Positions 1 to 64,000 of a stretch of DNA of 64,000 nucleotides are shown here, piece by piece; positions within the stretch are counted from its first letter, which is position 1; each line of letters starts with the position of its first letter. The notes under the pieces are model-generated. The model saw only the letters and a program-made list of their open reading frames with translations, was not told the DNA's origin and ran no database searches. The DNA is from a virus, in the IMG/VR virus record IMGVR_UViG_3300045988_126550, positions 64,001 through 128,000 of that record. One strand, given 5' to 3'. Position numbers and translations under genes: made by a program.

Positions 1-1
1 A

Positions 2-2638
2 GATTATTGGAGAAGTAATTTTTTTGAACCTTTGAGAAATCATTTTGGTGATAATTTTTATCTTGAAGTTCAAGATCATAATGACCAAAATCAAATTGAA
101 TATAATAAAAAAATTATTGCATTACATCGAGAAACTGGTGTTCACATTATTCATGCTAATGACTCACATTATATTTTACCAGAAGATGCTAAGTATAGAG
201 ATTTGTTCTTAAAAGCAAAAGGAATCATTTATGAAGAAGAAAGTGGGTTTTGTCTTGATTATCCTGATTCTGATACTATTTTTCAAAGATATGAAAAGCA
301 GGGCGTCTTAATAAAAGAAGAGGTAGAAGAAGCGTTGCGAAATACTCTTATTTTTGATAATGCCGAGGGCATTTTTATTGATAAAGAGTTTAAAATCCCT
401 AAAGTAGTAGAAGGAGATAGTAATGCCATATTAAAAAAACTAATTAATGAGGGATGGAATAAAGAAAAACATAACGTTCCAAAAGAACGTCACAAAGAAT
501 ATATTCAACAAATAAGATACGAATATAAGATTATTGAAGACTGTGGGATGGCAGATTATTTTATTCTTGACCATTATGTAGTTAAAAAAGCAGTAAAAGA
601 ATATAACGCTATCTTAACTCGCAGCGGAAGAGGAAGTGCAGTTTCTTTCTATATCAATAAATTATTAGGGTTAACAGAAGTTGATAGAATTGCAGCGCCT
701 ATTAAACTTTATCCGACAAGATTTATGTCCGCTGAACGTATTTTAAATAGCAGATCGTTACCAGATATTGATCTTAATTTTGCGGATACATCACCTGTTG
801 TACAGGCTAGTAAGGATATCTTGGGACAAGATGGCATTTATTATATGATTGCGTATAAGCCGCTACAAGAATCTTCTGCATTTAGACTTTGGTGTAAAGC
901 ACATGATATGCATATTTCTGAATATGATGACATTGCAAAAAACCTAGATAGCTATTTGAATGATCCTAAGTGGAAGGATTTAATTGATGGAAGTAAAATC
1001 TTTAGAGGCGTTGTAGAAAGTGTTGCTCCTAGCCCTTGTAGTTTCTTATTGTCTAATGATAAAATTTCTGAAATGGTCGGGCTTATTAAGGTTGGAGATG
1101 AGATTTGCTGTTGCCTTGATGGTTATAACTGTGATGTTTATAAATTTCTAAAAAATGATTATCTTACCGTTTCTGTCTATCAAATCATTCATGATGTTTA
1201 TGAACTAATTGGAAGACCTATTGATGATATTAATACATTAATTAAAAATTGTGATCAGAAAGTTTGGGATGTCTACGCAAAAGGATTAACAACAACAATA
1301 AACCAAGCAGATTCAGATTATGATAAGCAGATATTAAAAAAGTATAAACCTACTAATCTTGCGGAACTTTCAGCATATGTCGCTGCTATACGCCCAGGAT
1401 TTGCATCTCTGCTTAATAATTTTATTGAGAGAAAACCATATACAACAGGGGTTAAAGAACTTGATGATATACTAGATGACTCTTTTCATTATCTTATGTA
1501 CCAAGAAAGTATTATGAAATATCTTGTCTGGTTAGGAATGGAAGAAAAAGGTACCTATGATGTTATTAAAAAGATAGCAAAGAAAAAATTTAAAGAAGAG
1601 GAATTAAATGCACTTAAACACGAGCTATTAAATGGCTGGGTTAAAAATGTAGGAGCAGAAGATGGATTTGCAGATACTTGGCAAGTTGTTACAGATGCGG
1701 CGCATTATTCATTTAACGCATCTCATAGCCTAAGTGTGGCAATCGATTCAATGTACGGAGCCTATTTAAAATCGCATTATCCTCTCGAATACTTTACGGT
1801 AGTTCTTACAATGTATAGTGGTGATATGGATCGAACTGCAAAACTTATTGATGAATTACCATACTTTGGAATTTCTCTAAAAGATATTAAATTCAGGCAT
1901 TCTAAAGCAGATTATAACTGCGATAAAGAAGAAAAAACAATTTATAAGGGGATGTCTTCCGTAAAATTTATTAATGCAGAGACATCGGATAAACTTTATG
2001 CAATGAAAGATGAACACTTTGATTCTTTCGTTGATGTCGTTAAGGCATTCCCCGGAAATAGTAGAATGCTTGATATTTTAATTAAGCTTGATTTTTTCTC
2101 TGAATTCGGAAAAATAGGTACGCTTTTACGTACTGTAGAACTCTACAACGCTTATGGTGGCAAGAAGTTGCTTAAGAAGGATAAGTGTAAGCTACCGTCC
2201 GAACTACTATCAAAGTATTGTACAGAGACTGAGAAACAGTGGCGTGTACAAGATCAAGACGGACTTATTAAAGAGCTGTGTTCTATGATCCCAGATGTTG
2301 ATGTGCCAATTCAGAGCAAAATCGAATGGTCTAAAGAGTATCTTGGCTATATCTCAACTATAATGCCAAATAAAAAGAATATTGGGTATGTTGTAGATCT
2401 TAACACTAAGTGGAGTCCTCGTGTTATAGTGTATCAACTATGGAATGGGAAAACTGTTGCATATAAAGTACAAAAGAGAGCGTATGAGAAAAATCCATTT
2501 GATAAAGGGTGCTTATTACAATTTAATTCGGAAATGCGTAATAAGAGCCGCAAAGATGAGAACGGACAATGGATTAAACTCCCAGAACAAGAACCTTGGT
2601 TAACAAATTATTTGGTAAATGTGCAATTAACCTCTTGA
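2..2638 (+). CDS. dnaE: DNA polymerase III alpha subunit (DnaE-type); N-terminus lies upstream of the window
   Basis: Frame is open from nt 2 (DYWRSNFFEP precedes the listed TTG). Motifs GRGSAVSFYINKLLGLTEVD, LPDIDLNFAD, AAIRPG and YQESIM fit Pol III alpha. TGA at 2636. Confidence 0.85.
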   Translation, partial: DYWRSNFFEPLRNHFGDNFYLEVQDHNDQNQIEYNKKIIALHRETGVHIIHANDSHYILPEDAKYRDLFLKAKGIIYEEESGFCLDYPDSDTIFQRYEKQGVLIKEEVEEALRNTLIFDNAEGIFIDKEFKIPKVVEGDSNAILKKLINEGWNKEKHNVPKERHKEYIQQIRYEYKIIEDCGMADYFILDHYVVKKAVKEYNAILTRSGRGSAVSFYINKLLGLTEVDRIAAPIKLYPTRFMSAERILNSRSLPDIDLNFADTSPVVQASKDILGQDGIYYMIAYKPLQESSAFRLWCKAHDMHISEYDDIAKNLDSYLNDPKWKDLIDGSKIFRGVVESVAPSPCSFLLSNDKISEMVGLIKVGDEICCCLDGYNCDVYKFLKNDYLTVSVYQIIHDVYELIGRPIDDINTLIKNCDQKVWDVYAKGLTTTINQADSDYDKQILKKYKPTNLAELSAYVAAIRPGFASLLNNFIERKPYTTGVKELDDILDDSFHYLMYQESIMKYLVWLGMEEKGTYDVIKKIAKKKFKEEELNALKHELLNGWVKNVGAEDGFADTWQVVTDAAHYSFNASHSLSVAIDSMYGAYLKSHYPLEYFTVVLTMYSGDMDRTAKLIDELPYFGISLKDIKFRHSKADYNCDKEEKTIYKGMSSVKFINAETSDKLYAMKDEHFDSFVDVVKAFPGNSRMLDILIKLDFFSEFGKIGTLLRTVELYNAYGGKKLLKKDKCKLPSELLSKYCTETEKQWRVQDQDGLIKELCSMIPDVDVPIQSKIEWSKEYLGYISTIMPNKKNIGYVVDLNTKWSPRVIVYQLWNGKTVAYKVQKRAYEKNPFDKGCLLQFNSEMRNKSRKDENGQWIKLPEQEPWLTNYLVNVQLTS

Positions 2639-2662
2639 CAAATCCAAAATCTATGCTATAAT
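2635..2662 (+). promoter_or_regulatory. sigma-A type promoter (cTTGACAaat, 16-nt spacer, TGcTATAAT), first of a tandem pair
   Basis: -35 at 2635-2640 overlaps the dnaE stop codon. Extended -10 at 2654-2662. Followed by a 10-bp-stem hairpin at 2677-2715. Confidence 0.7.
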
Positions 2663-2716
2663 ACAGACACAGTCAAGGGGCGATTCAAGCACTTACACAT
2701 ACTGCGAATCGTCCTC

Positions 2717-2760
2717 TTGACAAATTAAAATTTTGTGTTATAATCACAATACAAAATTAA
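2717..2760 (+). promoter_or_regulatory. sigma-A type promoter plus conserved CAATACAAAATTAA leader element
   Basis: -35 at 2717-2722, TGtTATAAT ending at 2744, 14-mer at 2747-2760, then GGAG and ATG at 2777. Confidence 0.75.
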
Positions 2761-2776
2761 TGAAGGAGAATTTAAA

Positions 2777-2971
2777 ATGAAGATGATCCCTGAAAAAGAC
2801 AGAGACTTTCGGAAGTGTTACTTCTGTGGTGGCTTTCACACCAAAGAAAATCCTGTGGCTTTTGAACTGGATGTAGATGAGACAACTATTCCAGAGAGTG
2901 AAGCAAAGTTTCTCGGCGGTTCAGTTTATTGTTGTAAAAAGTGCTTAGAGAAGGAGTGGATGGCAACATAA
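2777..2971 (+). CDS. small Cys-rich (Zn-ribbon-like) hypothetical protein
   Basis: RBS gaaggag; CYFCGG...CCKKC cysteine pairs. Confidence 0.6.
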   Translation: MKMIPEKDRDFRKCYFCGGFHTKENPVAFELDVDETTIPESEAKFLGGSVYCCKKCLEKEWMAT

Positions 2972-3055
2972 TGGAACTTATGATTTTGGCAGTTATTGCT
3001 TTTGTTTTTGGTGGCATCTGGTGCGCTATCTTTGGAAGGAATTGGAGGAAGACAG

Positions 3056-3418
3056 ATGACGATTCTGAATCAATACGAGATTCTTAAAAATGTAACCCCG
3101 ACTTGGTGGCATGTTGTTCTTACTTTGTGGCATGTTGTTCTTATAGTGAGTGTTGTAGCTATTATGGTCATGACTAGTATCGAATGCAAAACTAATTCGG
3201 ATTCTTTGCTGTTAGCTATATTTTGCATTGTCATCTTCGGTCTCATATGGGCAGGGGGAGTAAAGCTAATTGTGACTAAAAAGGACGTTCCAACAGGTCG
3301 CTATCGTTACGAGTGCACAATTGACGATGACGCGTCATTCGTTGATATTTATGAGAAGTACATTGTAGTTGAGCGACGTGGAGATTTGTGGATTTTGGAG
3401 GACAAAGATGAGACTTGA
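3056..3418 (+). CDS. membrane protein, paralog of 4259..4582
   Basis: Start moved to ATG 3056 (RBS ggagga). MTILNQY... N-terminus, two hydrophobic segments and the C-terminal RRGDLWILEDK are shared with 4259..4582. Confidence 0.65.
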   Translation: MTILNQYEILKNVTPTWWHVVLTLWHVVLIVSVVAIMVMTSIECKTNSDSLLLAIFCIVIFGLIWAGGVKLIVTKKDVPTGRYRYECTIDDDASFVDIYEKYIVVERRGDLWILEDKDET

Positions 3419-3590
3419 CGACTTATTCATTTGTCCAAAGTGCCAGAGCAATGACCACAAAGAGATTAGTGAGGATTTTTGTATCGAGGATAGCAACTAC
3501 CATGTAAAATGTCGTTGTAATAATTGTGGATATCTTTATGGTTATCGTTTTGGCTTCGATTTTTATCTGGATGAAGAAGAGGAGAATTGA
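3408..3590 (+). CDS. small Zn-ribbon protein
   Basis: ATG 3408 after GGAGG, overlapping the upstream stop. CPKC...CNNCG. Confidence 0.55.
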   Translation: MRLDDLFICPKCQSNDHKEISEDFCIEDSNYHVKCRCNNCGYLYGYRFGFDFYLDEEEEN

Positions 3591-3591
3591 A

Positions 3592-4065
3592 ATGACTTAT
3601 ACTTTTGGCAGACAGGTTCCCACTGGCTATTATGCGTATCTCAATCGAAAGGGCACTCTCATCATTGGGAGACACACTTGTGATGGAAGATGTAATATCT
3701 TTTCAGGTAGCTATAGCGAAGCGAAAGAGCGTGGTCTTATCAATCGTCTTGCTTTTGATGCTCCGCGCATTCATCGAAATATCGCAGAACATTATGAAGA
3801 TTGGCCGGAAATTAGTCGCCCGAAGGTTGAAAATAGAATTATTGGTTTCAATGATTGGTTTGAAGGTTTGGAGGAAGCCAATCAGAATGGATGGGAACTT
3901 ATGTCAAGTCGTGAAAGACAATTCGTGGTTGGTCTTGGCGATCACGTAAGATCGTTTGACTATGATTTGGGTCCTCACGATAAGGTCTATTCGCAGTATA
4001 GCTACGTGTTACGACGTGTTCCGCGCGACATCAATACGGATAAAGTTATTCATGAGGAGGGCTAA
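3592..4065 (+). CDS. hypothetical protein
   Basis: ATG 3592 after gaggag; the ORF track start at 3526 lacks an RBS. Confidence 0.55.
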   Translation: MTYTFGRQVPTGYYAYLNRKGTLIIGRHTCDGRCNIFSGSYSEAKERGLINRLAFDAPRIHRNIAEHYEDWPEISRPKVENRIIGFNDWFEGLEEANQNGWELMSSRERQFVVGLGDHVRSFDYDLGPHDKVYSQYSYVLRRVPRDINTDKVIHEEG

Positions 4066-4070
4066 TTATA

Positions 4071-4259
4071 ATGAGTATCAATATTTGGGACGTTGAGATT
4101 ATTGACGAAACAACGAGATGTATTCTTCAGCACATCTATTTCTTTACTCGTAAAAGCGCTGAGCAATACGGGCAGAGACACACGAAAGAGTGGAGACAGA
4201 ATGGTTGGGTTTGGGCTATGGGTGGCGAGCCTCTGTATTTTGGGAGGATTAGAGACTGA
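4071..4259 (+). CDS. hypothetical protein
   Basis: RBS gaggaggg; stop overlaps the next start (TGATG). Confidence 0.5.
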   Translation: MSINIWDVEIIDETTRCILQHIYFFTRKSAEQYGQRHTKEWRQNGWVWAMGGEPLYFGRIRD

Positions 4260-4582
4260 TGACGATTGTAAATCAGTATCCTGTAATGGAAAGCGGGCCA
4301 GCTTGGCTTGGTCTTTTGCTTGGAATTTGTTGTGTAGTCGGCGTACTTCTTACTATCTTAGCTTTATCAGATAAAATGTATGGTATAGCAATAGGAACTG
4401 GAATTTTTTGGGCACTTTCCCTGATTGGTCTTATTGTTGTAATCCATGGTAAGAAAACTGATAGGTCTTGTTATGAGTGTTTGATTGATGATACGACGCC
4501 TTTCGTAGAAGTGATTGAGAATTACAATATTACCGGCCGGCGCGGGGACTTATGGATTTTGGAGGATAAAGTAGATGAGTAA
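4259..4582 (+). CDS. membrane protein, paralog of 3056..3418
   Basis: MTIVNQY..., two TM segments, C-terminal RRGDLWILEDK. Confidence 0.65.
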   Translation: MTIVNQYPVMESGPAWLGLLLGICCVVGVLLTILALSDKMYGIAIGTGIFWALSLIGLIVVIHGKKTDRSCYECLIDDTTPFVEVIENYNITGRRGDLWILEDKVDE

Positions 4583-4715
4583 TATTCGCTTTGATATTTA
4601 TCTACAAAGAGAAAATCTTCACTTTGGTGTCAAAGAAGGTATTTCTTTGGACGAACTTGCTTCTGTTCTTTCTTCTTTTTTTGAAAGTGGAGAAAATTGG
4701 CATAAGATGAAGTAG
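4575..4715 (+). CDS. possible 46-aa ORF (not in the track)
   Basis: ATG 4575 lies 9 nt after GGAGG and overlaps the upstream stop. Translation MSNIRFDIYLQRENL...HKMK. Confidence 0.35.
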   Translation: MSNIRFDIYLQRENLHFGVKEGISLDELASVLSSFFESGENWHKMK

Positions 4716-4828
4716 TGCTGGCTTGAAAATGGGAAGTCTAGGGATTTTCAACATTTGATGAAAGAAGCACTACTTGGGGCTTATGACACTTTCTGTATGG
4801 ATGATTTGGTTTGAAAGGAGATTTGGAA

Positions 4829-5434
4829 ATGTCTGTAATTCGTTGTAAAATTCCCTCAAATAGTGTTGAATGGTCAGACCCAAATGGGAAACCCGGAAGA
4901 AAGGATTTTGAAATGGAAAATTACATTATGCTTGATGGTCGTAAGTTTGAACTGGATAGCGTTTTGGCAGAGAAGCTTCGCGCGACTGTCAACAATCAAA
5001 AACTTGAAAACGAAAAGAAAAGGAACCCTTTTGAGCGGCAAAAGAAAGAACTATTCTACTATTTTATCGATATCGATGGCACAGTCGGTGAATATAAAGA
5101 AAAGTTTTATGCAAGCGATGACGACCTTTATAATATTGGCAACTACTGCACTGATAAGAAGCTAATGAGTCAGCGCGCACTTCATGAAACTTTGAATAGA
5201 CTTCTTTGGAGATTTTCTCTTGAGAATGGTGGAGATGGTGAATGGAATGGGAATGATGCCCATTACTATATTACTTTTCAGTCTGGGGTTGGAGAAAAAA
5301 AGTTACAAGTAGACTGGACTTCACAGTGGCGTCATCAAGGAACAGTTTTCTTTTCTTCGAGGTGCGTTGCAGAAAGAGCTATTGACGAAATCGTGAAACC
5401 TTTTATGGTAGAGCATCCTGAATTTGTGTGGTAA
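4829..5434 (+). CDS. hypothetical protein
   Basis: ATG 4829 after aaaggag. Confidence 0.55.
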   Translation: MSVIRCKIPSNSVEWSDPNGKPGRKDFEMENYIMLDGRKFELDSVLAEKLRATVNNQKLENEKKRNPFERQKKELFYYFIDIDGTVGEYKEKFYASDDDLYNIGNYCTDKKLMSQRALHETLNRLLWRFSLENGGDGEWNGNDAHYYITFQSGVGEKKLQVDWTSQWRHQGTVFFSSRCVAERAIDEIVKPFMVEHPEFVW

Positions 5435-5446
5435 GGAGAATTGAAG

Positions 5447-5728
5447 ATGAACATCTATAAGATTTGGGTCGATGATTGGCTTGGTTATGATACCTTTGAT
5501 AGCGCGATTGTCGTGGCTAAGGGCGAGGAGTCTGCGCGTCATATTCATCCGCGAGGAGAGGCGCGTGGGTGGAATAACGAGACTGGGCGCTATGATAAGC
5601 CGTGGTATGAGAGTGATGAATGTCTTGAAAGTTGGGTAAAACCAGAAAGAGTAAATGTTAGATTGGTTGGCACAACAGAGATTTTCCACGAAGGAACTGT
5701 GTTGTGCGCGAGCTATAATGCTGGTTGA
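5447..5728 (+). CDS. hypothetical protein
   Basis: ATG 5447 lies 9 nt after AAGGAG. Confidence 0.55.
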   Translation: MNIYKIWVDDWLGYDTFDSAIVVAKGEESARHIHPRGEARGWNNETGRYDKPWYESDECLESWVKPERVNVRLVGTTEIFHEGTVLCASYNAG

Positions 5729-5738
5729 GGGTGAATAT

Positions 5739-5885
5739 ATGGGATATCAAGTAAAACTTTGCGAAACAATTTCTGATTTGAAGGCTTTTGTCAGAGAAGC
5801 CAATATAAGAGGTTATGAAATTATTACTATGACAACAGCTATGTGCGGTTATAATTCTTACTATACGGTGCTTTATAGGAGCTGA
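5739..5885 (+). CDS. hypothetical protein
   Basis: ATG 5739 after gagggtg; the upstream part of the track ORF overlaps the previous gene. Confidence 0.45.
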   Translation: MGYQVKLCETISDLKAFVREANIRGYEIITMTTAMCGYNSYYTVLYRS

Positions 5886-5889
5886 TAGA

Positions 5890-6099
5890 ATGGAAATAAC
5901 TTACTGCCCGAAATGTGGCGCTAAACTTTATTCAAATACGGCTGGATATTACTGCACGAATCTTATTTGTCTCCTTCATATTCGCCCGAATGGAGATTGG
6001 GATGAAAACCCGTGGTGGTATTTTATGCCACCAGAAGATTATTATCGCACTTATTATGAAGTGGATGAAAATCCAAAGGAGGTTCGTCAATGGATGTAA
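5890..6099 (+). CDS. small Zn-ribbon protein
   Basis: CPKCGAKL...YCTNLIC. Confidence 0.55.
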   Translation: MEITYCPKCGAKLYSNTAGYYCTNLICLLHIRPNGDWDENPWWYFMPPEDYYRTYYEVDENPKEVRQWM

Positions 6100-6111
6100 A
6101 GGAGAAAAGTT

Positions 6112-6384
6112 ATGAACAATCCTAAGTGTCGCTATTGTGGTCAACCGATGAAAATTGACGATATTGATTATTATAACGTATATTACAAATGCGATTGTGA
6201 AGGGTATCAAAAAGAACGAAAATTAGTGGAAGAAATAGATTATTTGAAGTATCAACGTGTGCAGAAAATTAGAGAATTGGAAAATCATCGTAGTACAGGT
6301 GTGTATTTGAAGAAGAGAAATTCGTTGAAGTCTTCTATTAGAGAACTCGATAGTGAATACGAAAAAGAACCGGAGGTAAAGTAA
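6112..6384 (+). CDS. small Cys-rich protein with a coiled-coil tail
   Basis: RBS aaaggag; CRYCGQ...CDCEG. Confidence 0.55.
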   Translation: MNNPKCRYCGQPMKIDDIDYYNVYYKCDCEGYQKERKLVEEIDYLKYQRVQKIRELENHRSTGVYLKKRNSLKSSIRELDSEYEKEPEVK

Positions 6385-6624
6385 ATGGTTACAAAGAAAA
6401 ATTGGCGTGATGAGTATGTGAATAAGGGCGAATTCTATGACGCAGTGATGCTTATGGCGAAACATCAGAATGGGGATCGTCAGCAGGGCATTCTTGGAGT
6501 GCTTGAAACTCTAAAGATGTGGAATGGTAATAGAAAGCCTACTATTGAGGAAATTGCTATTCCTGCTACTGAGAAGGCACCAGATTGGTTCACTGGTGGA
6601 ATGAGAGACGATATTTTAGGATAA
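6385..6624 (+). CDS. hypothetical protein
   Basis: RBS ggaggt; tightly packed with the upstream gene. Confidence 0.5.
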   Translation: MVTKKNWRDEYVNKGEFYDAVMLMAKHQNGDRQQGILGVLETLKMWNGNRKPTIEEIAIPATEKAPDWFTGGMRDDILG

Positions 6625-6666
6625 CTTATGGAAGAAAACTAATTTCAAAAAAACATGTTAAACCCC

Positions 6667-6725
6667 TTGACAAATAAGAAAAACGTGTTATAATCTAGAC
6701 GGTAAGAAACACAAAACAAAATTAA
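6667..6725 (+). promoter_or_regulatory. sigma-A type promoter plus ACAAAATTAA leader element
   Basis: cTTGACAaat at 6666-6675, TGtTATAAT ending at 6694, aaaACAAAATTAA ending at 6725. Confidence 0.75.
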
Positions 6726-6752
6726 AGTAAAATCAAAAAGGAGAATTGAGTT

Positions 6753-7334
6753 ATGACAAATGTGTTCAATGGCATGTTCGGAAAGATTGCTCCCGGTATG
6801 TGCCGACTTTCTATGAGCGGAGGAATCGCTGTTAAGACTTCCAATGGCTATAAGAGCTATAATGTGAAGAATGGGCGTCTCACAAATTGTGACAGCTTTG
6901 TTTTTGACATCGGCGAAGAGTTCTTCTTCGTTATGCCAACCAACAAGGTTGAAGTTGGAGACATTATTCTAGTGTCTGGCAAGCCAAAGTGTGTTATTAA
7001 GGCTGAGAAGGAGACCATTACGGTTATTAATTATGAGGATTCTACTGTAGAAACCATCCTCCCTGAGCGTCATGTATTTATGGGAAGTACTTATTTCTAT
7101 GGTAAGATCGTATCTATGTTCGGTAACAATTTTATGAAGGGCAAGAAGGGCATGGACAAGATGATGTCCTATATGATTATGTCCGAAATGATGAAGGGTG
7201 GCAATGGTTCCAGCAACGGAATGAATTCTATGCTTCCTATGATGATGCTTATGAATGGCGGCAATATGTCGGATATGTTCAGCGGCATGTTTGATTTTGA
7301 TATTGATACGTCTGATGAAAGTGAGGTTGAGTAA
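6753..7334 (+). CDS. hypothetical protein with a Met/Gly/Asn-rich low-complexity C-terminus
   Basis: RBS aaggag; C-terminal MMSYMIMSEMMKGGNGSSNGMNSMLPMMMLMNGGNM. Confidence 0.6.
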   Translation: MTNVFNGMFGKIAPGMCRLSMSGGIAVKTSNGYKSYNVKNGRLTNCDSFVFDIGEEFFFVMPTNKVEVGDIILVSGKPKCVIKAEKETITVINYEDSTVETILPERHVFMGSTYFYGKIVSMFGNNFMKGKKGMDKMMSYMIMSEMMKGGNGSSNGMNSMLPMMMLMNGGNMSDMFSGMFDFDIDTSDESEVE

Positions 7335-7336
7335 TT

Positions 7337-8200
7337 ATGGGTGGCGGTTCTTGGACGAGAGATAGCTTTACTAGCTATGTAACTACTGCAAAGTGTGCAA
7401 TGGTAGACGATTTTGGTGTTGTCAGAGGACTAAATAGTGTTCAGGATAATTTTAAGTCGAGATGTCTAGTGGCGGAGCTTAATCCTAAAAATGTTGTTCG
7501 CGAGTGTGTAGATTCCGCAGAACATCCTAATACAAAGCCTGTTATTCTGGCGCTCGATGTAACTGGCAGTATGGGAAGTGCAGCAATGGAAGTTGCAAAG
7601 CAGATCAATGTTGTTATGACAAGCCTATATGAGAAGATGACAGATGTTGAATTTATGATTATGGGTATTGGAGATCTTGCTTATGATAACGCTCCAATTC
7701 AAGCGTCTCAGTTTGAATCAGATATCAGAATCGCAGAACAGCTTGATAAGATTTATTTTGAGGGCGGTGGCGGCGGCAATTCTTATGAGTCCTATACTGC
7801 CGCATGGTATTTTGGGCTTAATCATACCAAGCTAGATTGTTGGAGTCGTGGGCAGAAGGGTGTTATTATTACAATGGGTGATGAACCTTTGAATCCGTAT
7901 CTGCCTAAGAATACTCTATCTGTTGCGACTGGTGATAATCTACAGGATGATGTTGAGACAGCTCAGCTTTATAAGGACGCTTCTGGAAAGTTCGATATCT
8001 ACCATTTGTATGTAAAGCATGGGTATGGTCGTTATGAAGAAGCTGTTAAGGATACTTTCGGCAAGTTTCTTGATGCGAATCATCTCAAGACTACATCTGT
8101 AAATAAGATTGCAGATGATATTATTGAAATTGTAACAAATGCATTTACTGGAAGCGATACAAGTACATTTGTAAATACTAGTGAAGGAATTTCTTGGTAA
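7337..8200 (+). CDS. von Willebrand factor A (vWA) domain protein
   Basis: MIDAS-like ILALDVTGSMGS followed by an alpha/beta pattern. Confidence 0.65.
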   Translation: MGGGSWTRDSFTSYVTTAKCAMVDDFGVVRGLNSVQDNFKSRCLVAELNPKNVVRECVDSAEHPNTKPVILALDVTGSMGSAAMEVAKQINVVMTSLYEKMTDVEFMIMGIGDLAYDNAPIQASQFESDIRIAEQLDKIYFEGGGGGNSYESYTAAWYFGLNHTKLDCWSRGQKGVIITMGDEPLNPYLPKNTLSVATGDNLQDDVETAQLYKDASGKFDIYHLYVKHGYGRYEEAVKDTFGKFLDANHLKTTSVNKIADDIIEIVTNAFTGSDTSTFVNTSEGISW

Positions 8201-8214
8201 GAGGAGATAAACAC

Positions 8215-9363
8215 ATGTCTAATGTTAAAGTAGTAATCGGTAGCAACTTTGGGGACGAAGGAAAAGGATTGATGACTGATTATTTCTGCGCAGAAGCAAA
8301 AAAGCGGAATGAATCCTGTATTGTTGTTTTATCCAATGGCGGAGCACAGAGAGGGCATACTGTGGTTACGCCAGATGGCATTAGACATGTGTTTCATCAT
8401 TTTGGTTCTGGCACTTTTGCAGAAGCCCCTACATATTTTAGCGAGCAATATATTTTAAATCCTATGACTTTTAGAAAAGAGTATGAAGAATTGGATTCTT
8501 TAGGCTTTAAGCCACTCGTTTGTGCGCATTGGAATTGCAGATGGTCAACGCCGTATGATGTGATCGTAAATCAAATTCTTGAAGATAGTCGTGGAGAAAA
8601 TCGACATGGATCTTGTGGCATGGGAATCTGGGAAACTATCTGTAGATATACAAGCGCTGGAGCACCATCATTGCGGCATTTTAATATGATGAGCGAAGAA
8701 TATAAAGTTCAATTTCTCAAAAATATTAGAGATAAATATATGCCGCAGAGATTGGCATCTGCGAACCCAGATGTAGTAAAACAGTGGGAAGAAATTCTAT
8801 ATTCTGATAATCTAATTTATAATTTTATTGATGATATTCAGTTTATGTGCTCACATATTGTTTTTGATTATGGACGCATATTGAGACGATACGACAATGT
8901 TGTATTTGAAAATGGGCAAGGTCTTCTGCTAGATCAGAACCAAACAAGATACGGAGACAATACAACTCCTAGCAATACTGGGATTCAGAACCCACATGTG
9001 ATTATTGAAAAGTATTTATTTGGCGCCAACGTTGAAGTGTGTTATGTTACAAGAACATACCTGACAAGACATGGTGCTGGGGCTTTTGATAGTGAATGTG
9101 ATAAATCTGAAATCAATGACTCTATGGAAGATAGAACTAATGTACCAAATCCGTATCAGGGCAGCATTCGATATGGGAAGTTGGATGTTGATGAACTTGT
9201 AAGCAGAATCAAAAAGGATATTGGTGCGCATTCTTACAATGTATCTTTGGCAGTGACGCATTTGAACGAGTTTGACAACAAAGAGTTATTGGCACTAAAA
9301 GAGCTTAATGTTAAGTATTTGTCTTATAAGGAGACTAGAGAATTGACAGAAAAAATTTTCTGA
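8215..9363 (+). CDS. adenylosuccinate synthetase family protein (short PurA/PurZ-like)
   Basis: GSNFGDEGKG P-loop and NGGAQRGHTVV match PurA GDEGKG / GGxNAGHT. 382 aa, which is shorter than cellular PurA. ATG 8215 after gaggag. Confidence 0.7.
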   Translation: MSNVKVVIGSNFGDEGKGLMTDYFCAEAKKRNESCIVVLSNGGAQRGHTVVTPDGIRHVFHHFGSGTFAEAPTYFSEQYILNPMTFRKEYEELDSLGFKPLVCAHWNCRWSTPYDVIVNQILEDSRGENRHGSCGMGIWETICRYTSAGAPSLRHFNMMSEEYKVQFLKNIRDKYMPQRLASANPDVVKQWEEILYSDNLIYNFIDDIQFMCSHIVFDYGRILRRYDNVVFENGQGLLLDQNQTRYGDNTTPSNTGIQNPHVIIEKYLFGANVEVCYVTRTYLTRHGAGAFDSECDKSEINDSMEDRTNVPNPYQGSIRYGKLDVDELVSRIKKDIGAHSYNVSLAVTHLNEFDNKELLALKELNVKYLSYKETRELTEKIF

Positions 9364-9369
9364 AAGTAC

Positions 9370-15114: not shown

Positions 15115-15160
15115 AACCCGTGCTATCAATGGATCGGGTAGCATGGGTTATTATTTTTTT
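15115..15160 (+). terminator. rho-independent terminator
   Basis: Stem AACCCGTGCTA/TAGCATGGGTT followed by attattttttt. Confidence 0.6.
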
Positions 15161-15175
15161 GTTATTAGGAGTGAT

Positions 15176-15820
15176 ATGATGCGTAAGTGGAAGCAAGTAA
15201 TTGTAATTTTGGGACTTTTATTATTTGTAATTATTATTAATATATTGAATAAAAAAGATTATGTAGCATCAGAAAATGCTAGTTTATATAAAGAACCTTT
15301 AATCGTAGAATATGAATCAGAAACAAACCCGCCAATCAACAAGCTTAATATTTATGAACAGGCAGTACTATATCAGGAAGAAATTTTCGAGCAGCAACAA
15401 GAAAAATTAAAGCAAGAAGAATTAGATGATATTTTATCAAAATGTAATATATATTGCGACGTGTCTGAAATCAAATTTGTAGATACAAATACACAATATA
15501 CAGATTATGAAAAACAACTATTAGCTCAATGTCTATATTGTGAAGCCGGAAGCACATCATGGGAGTGTCAAGTAATTACATTGTCTGCCATTCTTAATCA
15601 TTGTGACGAATACGGTGGATTATGGGTATTGAATTCTGAAAATCATTTTGCAGTTGCTCCATATTATCAATATGTTATGCCACAAGAAGAACAAGATAAA
15701 GTTGTTGATTATGTATTATCTGGACATAGAATTGCAGATGTTGTATATTTTAGAATACATACATTCCATAGTTTTGGTACGCCAATGTTATATGTAGATG
15801 GAGTATATTTCTCAAAATAA
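15176..15820 (+). CDS. membrane-anchored SleB-like cell wall hydrolase (candidate lysin)
   Basis: ATG 15176 after aggag. N-terminal TM segment VIVILGLLLFVIIINIL. LLAQCLYCEAGSTSWECQVITLSAILNH resembles the Hydrolase_2/SleB core. Confidence 0.5.
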   Translation: MMRKWKQVIVILGLLLFVIIINILNKKDYVASENASLYKEPLIVEYESETNPPINKLNIYEQAVLYQEEIFEQQQEKLKQEELDDILSKCNIYCDVSEIKFVDTNTQYTDYEKQLLAQCLYCEAGSTSWECQVITLSAILNHCDEYGGLWVLNSENHFAVAPYYQYVMPQEEQDKVVDYVLSGHRIADVVYFRIHTFHSFGTPMLYVDGVYFSK

Positions 15821-15849
15821 AATAGTGGATTATTTCCCACTATTTTTTT
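15821..15849 (+). terminator. rho-independent terminator
   Basis: 8-bp stem AATAGTGG/CCACTATT followed by a T-run. Confidence 0.8.
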
Positions 15850-15859
15850 ATGCAATGGG

Positions 15860-15914
15860 TTGACAAATTGTAAATACATGATATACTAATACAGGATAAA
15901 CAATACAAAATTAA
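15860..15914 (+). promoter_or_regulatory. sigma-A type promoter plus CAATACAAAATTAA element
   Basis: gTTGACAaat, TGaTATACT ending at 15887, 14-mer at 15901-15914. Confidence 0.7.
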
Positions 15915-15932
15915 TTAAAGGATGGTGCATAT

Positions 15933-16088
15933 ATGAAGACAGATAAGTATATTTTATTTTATAAGCATAATGGAGTTAATAAATGGATTGACGCAAATAA
16001 TCTATCACTGCTTAAAACAGTGCCGAATATTTGCGAGTGGATGACAGAATACAAAATTATTGACAGCACAACTGGAGAGGAGGTATAA
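15933..16088 (+). CDS. 51-aa hypothetical protein (not in the track)
   Basis: ATG 15933 downstream of aaaggatgg; ends 1 nt before the next start. Confidence 0.45.
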   Translation: MKTDKYILFYKHNGVNKWIDANNLSLLKTVPNICEWMTEYKIIDSTTGEEV

Positions 16089-16089
16089 A

Positions 16090-17190
16090 ATGAGAGTGTA
16101 TATGGACAATGCTGCCACAACTCCCATTTGTGAAGCAGCAAAGAAAGTTATTCTAGAAAATTTGGATGAGTTCTATAATCCCAACAGTTCTTATGAGACG
16201 GCTCGTAATGTCAAAGTAAAGGTAGAAGAAGCACGTGAAAAGATTGCGGAGTTGATTGGGGCAGAACCAAACGAAATCTATTTCACGTCTGGTGGATCAG
16301 AAGCAAACTCATGGGTGATGTGTAATGGATTTTCTGTTACTTCTAATATTGAACATCATTCTATTAAATCAGATTTTAAAATTAATGTAGATTCAAATGG
16401 ATTGATTGATTGTACAAAATTTAAAACAAAGATACATGAAATGAAAGACAATGATTTTTGTATCCCACCAAGCATTGCATCGTGTATGTTTGTAAATAAC
16501 GAAATAGGGGTAATTGAACCAATTAAAGACTTGGCAAAGATTGCACATGACAATAATATGTTATTTCATTCAGACGCAGTACAGGCCTTCCCTCATATGA
16601 AGATTGATGTAAAAAATCTTGGCGTAGATATGATGTCGTGTTCGGGGCACAAGTTTGGTTCTCCTAAGGGGATCGGCTTCCTGTATATTAAAAATGGAAT
16701 TAGTATTAATCCATTAATTAATGGTGGCGGGCAGGAAAGAGGGATCCGAGGCGGCACGACCAATGTACTGGGCGTCCTTGCAATGGCGGCAGCTTTAGAA
16801 GATACAATCGCGCACATGGATGAAAACAACGCGAAAGTCTCTTGCTTATCAAAGAAATTAAAGGATAACTTACTTGGGGTAAAAGGAGTCACACTTAATG
16901 CAATTGATGCAAAAACTCCATGTATAGAAAGTATTTTAAACCTCAGGATTGACGATGTGAAGAGTTCTGACCTAGTCACAATGTGTGATCTATATGGCAT
17001 TGAGATTAGCTCTGGGTCGGCATGTAACGAAGGAACAGCAGAGCCTTCTCATGTGCTCAAAGCTATTGGGCTCACAACCGAACAGGCATTAAGCAGCATT
17101 AGAATCTCACTATCTCATCTAAACACTGAAGAAGAAATCGACTATGTTTCTAAAATGTTACCAAAAATTATTTCCAGATTACGCCAGTAA
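16090..17190 (+). CDS. cysteine desulfurase (NifS/IscS-like class V aminotransferase)
   Basis: ATG 16090 after ggagaggagg. YMDNAATTP N-terminus, SGHKFGSPKGIGFLY PLP-lysine motif, SSGSAC active-site loop. Confidence 0.85.
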   Translation: MRVYMDNAATTPICEAAKKVILENLDEFYNPNSSYETARNVKVKVEEAREKIAELIGAEPNEIYFTSGGSEANSWVMCNGFSVTSNIEHHSIKSDFKINVDSNGLIDCTKFKTKIHEMKDNDFCIPPSIASCMFVNNEIGVIEPIKDLAKIAHDNNMLFHSDAVQAFPHMKIDVKNLGVDMMSCSGHKFGSPKGIGFLYIKNGISINPLINGGGQERGIRGGTTNVLGVLAMAAALEDTIAHMDENNAKVSCLSKKLKDNLLGVKGVTLNAIDAKTPCIESILNLRIDDVKSSDLVTMCDLYGIEISSGSACNEGTAEPSHVLKAIGLTTEQALSSIRISLSHLNTEEEIDYVSKMLPKIISRLRQ

Positions 17191-17195
17191 GGTAC

Positions 17196-17240
17196 TTGAC
17201 AAATGAAGATTCCATGCTATAATAACAATACAAAATTAAT
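17196..17240 (+). promoter_or_regulatory. sigma-A type promoter plus CAATACAAAATTAA element
   Basis: cTTGACAaat, TGcTATAAT ending at 17223, 14-mer at 17227-17240. Confidence 0.75.
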
Positions 17241-17258
17241 TGAAAGGAGATTGACACC

Positions 17259-17432
17259 ATGACAGAGGACAATCGTATTAAGGAAGAAGCCAAGAAGCAG
17301 AGAAATTTTTGGACATGTCCACGACCAGTGACTAAGGTTTTGCGCAACGCTAAGGCATACAACAGGGCCAAGGATCGTAAGGATAAACGATTGTATGAGG
17401 AAGACGTAGAAGATGCTATCGAAGAAAGATAA
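17259..17432 (+). CDS. 57-aa basic hypothetical protein (not in the track)
   Basis: ATG 17259 after aaaggag. Translation MTEDNRIKEEAKKQRNFW... Confidence 0.5.
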   Translation: MTEDNRIKEEAKKQRNFWTCPRPVTKVLRNAKAYNRAKDRKDKRLYEEDVEDAIEER

Positions 17433-17826
17433 AAGTTATTTTAGGGCGGCTCAGGCAGTTAGCACACTATCAGATTTCAAAAGAATAAACGTAGGAGCGG
17501 TCTTGGTTTATAAGCACCGAATAATTTCAAGTTCTTGTAATTCTCAGCGGACACATCCTTTACAGCGCAAGTTGAATAAAGAAAGGTTCAACGAAGACAC
17601 TCCTGCGAAATTACATGCCGAAGTTAACTGCCTTATTTCATTACTTGGAAATAAAGATATTAAATGGAAAGACTGTGAACTCTATGTGTATAGAGAATAT
17701 AAGCGTGGAGGGTTGGCTATGAGTCGGCCTTGTCCATCCTGCCAAAAATTAATTAAAGAACTTGGCATTAAGACTGTCCATTACACTACTGACGGTGGGT
17801 ATGCCACAGAAGAATTTGAAATTTAA
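17413..17826 (+). CDS. dCMP deaminase
   Basis: HAEVNCL and PCPSCQKLI zinc-binding motifs. Confidence 0.85.
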   Translation: MLSKKDKSYFRAAQAVSTLSDFKRINVGAVLVYKHRIISSSCNSQRTHPLQRKLNKERFNEDTPAKLHAEVNCLISLLGNKDIKWKDCELYVYREYKRGGLAMSRPCPSCQKLIKELGIKTVHYTTDGGYATEEFEI

Positions 17827-17836
17827 GGAGACAATT

Positions 17837-17995
17837 ATGAAAGAAGCATATTCCGATCTATGCAAAGCATGTTATATTCGCATTATGAAGCCTTCAAAAA
17901 AGGAGATTAAGAAAATTGTAATGACACCATATGAAACAGAATGCGAGTGTTGTCATAAGACCAAACAGGTGGTCGATTATGTGGAGGACGATTAA
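17837..17995 (+). CDS. small Cys-rich protein
   Basis: ATG 17837 after aaggag. CKAC...CECC. Confidence 0.5.
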   Translation: MKEAYSDLCKACYIRIMKPSKKEIKKIVMTPYETECECCHKTKQVVDYVEDD

Positions 17996-18228
17996 TGAAA
18001 GGTCTTCCATCTAAAGAGATTGTGATGACAGAGATTAAATCTCTAAAAGGAGAAACATTTTATATTACAACAACTGCATTACGCGATACATATTATATAT
18101 ACAAAATTGCAAATAATGTTGCTACAAAGCTTGGGAGCAATAAAAGCCCTTTGGTATTGGAGGATAAATATATCGGAGAACGAGAAAAAGCATTAAAAAG
18201 ATTGGAGAAAATGATAGATGAGCAATGA
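17995..18228 (+). CDS. hypothetical protein
   Basis: TAATG overlap with the upstream gene. Confidence 0.5.
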   Translation: MKGLPSKEIVMTEIKSLKGETFYITTTALRDTYYIYKIANNVATKLGSNKSPLVLEDKYIGEREKALKRLEKMIDEQ

Positions 18229-18616
18229 ATATAAAGATTATTATGAAGACCTTTATTGTGAGTTTGAAGACAGAGTTGAGGCACTAGATTTTCTACCGGA
18301 TGGCTGGGTTAATAGTTTTGTGCCAAAGCTGAAAGAAGAACTCTTTGGTATTATTGGTAGTTATACTGAAAACTTTGAAATTGTACAGGCGAAGGAAAAG
18401 TGGGGAAAACTAAGAGTGTATTGGAGCTGGGAAGACAAGGATTATTCCGACCTAGAAGCTGCTGATATGAATGAATTATATGACAAGATTGAAAATACAC
18501 TTGAAAAATACGCCACTATTAGCCGGAAAACTTGTGCGGTGTGCGGAAAGTCAGCAACGTCATATACGACTGGATGGGTGCTTCCTGTTTGTGAAGAATG
18601 CAAGGAGGAGGCGTAA
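18218..18616 (+). CDS. hypothetical protein with a C-terminal CxxC...CxxC
   Basis: RBS ggag. CAVCG...CEEC. Confidence 0.5.
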   Translation: MSNEYKDYYEDLYCEFEDRVEALDFLPDGWVNSFVPKLKEELFGIIGSYTENFEIVQAKEKWGKLRVYWSWEDKDYSDLEAADMNELYDKIENTLEKYATISRKTCAVCGKSATSYTTGWVLPVCEECKEEA

Positions 18617-18618
18617 TT

Positions 18619-19413
18619 ATGACAGAAGAAAGAATGAAGTTGGTAGAGCCAATTCTAAATACATTTGAAAATGAAGATATTAAAGAATTTGCTATTGTGC
18701 TACTAGACAATTTGCCAGAGTATATTTGGAGCGTACCAGCTTCAAGTACTGGTAAATATCATCCGCAATATAGCTTGGGTCTAGGTGGTTTGATGAGACA
18801 TCAGATTGCAGTTGTAAGATTCCTGAACTTTTTCTTTGAGCTTGAGCAATACCAGAACGTTATTAATAGCAGAGAGCGTGACTTAATGCGTATAGCTGGT
18901 CTTGTACATGATGGACGTAAGAGCGGCTCTCAACAGGATTTTGAGCGTTCTAAATATACCAAGTTTGACCATCCTAAGCTAATGGCAGATGTTATTACAT
19001 CATATTCTGGCAAATATTTAACAGTAGAAGAGCTTGCATTTGTTTCACGTGCTATTAATAGCCACATGGGACAATGGAATATTGATAAGAAAACTGGCAT
19101 AGAACTTCCTAAACCTTCAAATGTATATGAAGAGCTTGTTCACTTAGCCGACTATCTAGCAAGTCGTAAGTCTTTGACTATGGATTTTGAAAATATTGAA
19201 GTTCCGCGCACTGTGGTTATTAATCCAGAAGAATATGTAATGCAATTCGGCAAGTACAAGGGACAGAAAATTATTGATGTGTATCGTGAACATCCAGACT
19301 ATTTGCAATGGTGTGAGGAAAATATTGGTCGCAGAGATGTTCTAGATGCTATTGCAGCTTGTAAGAAGAAAGCGGAAGAAAAGATTGAGGCTGATGACGA
19401 TATTGATTTATAA
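18619..19413 (+). CDS. HD-domain phosphohydrolase with a C-terminal KYKGQ...YLQW module
   Basis: ATG 18619 after aaggaggagg. H...GLVHDGRK HD motif. Confidence 0.65.
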   Translation: MTEERMKLVEPILNTFENEDIKEFAIVLLDNLPEYIWSVPASSTGKYHPQYSLGLGGLMRHQIAVVRFLNFFFELEQYQNVINSRERDLMRIAGLVHDGRKSGSQQDFERSKYTKFDHPKLMADVITSYSGKYLTVEELAFVSRAINSHMGQWNIDKKTGIELPKPSNVYEELVHLADYLASRKSLTMDFENIEVPRTVVINPEEYVMQFGKYKGQKIIDVYREHPDYLQWCEENIGRRDVLDAIAACKKKAEEKIEADDDIDL

Positions 19414-19428
19414 GGAGAATTAAGGCAC

Positions 19429-19908
19429 ATGGGAACTAACTTCTATATGATTACAAAGAACAAAGAAATGGCTCAGCGGTATGCACCATATTCTTATGAG
19501 CTTACGGATACGCCATATTTCGGATATGAGATTCACGTAGCCAAGACTAGTTTTGGCTGGTTGCCGCTTTTCCAAGAGCATAAAGATGGTATTAACTCTG
19601 TAGCTGAGTATAAAGTGGCATATGATACAAATGAGTTTAAAATTTATGATGAATACGGATGTGAATACAATTGGGATGCCTTTGATGATAGAGTGCTAAA
19701 GTTCAATGGCGGGGTTCTTGGGGTACAGGAGCCGAAGAAGATTGAGCAAAACAAATATTTTCGATGGTATGACAAGAGCATGCCAGACTATTGCCCTGTT
19801 AGTCATATTAGTGGAAGTCTGCAGAGCTATAAGTTTGATGGTTTGTTTGCGAATGATTATTTCGTTGACGCTGATGGATTTGAATTTTCAAGGAGTGAAT
19901 TTTCGTAA
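19429..19908 (+). CDS. hypothetical protein
   Basis: RBS aaggag. Confidence 0.5.
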   Translation: MGTNFYMITKNKEMAQRYAPYSYELTDTPYFGYEIHVAKTSFGWLPLFQEHKDGINSVAEYKVAYDTNEFKIYDEYGCEYNWDAFDDRVLKFNGGVLGVQEPKKIEQNKYFRWYDKSMPDYCPVSHISGSLQSYKFDGLFANDYFVDADGFEFSRSEFS

Positions 19909-21023
19909 TGTATCATCTTGAACTAAGAGACTTCATTCTTTCTCATGAAAACTGGGAAGAACTACTCACAGCTGATCCTTACAACCTAAAGATTTCTCGT
20001 GATGGCAATTATATCATGTTCAAGTATAATCAAATCTCTTCTGATTTTACAATTCCTCTAGTTCGTGAAGCACGTGGAATTATTTTCAGAGAGAGTGATT
20101 GGGAATGTGTCTGCGAAAAATTTACAAAATTCGGCAATTACGGCGAGTCTTATTGCCCAGACATTGATTGGGCAACTGCTTCTGTGCAGGAAAAAGTTGA
20201 TGGATCGCTTATTGGCATGTTTTATGATAATGGATGGCATATTTGTACCAATGGTACAATTGATGCCTTTAAAGCGGAACTTAATGATGTGAAGTATCAG
20301 AATTTTGGGCAGCTTGTCCTTGCGGCAATTCATCGTGTATTTGAAGACGAGCATAAGTTCTTTACGATGCTAGATCCAAAATGTACATATATGTTTGAAC
20401 TCGTGTCTCCTTATAACCGTGTTGTAATTCCGTATGAAGACACTAAGCTATATTTTCTTGGTATACGTGATATGGAAGATGGGAAAGAATGGAATCCAGA
20501 AGATTCTGATATAAGCTATGATTTTGAAATGCCTAAGCGTTATTCTCTTCATTCTCTTGAAGATGTACAGAAGGCAGCAAATGCACTTCCTTGGGACGAA
20601 GAAGGTTATGTGGTATGCGACGCAAATTTCAACAGAGTAAAGATTAAGTCTGGTGCTTACGTTATGGCACATTATGCTCGTAATAATGGAGTAGTCAATA
20701 CAGAGCGTCTTGTTCAGATTATACTGGATGGAGAGCAGGAAGAGTTCCTTACTTATGCATCCGATTATACTGACGAGTTAAAGAAAGTGGGAAAAGCAAT
20801 GTATGAGATTGGGTATAAAGCATTTGATAAGCTGAGAGAAATTTTTAACATGAAAGAGTTTGAAACTCGTGGTGCTTATGCTCGTGAAGTTATGAAATGC
20901 CCAATGTATATGAAAGACTTCCTATTCCATTGTTTTGATTCTAGAATCTTTTGGGATTATGCAAAGTCTTGGGATGCAAATAAATGGGTTAAAGCTATTA
21001 ATGAATTAAATGGAGGTATTTAA
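19908..21023 (+). CDS. ATP-dependent RNA ligase (T4 Rnl1-like)
   Basis: Nucleotidyl-transferase motif I QEKVDGSL, upstream LVREARGIIF, size ~370 aa. Confidence 0.75.
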   Translation: MYHLELRDFILSHENWEELLTADPYNLKISRDGNYIMFKYNQISSDFTIPLVREARGIIFRESDWECVCEKFTKFGNYGESYCPDIDWATASVQEKVDGSLIGMFYDNGWHICTNGTIDAFKAELNDVKYQNFGQLVLAAIHRVFEDEHKFFTMLDPKCTYMFELVSPYNRVVIPYEDTKLYFLGIRDMEDGKEWNPEDSDISYDFEMPKRYSLHSLEDVQKAANALPWDEEGYVVCDANFNRVKIKSGAYVMAHYARNNGVVNTERLVQIILDGEQEEFLTYASDYTDELKKVGKAMYEIGYKAFDKLREIFNMKEFETRGAYAREVMKCPMYMKDFLFHCFDSRIFWDYAKSWDANKWVKAINELNGGI

Positions 21024-21024
21024 T

Positions 21025-21291
21025 ATGAAGAATAATATTGGGCCAATTATTGGAATTATTGGAGTAGTTATTTTGTGGATTCTTTCTCCTATCATCATCT
21101 TCGGTGCCGGTTGGTTTGGTGGTTGGATTCTGATGAAAATTGTTGGTGGAGCAATTGCATCTGGTCTAAACACACTATTTGGAACGACTAGATTTGTTCC
21201 AGAATTAATTCCTGTTGTATGTGGAGCTCTAGCAGTTATTGGAAGTTTCTTTAAGGCTACTGTAAGTAGTAGCAATGTGATGACAAAATGA
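21025..21291 (+). CDS. small membrane protein
   Basis: ATG 21025 after ggagg; three hydrophobic segments. Confidence 0.5.
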   Translation: MKNNIGPIIGIIGVVILWILSPIIIFGAGWFGGWILMKIVGGAIASGLNTLFGTTRFVPELIPVVCGALAVIGSFFKATVSSSNVMTK

Positions 21292-22097
21292 ATTATCATT
21301 CAGATCAGTGGATTATGGATAGGGTTCAAGAGCACTATAATGAGGCTCTTGAATCCTTTCCGAAGGACAGAATTATTGGCATCTTCTATCAAGGCAGTGG
21401 CAATTATGGGCTTGATTATGAAGGTTCAGATGTTGACACCAAACTGATTGTAACACCAACATTTAAGGATATTGCAATGAATAAGAATCCCGTTAGTACA
21501 ACTCATATTCGAGCCAACGACGAACATACAGACTGGAAGGACATTAGGCTCTATATTCAGACATTTAGGAAGCAGAACTTGAATTTTCTAGAAATTCTTT
21601 TCACAACATACAAAGTCCTAAATCCTATGTATGAGGAACAGTGGAACAGACTTATTGATGCCAGAGAAGGTATTGCACGTTACTCTCCCATTCAAGCCAT
21701 TAAGTCTATGAGAGGAATCGCTAAAGAAAAGTATTTTGCAATGGAACATCATTATCCGTCTCGTATGGAGTGGATTAACAAATTTGGATACGATCCAAAA
21801 CAACTACACCATTTATTACGTGTAGAGGAGTATATTGAAAGATATATTAATGGTGAGTCCTATGAGAAATGTCTACAATCAAAAATGCCGGAGTTTCTCA
21901 AACAGGTAAAGACTGGAGAGTCTTTTGATTTGGGCACAGCAAGAATTGTGGCGGAAAAGTCAATTGGTCATATTGACGAAATGTGTGATAAGTTCTTAAA
22001 AAGAGAATGGAGCGTTGACGAAATTATTAATGCTTTGTTAGACAGTGTGCAATATGAAATTATGAGGATTGCAATTAAGAAAGAGATTGGTGGTTAA
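21288..22097 (+). CDS. pol-beta-fold nucleotidyltransferase (RlaP-like, RNA-repair associated)
   Basis: YQGSGNYGLDYEGSDVDTK equals GS-x(9-13)-DxD. ATGA overlap with the upstream gene. Confidence 0.6.
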   Translation: MNYHSDQWIMDRVQEHYNEALESFPKDRIIGIFYQGSGNYGLDYEGSDVDTKLIVTPTFKDIAMNKNPVSTTHIRANDEHTDWKDIRLYIQTFRKQNLNFLEILFTTYKVLNPMYEEQWNRLIDAREGIARYSPIQAIKSMRGIAKEKYFAMEHHYPSRMEWINKFGYDPKQLHHLLRVEEYIERYINGESYEKCLQSKMPEFLKQVKTGESFDLGTARIVAEKSIGHIDEMCDKFLKREWSVDEIINALLDSVQYEIMRIAIKKEIGG

Positions 22098-22718
22098 ATG
22101 ATTAACATTCGTCAAGACTTGATTCAAAAGGAGTTTGAAAAAGGTTGTACCAATGGGCTTACATTTCGAAAATTAAAGCCTAGCAATAGATTTATTGATA
22201 AGCTTTTTAATCATTACTATGTTGCCGAGCACACAGAACATTTCTATGATTCTGAGCCGGAATATGATGATGAAGAATTCAATATGTATATGGATTACGC
22301 TTATATTCATCATAGAATAAATCCTACTTCTGGCACTGCTCTTTTTAATACAATTCTTAATTCTGAAGAAATAGCAAAAGAACAAGAAGACTTTCGTTTT
22401 TCAAAAGAAGAACACACAATAGAAGAACTAAAGCAAGCGTATGATAAAATTATACAACAGAGAAAAGATTATGAGCTACACAGAATTGAATTTAACAACT
22501 GGATAGAGCCTTATTTTAAGGGTAATTGGAGAATGTCTCAGAAAGATGTTGACAAAATTAGCAGAGAGCATCTTGAATACACAAAGAAATGTGGAGTAAG
22601 TTATAATGGCAGACTTTACATTGCAGAAAAAGAAGATTCGATTTTTATTTATTACTACGGCAGAGATTTTGCAATGGTAGATTATTGGTGGATTTTTAAG
22701 AGAAGAAGGAGAAAATAA
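22098..22718 (+). CDS. hypothetical protein
   Basis: Tightly packed ORF with no recognised motif. Confidence 0.45.
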   Translation: MINIRQDLIQKEFEKGCTNGLTFRKLKPSNRFIDKLFNHYYVAEHTEHFYDSEPEYDDEEFNMYMDYAYIHHRINPTSGTALFNTILNSEEIAKEQEDFRFSKEEHTIEELKQAYDKIIQQRKDYELHRIEFNNWIEPYFKGNWRMSQKDVDKISREHLEYTKKCGVSYNGRLYIAEKEDSIFIYYYGRDFAMVDYWWIFKRRRRK

Positions 22719-23623
22719 TGGTTAAGTGTTTTGTTATGTGTGGACTCCCCGCAAGCGGAAAGAGTTGGCAAGCCAAGAAACTTGCCGAGGAATATGATGC
22801 AGAAATTTTCTCTAGTGACTCACTTCGAGAGGAAATGTTCGGAGATGTGAATCATCAGGCAGACAACGATGCTCTGTTCAAGGAACTACATAAGCGTATT
22901 AGAGAGCGTCTTGCTTCTGGCAAGAATGCCATTTATGACGCCTGCAATATCAGTTATAAGCGCCGTATGGAATTCCTTAAGTCTCTTAACAAAATTCCTT
23001 GTGAGAAAATTGCAATCCTCATGGCAACGCCTTATGAAGTCTGTCTTGAACGTAACACACAACGAGAGCGTAAAGTCCCAGAACATGTTATTAAACGTAT
23101 GTATATGAGCTGGAATAGTCCATATTGGTATGAAGGTTGGGACGATATTCAGATTGTATATTCAGAAGGAGCAGAAGGAAGCTACGGAGGAGTAGGTGAT
23201 TGGGTTGAGTCTGTTATGGATTACAACCAACATAACAGCCATCATTCTTTAACACTTGGGGAACATTGTCTCAAAACATTCGAATACTTAAATTCATTGC
23301 CAGTTGCATTCTGGGAACTTAGAACTGCGGCGTTGATACATGATTGTGGCAAATGCAAAAGTGCTACATATATCAATAGTAAGGGCGAACAAACGGATGA
23401 ATGCCATTATTATAATCACCAATTTTGTGGATCATACGACAGCTTGTTCTTCAGCGGTATAGATAGACATCTTTATATTGCGCAACTTATTCAATGGCAT
23501 ATGAGAGCGTACCTTGCGTGGGAGCATTCTGAAAAAGCAATGCAGAAGGATAGAAAACTTCTTGGGAAGACTTTATTTAATGATATTTGTTTGCTTCACG
23601 AAGCAGACCTTGCAGCGCATTAA
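22718..23623 (+). CDS. P-loop polynucleotide-kinase-like domain fused to an HD phosphohydrolase domain
   Basis: Walker A CGLPASGKSW at the N-terminus; AALIHDCGK...YNHQFCGSY in the C-terminal half. Confidence 0.7.
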   Translation: MVKCFVMCGLPASGKSWQAKKLAEEYDAEIFSSDSLREEMFGDVNHQADNDALFKELHKRIRERLASGKNAIYDACNISYKRRMEFLKSLNKIPCEKIAILMATPYEVCLERNTQRERKVPEHVIKRMYMSWNSPYWYEGWDDIQIVYSEGAEGSYGGVGDWVESVMDYNQHNSHHSLTLGEHCLKTFEYLNSLPVAFWELRTAALIHDCGKCKSATYINSKGEQTDECHYYNHQFCGSYDSLFFSGIDRHLYIAQLIQWHMRAYLAWEHSEKAMQKDRKLLGKTLFNDICLLHEADLAAH

Positions 23624-23629
23624 CCAATT

Positions 23630-23655
23630 GGTACGGCATTTTCGCCGTACCTTTT
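23630..23655 (+). terminator. rho-independent terminator
   Basis: GGTACGGC-attttc-GCCGTACC followed by TTTT. Confidence 0.8.
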
Positions 23656-23670
23656 GTGCATGTTGACAAC

Positions 23671-23729
23671 TTGACAAATAGCAAATTCATGCTATAATAA
23701 TGGCAGAAACAAGAACAATACAAAATTAA
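23671..23729 (+). promoter_or_regulatory. sigma-A type promoter plus CAATACAAAATTAA element
   Basis: cTTGACAaat (a second TTGACA lies 8 nt upstream), TGcTATAAT ending at 23698, 14-mer at 23716-23729. Confidence 0.75.
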
Positions 23730-23743
23730 AGGAGGATAAATAT

Positions 23744-24325
23744 ATGAGAACTATTAGAAGAGGAGTGTTTGAATCGAACTCGTCCAGCACACACAGCATT
23801 GCAATTAGTAAAGAAAAGGTTCCAAATGTAGCCGGTAGACATGTTTATTTTGGAGCTGGTGAGTACGGTTGGGAACAAGGTTGCGTAGGAGACACCGCAT
23901 CATATTTGCATACGGCAATTGTTGACTCTTCTACTCCTGCACAATACGAGGAGAGAATCAATAAGATTAAAGAAATTCTTGACAAGTATGGGGTGCAATA
24001 TAAATTCGCGCCAGTTGAATATCAGAAGTCTGAGTACAATCCCGATTATGAATATATTAAATTTGCATCTCCTAGTTATAGATATGCGTATGTTGATCAC
24101 GCAGGAGAGTGTGCAAAACTAATTAATGCACTGCTTTCAAACGAAGACCTTCTAATTAGATATCTTTTTGGCAATAGTTGCATTTATACCGGCAATGATA
24201 ATTCTGATGACGAAGACAGTATGTGCTATTGCGCAGAGGCAACTATTTGGGATGATAATTATAAAACTATCCCAAACCCAAATCACGACGCAGAACATTA
24301 TGATTACTTTTTTAAGGGGAATTGA
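23744..24325 (+). CDS. hypothetical protein, NSSSTHS-motif family, paralog A
   Basis: N-terminus MRTIRRGVFESNSSSTHSIAIS. Confidence 0.6.
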   Translation: MRTIRRGVFESNSSSTHSIAISKEKVPNVAGRHVYFGAGEYGWEQGCVGDTASYLHTAIVDSSTPAQYEERINKIKEILDKYGVQYKFAPVEYQKSEYNPDYEYIKFASPSYRYAYVDHAGECAKLINALLSNEDLLIRYLFGNSCIYTGNDNSDDEDSMCYCAEATIWDDNYKTIPNPNHDAEHYDYFFKGN

Positions 24326-24327
24326 TT

Positions 24328-24738
24328 ATGAGACAGATTAGAAAGAATGTATTTGAAACAAATAGTTCTTCTACTCATTCACTAACAATGTGTACAAAAG
24401 AAGAATATGATAATTGGAAAAGCGGAAAACTTATGTTTGATATAGATAGTAAGAAATTTGTATCTCCGCTAGAAGTAACAAGTAAAGATTTCAAGGAAGC
24501 GGAAATTAATTATGAATCCAGCAAACAAAAATATCAGAAAAATTGGGATCAGCTGACTAAAGAAGAACAAGAAGAATATACACTTGGGTATATTAAAGAG
24601 AATAAGTCAATGTATGAAATTGTAACATATTCTGAGTGGCTAGATAGAAATGATTATCTAGACACATTCTATAGAGAATATACTACTAAAAACAACGAAA
24701 GAATTGTGGCTTTCGGCGCTTATGGCTACGATGGTTAA
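24328..24738 (+). CDS. hypothetical protein, NSSSTHS-motif family, paralog B
   Basis: N-terminus MRQIRKNVFETNSSSTHSLTMC. ATG 24328 lies 7 nt after aagggga. Confidence 0.6.
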   Translation: MRQIRKNVFETNSSSTHSLTMCTKEEYDNWKSGKLMFDIDSKKFVSPLEVTSKDFKEAEINYESSKQKYQKNWDQLTKEEQEEYTLGYIKENKSMYEIVTYSEWLDRNDYLDTFYREYTTKNNERIVAFGAYGYDG

Positions 24739-24748
24739 GGAGGAAAAT

Positions 24749-25648
24749 ATGAATCTTATTGGCAAGTATCAGAATGGGAATTATACCGTGAGTTTGTACG
24801 ATGATGGAACTAAGATTCGTGAGAATGATTTGGATAATCTGACTCCTGCTTTTGCAGAGAACTGTGATGTTAAAATTACAGATAAGTGTGATGGAGGTTG
24901 CGCCTTCTGCTATGAGGGATGTACTGCTAATGGTAAACACGGGGATATTCTTAATCCTCAGTTTCTAGATACTCTGCATCAATATACTGAGCTTGCTATC
25001 AATGGCAACGACCTTTCTCATCCAGATTTGGTTCCTTTCATGTACAAGATGAAAGAGAAGAATATCATTCTCAATATGACGGTCAATCAGATTCATTTTG
25101 AGAAGCACTTTGATACAATCAAGGAATGGATTGATAAGAAGTTAATTTATGGGCTTGGCATCTCTCTACGTAAGCCGACAGATGAATTCATTGATATGGT
25201 TAAGCAGATTCCAAACGCCGTTATTCATGTAATCAATGGTATTGTTTCTATACCAGATCTTGATGCTCTTTCTAGAAATGGGCTTAAAATTCTTATTCTT
25301 GGATATAAGAATCTAAGACGTGGTGAAAGTTATTATGAGAGTCACAATGAAAGTGTACTTGGATTACAGGAAGATTTAAACCGCTACCTTTTCCCTGAAA
25401 TTATCGGGCACAGTTGGTTTGACGTTGTGAGTTTTGATAATCTAGCAATCGAACAGCTTCATGTTAAAGAACATATGTCTAAGGAAGAATGGGATAGTTT
25501 CTTTATGGGCGAAGACGGCGATTATACTTTCTATATTGATATGGTCGAAGGAATGTTCGCAAAAGATTCCTTGTCTATGGAACGTTATCCTCTTATGGAT
25601 AATATTGATGATATGTTTAACTTTTTGAGAAATAAGAAGGAGAAGTAA
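24749..25648 (+). CDS. radical SAM enzyme, specific function unknown
   Basis: ATG 24749 after aaggagg. CDGGCAFC equals the CxxxCxxC cluster motif. Confidence 0.7.
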   Translation: MNLIGKYQNGNYTVSLYDDGTKIRENDLDNLTPAFAENCDVKITDKCDGGCAFCYEGCTANGKHGDILNPQFLDTLHQYTELAINGNDLSHPDLVPFMYKMKEKNIILNMTVNQIHFEKHFDTIKEWIDKKLIYGLGISLRKPTDEFIDMVKQIPNAVIHVINGIVSIPDLDALSRNGLKILILGYKNLRRGESYYESHNESVLGLQEDLNRYLFPEIIGHSWFDVVSFDNLAIEQLHVKEHMSKEEWDSFFMGEDGDYTFYIDMVEGMFAKDSLSMERYPLMDNIDDMFNFLRNKKEK

Positions 25649-25650
25649 TT

Positions 25651-26484
25651 ATGGATAAGACATCTCTTGGTGATAGAATGAAAAACAACTATGAAAATGT
25701 TAATAGATTTTATTTAACAAGAAGAATACCAGTTATTATTAGAATGGATATGAAGGCCGGTCATACTTTTACTAGAGGAATGAAGAAGCCGTTTGATGAT
25801 ATTTTCGTAAAGACAATGCAAGAGACTATGAAGTATCTCTGTGAAAACATTCAGGGTTGTGTGCTTGGTTACACTCAGAGCGACGAGATTTCTCTTGTAC
25901 TGACAGACTATGCAGGGTTGACAACAGATGCATGGTTTGGAAACAATCTACAGAAGATGTGTAGCGTATCTGCGAGTATGGCAACATTGGCATTTAATAA
26001 AGCATTTAACGACAATATTGTAAAGTATATTGACAGTTATTTTGATACCGATTGTGGGGTTACGAAGGATTTAGCTGAATATACAAAGATTCTCATTAAT
26101 GCAAGAAATAAAGGCGCAATGTTTGACTCTCGTGTTTTTACAATTCCTAAAGAGGAGGCATGCAACTACTTCATCTGGAGACAGCAAGATGCCACTCGCA
26201 ATTCCATCCAGTCTGTGGGTCAAGCAAACTTTAGTGATAAAGAATTGCATAAGAAATCCACTAAAGACATTCAAGATATGCTTATGACTCAGAAAGGTAT
26301 CAACTGGAATGACTATGCAACGACTCTAAAGCGTGGTAGCTGTTGTATTAAAGCCGATGATAGTCTTACCGAGTATGACGAGGTGGGAAATATTTGTGGT
26401 TATATCCAGAGAAGTAAGTGGGTAATCGATAATAAAATTCCTATCTTTACTCAGGACAGAAACTATGTTGAAAAGCTAATTTGA
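25651..26484 (+). CDS. Thg1-like protein (tRNA 3'-5' nucleotidyltransferase, TLP)
   Basis: GDRMKNNYE, PVIIRMDMKAGHTFTRG, KPFDD and GYTQSDEISLVL match the Thg1/TLP N-terminal catalytic core. Confidence 0.8.
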   Translation: MDKTSLGDRMKNNYENVNRFYLTRRIPVIIRMDMKAGHTFTRGMKKPFDDIFVKTMQETMKYLCENIQGCVLGYTQSDEISLVLTDYAGLTTDAWFGNNLQKMCSVSASMATLAFNKAFNDNIVKYIDSYFDTDCGVTKDLAEYTKILINARNKGAMFDSRVFTIPKEEACNYFIWRQQDATRNSIQSVGQANFSDKELHKKSTKDIQDMLMTQKGINWNDYATTLKRGSCCIKADDSLTEYDEVGNICGYIQRSKWVIDNKIPIFTQDRNYVEKLI

Positions 26485-26541
26485 GGTAAGGTTATAACTA
26501 CTATTTATAAGTGCGACACCTGTGGACGAGAATTTAAGAAC

Positions 26542-26769
26542 TTGAAAGAATGCGAGATGTGTGAAGCGTCCCACATGACTCCAATAGATCGCATTAAGTA
26601 TATGATTCTGCTAGATAATCGAAAGATGGTTTGCGATTATTGCGATAAGAGTTATTATGTATATGGCTGCGAAGTGGATTGTGACTTTAAAGAATGCGGG
26701 TATGCAAACATGTATAGGGACTTTGTTCCGACGAAGCCTTTGCATGATAAGAGTATAAGCGGAGTATAA
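26542..26769 (+). CDS. Cys-rich protein. The frame is open upstream to 26485 and is continuous with the TLP frame across a TGA.
   Basis: Track start is TTG 26542. The upstream in-frame GKVITTIYKCDTCGREFKN has no ATG, GTG or TTG. Confidence 0.45.
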   Translation: MKECEMCEASHMTPIDRIKYMILLDNRKMVCDYCDKSYYVYGCEVDCDFKECGYANMYRDFVPTKPLHDKSISGV

Positions 26770-26784
26770 AAGGAGTTTATATAT

Positions 26785-27153
26785 ATGAACAAAACTGAAA
26801 TTTTAAATGGTAAAATTACTAGTACTAAACTTGGCGAAGAGCATGGCTGTCTAACTGCAGATCTACTTGTCGAAGGAGAAGGATGGGGTTGTGCATTTGG
26901 TGGCTATTGCCTCGACCATTGGTTCGCAGAAACTGGAGAGCATCATTCCTCTGATGGCTATGGCGCGATTATTGAGCTTATGAAGACGCTTGAAGTGGGA
27001 TCATGGGAAGCGCTTAAGGGCAAATATGTACGTGTTGAAATCGAGGGATGGGGTGGAAAAATTCTTAGAATTGGGCATCTTATGAAAGACAAATGGTTTA
27101 GCTTTAAGGATTATTTTGACGAAGTAAAAGCACTTAATGAGCTAAAGGAGTAA
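26785..27153 (+). CDS. hypothetical protein
   Basis: RBS aaaggag. Confidence 0.5.
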   Translation: MNKTEILNGKITSTKLGEEHGCLTADLLVEGEGWGCAFGGYCLDHWFAETGEHHSSDGYGAIIELMKTLEVGSWEALKGKYVRVEIEGWGGKILRIGHLMKDKWFSFKDYFDEVKALNELKE

Positions 27154-27158
27154 TAAAT

Positions 27159-27878
27159 ATGGGCTATTGGGATTATGACGAGCCAGTGTGGGAGCCTTCA
27201 GAAGCAGATGAGTTATTTAATGAGTTGAAGTCAAAACTTGTCGATGCAGCAAAAGTTTCTTTAAAAAGTGATATGGAATCGCTTAAAAGTCGTAACGAAT
27301 ATCTTGAAAAGCGTAATAAATATCTTGAAGACAAGGCTCATTCTGTAGACCAGAAAGAACACGACATAGAATACAAGTCGCGAAACCTTCGTAGAGAAGT
27401 GGAAAAAGAATTTTATAAAGCTGCTATTGAAGATATATTTAAAGATATGATTGAGAAATCTCAACTATGGTTTGCAAAAAATAAGCCACACGAAAAACCT
27501 AAGTGTGATAAATGCGATGAAAATAGAAACTGGGTATTAATTTGGCCCAATGGGGATAAAGTTACAAAGAAGTGTGATTGTGCCAATCCAGATTACTGGT
27601 ATGAGCCAGAGGAAGTATGGATTGACACACTAAGGTATAGGATTAAAGATAGCAATTATCAATCTGAAAGATATTATCGACTTGACAAAACTTATGACTA
27701 TATTGGGGGCAAATATGACGATTATTCTTATGCAGATTTTGGAATCCAGTTTGTATATGATAAGTTTTGTGATGATGTTATTGAGAAGCATAAACAACTT
27801 GGATATGGAAAAAAGATTGGGTTTAAATCTAAAGAAGAATGTCAAAAATATTGTGATTGGCTGAATAAAAAGGAGTGA
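27159..27878 (+). CDS. hypothetical coiled-coil / Cys-rich protein
   Basis: RBS aaaggag. KCDKCDENRNW...KKCDC. Confidence 0.5.
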   Translation: MGYWDYDEPVWEPSEADELFNELKSKLVDAAKVSLKSDMESLKSRNEYLEKRNKYLEDKAHSVDQKEHDIEYKSRNLRREVEKEFYKAAIEDIFKDMIEKSQLWFAKNKPHEKPKCDKCDENRNWVLIWPNGDKVTKKCDCANPDYWYEPEEVWIDTLRYRIKDSNYQSERYYRLDKTYDYIGGKYDDYSYADFGIQFVYDKFCDDVIEKHKQLGYGKKIGFKSKEECQKYCDWLNKKE

Positions 27879-27882
27879 TTTG

Positions 27883-28203
27883 ATGATTAGTAAGGAAACA
27901 TTTGTAAATACTATGAACAAGCTGCGGGATCTTGATAGAAAAATGGACGCAGTAGATAAAGCATTTAAGGCGTTAGACTCAGACTTCTGTAGTTTTTATG
28001 TTACTGGTATTTTTGATACAACATTTGATCTTCTTAAAGAAGCAATGAATGACAAGGATGACTGGATTGGATATTTTGTCTATGAAAGAGATTGGCTCAG
28101 GAATTTCAAGCTTGGCGATGTCGAAGTAAATGGTGAACCAGTAAAGATTTATTCTTGGGGAGATGTCTACGATTTTATCGTAACGGAGGATAATCATGTT
28201 TAA
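27883..28203 (+). CDS. hypothetical protein
   Basis: ATG 27883 lies 7 nt after AGGAG (the track gives TTG 27880). Confidence 0.5.
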   Translation: MISKETFVNTMNKLRDLDRKMDAVDKAFKALDSDFCSFYVTGIFDTTFDLLKEAMNDKDDWIGYFVYERDWLRNFKLGDVEVNGEPVKIYSWGDVYDFIVTEDNHV

Positions 28204-28687
28204 GAAATTGTGCTGGGAAATTTTATTCAGATATAAGAATGCACGACAAAAGAGATTAATTCGAGTATACAAGAAAAAGTATCCAGATTATATCGATGAT
28301 GAATACAATTGTGGTAATTTGAAATTTATCTGGGGCATTAAATCTTATGATGACATGTCTTCATCTGACGCAAACATGTGGACAATGAATGATATTGATA
28401 TTTATTACGATAGAGATACTAAACAGTATAGTTTAGGGGTTGAAACCATATATATGTTTGACGATACACAAGCTGAATGCGCATATTATAATAGCTTACT
28501 AGAATCGTTCACTAAATATATGAAGGAAAATGGACTGGACACAGAACGAAATTATTGCACGTTTTGTTCTGGCCTAGATCTAAGTCTTAAGGCTGATTCT
28601 ATTGAGGAGCTTTATGCCAGATTTAAAATTGCCGTAACTGGATTGTGTGCGGTGTGCGAGGAGAGAGGTAATTATGAATATCATTAA
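28196..28687 (+). CDS. hypothetical protein
   Basis: RBS ggagg. Confidence 0.5.
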   Translation: MFKKLCWEILFRYKNARQKRLIRVYKKKYPDYIDDEYNCGNLKFIWGIKSYDDMSSSDANMWTMNDIDIYYDRDTKQYSLGVETIYMFDDTQAECAYYNSLLESFTKYMKENGLDTERNYCTFCSGLDLSLKADSIEELYARFKIAVTGLCAVCEERGNYEYH

Positions 28688-29150
28688 CAATTACTCCACA
28701 ACCATTGTGTCTATTTTTCAAGATGTTATTAATAATTACGAAAGAAACCTTGAGATTATCAAACAAGCAGAAGAAGAACTTATGGATCTAGAACATGAAA
28801 TTGAATTGTCCGCCCCAAAAGATATGTATAAAGGATACTTGGCATATAAAGAAGTTAGAGATGTACGTATTAAAAGGCGCAAAGCCAAAGAAGAAAATGA
28901 ATTACTTAAAGATATGTATGATTATCTCAAAAGTCAGCAAGGACAGTCATTCAAGAATAAGATCCAATCCATTCAGGGTGCGTCAGTAAAACTACGGGAT
29001 GCACAAGAACATAGAACCTATATTCCAAGACAGAGAAGTGATTTGACGATTACTAATCATACAAGCGTTGCGCACAAGCCATTTGAGGAAATGTTAAGTG
29101 ATTTTAATAAGATTAAGGTGAGCACTCAGAATGGTAAGTTAAGAAAATAA
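28674..29150 (+). CDS. hypothetical protein
   Basis: ATG 28674 after gagagagg. Confidence 0.5.
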   Translation: MNIINNYSTTIVSIFQDVINNYERNLEIIKQAEEELMDLEHEIELSAPKDMYKGYLAYKEVRDVRIKRRKAKEENELLKDMYDYLKSQQGQSFKNKIQSIQGASVKLRDAQEHRTYIPRQRSDLTITNHTSVAHKPFEEMLSDFNKIKVSTQNGKLRK

Positions 29151-29163
29151 GTGGTGGAGAGGA

Positions 29164-29355
29164 ATGGGTATTTATTATTTTACAAGACCAGATCAGATGG
29201 CTGGGCATAAATTTACTGATGATGTTGCAGTCGTATGGGCAATGAGTAAGAAATCTGCAATCAAGAAGTTCTCTGTGCTATATGCAGATGTGCAGGAGAA
29301 TGAAGTCGATAAGATTGGTTTCTGGACTCGTGCCAGAGTTTTAACAGATTATTAA
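29164..29355 (+). CDS. hypothetical protein
   Basis: RBS ggtggagagg. Confidence 0.45.
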   Translation: MGIYYFTRPDQMAGHKFTDDVAVVWAMSKKSAIKKFSVLYADVQENEVDKIGFWTRARVLTDY

Positions 29356-29367
29356 CGGAGTGATTTA

Positions 29368-31272
29368 ATGAATAAGATTGATAGAGTTCGAGAATTAACA
29401 GAATTTCTTAATAAGGCAGCGGACGCATATTACAATACCGGCGATACAATTATGGAGGATCATGAGTTTGATACACTCCTAGAAGAGCTTTGTTCTTTAG
29501 AGCAAGAAACTGGATTTGTTATGGCAACTTCGCCTACGCATAAAGTTGGATACGAAGTAAAATCAGAACTACAGAAGGTAACACATAATCATCCTATGTT
29601 GTCTTTGGCAAAGACTAAAGATTGGAATGAGTTCATTATGCATTTTGGGAGCAAAGATGTCATAGGAATGTTAAAGATGGATGGATTAACTTGTAGCTTA
29701 AGATACATTGACGGTGAGCTAGTATCAGCAGAAACTCGTGGCAACGGAGAAATTGGTGAAGACATTTTTCACAACATCAAAACCGTAAAGACAGTTCCAC
29801 AGAAGATTCCATATAAGGATGAACTCATTGTTGATGGTGAGATTATTTGTACATATGAAGACTTTGAGCCATTCTCTACAGAATACAAGAATCCGAGAAA
29901 CTTTGCCTCTGGTAGCATCAGACTACTTGATTCAAATGAATGTGCAAAGAGACCACTAACATTTGTAGCTTGGAATGTAATCAAGGGCTTTGATGATGAG
30001 AATAGCTTTTTGCAGAAGCTAGAACTTATTAAGAAGCAAGGCTTCACTGTTGTACCGTGGACTAGTTCTTTTGATTGGGATGCAAAGGAATTTTTGGTCA
30101 ATAAGGCTAAGAAGCTTGGATATCCAATTGACGGTTTGGTTGGGCGTTTTGATGACATCAAGTATGGAGAGAACCTTGGGGCAACAGAACATCATAGTAA
30201 TAGTGCTCTTGCGTACAAATTCAAGGATGATGTATACGAAACAACTTTGAGAAATGTTGAGTGGGACACAACAAGAACTGGAATTATTGCTCCCGTAGCC
30301 GTTTTCGATGAGATTGACCTAGACGGAGCCTTGACCACAAGAGCTACACTTCATAATCTTTCCATTATTGAGCAACTTGAGCTTGGTATTGGCGATACCA
30401 TTACAGTATATAGGTCAAATATGGTAATTCCTAAGATTGATGACAATTTAACTCGTAGTAATACGCTAAAAATCCCTACTACTTGTCCTTGCTGTGGGCA
30501 ATCTGCTGAGATTAAATATACAGCTAATAGTAAGGTATTAATGTGTACTAACCCAGATTGTGCAGCAAAGAAATTGGCCCAATTTACTCACTTCGTCAGT
30601 CGTAAATGTATGAATATTGATGGACTGTCAGAACGTACCCTGGAGACGTTAATTTCGCATGGTTTTATACATAACTACAAAGATATCTATCATCTAAGTG
30701 ACCACAGGAGTGAACTTATTAGACTTGATGGATACGGTGCAAAGTCTATTGATAATCTATTGGAATCCATTGAAAAATCAAGGAATGTGAAGCTAGAAAA
30801 CTTTATTACCGCACTTGGTATTCCTAATATTGGATTGTCTGCGGCAAAGGCTATCAGTAAGAAGTTTAATGGTGATCATTATGAATTTATACAGGCGTTG
30901 TCCAGCGATTATGACTTTAGTCAGATTGATGATTTCGGAGAGATTACGAATAAATCATTGCACGATTGGTGGAAGAGTAAAGATCCAATGGCAGAGCTAT
31001 TGCCTATTGAGATGAATTTTATTGTTGAGGAGAAGAGTGCCGATAATTCGTTAAGTGGGCTTAAATTCTGTATAACTGGAACTTTTAGTCAATCACGAGA
31101 CGAGCTTAAAGCAATACTTGAATCTAAAGGAGCAAAGTTTATTAGTTCTGTAAGTAAAAATCTCGATGTGCTTTTTATTGGAGATAAAGCTGGTAGCAAA
31201 CTTGCTAAAGCACAACAACTTGGAATTAAAATTGCAGACGAAAACGAACTAATGAAGATATTGGGCGATTAA
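29368..31272 (+). CDS. ligA: NAD-dependent DNA ligase
   Basis: KMDGL adenylation motif, Zn finger CPCCG...CTNPDC, HhH region and a C-terminal BRCT (FCITGTF...). Confidence 0.9.
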   Translation: MNKIDRVRELTEFLNKAADAYYNTGDTIMEDHEFDTLLEELCSLEQETGFVMATSPTHKVGYEVKSELQKVTHNHPMLSLAKTKDWNEFIMHFGSKDVIGMLKMDGLTCSLRYIDGELVSAETRGNGEIGEDIFHNIKTVKTVPQKIPYKDELIVDGEIICTYEDFEPFSTEYKNPRNFASGSIRLLDSNECAKRPLTFVAWNVIKGFDDENSFLQKLELIKKQGFTVVPWTSSFDWDAKEFLVNKAKKLGYPIDGLVGRFDDIKYGENLGATEHHSNSALAYKFKDDVYETTLRNVEWDTTRTGIIAPVAVFDEIDLDGALTTRATLHNLSIIEQLELGIGDTITVYRSNMVIPKIDDNLTRSNTLKIPTTCPCCGQSAEIKYTANSKVLMCTNPDCAAKKLAQFTHFVSRKCMNIDGLSERTLETLISHGFIHNYKDIYHLSDHRSELIRLDGYGAKSIDNLLESIEKSRNVKLENFITALGIPNIGLSAAKAISKKFNGDHYEFIQALSSDYDFSQIDDFGEITNKSLHDWWKSKDPMAELLPIEMNFIVEEKSADNSLSGLKFCITGTFSQSRDELKAILESKGAKFISSVSKNLDVLFIGDKAGSKLAKAQQLGIKIADENELMKILGD

Positions 31273-31310
31273 ATTTTGGGTGGCAGTATAAAAAATTGTA
31301 TTGCCACCTC

Positions 31311-31354
31311 TTGACAAATATTATAATCGTGCTATAATAACAGTACAAAATTAA
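31311..31354 (+). promoter_or_regulatory. sigma-A type promoter plus CAGTACAAAATTAA element
   Basis: cTTGACAaat, TGcTATAAT ending at 31338, 14-mer variant at 31341-31354. Confidence 0.75.
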
Positions 31355-31369
31355 TGAAGGAGGAATAAT

Positions 31370-31699
31370 ATGGACGAACAGAATGTAACGCAAATTGAAG
31401 AACAGGAGCAAGAGAATCCTACAACAGAATCAGAAGAGGCTGTAGCAGATGAACTAAAGGACAAGATTTCTGAAACACTAGAAAAAATCCGCACACAAAA
31501 CATGCTACTTGGTGCTCGTGCTATGGCAGTAACAATTGCAGGTATTATTGATAATGCAATGAATGCGCCCGGCAAGCGTACTATGGCAGACATGAAGAGA
31601 CTTGTAAAGAAGGTTCGTGATTTTTGTCAGAAAGCGATTGACCATCCGGTAGAAGAGCCAAAATTTGATACGAATAACGAGGAGGAGACAGATGCCTAA
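31370..31699 (+). CDS. acidic hypothetical protein
   Basis: RBS gaaggagg. Confidence 0.5.
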   Translation: MDEQNVTQIEEQEQENPTTESEEAVADELKDKISETLEKIRTQNMLLGARAMAVTIAGIIDNAMNAPGKRTMADMKRLVKKVRDFCQKAIDHPVEEPKFDTNNEEETDA

Positions 31700-32030
31700 G
31701 CTTGTTGGATGGTCTGATATTTTGAGCAGTCATTGCACTGAGCGTCTTACAAATGCTCATAAGCAGGAAATTGTGAAAACTATCAGACGTAGACATTATA
31801 ATTTTACTTATTTTGATCATCAGAATATGAGTTATTGCTGCCCATTCTTTGATAATGGTTATATGATTTCACTTAATAAAAAGCAGTTTGATGAAATTAT
31901 GGCAGAAGCCTATGAGGAAATTCCAGTTGGACAGAGATTGCTCCCTATGGACGCAATTAAATCTAAGCCTGTTAATGAAGTACTATTTGAAAAAGAAGAA
32001 TATGTGAAGGATGTGAAATGGCATGGATGA
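31692..32030 (+). CDS. hypothetical protein
   Basis: ATG 31692 after ggaggag. Confidence 0.5.
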   Translation: MPKLVGWSDILSSHCTERLTNAHKQEIVKTIRRRHYNFTYFDHQNMSYCCPFFDNGYMISLNKKQFDEIMAEAYEEIPVGQRLLPMDAIKSKPVNEVLFEKEEYVKDVKWHG

Positions 32031-32583
32031 TAGAAAGACTATTTTCTTAATTCTAGCGGAGAGTGGCGCTGGTAAAGATACGATTGTCGATAGGCTTTGC
32101 AAGACTGGACTTAAGAAATTGGTTAGCCACACTACACGCCAAAAGCGTCCAGATGAACCAGATACAAGTCACGTATTTTCTACTTATGATGATTATGTGA
32201 AGGCCAAGGAATCTGAGCAGATCATTGCAGAAACGTGTATTAATAACATTTATTATTGGGCAACAAAAGAACAATTAAAAGATGCCGATATTTACATCAT
32301 CGACTGCAAAGGTGCTGATATGTTACAATCTATGGGGCTCCCTTATAGGTTTGTTCGTATTTATATCAATGTACCAAAAGCAATTCGCAGAGAAAGAGCC
32401 ATTAAGCGCGGAGATAACATGGATACATATGCTAGACGTGCCGCTGACGAATTTGAGCAATTTGCAAATATGAAGATTCATAATAGGTATGATTATGCAG
32501 TTTCTAATATTGACAGTGCAAAAGCTGGGAGCATTATTAGATGGATTATTAATACCGAAAGAATTGGCACAGTACAAAATTAA
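32023..32583 (+). CDS. guanylate-kinase-like (d)NMP kinase
   Basis: P-loop AESGAGKDT followed by SHTTRQKRPDE. Confidence 0.65.
   Translation: MDDRKTIFLILAESGAGKDTIVDRLCKTGLKKLVSHTTRQKRPDEPDTSHVFSTYDDYVKAKESEQIIAETCINNIYYWATKEQLKDADIYIIDCKGADMLQSMGLPYRFVRIYINVPKAIRRERAIKRGDNMDTYARRAADEFEQFANMKIHNRYDYAVSNIDSAKAGSIIRWIINTERIGTVQN
32570..32583 (+). promoter_or_regulatory. CAGTACAAAATTAA element without an obvious strong promoter
   Basis: Overlaps the last codons and the TAA of the kinase gene, 2 nt before AAGGAG of the next gene. Confidence 0.5.
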
Positions 32584-32595
32584 AAGGAGTTTATT

Positions 32596-33171
32596 ATGAA
32601 GTATATTGTAGCTTTAGATTGTGATTGCGTTCTGAACAACCTTATTGAGAGAACTTGTCAGATGTTTAATGAAAGATATGGCACGGATATTTCAGAAGAA
32701 ACCTTCACTCAATATGATGTTTATAAGTGCTTATCATTTGAAGATGCAGAAAAGTTTAAGGCTCTGTGGCACGAACGTGAACTATGGGATTCTCTATCTC
32801 CAACATATCATTCTCAGTGGGGAGCTAAAAAACTTGTAGATAATGGATTTAGTGTTTACATTGCAACCAGTACGCACTACGAAAACTTCCCATGGAAAGT
32901 TGAGTGGTTGAAACATTATTTCAAGTTCATTGATGAACGCCATATTATCTGTATTGGTGACAAGAGCATTCTAAATGTAGATGTTATGGTAGACGATCAC
33001 ACAGATAATCTTATCAATAATTTACATTGTAATAGAGTCCTTGTAGAAAAACCTTGGAATATGAACGTGCACGATGAAGCTTATAGCATTAAACGTTGCA
33101 CGAATTGGGATGAAATTGTTGAGGCAGTGGAAGAATTTTATAAGCAGGATAAGGAGCTGATGAAGGATTGA
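32596..33171 (+). CDS. 5'(3')-deoxyribonucleotidase (HAD, NT5C-like)
   Basis: ALDCDCVLNN equals the DxDxV motif; DDH near the C-terminus. Confidence 0.6.
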   Translation: MKYIVALDCDCVLNNLIERTCQMFNERYGTDISEETFTQYDVYKCLSFEDAEKFKALWHERELWDSLSPTYHSQWGAKKLVDNGFSVYIATSTHYENFPWKVEWLKHYFKFIDERHIICIGDKSILNVDVMVDDHTDNLINNLHCNRVLVEKPWNMNVHDEAYSIKRCTNWDEIVEAVEEFYKQDKELMKD

Positions 33172-33773
33172 ATACAAGAATTAATTATATTTCAGATTCT
33201 TGGACAAGAATAAAAAATCATTGTAGAACAACTGTCAATAAGAAATTCACAGAGAAAGAGCCAACTGATAAGTTTAAGGAAGAACTTTTAATTAGTGAAC
33301 ATTCCCCTATTAGATGTCTTGAGGTTGATTGGACGTGGGAGAATATTCCTTATTGGGTAAGCACGGAACTAAGCCGCCATAAGCATGAAAAGTTTATTAG
33401 TTCACAGCGCGATGACAGAAATAATAATGAAATTCCTCGCGGAAAGAAACCACAAGATTCTCCCGTCACTCATGACGCATATGCAAACGCCCAGAATCTA
33501 ATTGACATGATGCGTAAAAGACTTTGTTTTATGGCAACCAAAGAAGCTAGAGAAGCGGCAGAAAATTTGAAATATGAGCTGCATAATTACGAACCACAAC
33601 TAGCAAATGTGCTTATGCCGAATTGCTTATATAGAGCGGGATGTCCAGAGTTTGAAACTTGCGGATTTTGGAAGAAGTTCAAGGAAAAACATCCAGATGT
33701 AGATATGACCGATATTAAAGAAAGATATCGAGCATATAATGAAGACTTTTATAAGAAATTTAATAAGGAGTGA
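33168..33773 (+). CDS. divergent ThyX-like (flavin-dependent thymidylate synthase family) protein
   Basis: TTG start. ELSRHKHEKFISSQRDD compares with ThyX RHRxxSxxxxSxR. LIDMMRKRLCFMATKEAREAA compares with the ThyX LR-x-Aq-Eir segment. Confidence 0.5.
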   Translation: MNTRINYISDSWTRIKNHCRTTVNKKFTEKEPTDKFKEELLISEHSPIRCLEVDWTWENIPYWVSTELSRHKHEKFISSQRDDRNNNEIPRGKKPQDSPVTHDAYANAQNLIDMMRKRLCFMATKEAREAAENLKYELHNYEPQLANVLMPNCLYRAGCPEFETCGFWKKFKEKHPDVDMTDIKERYRAYNEDFYKKFNKE

Positions 33774-33778
33774 TGCTT

Positions 33779-36016
33779 ATGGTTGTTATTAAACGCGATG
33801 GCAGAGAAGTAGAATTTGATAAGAATAAAATTATTAATGCCATCAATAAAGCGTTTATCGAAATTGATAAAACGTTAAGTAGCGATGCAGAAGTAATTTC
33901 TAATAATATTGCAGATTTTATTGAGTCAAGAGATAGAACTATGTCTGTAGAAGAAATTCAAGATATTGTGGAACATAAACTAATGGCAAGCAAGCGTAAA
34001 GACGTTGCAAAAACTTATGTAAAATATAGATATTTACGAGGAATGGCGAGAGACCAGTACAAAGAATTGATGGATACGGTTGCGGAAAAGTTAACAGCAA
34101 CAAATGTTCAAAACCAAAATGCTAATGTGGATGAAGCTTCATTTGGCGGAAGAACTGGAGAAGCAACAGATGTTGTAACGAGAAGTTACGCACTGAATTA
34201 TTTAGTATCTCCAATGGCGAAAGAAAACCATATGAATAATGAAATTTATATTCATGATCTTAATGCTTATGCAGTTGGTAGTCACAATTGTTTAAGCATT
34301 CCATTTGATGATTTACTTGCAAATGGGTTTAATACGAGACAAACTGATGTTAGACCGGCACAAAGTGTAAATACTGCATTCCAACTTGTAGCTGTTATTT
34401 TTCAGTTACAGAGTCTTCAACAATTTGGTGGAGTTTCCGCCACTCACTTAGACTGGACGATGGTTCCTTATGTAAGAAAGAGCTTTTGGAAACATTATAG
34501 AGATGGAATGTTGTATCTAGAAAAAGATAATAATTCTGAAATATTTACAATGAAGGCTTCTGATTATGATAGAAGTATTGATGATGAGTTCTGGAAAGTC
34601 TACAGTAAGGCTTATAAATATGCAATTGACATGACAGAACGAGAGTGCTATCAGGCAGTTGAGGGTATGTATCACAATTTAAATACACTTCAAAGTAGGT
34701 CTGGAAATCAGCTTCCTTTTACTTCAATCAACTATGGCACATGCACACTTCCTGAAGGACGAATGGTAACAAAGGCTTTACTTGATGTTTTAATCAAAGG
34801 CATAGGTAAACTTCATCGTACTAGCATTTTCCCTTGTGGTATCTTCCAGTGTATGAAAGGTGTGAACCGTAAGCCAGGAGAACCTAATTACGATTTGTTC
34901 CAACTTGCGCTAAAGTCTACAAGCCTTAGACTTTATCCTAATTATGCCAATGTAGATTGGAGTAATAATGCTGGATATGATATTAATGATCCAAGGACAT
35001 ACTTCAGTACAATGGGTTGCAGAACTGCAAATGGGTATGACATTAATGGTTTTGGACAACTCAAAGATGGCAGGGGAAATATTTGTCCCGTTACAATTAT
35101 TATGCCAACCTTGGCGATGGAAGCTAAAGAAGCTGCTCTCAAAAATTCAGAGCCATTTGAAGAAGATTTGGAAGGATTGGCTATTGATAATTTTATGAAG
35201 CTTCTTAATAAAAAAATTAATGAAGCGAAAGACATGCTTCTTGAACGTTTCAATTGGATTTGTAGTCAATCTCCAGAGTCTGCAAAGTTTATGTATGAAA
35301 ATAATGTAATGGCTGGATATGTCCCAGAAGAAGGTATTCGTTCCGCTCTAAAACATGGCACTCTTGCACTTGGTCAACTTGGTCTTGCGGAAACTTTACA
35401 AATTTTAATTGGATGCGACCATACTACAGACAAAGGTATGGAGCTTGCAAAGTGTATTGAACAGCTATTCAAAGATAGATGTGCAGAGTTTAAAAATGAA
35501 TATCATCTTAATTTTGGTGTCTATTATACTCCTGCAGAAAATCTTTGTTATACAGCTATGAAGAAGTTTAAGGAAAAGTATGGAGTAATTCCAAATGTAT
35601 CTGATAAAGATTTCTTCACCAATTCAATTCATGTTCCCGTTTGGAAAGAAGTTAATCCATTTGAAAAGATTGATATTGAATCGCAGTTAACTGGATATTC
35701 AAATGCTGGCTGTATTACTTATATTGAATTAGACAGTACTTGCAAGAATAATATTGAAGCCCTTGAGACCATTGTTAATTATGCAATGGATAAGGATATT
35801 CCTTATTTTGCAATTAATGTTCCAAATGACCAGTGTATGAGTTGTGGTTATTGTGATGAGATGAATGATGTTTGTCCAATGTGTAATAGTAACGATATTA
35901 AAAGACTTCGTCGCGTAACTGGTTATTTAACTAATGACTATAAGACGGCGTTTAATAAAGGTAAGCAGCAAGAAGTAGAAATGCGTGTAAAACACGATAA
36001 GATTATCAGCAGGTGA
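33779..36016 (+). CDS. nrdD: anaerobic ribonucleoside-triphosphate reductase
   Basis: ATP-cone VIKRDGREVEFD, C-terminal Zn site CMSCGY...CPMC and glycyl-radical motif RRVTGY. Confidence 0.9.
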   Translation: MVVIKRDGREVEFDKNKIINAINKAFIEIDKTLSSDAEVISNNIADFIESRDRTMSVEEIQDIVEHKLMASKRKDVAKTYVKYRYLRGMARDQYKELMDTVAEKLTATNVQNQNANVDEASFGGRTGEATDVVTRSYALNYLVSPMAKENHMNNEIYIHDLNAYAVGSHNCLSIPFDDLLANGFNTRQTDVRPAQSVNTAFQLVAVIFQLQSLQQFGGVSATHLDWTMVPYVRKSFWKHYRDGMLYLEKDNNSEIFTMKASDYDRSIDDEFWKVYSKAYKYAIDMTERECYQAVEGMYHNLNTLQSRSGNQLPFTSINYGTCTLPEGRMVTKALLDVLIKGIGKLHRTSIFPCGIFQCMKGVNRKPGEPNYDLFQLALKSTSLRLYPNYANVDWSNNAGYDINDPRTYFSTMGCRTANGYDINGFGQLKDGRGNICPVTIIMPTLAMEAKEAALKNSEPFEEDLEGLAIDNFMKLLNKKINEAKDMLLERFNWICSQSPESAKFMYENNVMAGYVPEEGIRSALKHGTLALGQLGLAETLQILIGCDHTTDKGMELAKCIEQLFKDRCAEFKNEYHLNFGVYYTPAENLCYTAMKKFKEKYGVIPNVSDKDFFTNSIHVPVWKEVNPFEKIDIESQLTGYSNAGCITYIELDSTCKNNIEALETIVNYAMDKDIPYFAINVPNDQCMSCGYCDEMNDVCPMCNSNDIKRLRRVTGYLTNDYKTAFNKGKQQEVEMRVKHDKIISR

Positions 36017-36020
36017 TTCT

Positions 36021-36554
36021 ATGAATTATTTAGGGATTAGTAAATGTTCCATCGCAGATGGCACAGGAGTACGAGTAGTACTCTGGGTCTCTGGATGCAA
36101 TATACATTGTCAAGGGTGCCAGAATCCAGAATCATGGGACTTTAATGCTGGTAATATTTTTGATGAAGCTGCTAAAGAAAGGCTATTTGAAGCATTAAAT
36201 CATTCATGGGTAAAAGGATTAACAATATCTGGCGGGCATCCTTTAGAATATAATAATTTACCAGATGTATATGATCTTGTCAAAGAGGTTAAAGAAAAAT
36301 TTCCAGATAAGGATATTTGGCTATACACTGGATATACATTAAAAGATAGTGATTTTGATACAACAGTTGACGTTGGTTTTGATAACGGCCTATTAGCAAA
36401 CTATATTCTGGCGCTGTGTGATGTTGTAGTTGATGGGCCTTATGTTGAAAGTCTTAGAGATGTTTCTCTAAAATTTCGAGGCTCTGCCAACCAGAGACTT
36501 ATTGACGTAAAGAAAACAATTGAACAATACAAAATTAATTTATTGGAGGAATAA
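36021..36554 (+). CDS. nrdG: anaerobic RNR activating enzyme (radical SAM)
   Basis: DGTGVRVVLWVSGCNIHCQGCQNPE. Confidence 0.9.
   Translation: MNYLGISKCSIADGTGVRVVLWVSGCNIHCQGCQNPESWDFNAGNIFDEAAKERLFEALNHSWVKGLTISGGHPLEYNNLPDVYDLVKEVKEKFPDKDIWLYTGYTLKDSDFDTTVDVGFDNGLLANYILALCDVVVDGPYVESLRDVSLKFRGSANQRLIDVKKTIEQYKINLLEE
36525..36538 (+). promoter_or_regulatory. CAATACAAAATTAA element inside the 3' end of nrdG
   Basis: Exact 14-mer, 6 nt before GGAGG preceding the HNH gene region. Confidence 0.5.
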
Positions 36555-36580
36555 AATATGGATAACAAGGTGGTGAATAA

Positions 36581-37324
36581 ATGGTTAAAGTAACGAATAA
36601 TTTAATTGACAAAATATTCGGAAGGCTTACCGTCATAAAACAAGGCGAAGATTATATATGCCCAAATGGAAAACATGTTGCACAGTGGTATTGCAAATGT
36701 AGCTGCGGTAATCAAGATCTTAAATTAATACGTGGATCTAGTCTAACAAGTGGTAAAACAAAGTCGTGTGGATGTTTATCGAAAGAAAATGGAATTAAAC
36801 AAGGAAAAAAGTTTAAAAAATATAATAAATATGATTTATCTGGAGAATATGGAATTGGATATACTAACAAAAATGAAGAATTTTGGTTCGATATTGAAGA
36901 CTATGATAAGATACGAAACTATTGTTGGTATTATAATTCAAATGGTTATGTATGTTCACAAGATGAAGAACATAAGCACATCTATTTACATCGATTAATA
37001 ATTGGGGTAACAGATCCCATGATAGTAATAGACCATATTAAACATCCAGCAAATAAAGAACATAAAGTGGATAATAGAAAATCAAATTTAAGAAAAGTCA
37101 CACAGGTTGAAAATAATAGAAATAAACATAAGCAGATAAACAATATTAGCGGCACTTCTGGTGTCTATTATGATAATAAAAATAAAAAATGGGTGGCTCA
37201 AATTAGTTTGAATAATAGAACAAAATATGTTGGACAATCTAACGATATACAGGATGCAATTGACATTAGAAAAGAAGCGGAACAAAAATATTATCAAGAA
37301 TATGCATTTAATATAAATAATTAA
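36581..37324 (+). CDS. HNH homing endonuclease with an AP2-type DNA-binding domain
   Basis: N-terminal FGRLTVI...WYCKCSCG...SCGC module. IDHIKHPANKEHKVDNRKSNLR equals HNH_3. SGVYYDNKNKKWVAQISL equals AP2. Confidence 0.75.
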   Translation: MVKVTNNLIDKIFGRLTVIKQGEDYICPNGKHVAQWYCKCSCGNQDLKLIRGSSLTSGKTKSCGCLSKENGIKQGKKFKKYNKYDLSGEYGIGYTNKNEEFWFDIEDYDKIRNYCWYYNSNGYVCSQDEEHKHIYLHRLIIGVTDPMIVIDHIKHPANKEHKVDNRKSNLRKVTQVENNRNKHKQINNISGTSGVYYDNKNKKWVAQISLNNRTKYVGQSNDIQDAIDIRKEAEQKYYQEYAFNINN

Positions 37325-37337
37325 AGGAGAATGAGAC

Positions 37338-37646
37338 ATGAATAATAATATTAACACAAGAAAATATAGTTGTGCAGTATGTGGCAAAGAATATGATAGC
37401 ATTGAAGATCGCAATAAGTGTGAAGCTCAGTGCATTGCTGACCGCAAAAAGGCGGAAGCGGCACTTGCAAAGAAAAAGCTTGAGGACGAAAAAGCTGCTC
37501 GTAAGGCAGAAATTGATAAGAAGTACAAGGAACTAAATGTTCTTATCGACAATTATATCAAGGACTATGGCTCCATTCAGATTGGTGAGGCTCGTTATTT
37601 TGATGATTTCCCTGCGCTATCTAAGCTGCTTGGAGGTTGGTTTTAA
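37338..37646 (+). CDS. hypothetical Zn-finger / coiled-coil protein
   Basis: RBS aaaggag. CAVCG...CEAQC. Confidence 0.5.
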   Translation: MNNNINTRKYSCAVCGKEYDSIEDRNKCEAQCIADRKKAEAALAKKKLEDEKAARKAEIDKKYKELNVLIDNYIKDYGSIQIGEARYFDDFPALSKLLGGWF

Positions 37647-38152
37647 TGAATGTAAAGTTTGCAAAAGTAAGACCAAGCGCAAAGGCTCCAATTAAAGGAG
37701 ATGCTGGCAACATGTGCTTTGATTTCTTCCCTTGTTTTGAGCAGGACTGGATTGAAATTAAGCCATTTGAAGTGAAGCTGGTACCTACTGGTATTGCGAC
37801 CGCTTTTGATAACAGCCTAGGTCTAGTCTTTAGAGAGCGTGGCTCTACAGGGAAGATTAATCTCAAGGTTAATTCTGGTGTAGTAGACGCAAATTATAGA
37901 GGAGAAATTTTTGTGGCTCTCCTAAATTGTAATAAAGACAGGTCAATCTTTATTTCTAAATTTGGAGATACTGGAGAACAGTCTCCTTTGGCTGAACATC
38001 CAGATGGAATTCTTGTTCCATATGAAAAGGCTATTTGCCAAGGAATGTTTTTACCAGTTCCTGAAATTGAACTTGAAGAAATTGGTTTTAATGAGCTATC
38101 TCAAATTCCCTCTGCAAGAGGAGCAAATTGTCTTGGTAGTAGCGGGCGCTAA
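37646..38152 (+). CDS. dut: dUTP diphosphatase
   Basis: TAATG overlap. GDAGNMCFDF, GVVDANYRGEI and IPSARG..GSSG motifs. Confidence 0.8.
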   Translation: MNVKFAKVRPSAKAPIKGDAGNMCFDFFPCFEQDWIEIKPFEVKLVPTGIATAFDNSLGLVFRERGSTGKINLKVNSGVVDANYRGEIFVALLNCNKDRSIFISKFGDTGEQSPLAEHPDGILVPYEKAICQGMFLPVPEIELEEIGFNELSQIPSARGANCLGSSGR

Positions 38153-38165
38153 TTAAATAAAAAAT

Positions 38166-38198
38166 ACGGGACTACTGGAATAAAGCCAGTAGCCCCGT
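38166..38198 (+). terminator. terminator hairpin ending the + strand metabolic operon
   Basis: ACGGGACTACTGG / CCAGTAGCCCCGT with one bulge, followed by a weak U-tract. Confidence 0.55.
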
Positions 38199-38272
38199 AA
38201 AATTTATATATAACAATGCAACCATTTAAATAATTGCCATATTTATTTAAAAATATTCAAGGAGATGATATA

Positions 38273-38467
38273 ATGAAATATATTACCGTTAAACAATTAT
38301 ATGAACAATTAAACGCACAACATCAAGGTATAATAGGAATCAATTCTGTATATGATCTTGTCAAAAGAAAAGACTTTCCCTCCGTAAGAATCGGCAACAA
38401 ATTTCTTGTTATTGAAGATAAAGTTGATGCATGGTTCGAAAAGAAAACTTTAGCTTATAAAAAATAA
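38273..38467 (+). CDS. xis: excisionase-family helix-turn-helix DNA-binding protein
   Basis: ATG 38273 after aaggag. ITVKQL...VYDLVKRKDFPSVRIGNKFLV. Confidence 0.65.
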   Translation: MKYITVKQLYEQLNAQHQGIIGINSVYDLVKRKDFPSVRIGNKFLVIEDKVDAWFEKKTLAYKK

Positions 38468-38469
38468 TA

Positions 38470-38485
38470 TTGCAATGCATTGCAA
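38470..38485. repeat. perfect 16-bp palindrome TTGCAATGCATTGCAA
   Basis: Self-complementary. Its 3' 10-mer TGCATTGCAA recurs at 40030-40039, after the int terminator. Confidence 0.8.
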
Positions 38486-38486
38486 G

Positions 38487-38522
38487 TTGTGGTACAATAA
38501 AATTGTGGTAAATGATGTGGTA
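38487..38522 (+). repeat. three direct (T/A)TGTGGTA repeats, candidate arm-type recombinase sites
   Basis: Copies at 38487-38494, 38503-38510 and 38515-38522. Confidence 0.55.
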
Positions 38523-38747
38523 AGGTTTTAAATTATGCTAAGTTGAAACCTGATAATATTAGCAATTTATCATCATTCTATATTTAGAAGATGATATTCC
38601 TCATATAGAAATGTTAGCATATTTTAAGTAGTACTTATAAATACACATAAAGCCTTATACTACAGTAGTTCGAACAGCATTATATTATTTTTAATTTCAC
38701 TAATAATCACTACAAATAATAATAAATTACGATTTATAATGGCGCAA

Positions 38748-38788
38748 TTGTGGTATTATTGTGGCACTAAAAATTGCCTTGACCACAT
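38748..38788 (+). repeat. two further TTGTGG(T/C)A repeats and one inverted copy
   Basis: 38748-38755 and 38759-38766 are direct; 38782-38788 (ACCACAT) is inverted. Confidence 0.55.
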
Positions 38789-38820
38789 CTAAAACACAAT
38801 ATATAATAATATATGATACA

Positions 38821-38834
38821 ATAATTTTGTATTG
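38821..38834 (-). promoter_or_regulatory. inverted copy (13 of 14) of the CAATACAAAATTAA element upstream of int
   Basis: The reverse complement of ataattttgtattg is CAATACAAAATTAT. It is embedded in the inverted repeat TACAATA...TATTGTA. Confidence 0.45.
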
Positions 38835-38857
38835 TATATTAAGAAAGAGGTGTGCTT

Positions 38858-40000
38858 ATGGCAAAGAAAAGAATGAACGGGGAAGGATCTTGGACGCAAA
38901 GAGAAAATGGGACTTGGAAGCTTTCAGTATCATATAAAGGAATAGGACGTAAATATTTTTATGGAGATAAAGTAACATGCCTGAAGAAGAAAAGAGAATT
39001 TGAAGCTTTAATGGGGTCTAATGTTGTAGGGGACAAGGATGTAATATTCAAAGATTTTGCAACATCATGGATAACAAGTGTAAAACAACCACTATTAAAA
39101 CCAACATCATATGATAGACTTGAAAGAGTGTTAGAACAAGATCTTTTCCCAAACATTGGAGATTTATCATTAAGACAAATAGATGGATATATTATACAAA
39201 AGTTTATTATTAATAGAATGAAAGAAGAAGGATATTCATTTAGTTCAATAAAGCTGGCATACTCTGTATTGGGAGAAATTTTAAAATATGCAGTATCAAG
39301 AAATAAAATTGATAAAAATCCAATTGGTGATGCCAGAGTTCCGAAAAGAACATTATTTGAAGAAAAAGAAAGAAGATTTTTATCAGAAAAAGAAAGGGAC
39401 GAATTTGTTAAAGCATGTTATGCAAAACATAAAAATGGAGAAAGGATATATAAATACGGTGGATTCTTCGTGTTCCTCCTTTATACTGGATGTAGGGTCG
39501 GAGAAGGACTTGCTCTTAAATGGTCTGATATTAACTTAGAAAAACGTACAGCATTTATTGGGCGTACATTAATTTATACAAAAGACAGATCCCCTAGCAA
39601 ATATAAAACAATGTTAATAGATCAACCATCAACAAAAAGTGGAACAAAAAGAACAATATATCTTTCCGATATGGCTATAAACGCATTAGAAGATATAGTA
39701 AAACAAATTGGATATGAACAAGATAAATATATAATGCATGCAGATAATGGCAACCCAATACACCCAAATAGTGCACAAGATAAATTTAGAAGAATTATTA
39801 AAAGATCTGGGATAGAACATTGTAGCTTGCATGCACTTAGGCATTCATTTGTAAGTCTTATGATAAACAATGGAGTACCAATTACAATGGTATCACAAAT
39901 GGTTGGTCATTCAAGCATCGATGTAACAGCAAGAGTATATTCTCATTTACTTCAAGAAACACAAATTGAATCCATGTCAATAATAAAAGAGCTTAAGTAA
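38858..40000 (+). CDS. int: tyrosine recombinase / phage integrase
   Basis: ATG 38858 after aaagagg. TGCRVGEGLAL..., HALRHSF, GHSSIDVTARVYSH (R..HxxR..Y). Confidence 0.9.
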   Translation: MAKKRMNGEGSWTQRENGTWKLSVSYKGIGRKYFYGDKVTCLKKKREFEALMGSNVVGDKDVIFKDFATSWITSVKQPLLKPTSYDRLERVLEQDLFPNIGDLSLRQIDGYIIQKFIINRMKEEGYSFSSIKLAYSVLGEILKYAVSRNKIDKNPIGDARVPKRTLFEEKERRFLSEKERDEFVKACYAKHKNGERIYKYGGFFVFLLYTGCRVGEGLALKWSDINLEKRTAFIGRTLIYTKDRSPSKYKTMLIDQPSTKSGTKRTIYLSDMAINALEDIVKQIGYEQDKYIMHADNGNPIHPNSAQDKFRRIIKRSGIEHCSLHALRHSFVSLMINNGVPITMVSQMVGHSSIDVTARVYSHLLQETQIESMSIIKELK

Positions 40001-40001
40001 G

Positions 40002-40030
40002 GAGTGGTTCTGACCACTCTTTTTATTTTT
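40002..40030 (+). terminator. rho-independent terminator
   Basis: GAGTGGT-tctg-ACCACTC followed by TTTTTATTTTT. Confidence 0.8.
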
Positions 40031-40076
40031 GCATTGCAAATGACACGGAGAGAGGTTAAAATAATATGAGAGGGGA

Positions 40077-40250
40077 GTGATAAATTTGGAAATAAAATCA
40101 ACTGAGACAACAAACTTCACATTACGTATGACGGTTTCACAACGCCTTGAACTTGAGTGCATAGCTAAAAAGCAAGGAAGAACGATCACGAATTTAATTA
40201 ATTACGTAATGAGTCAATATATCGAGGACTATAATCGAGCAAAAAAGTAG
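40077..40250 (+). CDS. 57-aa ribbon-helix-helix (CopG/Arc-like) protein (not in the track)
   Basis: GTG 40077 after gagagggga. NFTLRMTVSQRLELECIAKKQGRTITNLINYVMSQYI fits a beta-alpha-alpha RHH pattern. Confidence 0.5.
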   Translation: MINLEIKSTETTNFTLRMTVSQRLELECIAKKQGRTITNLINYVMSQYIEDYNRAKK

Positions 40251-40275
40251 GAGCCTGAGATTTCTCTCAGGCTCC
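40250..40275. terminator. bidirectional terminator at the convergence point of the + and - strand modules
   Basis: Perfect 11-bp stem GGAGCCTGAGA-tttc-TCTCAGGCTCC. Confidence 0.8.
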
Positions 40276-40281
40276 TAAATT

Positions 40282-40743
40282 TTAACCTCTTAACCATTCT
40301 TGACTTTCGTAATATTTAACTATTACATCATACATTTTTGTACCAAATGAATTACACCCCAATATCTCATGATATTTATAATAAATTTCATTTATATGCG
40401 TCATTTCTTCTGGGTATATTTTTATTCCACGTGCACATCTAGAAGCATATTCGGATAATTCTGCCTTAATTCTATCGCGTTCGTTCTCAAAAACTCTTTT
40501 ATCCAATGTTTTAATACGATCATCTATTTTATCTATACGTTCAAGAATCTCTCCAACATTGCCTTCGAGTGCTGTAATTTTAGCATTAATCTCTTTAACG
40601 GCGGCAGAAGTTTCACTTGCTTCAGATGTATGTTTAATCCAATTTACAATCTTTTTTCTTACTGGTTTAAAAATTGTAGTAACAAGTGCAATAAAGGCAG
40701 ATATGCAACCAATAACAGCGGCAATATCTTTAATTAATTCCAT
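40282..40743 (-). CDS. membrane-anchored coiled-coil protein
   Basis: N-terminal TM segment IAAVIGCISAFIALVTTIF, followed by heptad-rich sequence. Confidence 0.55.
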   Translation of the reverse strand: MELIKDIAAVIGCISAFIALVTTIFKPVRKKIVNWIKHTSEASETSAAVKEINAKITALEGNVGEILERIDKIDDRIKTLDKRVFENERDRIKAELSEYASRCARGIKIYPEEMTHINEIYYKYHEILGCNSFGTKMYDVIVKYYESQEWLRG

Positions 40744-40795
40744 AATAAATCACCCATTCATAATAAATTATCTCCTTTTAACCTTTTTATCATAA

Positions 40796-42568
40796 TCATT
40801 GATTCTTTTTTAATTCATCCACTTCTCGCTGCAGTTCTTGACATTTTTTCACCAATAAAGGGATAATCTCATCATATGCCAATGCATAGTTAAAACGTTC
40901 TTTGGTTGTATCATCTTCATCATAATAAACTATCCCAGTTTTCTGATTATTAATTCCAGCTTTTATCAGCGCTTGTTCAACGTCTTGTGCAACAAATCCA
41001 TAATGAATAATATCAGAATTGTCATTTGTTAATCTATACTGTACCGGGTGAAGAGAATCTATAATATCGATATTGACATCCTGAATATTATTTTTTAAGT
41101 TTCTATCGGAATCAATTATTGGAGACGACACAAAATGAGCATTCCAGAAGCAATCAAACCTTCCAGTATTATTGCTAACTTTTTGGGCATAACCACCAAC
41201 TGCAACAGAGTTATTGTCAGATGCTATATTGATTGGAAGATTTTTTGTCCCAACATGAGAGATTACTTCATGCACTCCTCCAACTGCATCCGATATCACA
41301 ATTTTAAAATCATATGCAGTATCTACCGCAAATTCTGTTTTATCAGTAAAAGTATATTCTGTTTTATTACTTGTATCATTTCTTATTATTACACTATTAG
41401 ATGAAAATGTAGAATCTAAACTTTTCTTATTATAAATAACAATTTTTACGGCATTTGTATTTTTAAGAGTATAAAACGATATATTAATTTTATGAGTTAC
41501 ATATACTCCAGCATTATTAATTGTGCCGTCAGAGTTACTTCTAAATGAATTGCAAGAAGTAATAACTGGGGGATTGTAATCTTCAACATTAATATATTGT
41601 GTTTTACTAGCAGTCCTTCCACGTGTATCTGTAATTGTTATAGTATATGCTTTACTTCCGCAAGTAGTCAAAATTGAGCTAGTTGCACTATACGTATTTG
41701 TAGAAGCCGCTGTCTCATAAGATAAATTTGGGCCACTGATAACGCATTTTTTAATAGTAGATCCATATACTCCAGAAACCGAAGCAGTCCACCTAACAGT
41801 TGAATTATTTTTAACATATAGTCCACAATTTTGCGGTTTTGTTGAGGCTATCGATGGATTAAAACTATTTATTACTGGCGCTATATTGGAAGGAATATTT
41901 AAAGTAAAATTAATAGATTTTTGTCCAACATTAGTCCCGCCGCTAAAGGTCGTACACCAAATTGTCCCATGCCCGGATGTTGCACTCGGTATTTGAGATG
42001 CCAAATCTAATGGAGGCGTCCACGATATAGATGAACTAGATGTCTGTGTCGCGAGAGTTCCAGTTTTATTACCAAATTGCCACGTTAGTGTATGGGTAAA
42101 AGAAGATACAGCTTTTGAAATAGAAATTGTTAATGGAGAACCCATGGTACTTCCGCTGACACTAATACTTGATGCTCTTGGTATTTGAGGGAGGTCTACA
42201 GAATAACCATACCTTGTACTGCTAATCGCATACGTATAAACTGCTGCTTCTGCCCAAGCTGTCAAAACAGCATTGCCATAAGAATTATGAGTTAAAGTAA
42301 AACTACCAGACCCTAACGTCGCTCCAACCCACATTTCAAATCTATCCGCTCTGCTATAAACAGTTGTTCCAGCTATATTAACAGTAACTGGGCCAGCCAT
42401 AACATATCCCCATGAGCCACCAGCAGACTTCACTGTCCAATAAATAGTGGATGTATTATTAGCCACACTTTGTGAAGAAGACCATTCTACTCTAATTCTA
42501 TTTGGATATACGCTACCAGCAGCATCGTATACACTTGTTTCAAACGCACCACTTGATGCAGTTGCCAT
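40796..42568 (-). CDS. tail fibre / receptor-binding protein with a C-terminal intramolecular chaperone (S74-like) domain
   Basis: ATG 42568 lies 8 nt after GGAGG (the track GTG 42577 overlaps the RBS). C-terminal IIHYGFVAQDVEQAL...LAYDEIIPLLVKKCQELQ. Confidence 0.7.
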   Translation of the reverse strand: MATASSGAFETSVYDAAGSVYPNRIRVEWSSSQSVANNTSTIYWTVKSAGGSWGYVMAGPVTVNIAGTTVYSRADRFEMWVGATLGSGSFTLTHNSYGNAVLTAWAEAAVYTYAISSTRYGYSVDLPQIPRASSISVSGSTMGSPLTISISKAVSSFTHTLTWQFGNKTGTLATQTSSSSISWTPPLDLASQIPSATSGHGTIWCTTFSGGTNVGQKSINFTLNIPSNIAPVINSFNPSIASTKPQNCGLYVKNNSTVRWTASVSGVYGSTIKKCVISGPNLSYETAASTNTYSATSSILTTCGSKAYTITITDTRGRTASKTQYINVEDYNPPVITSCNSFRSNSDGTINNAGVYVTHKINISFYTLKNTNAVKIVIYNKKSLDSTFSSNSVIIRNDTSNKTEYTFTDKTEFAVDTAYDFKIVISDAVGGVHEVISHVGTKNLPINIASDNNSVAVGGYAQKVSNNTGRFDCFWNAHFVSSPIIDSDRNLKNNIQDVNIDIIDSLHPVQYRLTNDNSDIIHYGFVAQDVEQALIKAGINNQKTGIVYYDEDDTTKERFNYALAYDEIIPLLVKKCQELQREVDELKKNQ

Positions 42569-42586
42569 ATTGCTCACCTCCTATAA

Positions 42587-45500
42587 TTATGTTGCAACAA
42601 TCGATAAACTACCATTGCTTTCTATTTGAATCTTAAATTTTCCGCCTAAAGATATCGAAGGAGTTGACGACTTTGTTCCAACTTTTATATCTCCTTCTAC
42701 TTCAGCTTTCTTCATATATGCAGTGTCATTAGCAAAATAAGTTATTGGCACACCAAATTTAATTTCGGGATCTACAAAATTTTCATTAATAGCTCTAGCT
42801 TCATAGAAAGGTGATTCAACTTTATATATAAAATCTGGATTCTTATAATAATCATAATACATAACACCATTATCGTTGTATTCATATAATATGTAGTCAT
42901 AATAATTATCCGCTTTATATGTTGGTTCTGATGTTACAGTTTTTATCCTTGCTTTTCTACAAAATTCAATTCTTTGGGCAGACACTCTAGAAAAATATTC
43001 TTTGTTTTTATTTTCTCCGACAATAAGACCATTATCACCATCAAAACTAAAATATGATAATTTTTCTGCTGCATCACCCTTATTCATTGTAACAGTGCCA
43101 TCTTTAGCTACTTTAAACGCATACGTTCCGTCGTCTTGCAACCCAATGCAAATTTCTCCACCAATGATACTACTACCTTCAATAAGTCCAGCGCTAACAC
43201 ATCCTGCCAATACTCCCCAATATGTTTCGCCTTCAATTGTATAACTACCGAATACTGATTTTGTTGTTTTGAAATTATCATCAGAATATAAGAATTTATT
43301 ATTCGTAATCCAGCCTTCATGTTTATCTAGAACACCATCTACCATTTTGCGCAAATGAATACCATAATTATCCCATGATACATCTTGCCCCGCAGAGCTA
43401 GACCTAATAGATGTAGTTGCATCAATAAGGCCCTGCCTAATTTTTTCATCAATTGCAGTAGCAATATCATATCCTTTTTGCCAATACGAAGAACCGCTTG
43501 CCACAGATTTTCCAGCATTTACAGCTTGCGCCAATAGGTCTGCGTGTATATCTCCTTGGTCTTTAACTGATAATAAATCACCAAATGTACAGGAGAAATT
43601 ACTTAAATCATTAAAGTTTAATTGTACTTCAAGCAATCTAGCCTTTTTAATAAAATCTTTTCTTATCATAACTCTGATAAAATTGCCGAGACTAAATTGA
43701 TGCAAAATTGGCTCAAATTCTGGCATTGCATAGATATTTTTCATTGATGCGGAAAAGGATAAAGTTGGTTTAGAAATTACTTTTAATTTTTTGCTACCAG
43801 CTACTAATAATTCTTTTTGCGTATTGATTATATCCAAATCTGTATCTATATCTGTTGTACAGAAACAATCATCTGTATACTCATCTTCACGTAAAAATAG
43901 TGACAATCTATCTAGACTATCTGGTGAGAAGTTTCTACTAATATCAATGTCTTCTGATATAAATTGAATTTTTTCTCTAACTTTTTGTATTTGCTCTGCA
44001 ATTCCGTCTACCATATTTTGTTTTTCTTCTAGCTGTTTTTTGGCGTCTTGCAATTTATTTAAGTTATCAATATAGCTTTTATATTCCTCGCTATCTTTGG
44101 GCTTTTGATCCCATTCTGCTGCAATTTGCACATCGTTAATAGATGAATATATATCTATTTTTTCCTTCAAAGAATTAATACCATCGCTACCAAAAACTAA
44201 ATCCCTTTCGTTCCAAACATATGTATATTTATTTTCTTCGTGCCCATCTTCGTCAACTTGCACAGACATTTTCATTTCACACACATAATATTTGCAAGCA
44301 ATATCATTATAAGTAACATTTCCGTCTTCTTCTACTTTGTCTTGATTGACAATCTTATATACTTCGCCAAGATGTTCAATATCTGCCTCAGGTAAGAACA
44401 TATCTGCTTGATCATAGTTATCAGGGTTTAGTTTAATTTCTGTAATTTTATATTCATCCGGCACAGAATTTTCCTCTGTCAATCTATTATCAATAAGCCT
44501 ATATAATTCCTTTAAAACTTCTGTATAACTTTCTACTTTAATGACATAATCGCCGATTTTAGGAGTATAAGATTTAAGCACAGGCGTCACATCATCGATT
44601 AAAATTTCTCCGGCTTGAGGATTAGAATTTACAATTAACAATGCATCCACCGAATCAATTGTTTTAACTCTGATTCTGTCTCCATTATTAAGAGGAACAT
44701 ATATTGTTAAAATACAAGTCTCACTATTATATTCATACCCGTCTGGCCCTTCTGCAAGAGTCTCAAATTCAAGAGAACCAGCATTTCTTTTTTCAACAAT
44801 ATGCCTAAGTCCGATTTCATTTAATAGTGTAAAATGATTGTCGATAAATTCAACAGACACAATATCTGTAAATTTTAACGCATCCGAAATAGTTAACGCA
44901 CCAGATTTAAATGTATACTTGTTTGTCTTTGTTCCATTAATTGCGACAGAAGTCGGATTCCAATTTATAAATTCTGGTAATTGGAATGTAGTTTGAATTG
45001 TGTTTATCTGAATCGTACTGCCTACAGTTAAAGAATCATCATTGATAATTAAAATATTATTGTCAGAATCAAATTCATATTCTGTGATTTTATTATCACC
45101 TATAGCAATTGATTCTATCTTTCCAGTAAATGATGTTATGTTGAAATAATTTTCTACAAAATTAACTATGATATTACTATCACTCATTAATAAAGGTGAA
45201 GTTATAGTCAATTTATTGTTTATATAATTATACCCATCTTCTTTGATAGCAACACCATCTATAATAACCGAAGTTATTTTCTTCCTGTCCATATCTATTT
45301 GAAATGAGGTATCAATAGATACTACTTCTATTACCTCTCCTGCAAATAAAGTTGGTAATGAAGATATTGTTAATTTCATTGTAGATTCATCAAAGCTATA
45401 AATATTATTTGAAATTTCTTCAAAATCAATACTGACCGATAATAATCTATCTTTCTTTTGTGGAATAGTAAAAACATTATTTACCATATTAATAGTGACC

Positions 45501-47503
45501 TTATCGCCAGCAGTAATATTTTGATTGTTAATAGTTAAGACATAAGTATTAATATCTAGACTATAACCAGACTGCGGTACTTCATTTTGATTAATATAGA
45601 CACTAACTAAGGATTTGTCTTTATGTGACGAGATATCAAAATGAGTATCAATAGATTCGACAGAGACGACATCCCCATCCTTCAATGCACTATTAATTAT
45701 CAATAATGCATTTTGTAATTGATACGCATCGGTTTCTTTGCCATTAATTTTTACAGAAACAATTTTGTCTCTTAAATTCTGTAGAGTAAATTTATTATTG
45801 ATTAACTCTATAACAATAGTATCTTCATATTGTAAAATTGACGTGTCAGTAAATAATAAATATCCTTCATTAATTCGATATTTACTACTATCAATTATCT
45901 CGTCATTAATTTTAACTACTACAATTTTATTAGATGGATTTTTAAAAGAAAACCTAGTAGAAAGTTCGGCCTTCGGTGTTTCAACCTTTATGGTATCTCC
46001 AGCTGACATCGGCGCTGTAATCGTTAGTTCTTTTGTTGTCTCGTCATACGTATACTGATCGTTACTTATAAGTTCGTCCTCAATATATACTTTAGTATCT
46101 TCTGGCACAACAATTTCATTAGTAAGTATGAATGTATTTTCTTGTGCATTTGCTACATGAGTTTCTGATAAAATTTCTGGCTGATTAAATTGCTGTGATT
46201 CACTTTCAATATCGAATTCTTCGATTTCACTTTCGATATCAAATTCAATAGAAATTTTATCAATATCCATAATTGTATTTTCGCTATCTACACTAAGAGA
46301 GTTGGCGTCTCCATTTGCTATAAATTTCTGAGTATGCCCAACAACAAAATCCTGTTTAATCGGAGATATATCAAAAACTTCTTCGGTAGAACCACTGATA
46401 TCTTTACTATAAAAGCCACCCATATATTTATCTTGTTTGTCCATATATGCAAGGTATTCATAATAAAGTTTATCTCCCATCCATTCTGGCGTACAGTAAT
46501 AATCAAGATTCATAATTGATGGTAATCCGAAATTAACGCTACGAATATCTAAATCATCCGCTCCTTTTACAGTCAATACTGTTTTAATATCATCGGCGGA
46601 ATAGTTAACATGCATTTCATTAGATAAATTTTCAAATGCAACAATAACATCCGTATCATATTTACTTTTAAAATCATTGGTTACTTCTACAATATCGCCT
46701 TGTGCCGGTGCGATAGAAAGAAGTAAGTCATTTGTTTCTTGATTGTACGTATATTGCGTTATAATATGCCCGTTTATAGTTACTGTACTTGTATCTGAAA
46801 AATCACCAGACAATTTAAAGGTTGTCGTTGTTCCATCGCCTATAAAGCGTTCAATTTCATTTTCCGAATATACATTAATAATATTATTAATAGTATCAAA
46901 CTCTACATAACATTTAAATGTATCACACATTTCGTTCATGATAAAGTCATAAATAGATTCTCTATCAACATCAAAGCTACGACCTTGTGACGCTAATTCT
47001 GCGTCAACATGACCAATAGTCCATCCATATGCTTTTTTCAATATTAAATGCAGAAGGCTATGTTCAACGTCTGTTGGGTTGTATAATATAACTCCATCAA
47101 CGCTTCCAACTGTATCGCTCGTATCTCCCATATTAATAATGAATGTTTCAAGATATCGTTGAGACAGAGAATATTCTAATGAATAAGCATTCAATTGCTT
47201 ATATTCCTGTATTCCATCACTATATAATTCTGGATCTTGAAGTTGGAAATATCCGAACCCTTCAAGATAGACCAAGCGCAACCCCTCGATGTAATTATAA
47301 TATGGAGTTCGCTTTTGTTCTCCTGTAATTAAATCATGATAAATAGAAGGGACATTAAATGAGATTTCGGAGTATCCATTAAATTTAAATGTTCCGTTTA
47401 AATCATTTACATCTAACTGGCAAATTTTATCTTTATTTGTCTGACATAATATAACCTTTGGTGTTTTATATGTGTCGGATAACAAATCTTTAGGTAATCG
47501 CAT
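42587..47503 (-). CDS. 1638-aa tail-associated (Tal-like) minor structural protein with a tandem-repeat array
   Basis: Position directly after Dit. The N-terminal 220 aa are typical of the phage minor structural protein N-terminal region. About 9 repeats of ~50-55 aa between aa 457 and 950. Confidence 0.65.
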   Translation of the reverse strand: MRLPKDLLSDTYKTPKVILCQTNKDKICQLDVNDLNGTFKFNGYSEISFNVPSIYHDLITGEQKRTPYYNYIEGLRLVYLEGFGYFQLQDPELYSDGIQEYKQLNAYSLEYSLSQRYLETFIINMGDTSDTVGSVDGVILYNPTDVEHSLLHLILKKAYGWTIGHVDAELASQGRSFDVDRESIYDFIMNEMCDTFKCYVEFDTINNIINVYSENEIERFIGDGTTTTFKLSGDFSDTSTVTINGHIITQYTYNQETNDLLLSIAPAQGDIVEVTNDFKSKYDTDVIVAFENLSNEMHVNYSADDIKTVLTVKGADDLDIRSVNFGLPSIMNLDYYCTPEWMGDKLYYEYLAYMDKQDKYMGGFYSKDISGSTEEVFDISPIKQDFVVGHTQKFIANGDANSLSVDSENTIMDIDKISIEFDIESEIEEFDIESESQQFNQPEILSETHVANAQENTFILTNEIVVPEDTKVYIEDELISNDQYTYDETTKELTITAPMSAGDTIKVETPKAELSTRFSFKNPSNKIVVVKINDEIIDSSKYRINEGYLLFTDTSILQYEDTIVIELINNKFTLQNLRDKIVSVKINGKETDAYQLQNALLIINSALKDGDVVSVESIDTHFDISSHKDKSLVSVYINQNEVPQSGYSLDINTYVLTINNQNITAGDKVTINMVNNVFTIPQKKDRLLSVSIDFEEISNNIYSFDESTMKLTISSLPTLFAGEVIEVVSIDTSFQIDMDRKKITSVIIDGVAIKEDGYNYINNKLTITSPLLMSDSNIIVNFVENYFNITSFTGKIESIAIGDNKITEYEFDSDNNILIINDDSLTVGSTIQINTIQTTFQLPEFINWNPTSVAINGTKTNKYTFKSGALTISDALKFTDIVSVEFIDNHFTLLNEIGLRHIVEKRNAGSLEFETLAEGPDGYEYNSETCILTIYVPLNNGDRIRVKTIDSVDALLIVNSNPQAGEILIDDVTPVLKSYTPKIGDYVIKVESYTEVLKELYRLIDNRLTEENSVPDEYKITEIKLNPDNYDQADMFLPEADIEHLGEVYKIVNQDKVEEDGNVTYNDIACKYYVCEMKMSVQVDEDGHEENKYTYVWNERDLVFGSDGINSLKEKIDIYSSINDVQIAAEWDQKPKDSEEYKSYIDNLNKLQDAKKQLEEKQNMVDGIAEQIQKVREKIQFISEDIDISRNFSPDSLDRLSLFLREDEYTDDCFCTTDIDTDLDIINTQKELLVAGSKKLKVISKPTLSFSASMKNIYAMPEFEPILHQFSLGNFIRVMIRKDFIKKARLLEVQLNFNDLSNFSCTFGDLLSVKDQGDIHADLLAQAVNAGKSVASGSSYWQKGYDIATAIDEKIRQGLIDATTSIRSSSAGQDVSWDNYGIHLRKMVDGVLDKHEGWITNNKFLYSDDNFKTTKSVFGSYTIEGETYWGVLAGCVSAGLIEGSSIIGGEICIGLQDDGTYAFKVAKDGTVTMNKGDAAEKLSYFSFDGDNGLIVGENKNKEYFSRVSAQRIEFCRKARIKTVTSEPTYKADNYYDYILYEYNDNGVMYYDYYKNPDFIYKVESPFYEARAINENFVDPEIKFGVPITYFANDTAYMKKAEVEGDIKVGTKSSTPSISLGGKFKIQIESNGSLSIVAT

Positions 47504-47517
47504 TTTCTAGCACCACC

Positions 47518-48618
47518 TTATCCTTTAATTTGTATATCATTAAAATGTTTTTTGATAATTAATCTTCCGTCTTGCACTTCGGCATTAAATTCATCAAATG
47601 GGCATTCGTTACCGCTATCATCAATAATTAGAGTACCATTATTTTCACTAAATGCAGAGATACCAACATCGGTTTTGACGTTTTTAACATCTCCTCGTAC
47701 AATCATTGTCTCACCAGCTATTTTTATATTAATACCAGTAGGAGGCTCTAATGTTATATCTCCTCTAATTTTAACGATGTTATTATCAACATAAATAATA
47801 ACGGCATTTTTAATCTCGTAGTTATTTAATAATCCATCTGATACTTTCATAGGATATCTAAAAGACATTGTTAATTCTCCGCTACCAGAAGCTTGGAAAC
47901 TATTTATGCCAGCAGATAATGCAGGAAAAACAAAATTAAAATCATCATTGAAAATTCTTGCGGTATTATCAGAATACGCAACAAAACTATTATCTATTGT
48001 TATCGTTTCCCCTTGCTGCAGCTGCTTAAAACTTGTCTCTTCACCAATAGTATTATTTTTAACCGAAAAACTTGCACCATTTTGATTATTTTTAAATATC
48101 ATGCGAGGATAAATATATGAATATAAATCATCGCTTTCGTTATCTATATTAAAATTTGTCTTACCATTTAAAGTCATTTTTACTGTTTTAACCTCTGAAT
48201 ATGCCCATGGGCTAACTGATGTAAATTCGGCTCTAATACCAATGACTCTAGCATCCATTTTCTGCAATTTAATATCTGTAAATCTTCCTAGATATGAGCA
48301 TACAATTTCTCCATCCATATTATAAACATCCATCCAAGCATTCTTTCTTGATCCAGTAAGCCACCTTAAAACAGATCTGACTTTAAACGGCTGAATATCA
48401 TCACCGTCAATATCTACAAATGTAACTGACGGTTTTGCTACATCGTTATATTTTGCCCCATAATCTGTGCGCATTGAACCATCAAAATTATCCGTATAAA
48501 CTGGTTCCATAGTCAAATAGGTATCTGTTTCTCCAGAATCAGGGTTAAATGTCGCGACAACGAGTCTCTCATCATAATTGCTTCTATTTCTAAATTCAAT
48601 CTTAGGATGGTAAATCAC
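47518..48618 (-). CDS. distal tail protein (Dit-like)
   Basis: GTG start 9 nt after GGAGG. Gene order is tape measure - Dit - Tal. Confidence 0.5.
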   Translation of the reverse strand: MIYHPKIEFRNRSNYDERLVVATFNPDSGETDTYLTMEPVYTDNFDGSMRTDYGAKYNDVAKPSVTFVDIDGDDIQPFKVRSVLRWLTGSRKNAWMDVYNMDGEIVCSYLGRFTDIKLQKMDARVIGIRAEFTSVSPWAYSEVKTVKMTLNGKTNFNIDNESDDLYSYIYPRMIFKNNQNGASFSVKNNTIGEETSFKQLQQGETITIDNSFVAYSDNTARIFNDDFNFVFPALSAGINSFQASGSGELTMSFRYPMKVSDGLLNNYEIKNAVIIYVDNNIVKIRGDITLEPPTGINIKIAGETMIVRGDVKNVKTDVGISAFSENNGTLIIDDSGNECPFDEFNAEVQDGRLIIKKHFNDIQIKG

Positions 48619-48655
48619 TTGACCACACCTCCTATAAACTACTTTATGTAATTAA

Positions 48656-48685
48656 AGGAGAGGCACCGAAGTACCTCTCCTTTTT
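48656..48685 (-). terminator. UUCG-capped hairpin just after the tape measure stop (possible attenuator)
   Basis: AGGAGAGG/CCTCTCCT stem; the U-tract is weak on the - strand. Confidence 0.4.
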
Positions 48686-48690
48686 ATATA

Positions 48691-51600
48691 TCATCTTGTG
48701 AACCTTTTTAAACTATTGTTAACGCCCTTCATATAAGAATCTAGTTGAGCCTTAACTGCATCCTTAATATCAGGTATAGAATCCCTATCAGCATGTTCGA
48801 TATTGATCATATTGCCGAATGACATATTAAGCTCAATACTATTATTGATAATATAAGGAGCGCCAATCTTAGGTTTATTTCTGTCAAGAATATCTTTCGG
48901 ATCTAGAGTCCCAAGCTTCATAAGATTATCAGTAATATCACTTGGAATCACAGAACTGCCTTTACTTAGATATTGTAACCTACCATTCGTGTCTGCATGT
49001 AATACTAATTCTTCTAGCCCAAGTTCGTCAGTAATTGCAAATTGGTCGTTTGGAACTTTCTTAATACCTTTTGCATATCCCTCTATGTCGCTTAACTTGA
49101 TCCAGCCAGTATACTGTCCGTTTCTGCCAATTAACACTTCAGAGCCGCTAACTTGATAAACAGTAAATGTAGAACCAGGAACCCAAGATTGCATTCTAGT
49201 ACCATTGCCGCCATCTCTAGTAAAGTGAGTAGCAGACTTCTTAACAGTCACGCTAGAACCATTGGCCGGAGCCGCAGGTTTTTGTGGGGTGCTAGGTTGT
49301 TGTGGGGTAGATGGCGTTGGAGCAGTATACGTCGCACTAGATGTCTTGTTGGCATTTTGATTAGTAGCGTCAATTAAATGTCTTGCTGTCTCATCCGCCG
49401 CTGCTTGTAAATCAAGAAGTTGTTTCTTAATTGCTTCTAGTTGCGCAGTAAACGCACTTGTAGATGCATTTAATTGATCTTGATAAGTACCTATCGCAAT
49501 TACGCCTTGTTCCCAAGGATTTGTAATTGCTTCTGACAAATTAATGCCATATTCATCGGCAATTTCTTTTAATGTCCCTGCAACTACTTCTGTATTTCCA
49601 GTAATAGTCGCAAAGCTATCGGCGATTACTTGTTCGACGTTCTTTAAATATTCATCGAGAGCTTCCATCTCTTTTTCTTTTTCGTCTTGATAGTTCTCTG
49701 CTTGATCGTCCAACGCATCTTGTTGTTTCTCTATACTATGACTATAATATAGTTCGTCTAATTCTTCTTGTGCTGCAGCAAGTTCTGCTTCAAGCTTCTT
49801 TCTTCTGGCAATAGCACTTGCGGAATTATCCCCAGCTATTGCAGCAAGTTGCTTTTGAATATTTGCAATATTCTTTTGTTGCTCTTCTACCTGCTTAGAG
49901 AAATCATGAGCATCTTTAGAAAGTTGCAATTCCTCTTTCTTTTTATTTATAAGCTCATTATAAGCGTCAATTTCCTCTTGCATCGCATTTTTTGCAGCAT
50001 CAACACGAGTTTTATTAAGAGCAATAAGAGCGTCTTTTGCAGCCTCATATGACTTTATACTATCCCATTGTCCGTCTTTGAGTTCTTGTAGTTTTTCGTT
50101 ATACTCATCTGTACTATACTTGCCAGCGGCATATTCTTGATTAAGGTATTCAATTTGTTCTGCATATTGTTTTGCTCTATATTGAGCGCGTTCCATTTCT
50201 TGGGCAAGTAGACCCATTTTAGTAATGCCCTCATTAGTCCAATTGCCCATTTCATCGGCAATATCCTCATCATCGATTAAATCGCCTAAATTAGATATTT
50301 CATTGCCGACATTATCAATAGCTTTAATAAGACCATCAAAGTTATCCCAGTGTAACTGATTGATAGAATTTTGGAATCCTTCAATCTCTTTACGGCAGTC
50401 AATAATAGCCTTATCAACATCTTGAATTGCGGCGACCCCTTCATACCATTCCTCAGAGCCGATATCAATATTGCCAGCAGAAACCTGAGCATCGAATTCT
50501 TTTTGCATGTCATTGCGTTTCTTTTGAAGTTCATCGAGCTCTTTGATGCTATTCTTAATCATTTCTTCATACATTACTGCAGAAGTACGTTCGCCTTGCT
50601 CGTCTATCAGATCGACGTTCGCCTGAAGCAAATCGTTAAGAGTTGTAATCTTAGCGATAACCCTATCATACTCATCCGCAATAGTTTGCACTTTTTGTAA
50701 TGAGAGTGATGTAATTTCTTTCTTGACTTGTTGCTGTTGTGTTCTTACATCTGATGCTTTTTGTGCCCATTCACGATAGTTATTAATCGCCTCTACAACT
50801 TCTTGATTAGCTTCTCCTAAGAATTCTGTTAAAGCAACACCGCCATTTTTAGCAAGCTCTTGGTATTGCTGTGGCACTTTCTCTAAAAGTTGTGCGGCAT
50901 AATCCGCATAAAGCTTATAACCTTCTCCAAGTTCTGTCAATTTATACTTATTGACATTAATCATTTGATCTTGGATATCATTTTTAGCAGAAATACCTAC
51001 GGCATTTTCTAGTGCTGCGGACATATAATTTAAATCATCATCAATCTCCTCAAGCAAAACTGCGAACCAGTCGAACATTTCTTCAAAATCATTGGCAGCA
51101 TCAGAAAGATCATCACCCGCGTCAGATAAACTATCTGCCGCATCGTTCCAATCTGTCCAGAAATTATCATTTTTAGCACCACTATAATAAGTTGGTGTCG
51201 TATAATCCGGGACGATTGTTACATGTGCATTACCTTCAGAGTAGGCCTTGCCACGAGAATTGATATGCCCGTTCTTGAACAACTCTTCGGTTTGCTTGTG
51301 ATTAAAGATAATTGCATTCTTTGGCAAATCTACAAATTCTGCACCCTTATCTCCAACGGTATAATATTTTCCAGTTTTAGGGTCTACAACGGTTTCCCTT
51401 CCGAGCTCGCCCACTAAAGCGTCGTCTTCTGCTTGTGGCAATCCCCAATTGCCAGATGCATGAGCGGTGCCATCTGCATATATTGTCAAACGTCCGCTGG
51501 CACCAGGAGTATGAACTGTCTGCTCAGTACCACTACCAATAACTCGATAGTCAGTTGTAATTGTAAACGTTTTATCACTAATGCTTGTCGCATTAAGCTT

Positions 51601-54600
51601 ATCAAGTTTCGCTTGAACTGCACTTACATTTTCTCCTGTTGCTACAAGCTCAGAAGATGTAGATTCAATCTCTCCTTCTAGGTTTGAAATGGCTCCAGTA
51701 TCTCCAACATAATGGAGTAATTTCGCCGTCTTATCTGCGTCCTGACCAATACCTTCAAGAAGATTTTTAACGACAGCTCCATCAACTTCAAGCCCTTTGG
51801 TATCAAGTTGGAACAGTTCATCACTTGTCCATTTTCCATCATTTTGTTTTGCTTCGTCAATAAGCCCCCAGATATACTTGTCGACAGTATTGGAATCAAG
51901 CAATTGTGGGCCATTTTCTGTCTGTAAAATCGGAGTAAATGCTATGTCCTCTCCGTCGAATTCACCAACAGAACTTAATAGAGTGGAGTACGTTCCAGCC
52001 AAATCATCGGCCTTCATGCCCCAGCTGTCTATTGCATCGCCATACTTATCAAGTGATTCTTCGTCCCAATATAGTTCCTGACGATCATTAGTATCTACGT
52101 TCCCATATTTTGTTTGAGATAAATCTGTACCAATGTCATCTGCAAGAGATTTAGCATTAAGTACATCTGTTACATATTGATTAATAAGATTGTCAAGTTC
52201 TCTCATTCCGTCAGAAGTATCATCAATGGCGGACGCTACCTCTTTGCCAGTATAAGAACCGTCGCCCTGCAAGTCTTTTACAACGCCAGCAAGACCAACT
52301 GAACTAAAACCAGACGATTCAACGGCTTTGTCTCCGCCAAGATTAAACATTTCCATAATAGTATTAAGATAACCATCTTTATACTTGGAAAGTTCATCCT
52401 CAAATCCAGTCCAATCTTTTTCATCATACTCTCCGGGAACAGCACGAATAACCAAGTTGTACTTATCAGAATCAAGAAGATCTTGCGTTGACCCATTCGT
52501 GACAAGACCATCTATATAATCTGCAAGTGCATCAGATGTTAAAACATCCCCATTCTCAAGAACAGGAGTAATATCAATAGTATACTTATTCTTATCTCCA
52601 ATTGTTACAGTCTCTGCGGAAGTACTTGCATATATCTCTCCGTCAGAACCGATGAATGAATTATATCCTCCACCCATGGCAAGGTCATGTTCATACGATG
52701 GAGACAGATGTGGGCGTTTACGAAGATCTACATTACCGTTTACCAATTTTTCATATTGCGCACACATTTCTTCAGCATATTTAGCAAGCTTATTAAGTTT
52801 TAGCTTATCAAATATGTTGTTAATAACATTTGTCCCGCTTGCATATGCTTTGCCCCTACTATTAATGTAACCATTTTCAAGTAAAGATTTTGTTTGTTTA
52901 TGGTTAAATATAATATCGCCTTTTTTAACATCAGTAAACTCTGCACCATTTTCTCCAAGCATGTCCCAATGGTTTCCACGCACACGAAGTTCTGGGCCTA
53001 ATTCTCCAACTAAAGACGTATCAGTTGATTCAGCCCCCCAACTACCAGAAGCATGAGCCGTACCGTTAGCCATTGTAGAATTTAATTCATAACGGCTACG
53101 ACGCCCACCATGTTTCGTCACTGTCTGGCCTTCATTTACCTCCCGGTATGTAGTAGTGACAGTGACACCTGTTGGGACTCTGTCGATTGCATCAATCAAA
53201 TTATTAATTGATTTTACGGCAGCAGTACTATCAACACTTGGGTCTGGAAGTGCCTCAATAGCCTTCTTTGCCGCTTCTGCGGCAGTTTTTACTTCTTCAA
53301 TTTGCGCCTTTGCTTCTTCTTTATTTTCAACAAGAAGATTAATAACTCCTTTATCATTCAGCAAATCAACGTACTGTTGTAGTTTCTGACGCTCATCATC
53401 AGTTATCTCTACATCTGGCTTGATTTTATATTTACCATCTTCTCCAAGCTCTACAAGCTCACTATCATCTATATTAGCTATATTCGCTTTGACCGCAAGT
53501 TCGTTATTATTTGCTTTCCACGCAGCCATTTGAGAGTCTATATCATCTAGCGCAAGCTGAATTGATACCTCTGTTGGTTCTTCTAGATTGTATTTTTTCT
53601 TTAATGCCTCTCCGAGTTGTTCAGTTAAGCCTTTAACTTTTTTAGTTTGTGCATCTATTTCTTCTTGAGTATAGCCACTATTAGGTTGATTCATTTCATT
53701 CAACTTTTTCGTAGCTTGTTCAACTTCATCTTTTAAATTTGTGACTTCTTTCGTAACATTTTGATACTCTACGGCATTTTTCCTTGCATCTTCTGCACAA
53801 CCTTGTAGCTTACTATTAGCCTCCTGATATTTCTGTGCCCATTCTTCAACGCCAATTTCATTATTTGCTAAAGCAACATCCAGCTCTGATAAGTTTTTAG
53901 TTGCCATAAAAATATTGCCTTCGAGCCCTAAATCAAGTTGGTCAAAGACAGAACCAAAATCGCCGTTCAACCATTCTGCATCATAAGCATCAATTTCTGT
54001 GAACATTGCAAAAGCCATTTCCTTTGTAATATTCATCTTATCACAGAAATCATCTAATGTTTTAATATCACTTGAGAGCTCAAAGTGTTGCCAATCACCT
54101 TTATTTGTAAATACTCCTTTTTCTTGAGCACTTTCAATGAACGCCTGAACATTATCTAAGGTCATCTCTGCACTTTCAAGAGTACCAGCATCGCTAAATT
54201 TTAACGTAAAATATTTACTGAAATCCGAATTCTTTAAATAATTGGCAATAGCAGCGACTTTTTCTTCTACCGTATCAAAACCAGAATAAACATCTTCTGG
54301 AATCATACCTGCCACAGCAGCCTTAAAAGATTCTGTCCCAAGTTTTGCTGATTGCAATCCTTCAATAAGCCCAGAAATCATATCTTCTGCTTTACTGCCA
54401 TAATCCTTTGCTTCATCAGCAGATTTTGCGTCTTCATATTTTTGATATGCATCCGCAGCTCCAAGCAACTTCTGTTCAAGAAGGCTATACTTTGCGATTG
54501 TTCTTTCTACTGCTCCCATTTCTTTATAAAGAGCATTAATTTCTTTTGCGTTAGCTTGCGCGAGTTCGCCATTCGCTCCAGTTAATTGCTTAATTTTCTT

Positions 54601-57192
54601 ATACAGCTCATAATACTTTAATCTAGCTTGAGACCTTTCAGTTCTTGCATTTTGAGCAGCTTCTTGTCTCTTCTTTGTAATCAGCTTGTTAAGCAGTGAC
54701 GCATTTTTAACCACGTATCCATTTGTTGTGTCAATTGCATCTGCATATTCTTTTTCATCACCAATGAGTGTTTTTAATGCTTCGCCCTGTTCGTCAGTAA
54801 GTTTGATTTTATCATAAACTACTTCGTTTTGAACAGATTGTGCACTAGTAACTTTATCGATTTCATCAGCATAATTAGAAAAAGTACTACCAACTGGATC
54901 GACTTTATTAAGTTCAGCGTGCGCGGCGGCAGAACCTAAAGAATTAATTTGATCCACAGCATCTTGCGTACTAAGCCCAATTTTATTTAACTCGTTCCTA
55001 AATTCGCTATAATCTGAACCATTTAACGAGTCTGCTGTAAGTTCTCCAGTCTCCGCCAAAGAATATAATTTCTTTTTAACCTCTGGATATTTTTCTAATA
55101 GAGCATCAAACTGTTCGGTATAATATTCACCGGGGTTAATTGTTTTATCTATATCAAGTGCCATTTGCTTAAGCTTATTTGCGAAATCATCATCTACATT
55201 TTCACCATAATTATCTAGATAATCATATAGCTCTGTTCCATATGTAGATAATGTTTCTTTAAGATTTTGCATTGATGATTCAATTGACTTCTTTTTAGAA
55301 TCTAGGGCAGATTTTTCGTCCTCGCTCATTGCACTAGTATCTGTATTAATAAGCTCATTCCATTCTTGCCTTAACTCATTATATTTTTCAATACCCTTTT
55401 GAATATAGCCTTCTTTGTCTATACTACCATCAGAAATATATTTTAAATCTCCATTCAGCTCATCAGATATTTGTGTCTCAACTCTTAATAGCTCCGCCAC
55501 TGCCTCATCGCTTAATTCTCCCCATGTCGATACATCAGCAAGCATATTATACAACTTTTCAGAATACGGTTTAATTGCGTTCCTTAAATTGTCATTAATA
55601 ATCTGATTATTTTTTGCATTTTCTATTTCGGATTTAGCGATTGTGGCGTTACCATATCTTTCGTCATCTTTATTGGTTTTAACTTCTTCTATGCTTAAGT
55701 TCTTAATATTAAAATCTTTTTTATAATCTTCTTTTGTCTCTTTCTGTAGCTCCTTTTGTTTAGAATCCTTACTTTCGTTTAGCAGTCTTAATCTTCTTTC
55801 CAATTCCTCATTGGTTTGTTTTAAAGTTTCTAGTTCTTCTTTTTCTACAAAAGATAGATTATGTTTGCCCTCTAACTCTTCAATTCTATTTTTAGTTGTC
55901 TCAAGTTCAGAATTTAGGCTTTCAATTTCATTATTTAGATCTTGGATTTCATTCTTTAATTTCTCTGATGCTGGAGTCATATTAGATATCCAAGTAATCA
56001 GAGATATAACTAAAGTAATAGCCATCAAAATCCATCCAACCGGATTAGACGCCATTAAAGATTTCAATGATGCTGCAACACCATGAATAGATGTAGAAAG
56101 TCCTTGGTTTGCAGCGGTTAAACCAAATGCAGCTATAATTTCTGCGCCATGAGCGGCAGCTAATGTCTCCGCTGCTACTGCTCCTTGGACTTTTGCCAAT
56201 GTCAATTCTGTTTCTCCCTGGGCTAAAAGCCAGTTGATGGATTCAGCAGAAAGTTTTACGGTACCCTCAGCTGCCATAGCTGCAGCTTGCGCAGCAGTGA
56301 CAGTGGTTTGTTCAGTTTTTGCAGTCGTGACTTGCGCCTCTGATACTGCTTGCTGTATATTCACTTTATCTACTCCATTTTTGGCCATTGCTTCTTCTAT
56401 TTGTGCCTTTGTTAAACCAGCAGACGCAAGAGCTGCTGCTTGTTGTTTTTCGGTTAAATCACTAACTGCGGCAGCATACGCACTAATATTTTGTGTGTTA
56501 AATTCAGTAGCAGATATTTTACCAGCTTTTCCAAGCCCATTTAATGATTGAATTGCCTTAATTTTCTCCAATGCCTGTCCATAATTAGATACATTAGCAG
56601 AAATTTCTTTAAACATAGTCACTGGGTTAATCTTTTTAGAAATTAATAAATATGAAACGACTCCTGCTAATACTGATTTGAATAGTCCAAATGAGTCTAC
56701 AGCTTTTACAACTGCGGTTCCTAAATTAACGAAGAATTTAATCCAACTACTGTCGAGTGCATCAGACCACATTGTCTGAACTGCATTTTTAAATAGAGTG
56801 ATTCTTCCCTGAATACTATTAAGTTGCTTTTCATTTTCCGCCATTGCAGAACCTTCAGCATCCATAGCGTCTTGATATGCACCTTCAAGGTCTTCAATAT
56901 TGGTAAGCATTGCAGCCATAGCATTTGAACGGTTTTTACCAGCGAGCATTTCAAGTAATGCCGCTTGGTCGATATCACTCATATCTCCCCAGACTTGAGC
57001 AATTTCTTTTATAATATCATATGTTGCCTTATAGTCGCCGGTTTCAGTTAAAATATCTACACCAGTTAAAGCTTTAACCTTAGATTGAAGCTTGCTGACA
57101 CTTTCTACTACATTATCAGTTTCTTCGCCTAGTGATTCCAATTCCTCTACACTTGTACCTCTAATACGTAGTGAGATGGTACGTAATGCACT
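48691..57192 (-). CDS. tape measure protein, exon 2 (2833 codons)
   Basis: Begins SALRTISLRIRGTSVEELESLG..., continuing the TP901-type tape measure core. Has TM segments, long coiled coils and a C-terminal SH3-like segment. Confidence 0.75.
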   Translation of the reverse strand, partial: SALRTISLRIRGTSVEELESLGEETDNVVESVSKLQSKVKALTGVDILTETGDYKATYDIIKEIAQVWGDMSDIDQAALLEMLAGKNRSNAMAAMLTNIEDLEGAYQDAMDAEGSAMAENEKQLNSIQGRITLFKNAVQTMWSDALDSSWIKFFVNLGTAVVKAVDSFGLFKSVLAGVVSYLLISKKINPVTMFKEISANVSNYGQALEKIKAIQSLNGLGKAGKISATEFNTQNISAYAAAVSDLTEKQQAAALASAGLTKAQIEEAMAKNGVDKVNIQQAVSEAQVTTAKTEQTTVTAAQAAAMAAEGTVKLSAESINWLLAQGETELTLAKVQGAVAAETLAAAHGAEIIAAFGLTAANQGLSTSIHGVAASLKSLMASNPVGWILMAITLVISLITWISNMTPASEKLKNEIQDLNNEIESLNSELETTKNRIEELEGKHNLSFVEKEELETLKQTNEELERRLRLLNESKDSKQKELQKETKEDYKKDFNIKNLSIEEVKTNKDDERYGNATIAKSEIENAKNNQIINDNLRNAIKPYSEKLYNMLADVSTWGELSDEAVAELLRVETQISDELNGDLKYISDGSIDKEGYIQKGIEKYNELRQEWNELINTDTSAMSEDEKSALDSKKKSIESSMQNLKETLSTYGTELYDYLDNYGENVDDDFANKLKQMALDIDKTINPGEYYTEQFDALLEKYPEVKKKLYSLAETGELTADSLNGSDYSEFRNELNKIGLSTQDAVDQINSLGSAAAHAELNKVDPVGSTFSNYADEIDKVTSAQSVQNEVVYDKIKLTDEQGEALKTLIGDEKEYADAIDTTNGYVVKNASLLNKLITKKRQEAAQNARTERSQARLKYYELYKKIKQLTGANGELAQANAKEINALYKEMGAVERTIAKYSLLEQKLLGAADAYQKYEDAKSADEAKDYGSKAEDMISGLIEGLQSAKLGTESFKAAVAGMIPEDVYSGFDTVEEKVAAIANYLKNSDFSKYFTLKFSDAGTLESAEMTLDNVQAFIESAQEKGVFTNKGDWQHFELSSDIKTLDDFCDKMNITKEMAFAMFTEIDAYDAEWLNGDFGSVFDQLDLGLEGNIFMATKNLSELDVALANNEIGVEEWAQKYQEANSKLQGCAEDARKNAVEYQNVTKEVTNLKDEVEQATKKLNEMNQPNSGYTQEEIDAQTKKVKGLTEQLGEALKKKYNLEEPTEVSIQLALDDIDSQMAAWKANNNELAVKANIANIDDSELVELGEDGKYKIKPDVEITDDERQKLQQYVDLLNDKGVINLLVENKEEAKAQIEEVKTAAEAAKKAIEALPDPSVDSTAAVKSINNLIDAIDRVPTGVTVTTTYREVNEGQTVTKHGGRRSRYELNSTMANGTAHASGSWGAESTDTSLVGELGPELRVRGNHWDMLGENGAEFTDVKKGDIIFNHKQTKSLLENGYINSRGKAYASGTNVINNIFDKLKLNKLAKYAEEMCAQYEKLVNGNVDLRKRPHLSPSYEHDLAMGGGYNSFIGSDGEIYASTSAETVTIGDKNKYTIDITPVLENGDVLTSDALADYIDGLVTNGSTQDLLDSDKYNLVIRAVPGEYDEKDWTGFEDELSKYKDGYLNTIMEMFNLGGDKAVESSGFSSVGLAGVVKDLQGDGSYTGKEVASAIDDTSDGMRELDNLINQYVTDVLNAKSLADDIGTDLSQTKYGNVDTNDRQELYWDEESLDKYGDAIDSWGMKADDLAGTYSTLLSSVGEFDGEDIAFTPILQTENGPQLLDSNTVDKYIWGLIDEAKQNDGKWTSDELFQLDTKGLEVDGAVVKNLLEGIGQDADKTAKLLHYVGDTGAISNLEGEIESTSSELVATGENVSAVQAKLDKLNATSISDKTFTITTDYRVIGSGTEQTVHTPGASGRLTIYADGTAHASGNWGLPQAEDDALVGELGRETVVDPKTGKYYTVGDKGAEFVDLPKNAIIFNHKQTEELFKNGHINSRGKAYSEGNAHVTIVPDYTTPTYYSGAKNDNFWTDWNDAADSLSDAGDDLSDAANDFEEMFDWFAVLLEEIDDDLNYMSAALENAVGISAKNDIQDQMINVNKYKLTELGEGYKLYADYAAQLLEKVPQQYQELAKNGGVALTEFLGEANQEVVEAINNYREWAQKASDVRTQQQQVKKEITSLSLQKVQTIADEYDRVIAKITTLNDLLQANVDLIDEQGERTSAVMYEEMIKNSIKELDELQKKRNDMQKEFDAQVSAGNIDIGSEEWYEGVAAIQDVDKAIIDCRKEIEGFQNSINQLHWDNFDGLIKAIDNVGNEISNLGDLIDDEDIADEMGNWTNEGITKMGLLAQEMERAQYRAKQYAEQIEYLNQEYAAGKYSTDEYNEKLQELKDGQWDSIKSYEAAKDALIALNKTRVDAAKNAMQEEIDAYNELINKKKEELQLSKDAHDFSKQVEEQQKNIANIQKQLAAIAGDNSASAIARRKKLEAELAAAQEELDELYYSHSIEKQQDALDDQAENYQDEKEKEMEALDEYLKNVEQVIADSFATITGNTEVVAGTLKEIADEYGINLSEAITNPWEQGVIAIGTYQDQLNASTSAFTAQLEAIKKQLLDLQAAADETARHLIDATNQNANKTSSATYTAPTPSTPQQPSTPQKPAAPANGSSVTVKKSATHFTRDGGNGTRMQSWVPGSTFTVYQVSGSEVLIGRNGQYTGWIKLSDIEGYAKGIKKVPNDQFAITDELGLEELVLHADTNGRLQYLSKGSSVIPSDITDNLMKLGTLDPKDILDRNKPKIGAPYIINNSIELNMSFGNMINIEHADRDSIPDIKDAVKAQLDSYMKGVNNSLKRFTR

Positions 57193-57473
57193 CAATCTGT
57201 TACTTTCCACTTATTAAGTGTACTGACCATATTTCTATGGCGGATAGTCATTTCTGGCTATCTCTCGTGTTTTATCATTAGGTCATATCACGAGTTCGGA
57301 CTGTATCTTCACATATAGTGAGTGGCGAAACCTAATATGTTACCATATTAGGTATTACAGTCTCTGAGGATTTTTATTAAAATTACTTTGTAATTTTAAC
57401 AAATCTTTCCTAAGTCTCATCTACCTCTAGATTTTAACTTATATAGCCACTTTTAACGTCGGCAATGTTATTT
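57193..57473 (-). ncRNA. ORF-less group I (IA-like) self-splicing intron in the tape measure gene
   Basis: P1 is exon GUCGGU (57479-57474, terminal U-G) paired with GCCGAC (57463-57458). P3 is GUGGC/GCCAC. P7 is GACUGUA (57362-57356) / UACAGUC (57305-57299). A P7.1-like 8-bp hairpin lies at 57352-57331, P8 at 57321-57309, P9 is CUCGUG/CACGAG, and a GAAA-capped hairpin lies at 57240-57227. The terminal G is at 57193. P10 is CAUU/AGUG. Confidence 0.75.
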
Positions 57474-60400
57474 ACCGACAGAATTAGGATCCTGAAGGAC
57501 TTTGTTTGCAGCGGCTACTAACGCTACTGATTGTTCAAGGCTGTTGCCAGCAGCCATTAGTGAACTTGCAGAATCTTGTAGTGCTGTTGCTATGCCGTCA
57601 CTTGACACGGCAAAATTGTTGCCAATTTCATTTAACACGTCAACTACGTGCATGCTATCTTGAGCCGCGTATCCAAAAGCTTGAATTGTAGAGATAAGCG
57701 CCTCCGACGCTTTATCGGCATCGGTAAATTCGGAAACATTCAATAGAACAGCGGTACTCTTAGCAAGGTCTCCCGCTTCTTCAATAGAATAACCAAGACG
57801 CGCCCAGCTTGCTGCCATATTAGTCAAATCAGACGTAGTTGCACCAACATTTGCTCCAGTCTGAGCCATTGTCTTTAAGAATCTCGCATATGTTTCATCC
57901 GTTTCATCAGTTACCTTTTTAAGCTCTGTTAATGCGGAATCTATATCTTGTACATATTGAACGCCTTGTTTTATTGCACCCCATATTCTGTAAATGCTAC
58001 CAAACGAAGCAAGATAAGTTCCTACTTCCTTAAACTTTCCTTTAATGCCATTAATAAAACTCTCAAATCCAGTTTCAACTGGCTTGATTTTTCCAGGTAT
58101 AATTTCAACAGCATTTCCTAATTCCCCCATGACCATAGTCATTTCTTGCATTTCATGTTTCCCGGTTCTTACTTCATAAGTCATGGTGCGAGTTTCTGCA
58201 TTAAAGCCCTTAAAGTTTGCTCCCTCAACAGAACTTACATAGCTTAACATTGCATTTTTAACAGCATCAATATCTTTTGGATTAACATTAGCAAAGAATT
58301 TTTGGACATCCAAATCTGCTTGTTGCGAATTAATTTTACGTTGCGCTTCGTCCGCGCCTAACAATGCCTTTTCTGCCTCGGTCGCTCTATCTGCCAAAAG
58401 CTTCAATGCGGCTTGCTCTCCGTCAGAATCAGATAATAGTTTACCGCTCTGAGCGAGTTCATCCTTTTTTTTCTTCAAAGCGTCTAAAGCATTAAAATAT
58501 TCTTTGACAACAGTTACGTCATTAACATTAACGCTTTGATCGTTATATGCACTTAATGCTTGCTTAACATATTCTTCTCTACCAAGAACTTTTGTGGCGC
58601 TATTATATCCATATGCGTCTTTAGATTTCCCAATAATACCATTTCCAAGCTTGACCAATTCTTCTTGCGCAGCTTTTAACTTGTCAATGTTTTCATCAAG
58701 ATTATCTGCAGCACTATTCCTAACAGCCTCTTGAGCCGTCCCATATGCCTTCATTGCTTCCTGATAAGCTTGTATTTCTTCGCTATCCTTATCAAAGAAC
58801 CCTTCTTTTTGTCCATCAACAATAGCCTGATTAATTTTATGAATAGAAGCAGTAACATTATCACAAGAATCTTGAAGCTTTTCAGATTGAATATAAGCAG
58901 CGTTAAATGCGTCACTCCAACTCATAATGACACTTGTTATTTTGCCATCAGCATCTACCATATCAAAAGATATCTTATCTTTAACGAAATCATATTGGCT
59001 AAAATCATATTGGCTATTTTTAGATGTAGCATATTGTTTAGCGTAAGCTTCCATAATAGCTTGGCGATCTGTAAATAGCGTATTTTCTGAAATCTTATTA
59101 TCTCCAGATATGATTCTGCCTTCTTTATCAAGTGCCTGATATGCGCTTTGTATCTTCGCATTTTTGGTTAATTCTGTTTGTAGCTCTTTGACTTTTGACA
59201 CAGCACTGTCTAGTTTCTGAAGGTCAGCATCGGTAATGACAGTTCCATTTTCTCCTTTTGCGCGAATATCCGCCGCTATCTGTTGTAGCTCTTTAAATTT
59301 GTTCGCATATTCTTGGACTTCGGTATTATCTGTGCCAAGAATTTTTTGAATATCAGCATAATTCTTATCGTTCCAACTAAGTGTCTTACCAGCATCTTTA
59401 ATTGATCTTTTTGTCCACGCGGAAGTAGAGTCTGGATTAAGGGCATCCATCTGAGCTTTTGTCAGAGTAGATTTAACCTCTTTAGTAGTTTCTTCTATTT
59501 CTTTTGCGCCAATGCCAAGAGCCTCTTTTAGCTTAGACATTTCGGTGGCAATTTCATCAGCAGACAAACCTTTATATTCATCATAGAATCCTCGCTCATA
59601 AGAAGTAAGCTTTTTACTTTCTAATGTCGCAAATAATGTTCGCATAGCTTGAGTCAATTGATCAGGTAGTGCGCTGTATTCTGTTGTAATACCACCAAGT
59701 GATTTATCGTATTCCCGATTTATAATTTGAGAAATAAAATCTCCGCCAAACTCTTTGGACAATAACCCTCTAATAACTCCTACATAATCTTGCTTAGAGA
59801 CATTGGTTCTACCATTAAATACACGGTTATAATAAGATTGAAAGTTAGTAATAACATTACTTAATTTACTATATTCTTCATCTGTTATAGAATATTGATT
59901 ACCAACATCCTGCCCAGTGGAGATATCGGATATTGACAACATGCCACCAGCTTCTTGTACAACTCTTTGAAGATAGCCATTAAGTATTCTTGCCATTTCT
60001 CCAGAATTCTGAGCAGCAACATCCTCGCCATTCACAGTAGAGAACATAGCAGTAATCACATCGTTGATTATTGGATATTTTTCTGCAATATCTAAAGCAG
60101 TACCGAAAGAATCTTTTCCTAAATCTATCGACATCATTTGACGTCCATAAATCATATTATATTTTTTTAAGTTATTTTCGTCCGCAAAATTTGCTAATTG
60201 TTCTATATCAGAAAGAGAGAACATTAAATTATTTGTGCCTTTTTTATAGGCATGAGAGTGCGTCATAGAATCTATTTCTTGTTCTATCTTATCAAATGTA
60301 ACTTCGAATGCTTTCCCTACAACAAACTCAATTGCTTTCCCATCTTTTTCCGTGAAGCCATATTCTACATTTTGTTTTGAAACGTCTTTGCCATTGTCAA

Positions 60401-63400
60401 TTGCATTAGTTAATGCAAGAATTGCAGTTTTAAATTGCTGGAACGTTTTTACGTTATTAAGCTCTGCGACATCAGTTGCTCTATTTTCTTCATAGCCTAA
60501 AAGTTGTCTGGATTTAGCCGTATTAGTGCTTGCCTGTTTAAGTGCAGCAAGCTTATCATTGGCAAGCTTTTCTAATGCTGCAAGACGAGCCTCTTGCTCT
60601 TTCTTAGACATTTCAGAAATATCTTTTAGTCCAGCCGCCGCAGATTCAGACCCAGTTGTTATACTTTCGATGCCTTTTTCTATGGCTTTTTTAGCGACCT
60701 CCGATGTCTTCTTAACAACTTGTTCTGCGCCAGTCTTGACAGTTTCAGTTATTGGAGTAGAATCAACTTCGCCAATTAATATATCAAGATTTTGAATGTC
60801 AGAATCTGATCCGCCATATAACTTAGCATATGCTCTATTACGGGCTTCTGTTATATTGGCAATTTCTTCTTTTGATATACCTCCATAAGCTTTCTGCTGT
60901 TCTATAGATAGCTCTGCATCTCGGACTTCTCTTTCCAAAGCCTCTTTAATCCCAAGGAAATATGCATTTTTCTTTCTATACATATCTGCTAGATTTACGC
61001 GGAATCCTTTGCCATCAGTAAATACCTTGTCTTCCGCAGCTTCTCCTTCTAAGCGAGTAACATCCTCAGAAATTGTGTTTATATATGCAGAGATACTTTT
61101 GCCTAACTTTTTATTTACAGCATCATATATTCTCTTACGGATTATTTTTTCTTTTTCTTCTACTTGATTAAAAACGGTACTAACCTGCTTGCCAAATGCC
61201 GTTTCATTGCCCTCGCCGGTGCCTTTACTCATCGTCATTCCGCTTAAGACTGATTGCAAAGTTGGCTTAAGCTGTTTATCAACAGAGCCTTCTCCAAAGT
61301 CTTCAACTAATAATTTGGATAAATTACCATAATAAACACTAAAGAATTTTTTAGCCTTTTCATTGATAATAGTTTTAATCTCTTCGCCATTATTTAATGA
61401 TGCTCTTCGAACATCGGAAATATTACTCACACGAGAGATTTCGCTAGTTATCTCATCAGTAGACAAAGATTCATTCTTTAAGATTTCTTTTATTGCGACC
61501 TTTTCAGCATCATTAATTTCTTTAAGCTTAAACTCTATCGCCTCTCGAATTTCCTGCTCCATAGTAGCTTGAGCAATATCCCACGCTTCTCTATGTAGAA
61601 TGACGCCGTTGTCCCCATATTTGGACTTGACAAATTGAGTGGCGGCACCCTGATACATATTATTTACAACTTCAGAAATATGATTAGCAATTGCATTTTG
61701 AAGCTCATTAACCTTTTCTCCAGCCTTTGCATATAGTTGTTCCCTATAACTTCTAAATTCATCTGTAGATGTGTAATGTGAAACAAACGTCTTTTGTAAA
61801 GCATCCGCCGCAGATGATTTATTACCATATATAGTAGTAAATGCACCTTGCTCCTTATTGAATGTCAACTTTTGTGCTTTCTGAACGTCTTTCGTATAAT
61901 CTCCAAGCTTGCCAATTTGTTCATTGTTTCTGATAATAACTTGCTGAAGTTCTTGAATTTTTTCAAGAGCATTAAACTTTTTCTGTTCTGGAGACAAACT
62001 TTCATCAAAAATATTAGAAGAGTTAATACCATTAATTTCTTTAAGCTTATTATATAACTCTGTTACTTCTGTATTTATAACATTTAAAGCTTGTGTTTTT
62101 TCACTAAGAGTTACTGGCGATGCCCCAGATTCTTCAAGCTTATTAATTTCGCGTACAAGTTCAAGCTCTTCGCTCTTTTTTTGATTATATTCAACTTGCA
62201 ATTGAGCTACTTGTTTGTTTCTTTCTGCAATTTTTAATTCCTGTTCTGCTTTTTGAACTTGATTGTCTAAAGATTCTCTTTCTAACTCAATAGACTTTTT
62301 TTGTTCTACCAATGGCATCAACGAGGATCTTTGCGATGCAACAGCATCTTCATATTTATTAATAACGCTATCGCCAACTTCGTATTGTTGTAAAGGAAGT
62401 TTTGCCTTTTTAATATACGTACCATATTGCTGAATAATCGAAGAAATATAATTATTGATAACAGAATTTAAATTGCTAATATCAGCGTTAATTTCTTTTT
62501 TTGATCTTGCATTATCAACAGATTCTTTCAAAGCATCTATTTTGCGCTGTAAGATTGCCTGAATTTCAGTACTCCCTTTATCATTCGCTTCTTTTAATCT
62601 TTGCTTATAATCCTTTAATTCAGCCTTCGCATTATCATAATTACCTTTTTCATTAAATAGTTCTGCTCTTTGCTGTAATAAAGTTTGTAGTTCTTTTGGG
62701 AAAATTTCTAAATTTGATAAATCAAAGTTCTTGCTATTTTTAAATTGTTGAAGGGCATCAATCTGTTGTTTTAAAGAATCACGTACATTTTTTGAATTAT
62801 AAAATGACTGTTTATCCATTCCAGCGAACAAATCTTTCAAATCTGCATCGTTTAACCCTAAATCATTGCTAATATTCGTAATAGAATCAAATAGACCGTT
62901 TAAATTTTCTTTTGCTGTTTGAATTTGAACTACAACTTTATCATATTCTGCAGTTCCAGCCTGTTTACCTTTAAGACTTTTCTCAAGAGAGGACAAATCC
63001 TGCTGTCTTTGTTTGTATTCTTCAATAGTAGTTTGTAATTGTTCAAAAAGATTATCATCAAGTTTCTGTTTTTGTTCTGTAACAGATTGCTGAATTTGTT
63101 TATGAATTTCTTGCAAAGCAGTCTCTTGTTCTTTAATAATAGAAGAAGTGTCTTCCCCTTTTTGAATTTTAGTATATACAAGAAGTCTACTCTTGCTTTG
63201 TTCTAACTCATTTTGTAGACTTGCCAAATTTCCTTGAAGATCAGACAAATATTCCCTACTTGTGCCTCTCCCTGCTTTTGAAATTTTTGATTCAATCTCT
63301 TTAATTTCTTCATTAATCTCTTTTTGCTCTTGTTGTTTAGCAGAAATGGCTTTGCTTAAAAGATTTGGAGATTCTTTGTATTTTTCAGAATCTTTAGAAA

Positions 63401-64000
63401 TATCTTTAGCTATAGCCAATCTTGATTCGGCTTGCTTTCTTGCCACAAGCAATTTGCGATAATTGTCGGGAGCATCTTTATTACTCTGACGCTTAATCAT
63501 CAAATCATAAATATTTTTTTGTTGTTTATAATCCGATTTAAGCGATTCCATTTCTGGAGACACAGAGTAAGAAGAAGGTTTAACGCTATCAAGCACGTTT
63601 TGCGCTGAAGCAACTCCATCTCTAGCAGCCTGCAGCTTTTGATTTATTTCTTCTTCTTGTTTTGCAAGCTGAGCTAATTTTTCATCTCTTGCTTTTTTAG
63701 CTTCAGCTAATTGTTCAGAGTTTTTTTGAATACTTTCTTCAGCAACAGAAAGTCTTTCTTCCCAGTTAATAGAATACTCATCATTTACTTTGATTTGAGA
63801 CACATCAAATGGAGCGGGTCTTTGATTCTCATCCGAATAAAATTGAGTTTTTGCACCCAATTTTGTCTTGTTGTTCAAACGAGCACTAATCATTCTTAAC
63901 GCTTTACGTTTTGATATAGCAGAATCAGATCTGTCTATTACCGTAGGTGTATCAATTCCTTCGTAATAAATATCTGCATTTAGATTTTTTAGTATCGAAG
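57474..64000 (-). CDS. tape measure protein, exon 1; first ATG at 63893 but the frame stays open to the window edge
   Basis: Very long coiled coil, then the TP901-type core (IDSALTELKKVTDETDETY...LQDPNSVG). No stop codon between 63894 and 64000 in this frame. Confidence 0.75.

Follow-up and report, generated by a model that had tools for sequence, protein, structure and literature searches.

The closest described system to the one reported here is that of the Bacillus subtilis prophage SPbeta, whose master repressor MrpR (YopR) is a monomer in solution and binds an element termed SPBRE in both ChAP-seq and EMSA (Kohm et al. 2023, PMC10516654). An SPBRE consensus was derived here from ten MrpR ChAP-seq targets named in that study, giving AAATACAAA(A/T)AATATGTAT, with 11 of 11 sites co-oriented with the downstream gene and placed in the promoter spacer (TAGACA-AATACAAATAATATGTA-TATAAT), after the -10 against the Shine-Dalgarno (SD) sequence (yopV, yopM), or upstream of the -35. 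A second system is that of mycobacteriophage L5 and Cluster A, in which operator and stoperator sites of the repressor gp71 have been described (Brown et al. 1997; PMC9283540). The locus compared with these systems lies in a window of 64,000 nt of DNA from a large virus of gut bacteria (positions 64,001 to 128,000 of IMG/VR record IMGVR_UViG_3300045988_126550). Ten copies of an asymmetric motif of 15 nt, ACARYACAAAATTAA, stand on its gene strand, from 2746 to 36538. With a probability of about 60%, judged from sequence comparisons, these copies are for an MrpR-family master repressor what the SPBRE set is for SPbeta MrpR, namely its operators.

Early promoters and motif copies in the window

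Nine sigma-A promoters (TTGACAAAT, a 16-nt spacer and TGnTATAAT, i.e. TTGACA followed by AAT and then TGn followed by TATAAT) were found on the plus strand, each at exactly the coordinate given in an earlier, sequence-only reading of this DNA, and none of these consensus promoters was present on the minus strand of the window. Besides the -35 and -10 elements, the motif is the sole conserved element common to the nine promoters, and it is invariant while the -35/-10 spacer sequences differ at every copy. As had been noted, only the first promoter (2635..2662, with TGcTATAAT) lacks a motif of its own; it forms a tandem with the promoter located 82 nt further downstream, and is followed by a conserved hairpin.

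The exact 14-mer CAATACAAAATTAA occurs six times (2747, 9838, 15901, 17226, 23716 and 36525), which bears out the earlier count with the fourth copy moved by one from 17227, and it occurs four further times in forward orientation with one mismatch (6712, 9416, 31341 and 32570), where the last two positions agree with the earlier reading and its other two, 6716 and 9420, prove to be the starts of an invariant 10-mer core. Allowing up to two mismatches, there were 14 matches against 3.25 expected, and none of 100 shuffles produced as many. A weight matrix trained on relatives alone recovered 10 sites with strong scores of 23-28 bits, each of them on the plus strand between 2745 and 36540, together with one scoring weakly at 16045 (14.8 bits) and an inverted one at 38819-38836 (18.2 bits), against a null expectation of 0.67 hits at >=12 bits. 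The scan with this matrix returned zero sites, whichever strand was read, in the late-gene region of 24 kb from 40 to 64 kb.

Three sites have 2 nt between the -10 and the 14-mer and five have 13-18 nt, compared with the 2-21 nt given previously. In the short class, the promoter at 2717..2744 is followed by ACAATACAAAATTAA at 2746..2760 (27.6 bits), whose core begins at the predicted +1, 6 nt downstream of the -10, with the SD 2 nt further; the promoters at 17196..17223 and 31311..31338 are followed by ACAATACAAAATTAA at 17225..17239 (25.3 bits) and ACAGTACAAAATTAA at 31340..31354 (27.6 bits), respectively. In the long class, ACAAAACAAAATTAA follows the promoters at 6667..6694 (motif 6711..6725, core 21 nt after the -10, 24.2 bits) and 9370..9397 (motif 9415..9429, 22 nt, 23.1 bits), and ACAATACAAAATTAA follows those at 9795..9822 (motif 9837..9851, 26.7 bits), 15860..15887 (a deviating promoter with the -10 TATACT; motif 15900..15914, 17 nt, 25.3 bits) and 23671..23698 (motif 23715..23729, adjoining the SD AGGAGG, 26.7 bits). 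The copy at 9837..9851 had been assigned to a position before the tRNA island; it instead precedes two tRNA-like RNAs (9888-10136), with no SD after the motif, and a gene for a 515-aa protein, the first called tRNAs appearing only from 12557 on.

Two plus-strand copies without a promoter lie in the 3' ends of genes, as earlier described. At 32569..32583, the TAA of ACAGTACAAAATTAA (23.4 bits) is the stop codon of a guanylate-kinase-like gene (32023-32583) and the SD of the NT5C gene is directly 3', and at 36524..36538, ACAATACAAAATTAA (25.3 bits) falls in the 3' end of an nrdG-like gene (36021-36554); the site orthologous to the latter in contig L213 has the TTAT variant typical of the L213 lineage. 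The weak plus-strand site (AGAATACAAAATTAT, 16046..16060) is a possible further promoterless copy, 29 nt before the SD of the gene at 16090-17190.

The inverted copy reported upstream of int was confirmed at 38821-38834 with one mismatch. The full motif (ACAATACAAAATTAT on the minus strand, 38821..38835) lies between the -10 of a putative plus-strand int promoter (TTGACC, 17 nt, TATAAT; 38779..38807) and the int SD, and ends in TTAT, compared with TTAA in every forward copy of the window. The int gene itself (38858..40000, plus strand) encodes a tyrosine integrase in which the catalytic R, HxxR, H and Y are present; the MrpR-like protein is a different one.

Conservation among relatives and probable recognition of the motif as DNA

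In relatives, the gene strand had 7-10 cores in 22 kb and the opposite strand 0-1, and within motif-bearing lineages the motif was present at 111 of 133 distinct strict consensus promoters. It occupies -5..+10, approximately +10..+28, or the -35/-10 spacer of near-consensus sigma-A early promoters: of 171 distinct copies, 52 have a -10-to-core distance of exactly 6 nt, 47 a distance of 15-23 nt, and 9 have the core within the promoter spacer or overlapping the -35. Approximately 31 promoterless copies are located 0-5 nt before an SD, most commonly as ACAAAATTAA-TGGAGG. The motif has been retained among lineages whose PolIII identity is 42-98%.

Two features of this arrangement would also fit a role in RNA and count against an operator: the core of the short class (n=52) corresponds to +1..+10, from the predicted start, and the promoterless copies sit immediately before SDs. 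A role in RNA would also agree with the strict strand bias and with the short TTTTAATA sequences that precede the SDs of phiCD211 early genes. As a conserved leader, ACAAAAUUAA, that adjoins the SD on its 5' side, the motif might act as a site for an RNA-binding translational repressor of the phage (as for T4 RegA), as a processing or stability determinant, or by pairing with the complement in the int leader; the co-variation of the int-leader copy with the forward copies (TTAT in both in the L213 lineage, TTAA in both in L218) would preserve RNA-RNA pairing as well. This was considered unlikely, and the processing or stability signal that the sequence-only reading had offered as its alternative gained no positive support. 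The 5' extension of the core, ACARY, is equally conserved in the short, long and promoterless classes, including the short class, where its position at -5..-1 keeps it out of the transcript of that promoter. Conservation of this 5' part even upstream of the predicted +1 favours recognition of the motif as DNA, which is further supported by the spacer copies, as these cannot be active in the RNA of their own promoter. Also contrary to action in RNA, some copies precede tRNAs or tRNA-like RNAs without an SD, the mrpR promoter does not transcribe the inverted copy in its spacer, promoters and gene order are retained in a sister clade lacking the motif, it is as DNA that the homologous SPBRE is bound (PMC10516654), and no RNA-binding regulator was identified.

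A candidate MrpR-family repressor

The presence of Xis, an attP-like repeat region and a catalytic Int indicates a temperate phage, and with nine near-perfect sigma-A promoters to silence in the lysogen a repressor would be needed. An MrpR-family gene was present in all nine related contigs examined. In contig L263, which overlaps positions 1-2435 of the window at 95.7% identity, the ORF at 1431-2318 scored 53.5 bits against Pfam MrpR_N_CB (cut-off 27) and 26.7 against MrpR_C_cat, just below the cut-off of 27, with E values of about 1e-9 against the YopR/MrpR structures 8bj6 and 8a0a (PDB) and of 5e-12 against SPbeta YopR. The candidate has a tyrosine-recombinase fold, and no integrase catalytic domain was detected in it at the domain level. 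The gene lies outside the window, approximately 17 kb upstream of its left edge, a location read from contigs about 96% identical over the overlap; the contig of the window itself is 162.7 kb. The phage family, whose hosts are Clostridia, probably Oscillospiraceae, encodes a 943-aa YonO-like single-subunit RNA polymerase and PolIII alpha, and has in common with SPbeta both the gene order integrase, MrpR, AAA_24, YorH-like, DnaB, RecJ and PolIII alpha and the integrase-MrpR-Sak4-helicase-RecJ synteny.

Inverted copies were found at two genes. Within the promoter spacer of mrpR itself, an inverted motif has been kept in five lineages with MrpR proteins 69-99% identical and diverged flanks, and a clade with 34% identical MrpR has the variant CAAAATGATT after a -10, in spacers and promoterless before an SD, along with an inverted ATCATTTTGTG in the spacer of its mrpR promoter. 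Both this variant and the matching ends of forward and int-leader copies in L213 and L218 are co-variation in favour of the operator. The int-leader copy is judged by its conservation not to be a chance occurrence, since phages with only 56% Int identity have kept it between the -10 and the SD of int.

The earlier reading had argued against a simple translational enhancer and proposed, first, an operator through which a phage regulator switches the whole early regulon. This proposal is supported by the conserved untranscribed 5' part, the spacer copies, the inverted copies in two promoters, the MrpR-family repressor in the same lineage and an SPBRE of the same architecture, with binding and repression as inferences from these. 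The motif would then be a double-stranded-DNA operator, the counterpart of SPBRE in large temperate SPbeta-like phages of Clostridia, with each copy bound by one monomeric MrpR-family repressor of tyrosine-recombinase fold; the monomeric state of SPbeta MrpR fits an asymmetric site. As the motif overlaps or closely trails the promoters, repressor bound in the lysogen would prevent RNA polymerase from binding or from clearing the promoter at every early operon. The promoterless copies, wedged between a stop codon and the next SD, may serve as co-oriented road-blocks against read-through, in the manner of the stoperators of mycobacteriophage L5, and the inverted copies in the mrpR promoter spacer and int leader would place both genes under the same protein, possibly indicative of autoregulation of the repressor gene and control of int.

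All of the DNA-level evidence also applies to an operator for another phage protein, such as an early-to-late shut-off factor or a DUF6291-HTH (HTH_7/GerE-type) early protein, and HTH proteins are indeed encoded by the first genes of motif-bearing operons (L229, 5248-5610; L272, 16414-17355). The link to MrpR is also loose to the extent that MrpR-like proteins only 42% identical use the same core, which, with few lineages available, limits what co-variation can indicate. Such a protein is also an unlikely candidate, given that the SPBRE parallel and synteny favour MrpR, that the motif or its variant is found inverted in the mrpR promoter itself, and that no evidence of co-variation was observed with any HTH protein. 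Several observations nevertheless count against MrpR: the similarity to SPBRE is weak when taken alone (12 of 17 positions agree, with P = 0.02-0.08 against composition-matched nulls), intercistronic, promoterless MrpR sites have not been reported in SPbeta, the MrpR_C_cat score falls just short of its cut-off, and in the window the TTAT end of the inverted int copy departs from the TTAA of the forward copies.

It is highly improbable that the motif is instead a promoter for the YonO-like polymerase, superimposed on host promoters to keep the early genes active later in infection. The family encodes such an enzyme, and the motif is co-oriented and just 5' of SDs, also where sigma-A promoters are lacking. 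In SPbeta, the late genes are those transcribed by YonO, and the late genes of the window have no copies; further, a rigid 6-nt register to the sigma-A -10 is not expected of an independent promoter, the inverted copies face away from any gene, and the SPbeta equivalent is a repressor site. T4-type phages are known to carry mobile promoter cassettes, and the near-identical promoters and the +1..+10 core of the short class could suggest a relic of a duplicated promoter-leader cassette or an optimal initially transcribed sequence with no trans-acting factor, but this is hardly credible given diverged spacers beside an invariant motif, its retention across the PolIII identity range, its promoterless, inverted and within-spacer copies, and the substitution of clade-specific variants in the same contexts.

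Comparison with known systems

The PeSL cassettes of T4-type phages similarly comprise near-identical early promoters with conserved flanks scattered through the early region; the present motif differs in having no stem-loop, diverged spacers and additional promoterless copies. T4 RegA operators resemble it as a conserved A/U-rich sequence adjoining the ribosome-binding sites of many early genes, but here the 5' part is conserved outside the transcript and there are spacer, pre-tRNA and inverted copies, and no RegA-like protein was found.

The agreement with SPbeta is more extensive, covering an A/T-rich element of approximately 15 bp at about ten sigma-A early promoters, co-oriented with transcription and located in the spacer or just after the -10 against the SD, ATACAAA-N4-ATG in common between the two elements, an MrpR-family gene after an integrase-like gene, and a large temperate siphophage with PolIII alpha, a YonO-like RNA polymerase and equal gene order. 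The hosts differ (Bacillus compared with Clostridia), the MrpR proteins are only 25% identical, and SPBRE is nearly palindromic through a 3' TGTAT arm that the present motif lacks. There are approximately 20 copies in the approximately 56 kb from mrpR to int, about twice as many as the 11 in the whole SPbeta genome, and, unlike in SPbeta, these include three rigid registers, many promoterless intercistronic copies, and inverted copies both in the int leader and in the spacer of the mrpR promoter. No arbitrium genes turned up in the stretches examined.

The L5 gp71 system is alike in its asymmetric 13-15 bp site and its monomeric (or predicted monomeric) repressor, in having >20 sites, located in promoters and in very short intergenic gaps overlapping stop and start signals, in a site orientation strikingly correlated with transcription direction, and in clade-specific motif variants. 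The folds are unrelated, gp71 consisting of HTH and Stoperator domains compared with the recombinase fold of the candidate, the L5 site is G/C-rich rather than A/T-rich, and the sites described here occur in the early arm alone, the late genes of the window being free of them. A block to elongation at the promoterless copies is suggested by analogy with the L5 stoperators, and it is these stoperator-like copies that would be the novel part of a type of operator and repressor already known from SPbeta.

A repeated element at the early promoters

The early region of the window carries a 15-nt asymmetric motif, ACAATACAAAATTAA, within which lies the 14-mer CAATACAAAATTAA. The repetition noticed in the sequence-only reading is real, with six exact and four one-mismatch forward copies of the 14-mer between 2747 and 36538, and an inverted copy with one mismatch at 38821-38834. 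At up to two mismatches the 14-mer has 14 matches against 3.25 expected, a number reached in none of 100 shuffles. All nine promoters claimed in that reading were recovered at the same coordinates, each consisting of TTGACA plus AAT, a 16-nt spacer and TGn-TATAAT, except that the promoter at 15860 has TATACT; no promoter of this type was found on the - strand of the window. The pattern of 14-mer positions otherwise stood, with the fourth exact copy moved from 17227 to 17226. Two details had to be corrected: the gap between the -10 and the 14-mer, given as 2-21 nt, is either 2 nt or 13-18 nt, and the copy at 9838, described as preceding a tRNA island, is followed by two tRNA-like RNAs and a protein gene rather than a tRNA cluster proper.

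A scan with a weight matrix built from relatives only returned ten strong + strand sites (23-28 bits; 0.67 hits expected under the null), a weak site at 16045 and an inverted site at 38819-38836, and no site on either strand at 40-64 kb. The motif scan that had been proposed as a check thus places the forward sites in the early region only, with none in 24 kb of late genes. Eight of the ten forward sites are at consensus promoters; copies without a promoter are at 32569-32583 and 36524-36538. At promoters of the long class, in which the motif lies farther downstream of the -10, conservation extends to the stretch that separates the two (2663-2680, 6695-6710, 9398-9414 and 9823-9836); it reads approximately ACAGACAGTTCAAAAGAAC and looks like a degenerate tandem repeat of the motif at a spacing of ~13 nt. 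A -10-like element at a set distance past the motif, as in an activator or MotA-like model, was sought by eye at six window sites and rejected, there being no fixed spacing.

Downstream of the one consensus promoter that lacks the motif (2635-2662) is a conserved hairpin at 2663-2716, with a 15-bp stem (GTCAAGGGGCGATTC / GAATCGTCCTCTTGAC), an invariant ACTTACACATACTG in the loop and a 3' arm overlapping the -35 of the next promoter. The same layout after the DNA polymerase III alpha (PolIII alpha) gene occurs in three lineages, with compensatory changes at five of the 15 pairs, and the hairpin may function as a small RNA or as an attenuator.

Conservation of the motif among related phages

The 14-mer alone was too unspecific as a query for relatives (>120 matches, mostly unrelated), and the promoter-plus-motif pattern was used instead, recovering many viral contigs of 100-170 kb. 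The full motif across these is ACARY-ACAAAATTAA (15 nt), the second part being the invariant core, and in loci anchored on PolIII alpha the gene strand has 7-10 cores per 22 kb, against 0-1 for the opposite strand. Within motif-bearing lineages, 111 of 133 distinct strict consensus promoters bear the motif. Its placement follows a small number of registers: among 171 distinct copies, 52 have the core at exactly 6 nt past the -10 (the short class), which puts its first A at the predicted +1, 47 have it 15-23 nt past the -10, and nine have it within the spacer or overlapping the -35, the spacer-class promoter having the form TTGACA-ATACAAAATTAATGTAG-TATAAT. About 31 copies without a recognisable promoter stand 0-5 nt ahead of the Shine-Dalgarno sequence (SD), often overlapping the upstream stop codon, and tRNAs are also preceded by copies, at a gap of 4 nt.

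Other sister clades have kept the promoters, with repeated elements that are different or absent. The motif is missing from two such clades, one of which (loci L173/L209) has ACTAATTAAAAATA after stop codons and before SDs, while the other (L168-170) has AAAACGC just upstream of the -35 plus an CCACAATCGGAGG leader. Early genes of phiCD211 (L212) have TTTTAATA before the SD; a literature search on phiCD211 promoters found nothing relevant.

Inverted copies at int and mrpR

The inverted copy in the leader of the integrase gene int (38858-40000) is kept between the int -10 and the SD in phages with a 56%-identical Int despite different flanks, and is therefore not a chance occurrence. Lineage-specific variants also match between forward and inverted copies, with TTAT in both at locus L213 and TTAA in both at locus L218. 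A further inverted copy is found in the promoter of the mrpR-like gene, which in the window's lineage reads TTGACT-AAATTAATATTGTATTG-TATAAT, so that the spacer consists of the inverted motif, altered at one core position (ACAATACAATATTAA). This copy is conserved across lineages whose MrpR proteins are 69-99% identical, again between differing flanks. A clade with an MrpR of only 34% identity uses ACAACAAAATGATT in these same settings, namely after a -10, in promoter spacers and, without a promoter, before the SD, and has an inverted ATCATTTTGTG inside its own mrpR promoter spacer; the core ACAAAATTAA is common to MrpR-like proteins that are 42-100% identical.

The int leader of L213 contains the palindrome AATACAA-AATAATT-TTGTATT, and the motif there is a near-perfect palindrome, AATACAAAAT-A-ATTTTGTATT. 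By its sequence this looks like a recombinase core site, and under the doubtful stoperator-convergence reading given below the putative operator may have arisen from a recombination half-site. The palindrome was also considered as an attP core, and Int as the binder; only phage-form contigs were found among the relatives, and attL/attR junctions are absent from these.

A candidate repressor of the MrpR family

MrpR (YopR) of the Bacillus subtilis prophage SPbeta gave no tblastn match in 1.6 Mb of family loci, and a YonO query matched one locus; an HMM of MrpR homologues detected MrpR-family ORFs in the family loci. Such a gene is present in nine of nine fetched contigs of the window's lineage, upstream of the region that the window covers and hence outside it. 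The ORF at 1431-2318 of contig L263 matched MrpR_N_CB (PF22822) at 53.5 bits (cut-off 27) and MrpR_C_cat (PF22823) at 26.7 bits, just under the cut-off of 27, the YopR/MrpR entries 8bj6/8a0a in the PDB at E about 1e-9, and YopR itself at 25% identity (E 5e-12); it also matched PDB 9rd5/9rgl, a 'core-binding (CB) domain-containing protein'. The overlap of L263 with window 1-2435 at 95.7% identity places the gene, via this contig, ~17.1 kb upstream of the window start. The Phage_integrase profile did not match the MrpR-like ORF and matched the adjacent ORF at 5e-35, the gene order being integrase-type ORF, MrpR-like, AAA_24 (Sak4-like), YorH-like, DnaB, RecJ and PolIII alpha. Public data hold >1,100 MrpR-like proteins at E <=1e-5, with long contigs among the listed matches of 130-176 kb. 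The window's own Int was considered as an MrpR-like degenerate recombinase and rejected, as it has the catalytic R, HxxR, H and Y and resembles Tn916/Tn1549-type integrases.

Gene content of the window and its relatives

The + strand at 1-40 kb encodes replication, nucleotide and RNA-repair genes, including PolIII alpha, dCMP deaminase, NAD ligase, NT5C and NrdD/NrdG along with an Rnl1-like RNA ligase (19908-21023), a PNK-like kinase with HD (22718-23623) and a Thg1-like protein (25651-26484). The last features on this strand are an excisionase-like gene (HTH_17), attP-like TTGTGGTA repeats and a catalytic tyrosine integrase. The direct repeats between xis and int (38486-38765; three at 38486-38520 and two at 38748-38765) have the look, by sequence, of arm-type integrase sites on either side of an attP core. 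On the - strand at 40-64 kb are tail genes, with a tape-measure protein that appears divided between ORFs of 2141 aa (57468-63893) and 2839 aa (48691-57210); these match different profile segments of a single PHROG tape-measure family, implying a very long tail.

Five tRNAs are located at 12557-14288. Two tRNA-like sequences at 9888-10136, found with Rfam, have inserts of about 50 nt and are not called by ARAGORN; directly downstream is a 515-aa DUF2828/DUF7788 protein (10379-11926; PHROG 850 'RNA-binding protein'), and together these could form a Ro/Y-RNA-like module. A short adenylosuccinate-synthetase-like protein (382-389 aa) with HD-domain and dUTPase-like proteins (8194-9363, 18619-19413 and 37646-38152) recalls the PurZ/DatZ genes of 2-aminoadenine-DNA phages. 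The synthetase-like protein matches ordinary PurA structures only (PDB, E 5e-15), however, and neither PurZ (a Z-genome) nor modified DNA is thus established; if the DNA were modified, the A-rich operator would differ chemically between virion and prophage DNA.

The window starts inside the PolIII alpha region (window 1-2638; L159 9395-10210; L262 20242 onward). L262 encodes PolIII alpha, PHP domain included, in a single 1022-aa ORF; the window's lineage has the PHP part upstream, seemingly separate from the 868-aa PolIII alpha ORF, which could reflect a frameshift, a split gene or an insertion. In a related contig (L229), a non-coding AT-rich stretch of about 1.07 kb (4110-5180) lies between divergent gene blocks ahead of the first motif-bearing early promoter, with two TTTTGTCATTTATGTC repeats adjoining the -35, and is a possible origin, packaging site or genome terminus. 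No isolated phage close at the DNA level was found; by PolIII alpha, Clostridium phage c-st (56%) is the nearest isolate, followed by C. difficile phiCD211 (51%). Over 21 kb the window is identical to an ENA metagenome contig of 162.7 kb, and genome-bin titles point to Oscillospiraceae or Clostridiales hosts.

Proposed mechanism and alternatives

The reading favoured here, to which we assign a probability of about 0.6, is that an MrpR-like repressor acting on the motif copies controls the early promoters, mrpR and int. From the observed anatomy and conservation of the motif, and the presence of the gene, we infer binding, repression, road-blocking and a role of orientation. In a lysogen, a monomeric MrpR-like repressor would sit on each motif copy, so that RNA polymerase would be occluded or trapped at all early promoters, the promoterless co-oriented copies would halt read-through, and the inverted copies would link both mrpR and int to this repressor.

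Proximity to the SD is expected of a 15-bp site fitted into a minimal intergenic gap, as has likewise been described for L5 stoperators (PMC9283540), and a function of the motif at the RNA level, in the leader, is unlikely. In the short class, ACARY occupies -5..-1 and is as conserved there, untranscribed, as in the other classes; together with the copies inside promoter spacers and the inverted copies, this is hard to reconcile with an RNA-only element. An operator for another phage protein is improbable. A search for a regulator among ~55 window ORFs with Pfam and PHROG returned only Xis (HTH_17) and Int. A YonO-like single-subunit RNA polymerase (943 aa; Pfam RdRP 7e-15) is encoded within a motif-bearing early operon (L229 9464-12295), and presumably transcribes the late genes, whose strand has no consensus sigma-A promoter in the window (40000-64000, -); that the motif is its promoter is very improbable, as the late genes lack the motif. 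Promoter spacers differ at every motif copy, so that its conservation does not derive from recent duplication, and a passive cassette is no less far-fetched.

Repression through the motif by an MrpR-like protein would suggest that recombinase-derived master-repressor logic runs very abundant, uncultured 150-175-kb temperate phages of gut Clostridia. The putative operator set is unusually clean, with about 20 copies, three fixed registers, inverted copies and clade-specific variants, and makes it possible to study how an asymmetric site is read by a monomeric recombinase fold, and whether elongation is blocked as by L5 repressors. In metagenomic contigs the motif and promoters can also serve as markers of the early regulon and the lysogeny switch, and the promoter-operator pairs could be tight switches in Clostridia.

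Comparison with known repressor-operator systems

As in mycobacteriophage L5, an asymmetric site of 13-15 bp occurs in many copies in promoters and short intergenic gaps, oriented with transcription. However, the L5 repressor gp71 consists of an N-terminal HTH and a Stoperator domain, whereas the candidate binder here is of the MrpR family, and Pfam and PHROG searches of the window ORFs found no gp71-type repressor. Further, L5 sites extend over the early and late arms, in contrast to zero sites on either strand of window 40-64 kb. Membership in the L5-type family thus fails on repressor fold and late-arm sites; by analogy the motif resembles L5 stoperators in its proposed working, and an orientation-dependent elongation block is predicted. 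It is possible, though doubtful as a whole, that a recombinase-fold MrpR-family repressor of Firmicutes phages has converged on stoperator logic as found in mycobacteriophages. Under such convergence, single asymmetric sites in one orientation would silence initiation at about 20 consensus promoters, promoterless intercistronic copies would also halt elongating RNA polymerase, and the inverted, slightly degenerate copies in the repressor promoter spacer and int leader would escape the orientation-dependent block, giving autoregulation or int control.

The closer comparison is with SPbeta, whose master repressor MrpR (YopR), a monomer of tyrosine-recombinase fold, binds the 15-bp SPBRE in ten promoter regions (PMC10516654). 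A consensus derived here from the upstream regions of the ten MrpR target genes, AAATACAAA(A/T)AATATGTAT, gave 11 SPbeta sites at up to two mismatches, all 11 co-oriented with the downstream gene. Most lie in the spacer of TAGACA-N17-TATAAT promoters (TAGACA-AATACAAATAATATGTA-TATAAT), some closely follow the -10 and abut the SD (yopV, yopM and the second yonX site), and others are upstream of the -35. These architectures are the same as those of the motif here, and in both systems the element is repeated at early promoters and co-oriented with transcription. The motif and SPBRE share ATACAAA-N4-ATG at 12 of 17 positions, which alone is weakly significant (P = 0.02-0.08, composition-matched nulls). 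The family gene order mirrors yopP-yopR and yorG-yorL, and a temperate lifestyle, PolIII alpha (YorL) and the YonO RNA polymerase are shared. The family differs in its half-site-like motif, more numerous copies, rigid registers, and promoterless stoperator-like and inverted copies. To our knowledge, the description of MrpR/SPBRE dates only from 2023 and is confined to Bacillus SPbeta-like phages; the kind of system is thus already known as SPBRE-MrpR, and the present one is, judged from sequence, a new and distant member in phages of Clostridia.

What the first reader, a model, noticed from the sequence alone, without database searches (positions are those of the whole stretch)
18619..26484. 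Unusually complete RNA end-healing and sealing gene set next to the interrupted tRNAs
Within 8 kb lie an HD phosphohydrolase, a T4 Rnl1-like RNA ligase (KVDGS), a pol-beta-fold nucleotidyltransferase (GS-x-DxD, of the kind linked to RNA-repair operons), a P-loop kinase fused to an HD domain (a healing-enzyme architecture) and a Thg1-like 3'-5' polymerase that repairs tRNA 5' ends.

The T4 Pnkp plus Rnl1 precedent repairs tRNA-Lys cut by the PrrC anticodon nuclease. This phage also carries tRNA-Lys(UUU), Gln, Asn and Leu, which are typical anticodon-nuclease targets.

The same chemistry (kinase, phosphoesterase, ligase) is what eukaryotic Trl1-type tRNA splicing uses. The set could therefore also mature the interrupted tRNAs if a site-specific endonuclease exists. 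No endonuclease is identified here, and the hypothetical genes at 19429, 22098 and 23744-24738 are candidates.
Basis: partly seen in the sequence, partly recalled or inferred. Interest (0 to 1): 0.75.

Follow-up and report, generated by a model that had tools for sequence, protein, structure and literature searches.

The report
Phage tRNA repair cassette beside nested tRNAs
This phage carries a real but familiar kit of enzymes that mend broken transfer RNAs; it matters because the phage's own tRNA genes are interrupted by small tRNA-shaped inserts, which such a kit could help remove.

Summary
Window 18.6-26.5 kb encodes an HD/ExoX_C protein, a T4 Rnl1-type RNA ligase with all catalytic motifs, a RlaP-like pol-beta nucleotidyltransferase, a polynucleotide-kinase-HD fusion and a bacterial-type Thg1-like protein. 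Consensus promoters and one terminator split them into two units: HD ... Rnl1, RlaP, Pnk-HD in one, and the Thg1-like gene in the next.

The core (19429, ligase, RlaP, 22098, Pnk-HD) is kept in all eight close relatives. The ligase family, the phosphoesterase module and the HD gene are swapped between relatives. The same ligase-RlaP-Pnk-HD triad exists in cultured Bacillales phages. This is therefore a new member of a known kind of phage RNA-repair cassette, not an unprecedented set.

The neighbouring interrupted tRNAs are real. Comparison with uninterrupted alleles shows a 47-nt insert exactly between U34 and A35 of tRNA-Leu(UAA). That insert and a dozen others in relatives are tRNA-like: an acceptor-like stem, a T-arm-like hairpin and a 3' NCCA. 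No bulge-helix-bulge motif and no candidate endonuclease was found.

The most novel reading still open is that tRNA end-processing enzymes cut the insert out and the phage ligase reseals the anticodon loop. I put that at about 0.3. It is untested.

The parts
17196..17223 (+). Consensus extended -10 promoter (TTGACA-16-TG-TATAAT, 12/12) that opens transcription unit 1
18598..19413 (+). HD-domain phosphohydrolase with an ExoX-like C-terminal domain; substrate unknown. It sits next to the ligase even in relatives that carry a different ligase family.
19429..19908 (+). 159-aa protein with no known domain, whose stop overlaps the ligase start. The family is restricted to this phage group. It accompanies either ligase type.
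19908..21023 (+). T4 Rnl1-type ATP-dependent RNA ligase (lysine nucleophile in KVDGS; motifs III, IV and V present)
21010..21291 (+). 93-aa hydrophobic small protein (phrog_30257), overlapping both neighbours; poorly conserved in relatives
21288..22097 (+). RlaP-like pol-beta nucleotidyltransferase (GS...DVD); predicted to add 1-2 nucleotides to RNA 3'-OH ends
22098..22718 (+). 206-aa conserved protein of unknown function, packed tightly between RlaP and Pnk-HD (85-90% identical in all 8 relatives)
22718..23623 (+). Pnk-HD end-healing enzyme: N-terminal 5'-OH polynucleotide kinase (P-loop) plus a C-terminal HD phosphoesterase
23630..23651 (+). Intrinsic terminator (8-bp GC-rich stem followed by a T run) that closes unit 1
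23671..23698 (+). Second consensus extended -10 promoter, which opens unit 2
23744..24325 (+). 193-aa protein with the N-terminal motif VFE(S/T)NSSSTHS. The model is confident and matches no solved structure. Function unknown.
24322..24738 (+). 138-aa paralogue of 23744 with the same N-terminal motif
24704..25648 (+). Radical-SAM-like protein (CDGGCAFC = CX3CX2C; phrog_16999 at 1.8e-37). Its role is unknown and its start codon is uncertain.
25651..26484 (+). Bacterial-type Thg1-like protein (TLP), a 3'-5' polymerase family whose known activity is repair of tRNA 5' ends
10340..11926 (+). Ro60-like RNA-binding protein (DUF2828 + DUF7788/vWA). The best fold matches are the TROVE domain, phage phiLo Ro60 and the Ro autoantigen.
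12036..12164 (+). tRNA-Leu(UAA) interrupted at U34|A35 by a 47-nt tRNA-like minihelix (12071-12117) that ends in ACCA
10020..10136 (+). tRNA-Asn(GUU) interrupted at positions 26-28 by a 43-nt element (10049-10091) carrying AAACAGCAA
9888..10011 (+). tRNA-like gene with an insert (9925-9976 by the CCA rule) that ends in CCA. The resulting loop UAUUAUA is non-canonical.

Best explanation
The stretch is a phage tRNA-repair ('heal-and-seal') cassette expressed from host-type early promoters. I infer the following steps from homology; none has been shown for this phage.

1. A tRNA broken in or near its anticodon loop carries 5'-OH and 2',3'-cyclic or 3'-phosphate ends.
2. The kinase half of Pnk-HD phosphorylates the 5' end, and its HD half removes the 3' phosphate.
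3. If nucleotides were lost, the RlaP-like enzyme adds one or two to the 3'-OH.
4. The Rnl1-type ligase adenylylates the 5'-phosphate and seals the nick.
5. Separately, the Thg1-like protein rebuilds truncated tRNA 5' ends by templated 3'-5' addition.

The main source of breaks is most likely host tRNA-cleaving defence nucleases, as in the T4 Pnkp/Rnl1 versus PrrC case. The same ligase may also rejoin the halves of the phage's own interrupted tRNAs (see the rival explanations).
For: - Domain and motif identities are established.
- The kinase is closest to the RNA-repair kinase of C. thermocellum Pnkp (E 1.3e-13; TIGR04075 at 8e-17).
- The Thg1-like protein is closest to the B. thuringiensis TLP (E 1.5e-65).
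- The NTase is homologous to a protein that passes the RlaP threshold. RlaP enzymes add 1-2 NMP to damaged RNA 3' ends and restore tRNA function (PMC12776372).
- Ligase, RlaP and Pnk-HD share one promoter-terminator unit, with overlapping or abutting reading frames.
- The core is conserved in 8 of 8 relatives.
- The same triad occurs in Lysinibacillus phage LC76P1, and Pnk-HD sits beside an RNA ligase in the Tsamsa-like Bacillus phages.
- The enzymes are swapped non-orthologously while the function is kept. Rnl1 is replaced by a PHA02142/PF09414-type ligase in the same slot. Pnk-HD is replaced by Pnk with another C-terminal module, or by a 29%-identical Pnk-HD. HD is replaced by a calcineurin-type esterase in another lineage. 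Such turnover is typical of genes caught in host-virus conflict.
- A Ro60-like protein and a tRNA array lie 8 kb upstream. This echoes the bacterial Ro60 / Y RNA / RtcB repair operon.
- All these parts are listed as phage RNA-repair components in PMC7824862.
Against: - No activity has been measured.
- The host and its nucleases are unknown. There is no close match in cultured phages and no relative in GTDB genomes.
- The HD half of Pnk-HD and the RlaP assignment are below Pfam thresholds in this protein itself.
- The score against the NCBIfam T4 RnlA equivalog is far below its cut-off (67.8 against 242).
- The free-standing HD protein could serve nucleotide metabolism instead. Its unit also holds a dCMP deaminase, and an NAD-dependent DNA ligase and NrdD lie downstream.
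- The Thg1-like gene is in another transcription unit and is missing from 3 of 8 relatives.
- Three conserved genes inside the cassette remain unexplained.
Confidence: 0.7

Rival explanations
1. The ligase's main job is tRNA-in-tRNA splicing, with the healing and nucleotide-adding enzymes as helpers or proofreaders. Under this reading, the inserts in the phage's tRNAs are themselves tRNAs or tRNA-like minihelices. Host RNase P cuts at the 5' end of the insert, and a 3' end-processing nuclease cuts just after its CCA. That leaves the outer tRNA nicked in its anticodon loop with 3'-OH and 5'-phosphate ends, which is the preferred substrate of an Rnl1-type ligase. This reading is compatible with the best explanation as a second substrate class.
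For: - Uninterrupted alleles fix the insert boundaries exactly. The cases are Leu(UAA) at U34|A35, Gln(UUG) at two different sites, and Lys(UUU).
- In 11 of 12 analysed cases there is a boundary choice that gives a canonical 7-nt loop and an insert ending in N-CCA. The twelfth insert ends in ACAA.
- The first 6-7 nt of each insert pair with the 6-7 nt that precede NCCA. Together with the adjacent hairpin this forms an 11-12-bp helix. In it, 98.6% of cells are paired, against 32-46% when the partners are slid. Ten of 11 pairs show compensatory changes.
- Some inserts are whole tRNAs, including a tRNA(CUA).
- The junctions lie in the anticodon loop, where T4 Rnl1 acts (established knowledge).
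- Every relative seen that has such inserts also has an RNA ligase, of one family or another. An unrelated lineage with the same Leu(UAA) insert has Pnk, a phosphoesterase and Rnl1 near its tRNA array.
- The inserts are far too short to self-splice, and no ribozyme or group I model matched them.
Against: - No spliced product has been seen.
- Co-occurrence is weak evidence, because Rnl1 is found in 1030 cultured phage records, most with no known tRNA introns.
- Relative L005 keeps the core cassette but shows only uninterrupted tRNAs in the part that could be read.
- If both cuts leave 3'-OH and 5'-P ends, the kinase-phosphoesterase would be superfluous.
- A nuclease that cuts exactly after an encoded CCA is not universal in bacteria.
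- Window tRNA-like gene 9888-10011 gives a non-canonical loop after removal of its insert.
- The insert in tRNA-Asn (10049-10091) lacks both the stem and the CCA.
Confidence: 0.3
2. [quoted passage not shown] The full kinase, esterase and ligase set then heals and seals those ends.
For: - The full healing chemistry is encoded.
- Genes 19429 and 22098 are tightly coupled to the ligase and to Pnk-HD, and are conserved in 8 of 8 relatives.
- The 19429 family stays beside the ligase even where the ligase family is changed.
- The 23744 family has an invariant polar cluster that looks like an active site: E10, N12, S13-15, H17, D118, H119, N151, D152, N153.
Against: - None of the candidates matches any nuclease family or fold.
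- No EndA/TSEN-type domain was found in the ORFs scanned, and the inserts have no bulge-helix-bulge.
- 23744/24322 are absent from relative L005.
Confidence: 0.12
3. The genes are not a functional RNA system. On this reading, the ligase homologue serves as a tail-fibre attachment factor, as T4 gp63 also does. The HD proteins and the kinase act on nucleotides or DNA ends, as part of the surrounding nucleotide-metabolism and replication region.
For: - PHROG names the ligase family 'RNA ligase and tail fiber protein attachment catalyst'.
- The neighbours include a dCMP deaminase, NrdD, an NAD-dependent DNA ligase and a PurZ-like enzyme.
- Runella HD-Pnk also heals DNA ends (title of Munir and Shuman 2017, as quoted).
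Against: - The ligase slot can be filled by an unrelated RNA-ligase family that has no tail-fibre role.
- The RlaP and Thg1-like families are RNA-specific in the cases studied.
- The triad recurs as a unit in unrelated phages.
Confidence: 0.06

Closest known systems
Phage T4 Pnkp + Rnl1 tRNA repair, which counters the PrrC anticodon nuclease
   Same: It has an Rnl1-type ligase with the same catalytic motifs and a 5'-kinase / 3'-phosphoesterase healing enzyme. It is phage-encoded, and a tRNA-Lys(UUU) gene is present.
   Different: The phosphoesterase here is an HD domain, not the HAD/DxDxT phosphatase of T4 Pnkp. The kinase is closest to the bacterial Pnkp type. There are extra RlaP, Thg1-like and Ro60-like components. 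The host nuclease is unknown.
RNA ligase - RlaP - polynucleotide kinase cassettes of phages and bacteria (Burroughs and Aravind 2016; Iyer et al. 2021, PMC7824862), for example Lysinibacillus phage LC76P1 and the Tsamsa-like Bacillus phages
   Same: The gene triad and gene order are the same. The NTase is 34% identical and Pnk-HD 33% identical to the LC76P1 proteins.
   Different: The ligase is of the Rnl1 type here, but a PHA02142-OB/PF09414 type in LC76P1 and in some relatives of this phage. There are two extra conserved small genes (19429, 22098). The cassette lies next to interrupted tRNAs.
Runella slithyformis HD-Pnk with its adjacent ligase (Munir and Shuman 2017; PMC6097658)
   Same: A bifunctional HD phosphoesterase plus P-loop 5'-OH kinase is encoded beside a polynucleotide ligase.
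   Different: The domain order is reversed: kinase first, then HD. There is no Tpt1 or methyltransferase-HIT partner. The system is a phage one.
Salmonella rsr-yrlBA-rtcBA operon (Ro60, tRNA-like Y RNAs, RtcB ligase)
   Same: A Ro60-type protein is encoded beside tRNA-like non-coding RNAs and near an RNA ligase.
   Different: The ligase here works by ATP-dependent 3'-OH/5'-P chemistry, not the RtcB mechanism. The Ro-like protein belongs to the DUF2828 family. The Rfam YrlA match is only 23.6 bits against a threshold of 69.
Fungal and plant Trl1 tRNA splicing (kinase, cyclic phosphodiesterase and ligase acting after the TSEN endonuclease)
   Same: The three chemical activities are the same, and the substrates would be tRNA halves that meet in the anticodon loop.
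   Different: There is no TSEN/EndA homologue, no bulge-helix-bulge and no 2H phosphodiesterase or Tpt1. The inserts are tRNA-like with CCA ends, not canonical 37/38 introns.
'Enigmatic' tRNA introns of the Lak megaphages (Devoto et al., bioRxiv 10.1101/356790)
   Same: They are short inserts in phage tRNA genes. Some are predicted to be tRNAs themselves, and their boundaries were refined by comparison with uninterrupted alleles.
   Different: The phage lineage is different and its genome is much smaller (about 160 kb). Here the acceptor-like stem and the NCCA rule are documented, and a ligase cassette lies nearby. Neither study has shown the mechanism.

Membership tests
T4 Rnl1 RNA ligase family (PF09511 / TIGR02308) | Adenylyltransferase motif I, KxDG, with the lysine nucleophile | tested here: met
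   EKVDGS aligns with T4 TKEDGS (Lys99).
T4 Rnl1 RNA ligase family (PF09511 / TIGR02308) | Motifs III, IV and V (T4 Glu159, Glu227, Lys240/242) | tested here: met
   FELVSP, EGYVV and KIKS sit at the aligned positions. The residue numbers for T4 come from my own knowledge.
T4 Rnl1 RNA ligase family (PF09511 / TIGR02308) | Score above the curated family thresholds | tested here: inconclusive
   Pfam PF09511 scores 58.5 bits, above its cut-off of 28.3. The NCBIfam equivalog TIGR02308 scores only 67.8 bits against a cut-off of 242, although the alignment spans model positions 30-358 of 373, which includes the C-terminal domain.
T4 Rnl1 RNA ligase family (PF09511 / TIGR02308) | Seals 3'-OH/5'-PO4 breaks in tRNA anticodon loops | not testable with these tools
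   This needs an enzyme assay.
RlaP nucleotidyltransferase (PF10127) | Pol-beta fold signature hG[GS] ... DxD | tested here: met
   YQGSGNYGLDYEGSDVDT.
RlaP nucleotidyltransferase (PF10127) | Pfam gathering score | tested here: not met
   The window protein scores 14.3 bits against a cut-off of 23. Its homologue in phage LC76P1 (34% identity, E 2e-30) scores 28.3 bits. The homologue in relative L025 scores 18.6 bits.
RlaP nucleotidyltransferase (PF10127) | Encoded next to an RNA ligase | tested here: met
   Only a 93-aa ORF separates it from Rnl1. This adjacency is kept in 8 of 8 relatives and in L025 and LC76P1, whichever ligase family is present.
Polynucleotide kinase-phosphatase healing enzymes (bacterial Pnkp / HD-Pnk) | P-loop 5'-OH polynucleotide kinase domain | tested here: met
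   GLPASGKS is present. AAA_33 scores 1.2e-24, the CthPnkp kinase 4GP7 scores 1.3e-13, and TIGR04075 scores 8e-17 over the kinase part only.
Polynucleotide kinase-phosphatase healing enzymes (bacterial Pnkp / HD-Pnk) | Fused 2',3'-phosphoesterase domain | tested here: inconclusive
   The HD hit is 19.2 bits against a cut-off of 22, but the H...HD residues are present (HHSLTLGEH, IHDCGK). The full-length homologue in LC76P1 has HD at E 5.7e-8.
Polynucleotide kinase-phosphatase healing enzymes (bacterial Pnkp / HD-Pnk) | Runella HD-Pnk architecture (HD at the N-terminus, kinase at the C-terminus) | tested here: not met
   The order here is kinase then HD.
Thg1 / Thg1-like proteins (PF04446) | Thg1 catalytic domain above the threshold, with the SDE carboxylates | tested here: met
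   The score is 89.4 bits against a cut-off of 29.2. QSDEIS is conserved. The match to BtTLP 4KGK is 1.5e-65.
Thg1 / Thg1-like proteins (PF04446) | Templated 3'-5' addition that repairs tRNA 5' ends | not testable with these tools
   This is inferred from the characterised bacterial TLPs (my own knowledge).
Ro60 / TROVE proteins | TROVE ring plus vWA domain fold | tested here: inconclusive
   The top three Foldseek PDB hits are the TROVE domain 9kop (2.3e-5), phage phiLo Ro60 (1.8e-4) and Ro autoantigen 1yvr (3.5e-4), each over 425-522 columns. However, the model is weak (pLDDT 63) and TM-scores are only 0.28-0.35. The Pfam hits are DUF2828 + DUF7788, not TROVE.
Archaeal/eukaryal protein-spliced tRNA introns (EndA/TSEN) | Bulge-helix-bulge motif at the splice sites | tested here: not met
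   Both junctions lie at the same end of a 6-7-bp stem, with a 4-nt 3' tail, and there are no paired 3-nt bulges. This was judged by inspection and from the predicted folds.
Archaeal/eukaryal protein-spliced tRNA introns (EndA/TSEN) | Splicing endonuclease gene | tested here: not met
   No such domain was found in any ORF scanned between 16 and 31 kb. The rest of the window was only sampled.
Self-splicing group I tRNA introns | Ribozyme core of about 200 nt or more that matches the Rfam model | tested here: not met
   The window inserts are 43-52 nt, and no Rfam hit other than tRNA was found.

The most novel reading that the evidence does not exclude
A protein-dependent tRNA splicing pathway exists in a bacterial virus. 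In this reading, tRNA genes are interrupted in the anticodon loop by a second tRNA, or by a cut-down tRNA-like minihelix, whose ends are exactly mature tRNA ends (5' nucleotide +1 and 3' NCCA). The inner unit is released by ordinary tRNA end-processing: RNase P at its 5' end and a cut after its CCA. The phage RNA ligase then rejoins the two halves of the outer tRNA, with Pnk-HD, RlaP and the Thg1-like protein correcting imperfect ends. That would explain the 'enigmatic' phage tRNA introns and give phage RNA ligases a housekeeping role besides counter-defence.
Probability: 0.3. Interest if true: 0.9.

Novelty: new member of a known kind. Interest (0 to 1): 0.6.

Why it matters
Taken alone, the cassette adds one more example, from an abundant uncultured family of gut-type phages of about 160 kb. 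It supports the rule that tRNA-rich phages carry ligase, RlaP and kinase-esterase repair sets. It also shows clearly that the function is kept while the enzyme families are exchanged.

Its real value is the context. The same genomes carry many tRNA genes split by tRNA-shaped inserts with CCA ends, and nobody knows how phage tRNA introns are removed. This locus offers a small, defined set of parts to test the question directly: one pre-tRNA of 129 nt, one ligase and one healing enzyme.

If the ligase does join the halves, that would be the first protein-dependent tRNA splicing described in the bacterial world. It would also give phage RNA ligases a second reason to exist.

Tried and rejected
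- **Close cultured relative.** Megablast of the 7.9-kb stretch against 50,697 phage records found nothing.
- **Inserts as group I introns or known ribozymes.** Rfam at gathering and at permissive thresholds gave only tRNA hits. The long inserts in relatives (224-870 nt, some with an HNH ORF) also gave no group I hit, so I do not call them group I.
- **Interrupted tRNAs as YrlA-type Y RNAs.** The only support is a 23.6-bit hit against a threshold of 69, resting on a palindromic TTGCAA. I rejected this for tRNA-Leu and tRNA-Asn, because removing the insert gives perfect tRNAs. It remains open for the three ACAGCAA stem-loops at 10143-10341.
- **tRNA-like gene 9888-10011 as tRNA-Gly(UCC), as ARAGORN and the NCCAA string suggest.** Rejected: the CCA belongs to the tail of the insert, and no single deletion gives a canonical loop.
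- **Archaeal bulge-helix-bulge.** Not present.
- **Endonuclease candidates.** ORFs 19429, 22098, 23744 and 24322 gave nothing in Pfam, NCBIfam, PHROGs or PDB sequence searches. A pLDDT-90.7 model of 23744 matched nothing in the PDB (best E 0.35) and only one uncharacterised viral protein.
- **Solved-structure relatives.** None was found for the HD protein or the radical-SAM-like protein.
- **Host identification.** A scan of GTDB genomes for close Rnl1 relatives found none.
- **Not done.** I ran no genome-wide association test between inserts and ligases, because only about 10 kb of flank per contig could be read.

Full report
**What is there**

The window comes from an uncultured tailed phage. 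It has no near match among 50,697 deposited phage genomes. It does have at least 20 relatives of 150-177 kb in IMG/VR and ENA assemblies. All genes between 16 and 31 kb lie on the + strand.

- **18598-19413** is an HD-domain protein (PF01966, E 6e-7, above threshold) with an ExoX-like C-terminal domain.
- **19908-21023** is an Rnl1-type RNA ligase.
  - PF09511 scores E 1.1e-15 and phrog_562 E 1.3e-48.
  - It aligns to the T4 Rnl1 structure 2C5U at E 1.9e-17.
  - The alignment places KVDGS, FELVSP, EGYVV and KIKS on the T4 nucleotidyl-transfer motifs.
- **21288-22097** carries the pol-beta signature GS...DVD and matches phrog_388 (1.9e-18).
  - Its own RlaP hit is sub-threshold (14.3 bits against 23).
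  - It is 34% identical (E 2e-30) to a Lysinibacillus phage LC76P1 protein that passes the RlaP threshold.
- **22718-23623** is a kinase-HD fusion.
  - It has an N-terminal P-loop kinase (AAA_33 at 1.2e-24).
  - Its nearest solved relative is the RNA-repair kinase of Clostridium thermocellum Pnkp (1.3e-13).
  - The C-terminal H...HD module is just below the Pfam threshold.
- **25651-26484** is a bacterial-type Thg1-like protein, 1.5e-65 to the Bacillus thuringiensis TLP structure 4KGK.

**How it is organised**

Three perfect extended -10 promoters (12/12 consensus) lie at 17196, 23671 and 31311. One strong terminator lies at 23630-23651, seven bases after the Pnk-HD stop.

- **Unit 1** runs from 17259 to 23623. 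It holds small ORFs, a dCMP deaminase, HD/ExoX_C, ORF 19429, Rnl1, a 93-aa hydrophobic ORF, the RlaP-like NTase, ORF 22098 and Pnk-HD. Their stops and starts overlap or abut.
- **Unit 2** starts with two paralogous proteins (23744, 24322) that share the motif VFE(S/T)NSSSTHS. Next come a radical-SAM-like protein (CX3CX2C) and the Thg1-like gene. The unit runs on to an NAD-dependent DNA ligase.

The Thg1-like gene is therefore a neighbour of the ligase operon, not a member of it.

**Conservation and turnover**

- In eight related contigs the core (19429, Rnl1, NTase, 22098, Pnk-X) is always present.
- The accessories vary. The Thg1-like gene is missing from three relatives. HD/ExoX_C exists as two alleles that are only 37% identical, and one relative has a Band_7 gene in its place.
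- The healing enzyme exists in three forms:
  - the 301-aa Pnk-HD;
  - a 293-aa Pnk-HD that is 29% identical;
  - a 472-aa kinase with a different C-terminal half.
- In a more distant relative (L025), and in family member L036, the ligase slot holds an unrelated RNA ligase of the PHA02142-OB/PF09414 type. It is 44% identical to the LC76P1 ligase (E 7e-119). It is still flanked by HD/ExoX_C (both relatives), the 19429 homologue (L036) and RlaP (L025).
- A different phage lineage (L053) has a stand-alone Pnk, a calcineurin-type esterase and Rnl1.

The function is kept while the family is exchanged. That pattern is expected for genes engaged in host-virus conflict.

**Comparison with what is known**

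- Ligase, RlaP and Pnk-HD occur in this order in Lysinibacillus phage LC76P1.
- Pnk-HD lies beside an RNA ligase in the Tsamsa/PBC2 group of Bacillus phages.
- Thg1-like genes occur in 163 deposited phage records and Rnl1 in 1030.
- The survey of jumbo phages by Iyer and colleagues lists RNA ligases, polynucleotide kinases, HD/HAD/calcineurin esterases, RlaP, Thg1 and Ro/TROVE proteins as parts of phage RNA repair (PMC7824862).
- RlaP enzymes have now been shown to add one or two nucleotides to damaged RNA 3' ends and to be needed to restore heavily damaged tRNA (PMC12776372).
- Runella HD-Pnk has the same two activities in the opposite domain order (PMC6097658).

The gene set is therefore a new member of a known kind, not an unusual one.

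**Most likely mechanism**

By homology, the kinase phosphorylates 5'-OH ends and the HD module removes 2',3'-cyclic or 3' phosphates. RlaP restores lost 3' nucleotides, Rnl1 seals the break, and the Thg1-like enzyme rebuilds 5' ends. None of these steps has been shown for this phage. The T4 Pnkp/Rnl1 versus PrrC case is the model (established knowledge), and the enzyme turnover fits a counter-defence role. My confidence is 0.7 for tRNA repair as the biochemical function.

**The surroundings change the picture**

Between the interrupted tRNAs lies ORF 10340-11926 (DUF2828 + DUF7788, phrog_850 'RNA-binding protein'). A modest AlphaFold model of it (pLDDT 63) finds the TROVE domain, phage phiLo Ro60 and the Ro autoantigen as its three best PDB matches. 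It is a Ro60-like protein. This recalls the bacterial Ro60 / Y RNA / RtcB repair operon.

**The interrupted tRNAs are real**

- tRNA-Leu(UAA) at 12036-12164 differs from uninterrupted alleles in two relatives by exactly 47 nt inserted between U34 and A35.
- Removing 43 nt at positions 26-28 of 10020-10136 gives a perfect tRNA-Asn(GUU).
- Relatives carry 17-21 tRNAs, and many different ones are interrupted.
- Uninterrupted alleles fix the boundaries for Gln(UUG) at two sites and for Lys(UUU).

**The inserts are tRNA-like**

- In 11 of 12 distinct anticodon-loop inserts there is a boundary that gives a canonical loop (U33, purine 37) and an insert ending in N-CCA. The twelfth ends in ACAA.
- Where an uninterrupted allele exists, that boundary is the correct one.
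- The first 6-7 nt of each insert pair with the 6-7 nt that precede NCCA. An adjacent 5-6-bp hairpin stacks on this stem.
- Across 13 inserts, 98.6% of the cells of this 11-bp helix are paired, against 32-46% when the partners are slid. Ten of 11 pairs show compensatory changes. I built that alignment by a fixed positional rule, which favours the structure somewhat.
- The inserts form a size series:
  - whole tRNAs of 75-77 nt, one of which ARAGORN calls tRNA(CUA);
  - cloverleaf-like inserts of 73-76 nt;
  - minihelices of 47-56 nt, such as the one in the window.
- They have no bulge-helix-bulge, are far too short for self-splicing, and match no Rfam ribozyme.

An unknown site-specific endonuclease is not required. 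An insert that looks like a tRNA acceptor/T-arm minihelix with 3' NCCA is the classical substrate of RNase P at its 5' end, and of tRNA 3'-end processing at its 3' end (established knowledge).

Cuts of that kind would leave the outer tRNA nicked in its anticodon loop with 3'-OH and 5'-phosphate ends. That is exactly what Rnl1 seals, with no healing needed. This is inference only.

- **For it:** every insert-bearing relative seen also has some RNA ligase. An unrelated lineage with the same Leu(UAA) insert also has Pnk, an esterase and Rnl1 near its tRNAs.
- **Against it:**
  - Rnl1 is common in phages with no known introns.
  - One relative keeps the cassette but shows only intact tRNAs in the part read.
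  - The kinase-esterase would be unnecessary.
  - A nuclease that cuts right after an encoded CCA is not universal.
  - Two of the three window inserts do not fit cleanly.

I put this reading at about 0.3.

**The proposed endonuclease candidates remain unassigned**

- ORF 19429 belongs to a family of about 200 proteins confined to this phage group.
- ORF 22098 belongs to a small family with a conserved C-terminal half and no Pfam match in 36 members.
- ORF 23744 gives a confident model (pLDDT 90.7, pTM 0.87). It resembles nothing in the PDB and only one uncharacterised viral protein.

**Verdict**

- The cassette itself is ordinary for a tRNA-rich phage.
- Its position beside tRNA-in-tRNA genes makes the open question of how phage tRNA introns are removed directly testable.

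Noticed in passing
window 12090-12106; loci L027-L062: The hairpin GTAGG-GGCAGCA-CCTAC from the tRNA-Leu insert occurs in 39 IMG/VR stretches. About 18 of these are stand-alone tRNA-like genes in unrelated phage contigs. Their D-loop reads AACAGCA or AGCAGCA and their T-loop reads GGCAGCA, so they lack G18G19 and T-Psi-C. Their anticodons are mostly Lys, Gln, Ile(UAU) or UUA. This looks like a class of phage tRNAs with a non-canonical elbow.
   Followed up: partly
window 9948-12951 (+ strand); stem-loops at 10143-10197, 10208-10275, 10292-10341: The motif AACAGCAA is enriched: 11 copies against 3.7 expected, and none of 100 shuffles reached 11. It clusters around the Ro60-like gene. Three tandem stem-loops that open with (T)NACAGCAA lie just upstream of that gene and are conserved in all relatives. 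In relative L025 the equivalent modules enclose T-arms or whole tRNA-like units. They may be Y-RNA-like partners of the Ro-like protein.
   Followed up: partly
window 12634-13076 and 13380-13735: These non-coding stretches between tRNA genes are conserved. The second is 96-97% identical in more than ten relatives, which is higher than many protein genes. Both fold more stably than mononucleotide shuffles (z -3.9 and -2.6). No Rfam family matches.
   Followed up: partly
window 13077-13172: tRNA-Ile(UAU) carries a 22-nt extra stretch in the variable region. This is unusual for an Ile tRNA. It is present in several relatives, and no close uninterrupted allele was found.
   Followed up: partly
window 8194-9363: This ORF matches phrog_1211 (a PurZ-type adenylosuccinate synthetase homologue, E 4e-65). 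The phage DNA may therefore contain 2-aminoadenine. The neighbouring ORFs 6753-8200 were not examined for DatZ or MazZ.
   Followed up: no
L011:8166-8319, L012:8212-8288, L011:5524-5668: Relatives encode tRNAs with CUA and UUA anticodons (amber and ochre suppressor types). One is nested inside tRNA-Ile(UAU). This hints at stop-codon reassignment in part of the family.
   Followed up: no
L016:7645-8493, L025:11862-12817, L002:1495-1803: At or near the same anticodon-loop site of tRNA-Leu(UAA), other relatives carry long inserts of 224-870 nt. L025's encodes an HNH endonuclease and L016's carries an ORF. These look like group I introns, but no Rfam model matched them.
   Followed up: partly
window 23744-24325 and 24322-24738: These two paralogous small proteins have an invariant polar cluster (E10, N12, S13-15, H17, D118, H119, N151-D152-N153). 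The model is confident (pLDDT 90.7) and matches no solved structure. They may represent a new enzyme fold.
   Followed up: yes
L008:16357-17169; L025:7006-7830: Homing-endonuclease genes (LAGLIDADG, GIY-YIG) are inserted in relatives inside or beside the repair and tRNA region. This shows that the island is a hot spot for mobile elements.
   Followed up: no
L025:1858-2184, 4396-5124, 7976-8091: A more distant relative also carries a cREC cyclic-phosphate-processing receiver domain (E 2.6e-16) and a calcineurin-like phosphoesterase upstream of its tRNA array, and a 'drum' RNA (Rfam RF02958, 56.5 bits) inside it.
   Followed up: no
window 38852-40000; 42587-63893 (- strand): There is a tyrosine-integrase homologue (phrog_1, 3e-72), which suggests a temperate lifestyle. 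Three giant ORFs of 1638, 2839 and 2141 aa lie in the tail region. None was examined further.
   Followed up: no

Follow-up and report, generated by a model that had tools for sequence, protein, structure and literature searches.

Two giant open reading frames lie one after the other on the minus strand of a 64,000-nt stretch of viral DNA (positions 64,001 to 128,000 of the IMG/VR record IMGVR_UViG_3300045988_126550; hereafter the window), raising the question of whether they are two genes or the two exons of one. The upstream frame (57468..63893, 2141 aa) ends in ...AANKVLQDPNSVGK followed by a stop codon (...VLQDPNSVGK-stop). The downstream frame (48691..57210) comprises 2839 aa when counted from its first possible start, a GTG, and contains ...ESNRLSALRTISLRIRGTS.... 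From the upstream stop codon to this first listed start there are 257 nt. The coordinates given in the initial annotation, which had placed a group I intron in the gap, are confirmed. Our analysis arrives at the same reading: positions 57473..57193 on the minus strand are very probably an ORF-less, IA-like, phage-type group I intron inserted between two codons of a tape measure core. The two frames would then be the exons (2140 and 2833 codons) of one tape measure gene of 4973 codons. The exon junction, the full set of group I pairings, their compensatory conservation and the membership of a family of introns that occupy this tape-measure site in many phages can be demonstrated from the sequence and its comparison with relatives; splicing is what we infer from them.

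The domain content of the two frames is that of a single protein. Against the product of exon 1 alone, the Pfam profile PF10145 (phage minor tail / tape measure core) aligns with residues 2008-2130 over profile positions 3-125 (or 3-126) of 201, the core domain beginning near residue 2008 and being cut off C-terminally at the exon end. Against the spliced protein, the same profile runs uninterrupted from position 3 to position 201 of 201 (E = 4.4e-25; 89.2 bits versus a cut-off of 33.2). The NCBIfam profile TIGR01760 (tape_meas_TP901) likewise matches the spliced protein in a single stretch that spans the junction, covering profile positions 4-299 of 349 with 119.4 bits (cut-off 28.8). These two matches bear out the earlier proposal that joining the frames as VG^SALRT (here and below, a caret marks the junction) restores a TP901-type core. 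When the joined protein was compared with isolated phages by tblastn, 123 of the 165 matching records had a single place that accounted for 80% or more of the query, and the best 30 rows, that of Geobacillus virus E3 excepted, were single pieces spanning the junction. Among the matches are the tape measure proteins of Brevibacillus phage Sundance, SPbeta yomI, and others. Judged by homology, the host gene is a TP901-family phage tail tape measure gene, and the insertion point of the intron, VG^xAL(R/K)T, is the most conserved motif of the TP901-type core. When the locus and 24 kb of the window were queried by megablast against isolated phages, no match appeared; the phage has no close relative in culture. 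Nor did GTDB genomes, scanned with a protein pattern of the tape-measure core, yield a relative.

The precise junction could be read from alleles that lack the intron. Scanning the joined 403-aa core against IMG/VR viral contigs gave 13 related loci, and tblastn of the core against those loci identified six at which the site is continuous: four with 59–75% identity to the core (L002, L003, L007 and L008) and two with 98% amino acid identity in exon 2 (L004 and L005). In the intron-less alleles, which read ...NKVLQDPNSVGSALRTISLRIRGTS, S follows directly upon G. Their protein is ...NKVLQDP(N/S)SVG^SALRTISLRIRGTS, and in the window the downstream frame from position 57192 likewise gives ...SALRTISLRIRGTS. 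Their DNA is ...AAY AAA GTN NTN CAR GAY CCN ... GTA GGN^AGT/TCA GCN YTN CGN ACN..., and in L004 and L005 the site is ...AGCGTAGGA^AGTGCC. Because these alleles match base for base, the junction lies between U57474 and A57192, with the omega-G at 57193, and the spliced register is identical to theirs. An alignment with intron-less homologues had been proposed as the means of fixing the junction, and the six alleles serve this purpose to the single base. The sole other cut that yields the same product, one base rightward, would leave an intron that ends in A, not G. Coordinates of the exons and of the predicted intron with its elements are collected in Table 1.

Table 1. Predicted exons, intron and RNA elements of the tape measure locus, in window coordinates
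Feature	Position	Strand	Description	Basis
Predicted exon 1, tape measure	57474..63893	-	2140 codons; ends CCU AAU UCU GUC GGU (PNSVG)	ORF list and translation
Predicted group I intron	57193..57473	-	281 nt, phase 0 (between codons), no ORF; begins AAAUAA, ends GAUUG	
P1 exon strand GUCGGU	57474..57479	-	exon 1 ends with U57474, which forms a U-G wobble at the 5' splice site	
UAA stop in the exon 1 frame	57468..57470	-	two codons into the intron, in the P1 loop; translation ends ...SVGK-stop	
P10 intron strand CAUU	57464..57467	-	pairs with exon 2 AGUG, 57192-57189	
Internal guide sequence GCCGAC (P1 intron strand)	57458..57463	-	wobble partner G57463	sequence
P3 5' strand GUGGC	57446..57450	-	partner GCCAC 57322-57326	
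P4 (UAAGU/ACUUA) and P5 (UCUA/UAGA)	57411..57441	-	with A-rich joining segments	sequence and fold
P6 (GGA/UCC) and P6a	57368..57410	-	P6a is a 10-bp hairpin (UUAAAAUUAC-AAA-GUAAUUUUAA)	sequence
P7 5' strand GACUGU	57357..57362	-	partner ACAGUC 57299-57304; pseudoknot with P3; CCGAAC next	
P7.1	57330..57353	-	9-bp hairpin with GGUAAC loop, between P7 and P3'	sequence and fold
P8 (UCAC/GUGA)	57309..57321	-	short	sequence and fold
3' peripheral domain P9, P9.1, P9.2, P9.3	57208..57294	-		sequence and fold
3' tail GAAAGUAACAGAUUG	57193..57207	-	ends in omega-G 57193; conserved in family members regardless of the following exon	
Predicted exon 2, tape measure	48691..57192	-	2833 codons and stop; starts AGU GCA UUA CGU (SALRT)	translation

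All of the elements by which the initial annotation had recognized a group I RNA, namely P1, P10, P3, P7 with the adjoining CCGAAC, P8, P9 and the terminal G57193, were found in the sequence. At the 5' splice site, each of the six pairs of P1 is changed on both sides in the wider family alignment. The exon bases at the site are GTCGGT in all intron-carrying alleles and GTAGGA, GTAGGC or GTAGGT, encoding the same Val-Gly, in the intron-less ones; GTCGGT occurs only with the intron present, as expected if P1 constrains the exon. The early stop is kept at the same place in relatives, as AAA UGA in the same-site intron of contig L011 and as AAA UAA in that of L015, a sister phage. In another same-site intron, that of L029, P10 is formed by GGCGUU with the exon 2 sequence AACGCC, which indicates that P10 changes together with the exon.

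In the core, all five pairs of P3 are changed on both sides within the family, and the helix was also recovered by RNAalifold on an independent alignment. Comparison with L011 reveals three double changes in P4 and one in P5, and a G-C pair of P6 in the window is C-G in L011. The P5 pair 57429/57422 is U-A in the window and C-G in L015, a compensatory change despite 97.5% identity between the two introns outside an insert in the latter. P7 is preceded by a J8/7-like GAAGAUA, and its sequence agrees with the Rfam consensus UgAAGAUAuAGUC. The extra hairpin said to lie between P7 and P3' is indeed present as P7.1, all nine pairs of which are changed on both sides in the family, with four double changes relative to L011. 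An extra element in this position is typical of subgroup IA, and Michel and Westhof reportedly made such elements between P7 and P3', P7.1/P7.2, a criterion of this subgroup in 1990. Here, one covarying hairpin was found at 57353-57330, with no second hairpin and no P2, and the assignment to subgroup IA is accordingly tentative, the intron being called IA-like. P8 is the weakest helix of the family alignment, with 78.8% paired. Toward the 3' end, P9 (CUCGUG/CACGAG with a 19-nt loop) is 100% paired, five of its six pairs covarying, and P9.1, P9.2 and P9.3 are 94–96% paired, with all pairs covarying. P9.1 and P9.2 each carry a GAAA loop, so that two of the three hairpins peripheral to P9 are of the kind of which one had been claimed.

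Folded unaided, the intron has a minimum free energy of −70.4 kcal/mol (z = −6.24 relative to 200 dinucleotide shuffles), and the resulting structure reproduces P4-P6a, P7, P7.1, P8 and P9-P9.3. The Rfam model Intron_gpI (RF00028), which had been suggested as a check by Infernal, gave a divided answer. In a focused 571-nt search it matches 57280-57483(-) from end to end (model positions 1-253) with E = 1.8e-5 for a search of that size, and it is the sole Rfam match better than E = 1 on the intron stretch; its score of 29 bits, however, is below the gathering score of 50, and the match is therefore suggestive rather than passing. This threshold is an operational yardstick, and by its structure the element qualifies as a group I intron. 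Scans of the whole window with RF00028, in gathering and in E-value mode, did not report the intron. Of other tape-measure introns, the two that neighbor the window's site in L015 score 60.1 bits (insertion at 141/142, in residues of the 403-aa query) and 42.1 bits (198/199), and that of Geobacillus virus E3 scores 48.7 bits (E = 2.6e-11).

For the comparison with relatives, a covariance model, R1, was built from the introns of the window, L011 and L015, the last without its ORF, with P7 left out of the model. Its 73 matches come from 58 sources, and the window contributes exactly one (57190-57482, 359 bits). In the resulting alignment of 52 distinct rows, which is biased towards the structure because it was fitted to a model made from the window intron, 93.1% of the cells are standard pairs versus 35–43% after a shift of the 3' partners by 1-3 columns; double changes occur in 66 of 69 pairs, and none of 500 shuffles reaches any observed measure. 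P7, although absent from R1, keeps its pairing through the variants GACUG/CAGUC, GACUA/UAGUC, GACCA/UGGUC and GAGUA/UACUC. From a plain MAFFT alignment of eight members, RNAalifold recovered P3, P4, P5, P7.1, P9, P9.1, P9.2 and P9.3, with 34 of 54 predicted pairs compensatory. The shifted controls and this independent fold lessen the concern about model fitting, but do not abolish it. The orthologous intron at the same site of L011, 79.9% identical to that of the window, differs from it at 14 of 65 helix pairs, of which 12 are double compensatory changes, one is a change to G-U and one is an alignment gap. Of 53 positions conserved to 85% or more in 30 other family members, the window agrees at 50, from which we conclude that the core is intact. 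What had been assigned to group I from a single sequence thus has a fold backed by covariation in a large family.

The family is widespread and favors one kind of site. A 17-mer of its J8/7-P7' segment, GAAGATACAGTCCGAAC, occurs in 44 viral-contig stretches, most of which share the 3' architecture. Many members precede exons starting (T/N/S)-A-L-K-T in tape measure proteins that are only about 30–40% identical to that of the window, which ties the intron lineage to the codons of VG^xALKT. Introns at the window's own site are present in the independent contigs L011/L037, L015, L022, L029 and L020/L041. A metagenome scan with a looser pattern gave five loci, three of which are probably L020, L029 and L041, and a scan with the window-specific 5' pattern gave no match. 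A blastn search of isolated phages with the intron gave no match at E ≤ 1e-3; relaxing the limit to E ≤ 10 added nothing but 30-nt matches to the core. The 17-mer is also found in 84 genome contigs; these belong to many phyla, so the motif is uninformative about the host. The best R1 scores among those contigs come from a Paludibacteraceae MAG and a Eubacteriales MAG.

These features suggest the following course of events. The transcribed intron would fold, and, as in established group I chemistry, a free guanosine would attack after U57474. The freed 3'-OH of exon 1 would then attack after G57193, with exon 2 positioned by P10 and the ligation guided by P1 and P10 together. From the ligated mRNA, one continuous tape measure protein of 4973 aa could be translated, carrying the junction peptide VLQDPNSVGSALR. 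On unspliced RNA, ribosomes would be expected to halt at the UAA in the P1 loop, before they reach the catalytic core. A protective role of such an early intron stop is an interpretation that derives from the introns of phage T4.

The interruption might alternatively be a decayed relic that has ceased to splice, leaving the phage with two proteins that correspond to the N- and C-terminal parts of the tape measure. Public records do list split tape measure genes as two coding sequences (gp42/gp43 of Geobacillus virus E3 and several plasmids), but in the window the break lands midway through one conserved domain, and a start codon is missing from exon 2 at the junction. Upstream, the one available start, GTG 57210, falls inside the intron, within one of its helices. 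A relic would also fit the RF00028 score, which is under the gathering score, and the missing endonuclease ORF, by which one stage of the intron life cycle is lost or was never present. The conserved core, however, is intact at the 50 of 53 positions mentioned above, and the differences between orthologues are overwhelmingly compensatory, which argues for selection on the fold. We therefore regard decay as very unlikely.

It is also conceivable that splicing occurs, but at G57208, a position in frame and ending in G that the initial annotation had kept as a possible second 3' site. The protein would then retain five extra codons (ESNRL), and these are absent from every intron-less allele, which excludes the site. 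G57208 is moreover the last, closing base of helix P9.3; the 15 nt beyond it, GAAAGUAACAGAUUG, are kept across related introns whatever exon comes next; and P10 pairs with AGUG at 57192-57189 and varies with exon 2 in L029. To this acceptor we accord next to no probability. Equally, there is hardly any prospect that the element is no group I intron but a group II intron, an intein, an IStron, a case of translational bypassing or an assembly error. An intein is ruled out by the in-frame stops, and the element is only 281 nt long, without a reverse transcriptase or transposase ORF; below E = 1, RF00028 is its sole Rfam match. Against an assembly artefact stand the homologous insertions that the independent contigs listed above carry at this site. 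The preferred reading thus remains a group I intron that would be spliced out between U57474 and A57192.

As the initial annotation had noted, this intron contains no homing endonuclease ORF; the longest ORF on its sense strand in the window is 21 aa. Without an endonuclease gene, it is unable to home by itself. The copy at the same site in L015 is 97.5% identical outside its insert, a 350-aa ORF in the P6a loop. This ORF matches phrog_1271 at 6e-17. It may resemble Vsr-like EDxHD homing endonucleases, but Pfam Vsr reaches only a weak E = 0.014, and a PDB sequence search with it gave no significant match. The tape-measure core of L015 has three introns, inserted at residues 141/142 and 198/199 and then, 33 nt further on, at the window's site. 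The intron at 141/142, about 0.2 kb upstream of the window's site in coding terms, contains a 469-aa endonuclease ORF, and that at 198/199 is ORF-less. Both the 350-aa and the 469-aa ORF have matches among PHROG families whose annotation is HNH, homing or intron-encoded endonuclease. The window and L015 are 97.5% identical over 7.4 kb downstream from the 3' part of the intron, whereas their upstream exons are 83–84% identical. The window intron is either a derivative of the endonuclease-carrying copy of L015 or the ORF-free precursor of that copy, and it has either been inherited passively or been moved by recombination or by an endonuclease acting in trans.

Related phages carry other combinations of insertions. 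L004 and L005 have the insertion at 198/199 and an empty site at 209/210, the site of the window; L009, L012 and L013 have insertions at 141/142 and 198/199; and L011 has one near residue 105 (R1 38 bits) in addition to that at the window's site. In seven more distant contigs (L021, L025, L030, L031, L036, L040 and L048), a segment of about 2 kb in one tape measure gene holds three or four R1 matches. On the 403-aa query there are at least five insertion sites, at residues ~105, 141/142, 161, 198/199, 209/210 and ~290, of which the window occupies one. It is about an even chance that these observations reflect a wider pattern, in which the ~300-codon TP901-type core generally serves as a hot spot of group I intron insertion among uncultured phages of gut or rumen type. 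Up to three or four introns per gene, from several lineages, would then accumulate there, one lineage being dedicated to VG^xALKT across proteins of ~30% identity, and the intron/endonuclease site would be a boundary of exchange.

Published work already describes introns of tape measure genes, some of them ORF-less and at several sites (PMC2504315, PMC10448857). In prophages of the Bacillus cereus group, the tape measure group I introns TMP-IVS1, IVS2, IVS3a and IVS3b occupy three sites (IVS1-3) and belong to subgroups IA1 and IA2. In some copies the endonuclease gene is incomplete or missing, the guide sequences are adapted to the sites, and conserved gene sequence is targeted (Tourasse and Kolsto 2008, PMC2504315). 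Like the intron of the window, these are small phage-type group I introns in the same kind of host gene, with several sites per gene; in contrast, the phage of the window is uncultured and AT-rich, and its tape measure protein has 4973 aa versus more than 1200 aa in the B. cereus group. No B. cereus-group genome was matched by the 17-mer core motif, and tblastn did not retrieve pBWB404. In Vibrio phage ICP1, an intron encoding an HNH-type endonuclease interrupts the tape measure gene; its splicing was demonstrated by RNA-seq and RT-PCR, and the authors state that tape measure genes are often interrupted (Barth et al. 2023, PMC10448857). The two cases are alike in having an intervening sequence in the tape measure gene, but the intron of ICP1 carries an endonuclease gene and that of the window no ORF, and splicing was observed in ICP1 and is deduced from sequence in the window.

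Closest to the window are the same-site contigs L015 (IMGVR_UViG_3300045988_109720), L011/L037 (..._136255), L022, L029 and L020/L041, which have the site, the guide GCCGAC and the architecture in common with it; L015 differs from it in the 350-aa endonuclease-like ORF and in having two further introns. For these contigs, we found no annotation or publication. Among isolates, Geobacillus virus E3 (NC_029073) has a tape measure core that is likewise split by a group I intron, between gp42 and gp43, which are annotated only as N- and C-terminal tape measure proteins. The insertion in E3 is at residue 161/162 of the 403-aa query, about 48 codons upstream of the window's site, and the intron, having no R1 match, is of another lineage. 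Plasmid p1 of C. botulinum (L143) has a tape measure gene interrupted at the corresponding position (ESG^TSLKT), in this case by ~370 nt; the insertion has neither an R1 nor an Rfam match and is not counted in the family.

The intron of the window is a further example of the tape-measure group I introns already described; it opens no new category and settles no long-standing question. For annotation, it means that two giant "genes" are to be read as one tape measure gene of 4973 codons. The intron escapes gene callers and, at default thresholds, Rfam, and as a consequence split tape measure proteins are routinely mis-annotated as two, as seen in records of Geobacillus virus E3, C. botulinum and C. 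difficile. The locus and its relatives also form a natural series on closely related backgrounds, comprising an empty site, an ORF-less intron and an intron with an endonuclease ORF, which is suited to studying the life cycle of introns and homing endonucleases as well as recombination boundaries in phage tail genes. If the tape-measure core is a hot spot as outlined above, the homing of introns would power the shuffling of tape-measure halves as modules, and the ORF-less copy of the window could shield its site from the endonuclease of the sister phage.

The spliced tape measure protein encoded at window 48691-63893 (-) comprises 4973 aa, which is very long for a protein of its type. Its Pfam match covers only a core of about 200 aa, which starts near residue 2008 and extends across the exon junction; no Pfam match was found in the roughly 2000 residues before the core, nor in the roughly 2700 after it. 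Similarity to the SPbeta-type and Sundance relatives is likewise confined to this core.

In a sister phage, L015 (IMGVR_UViG_3300045988_109720), the tape-measure core is interrupted by three group I introns (about 9544-13365, - strand). Two of these contain endonuclease-like ORFs, 469 and 350 aa long, and the second and third introns are separated by a mini-exon of 33 nt. In a more distant group of phage contigs (L021, L025, L030, L031, L036, L040, and L048), a stretch of ~2 kb in a single tape measure gene holds three or four matches to R1, the covariance model built from the introns of the window and two related loci (for example, L025 8356-10259), with short exons between them.

Split tape measure genes also occur in Geobacillus virus E3 and in phage-plasmids of cultured clostridia (see table for the latter). 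In Geobacillus virus E3 (NC_029073), a group I intron lies between two tape measure CDS (L001 3426-3727) and is matched by the Rfam group I intron model RF00028 with 48.7 bits (E = 2.6e-11); the record annotates gp42 and gp43 as the N-terminal and C-terminal tape measure proteins, respectively, and leaves the intron unannotated. The gap in the Clostridium botulinum plasmid (L143) is located at the equivalent of the window intron site (ESG|TSLKT) and contains AGAUAUAGUC; it was matched by neither R1 nor Rfam. The gap in the C. difficile plasmid (L145) contains two tandem copies of a motif that, read by eye, resembles the L015 intron at 198|199 (residue numbering of the 403-aa core query). A RAGATH-18 RNA (61 bits, L143 1072-1133), with a TnpB-family gene immediately upstream of it, adjoins the C. 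botulinum tape measure gene.

Tape measure gaps in clostridial plasmids and tRNA-like genes in the window
Feature	Location	Strand	Remark
Tape measure gap	L143 3125-3495		C. botulinum strain Stockholm plasmid p1
Tape measure gap	L145 2915-3489		C. difficile CD161 plasmid
tRNA-like gene 1	window 9888-10011	+	Rfam tRNA match, 49.8 bits
tRNA-like gene 2	window 10020-10136	+	Rfam tRNA match, 41.9 bits

Elsewhere in the window, two tRNA-like genes lie side by side. Inserts roughly 45-58 nt long sit in their anticodon-loop/variable region and have the motif AACAGCAA(G/A)UUU in common. The inserts are too short to be group I introns. ARAGORN called five ordinary tRNAs at window 12557-14288 and made no call for either tRNA-like gene.

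At the 3' end of the window intron, RNAalifold pairs 57299-57303 with 57193-57197 (-), that is, the P7 3' strand CAGUC with the last five intron bases, GAUUG, which are similar to the P7 5' strand GACUG. Since both segments are almost invariant among the eight aligned sequences, an alternative pairing involving the terminal omega-G is neither backed nor contradicted.

Comparison of window 50000-57975 with L015 revealed a stepwise change in DNA identity, from 83-84% in the upstream exon to 90% in the 5' part of the intron and 97.5% over 7.4 kb from its 3' part downstream. The jump suggests that the intron/endonuclease site marks a recombination boundary.
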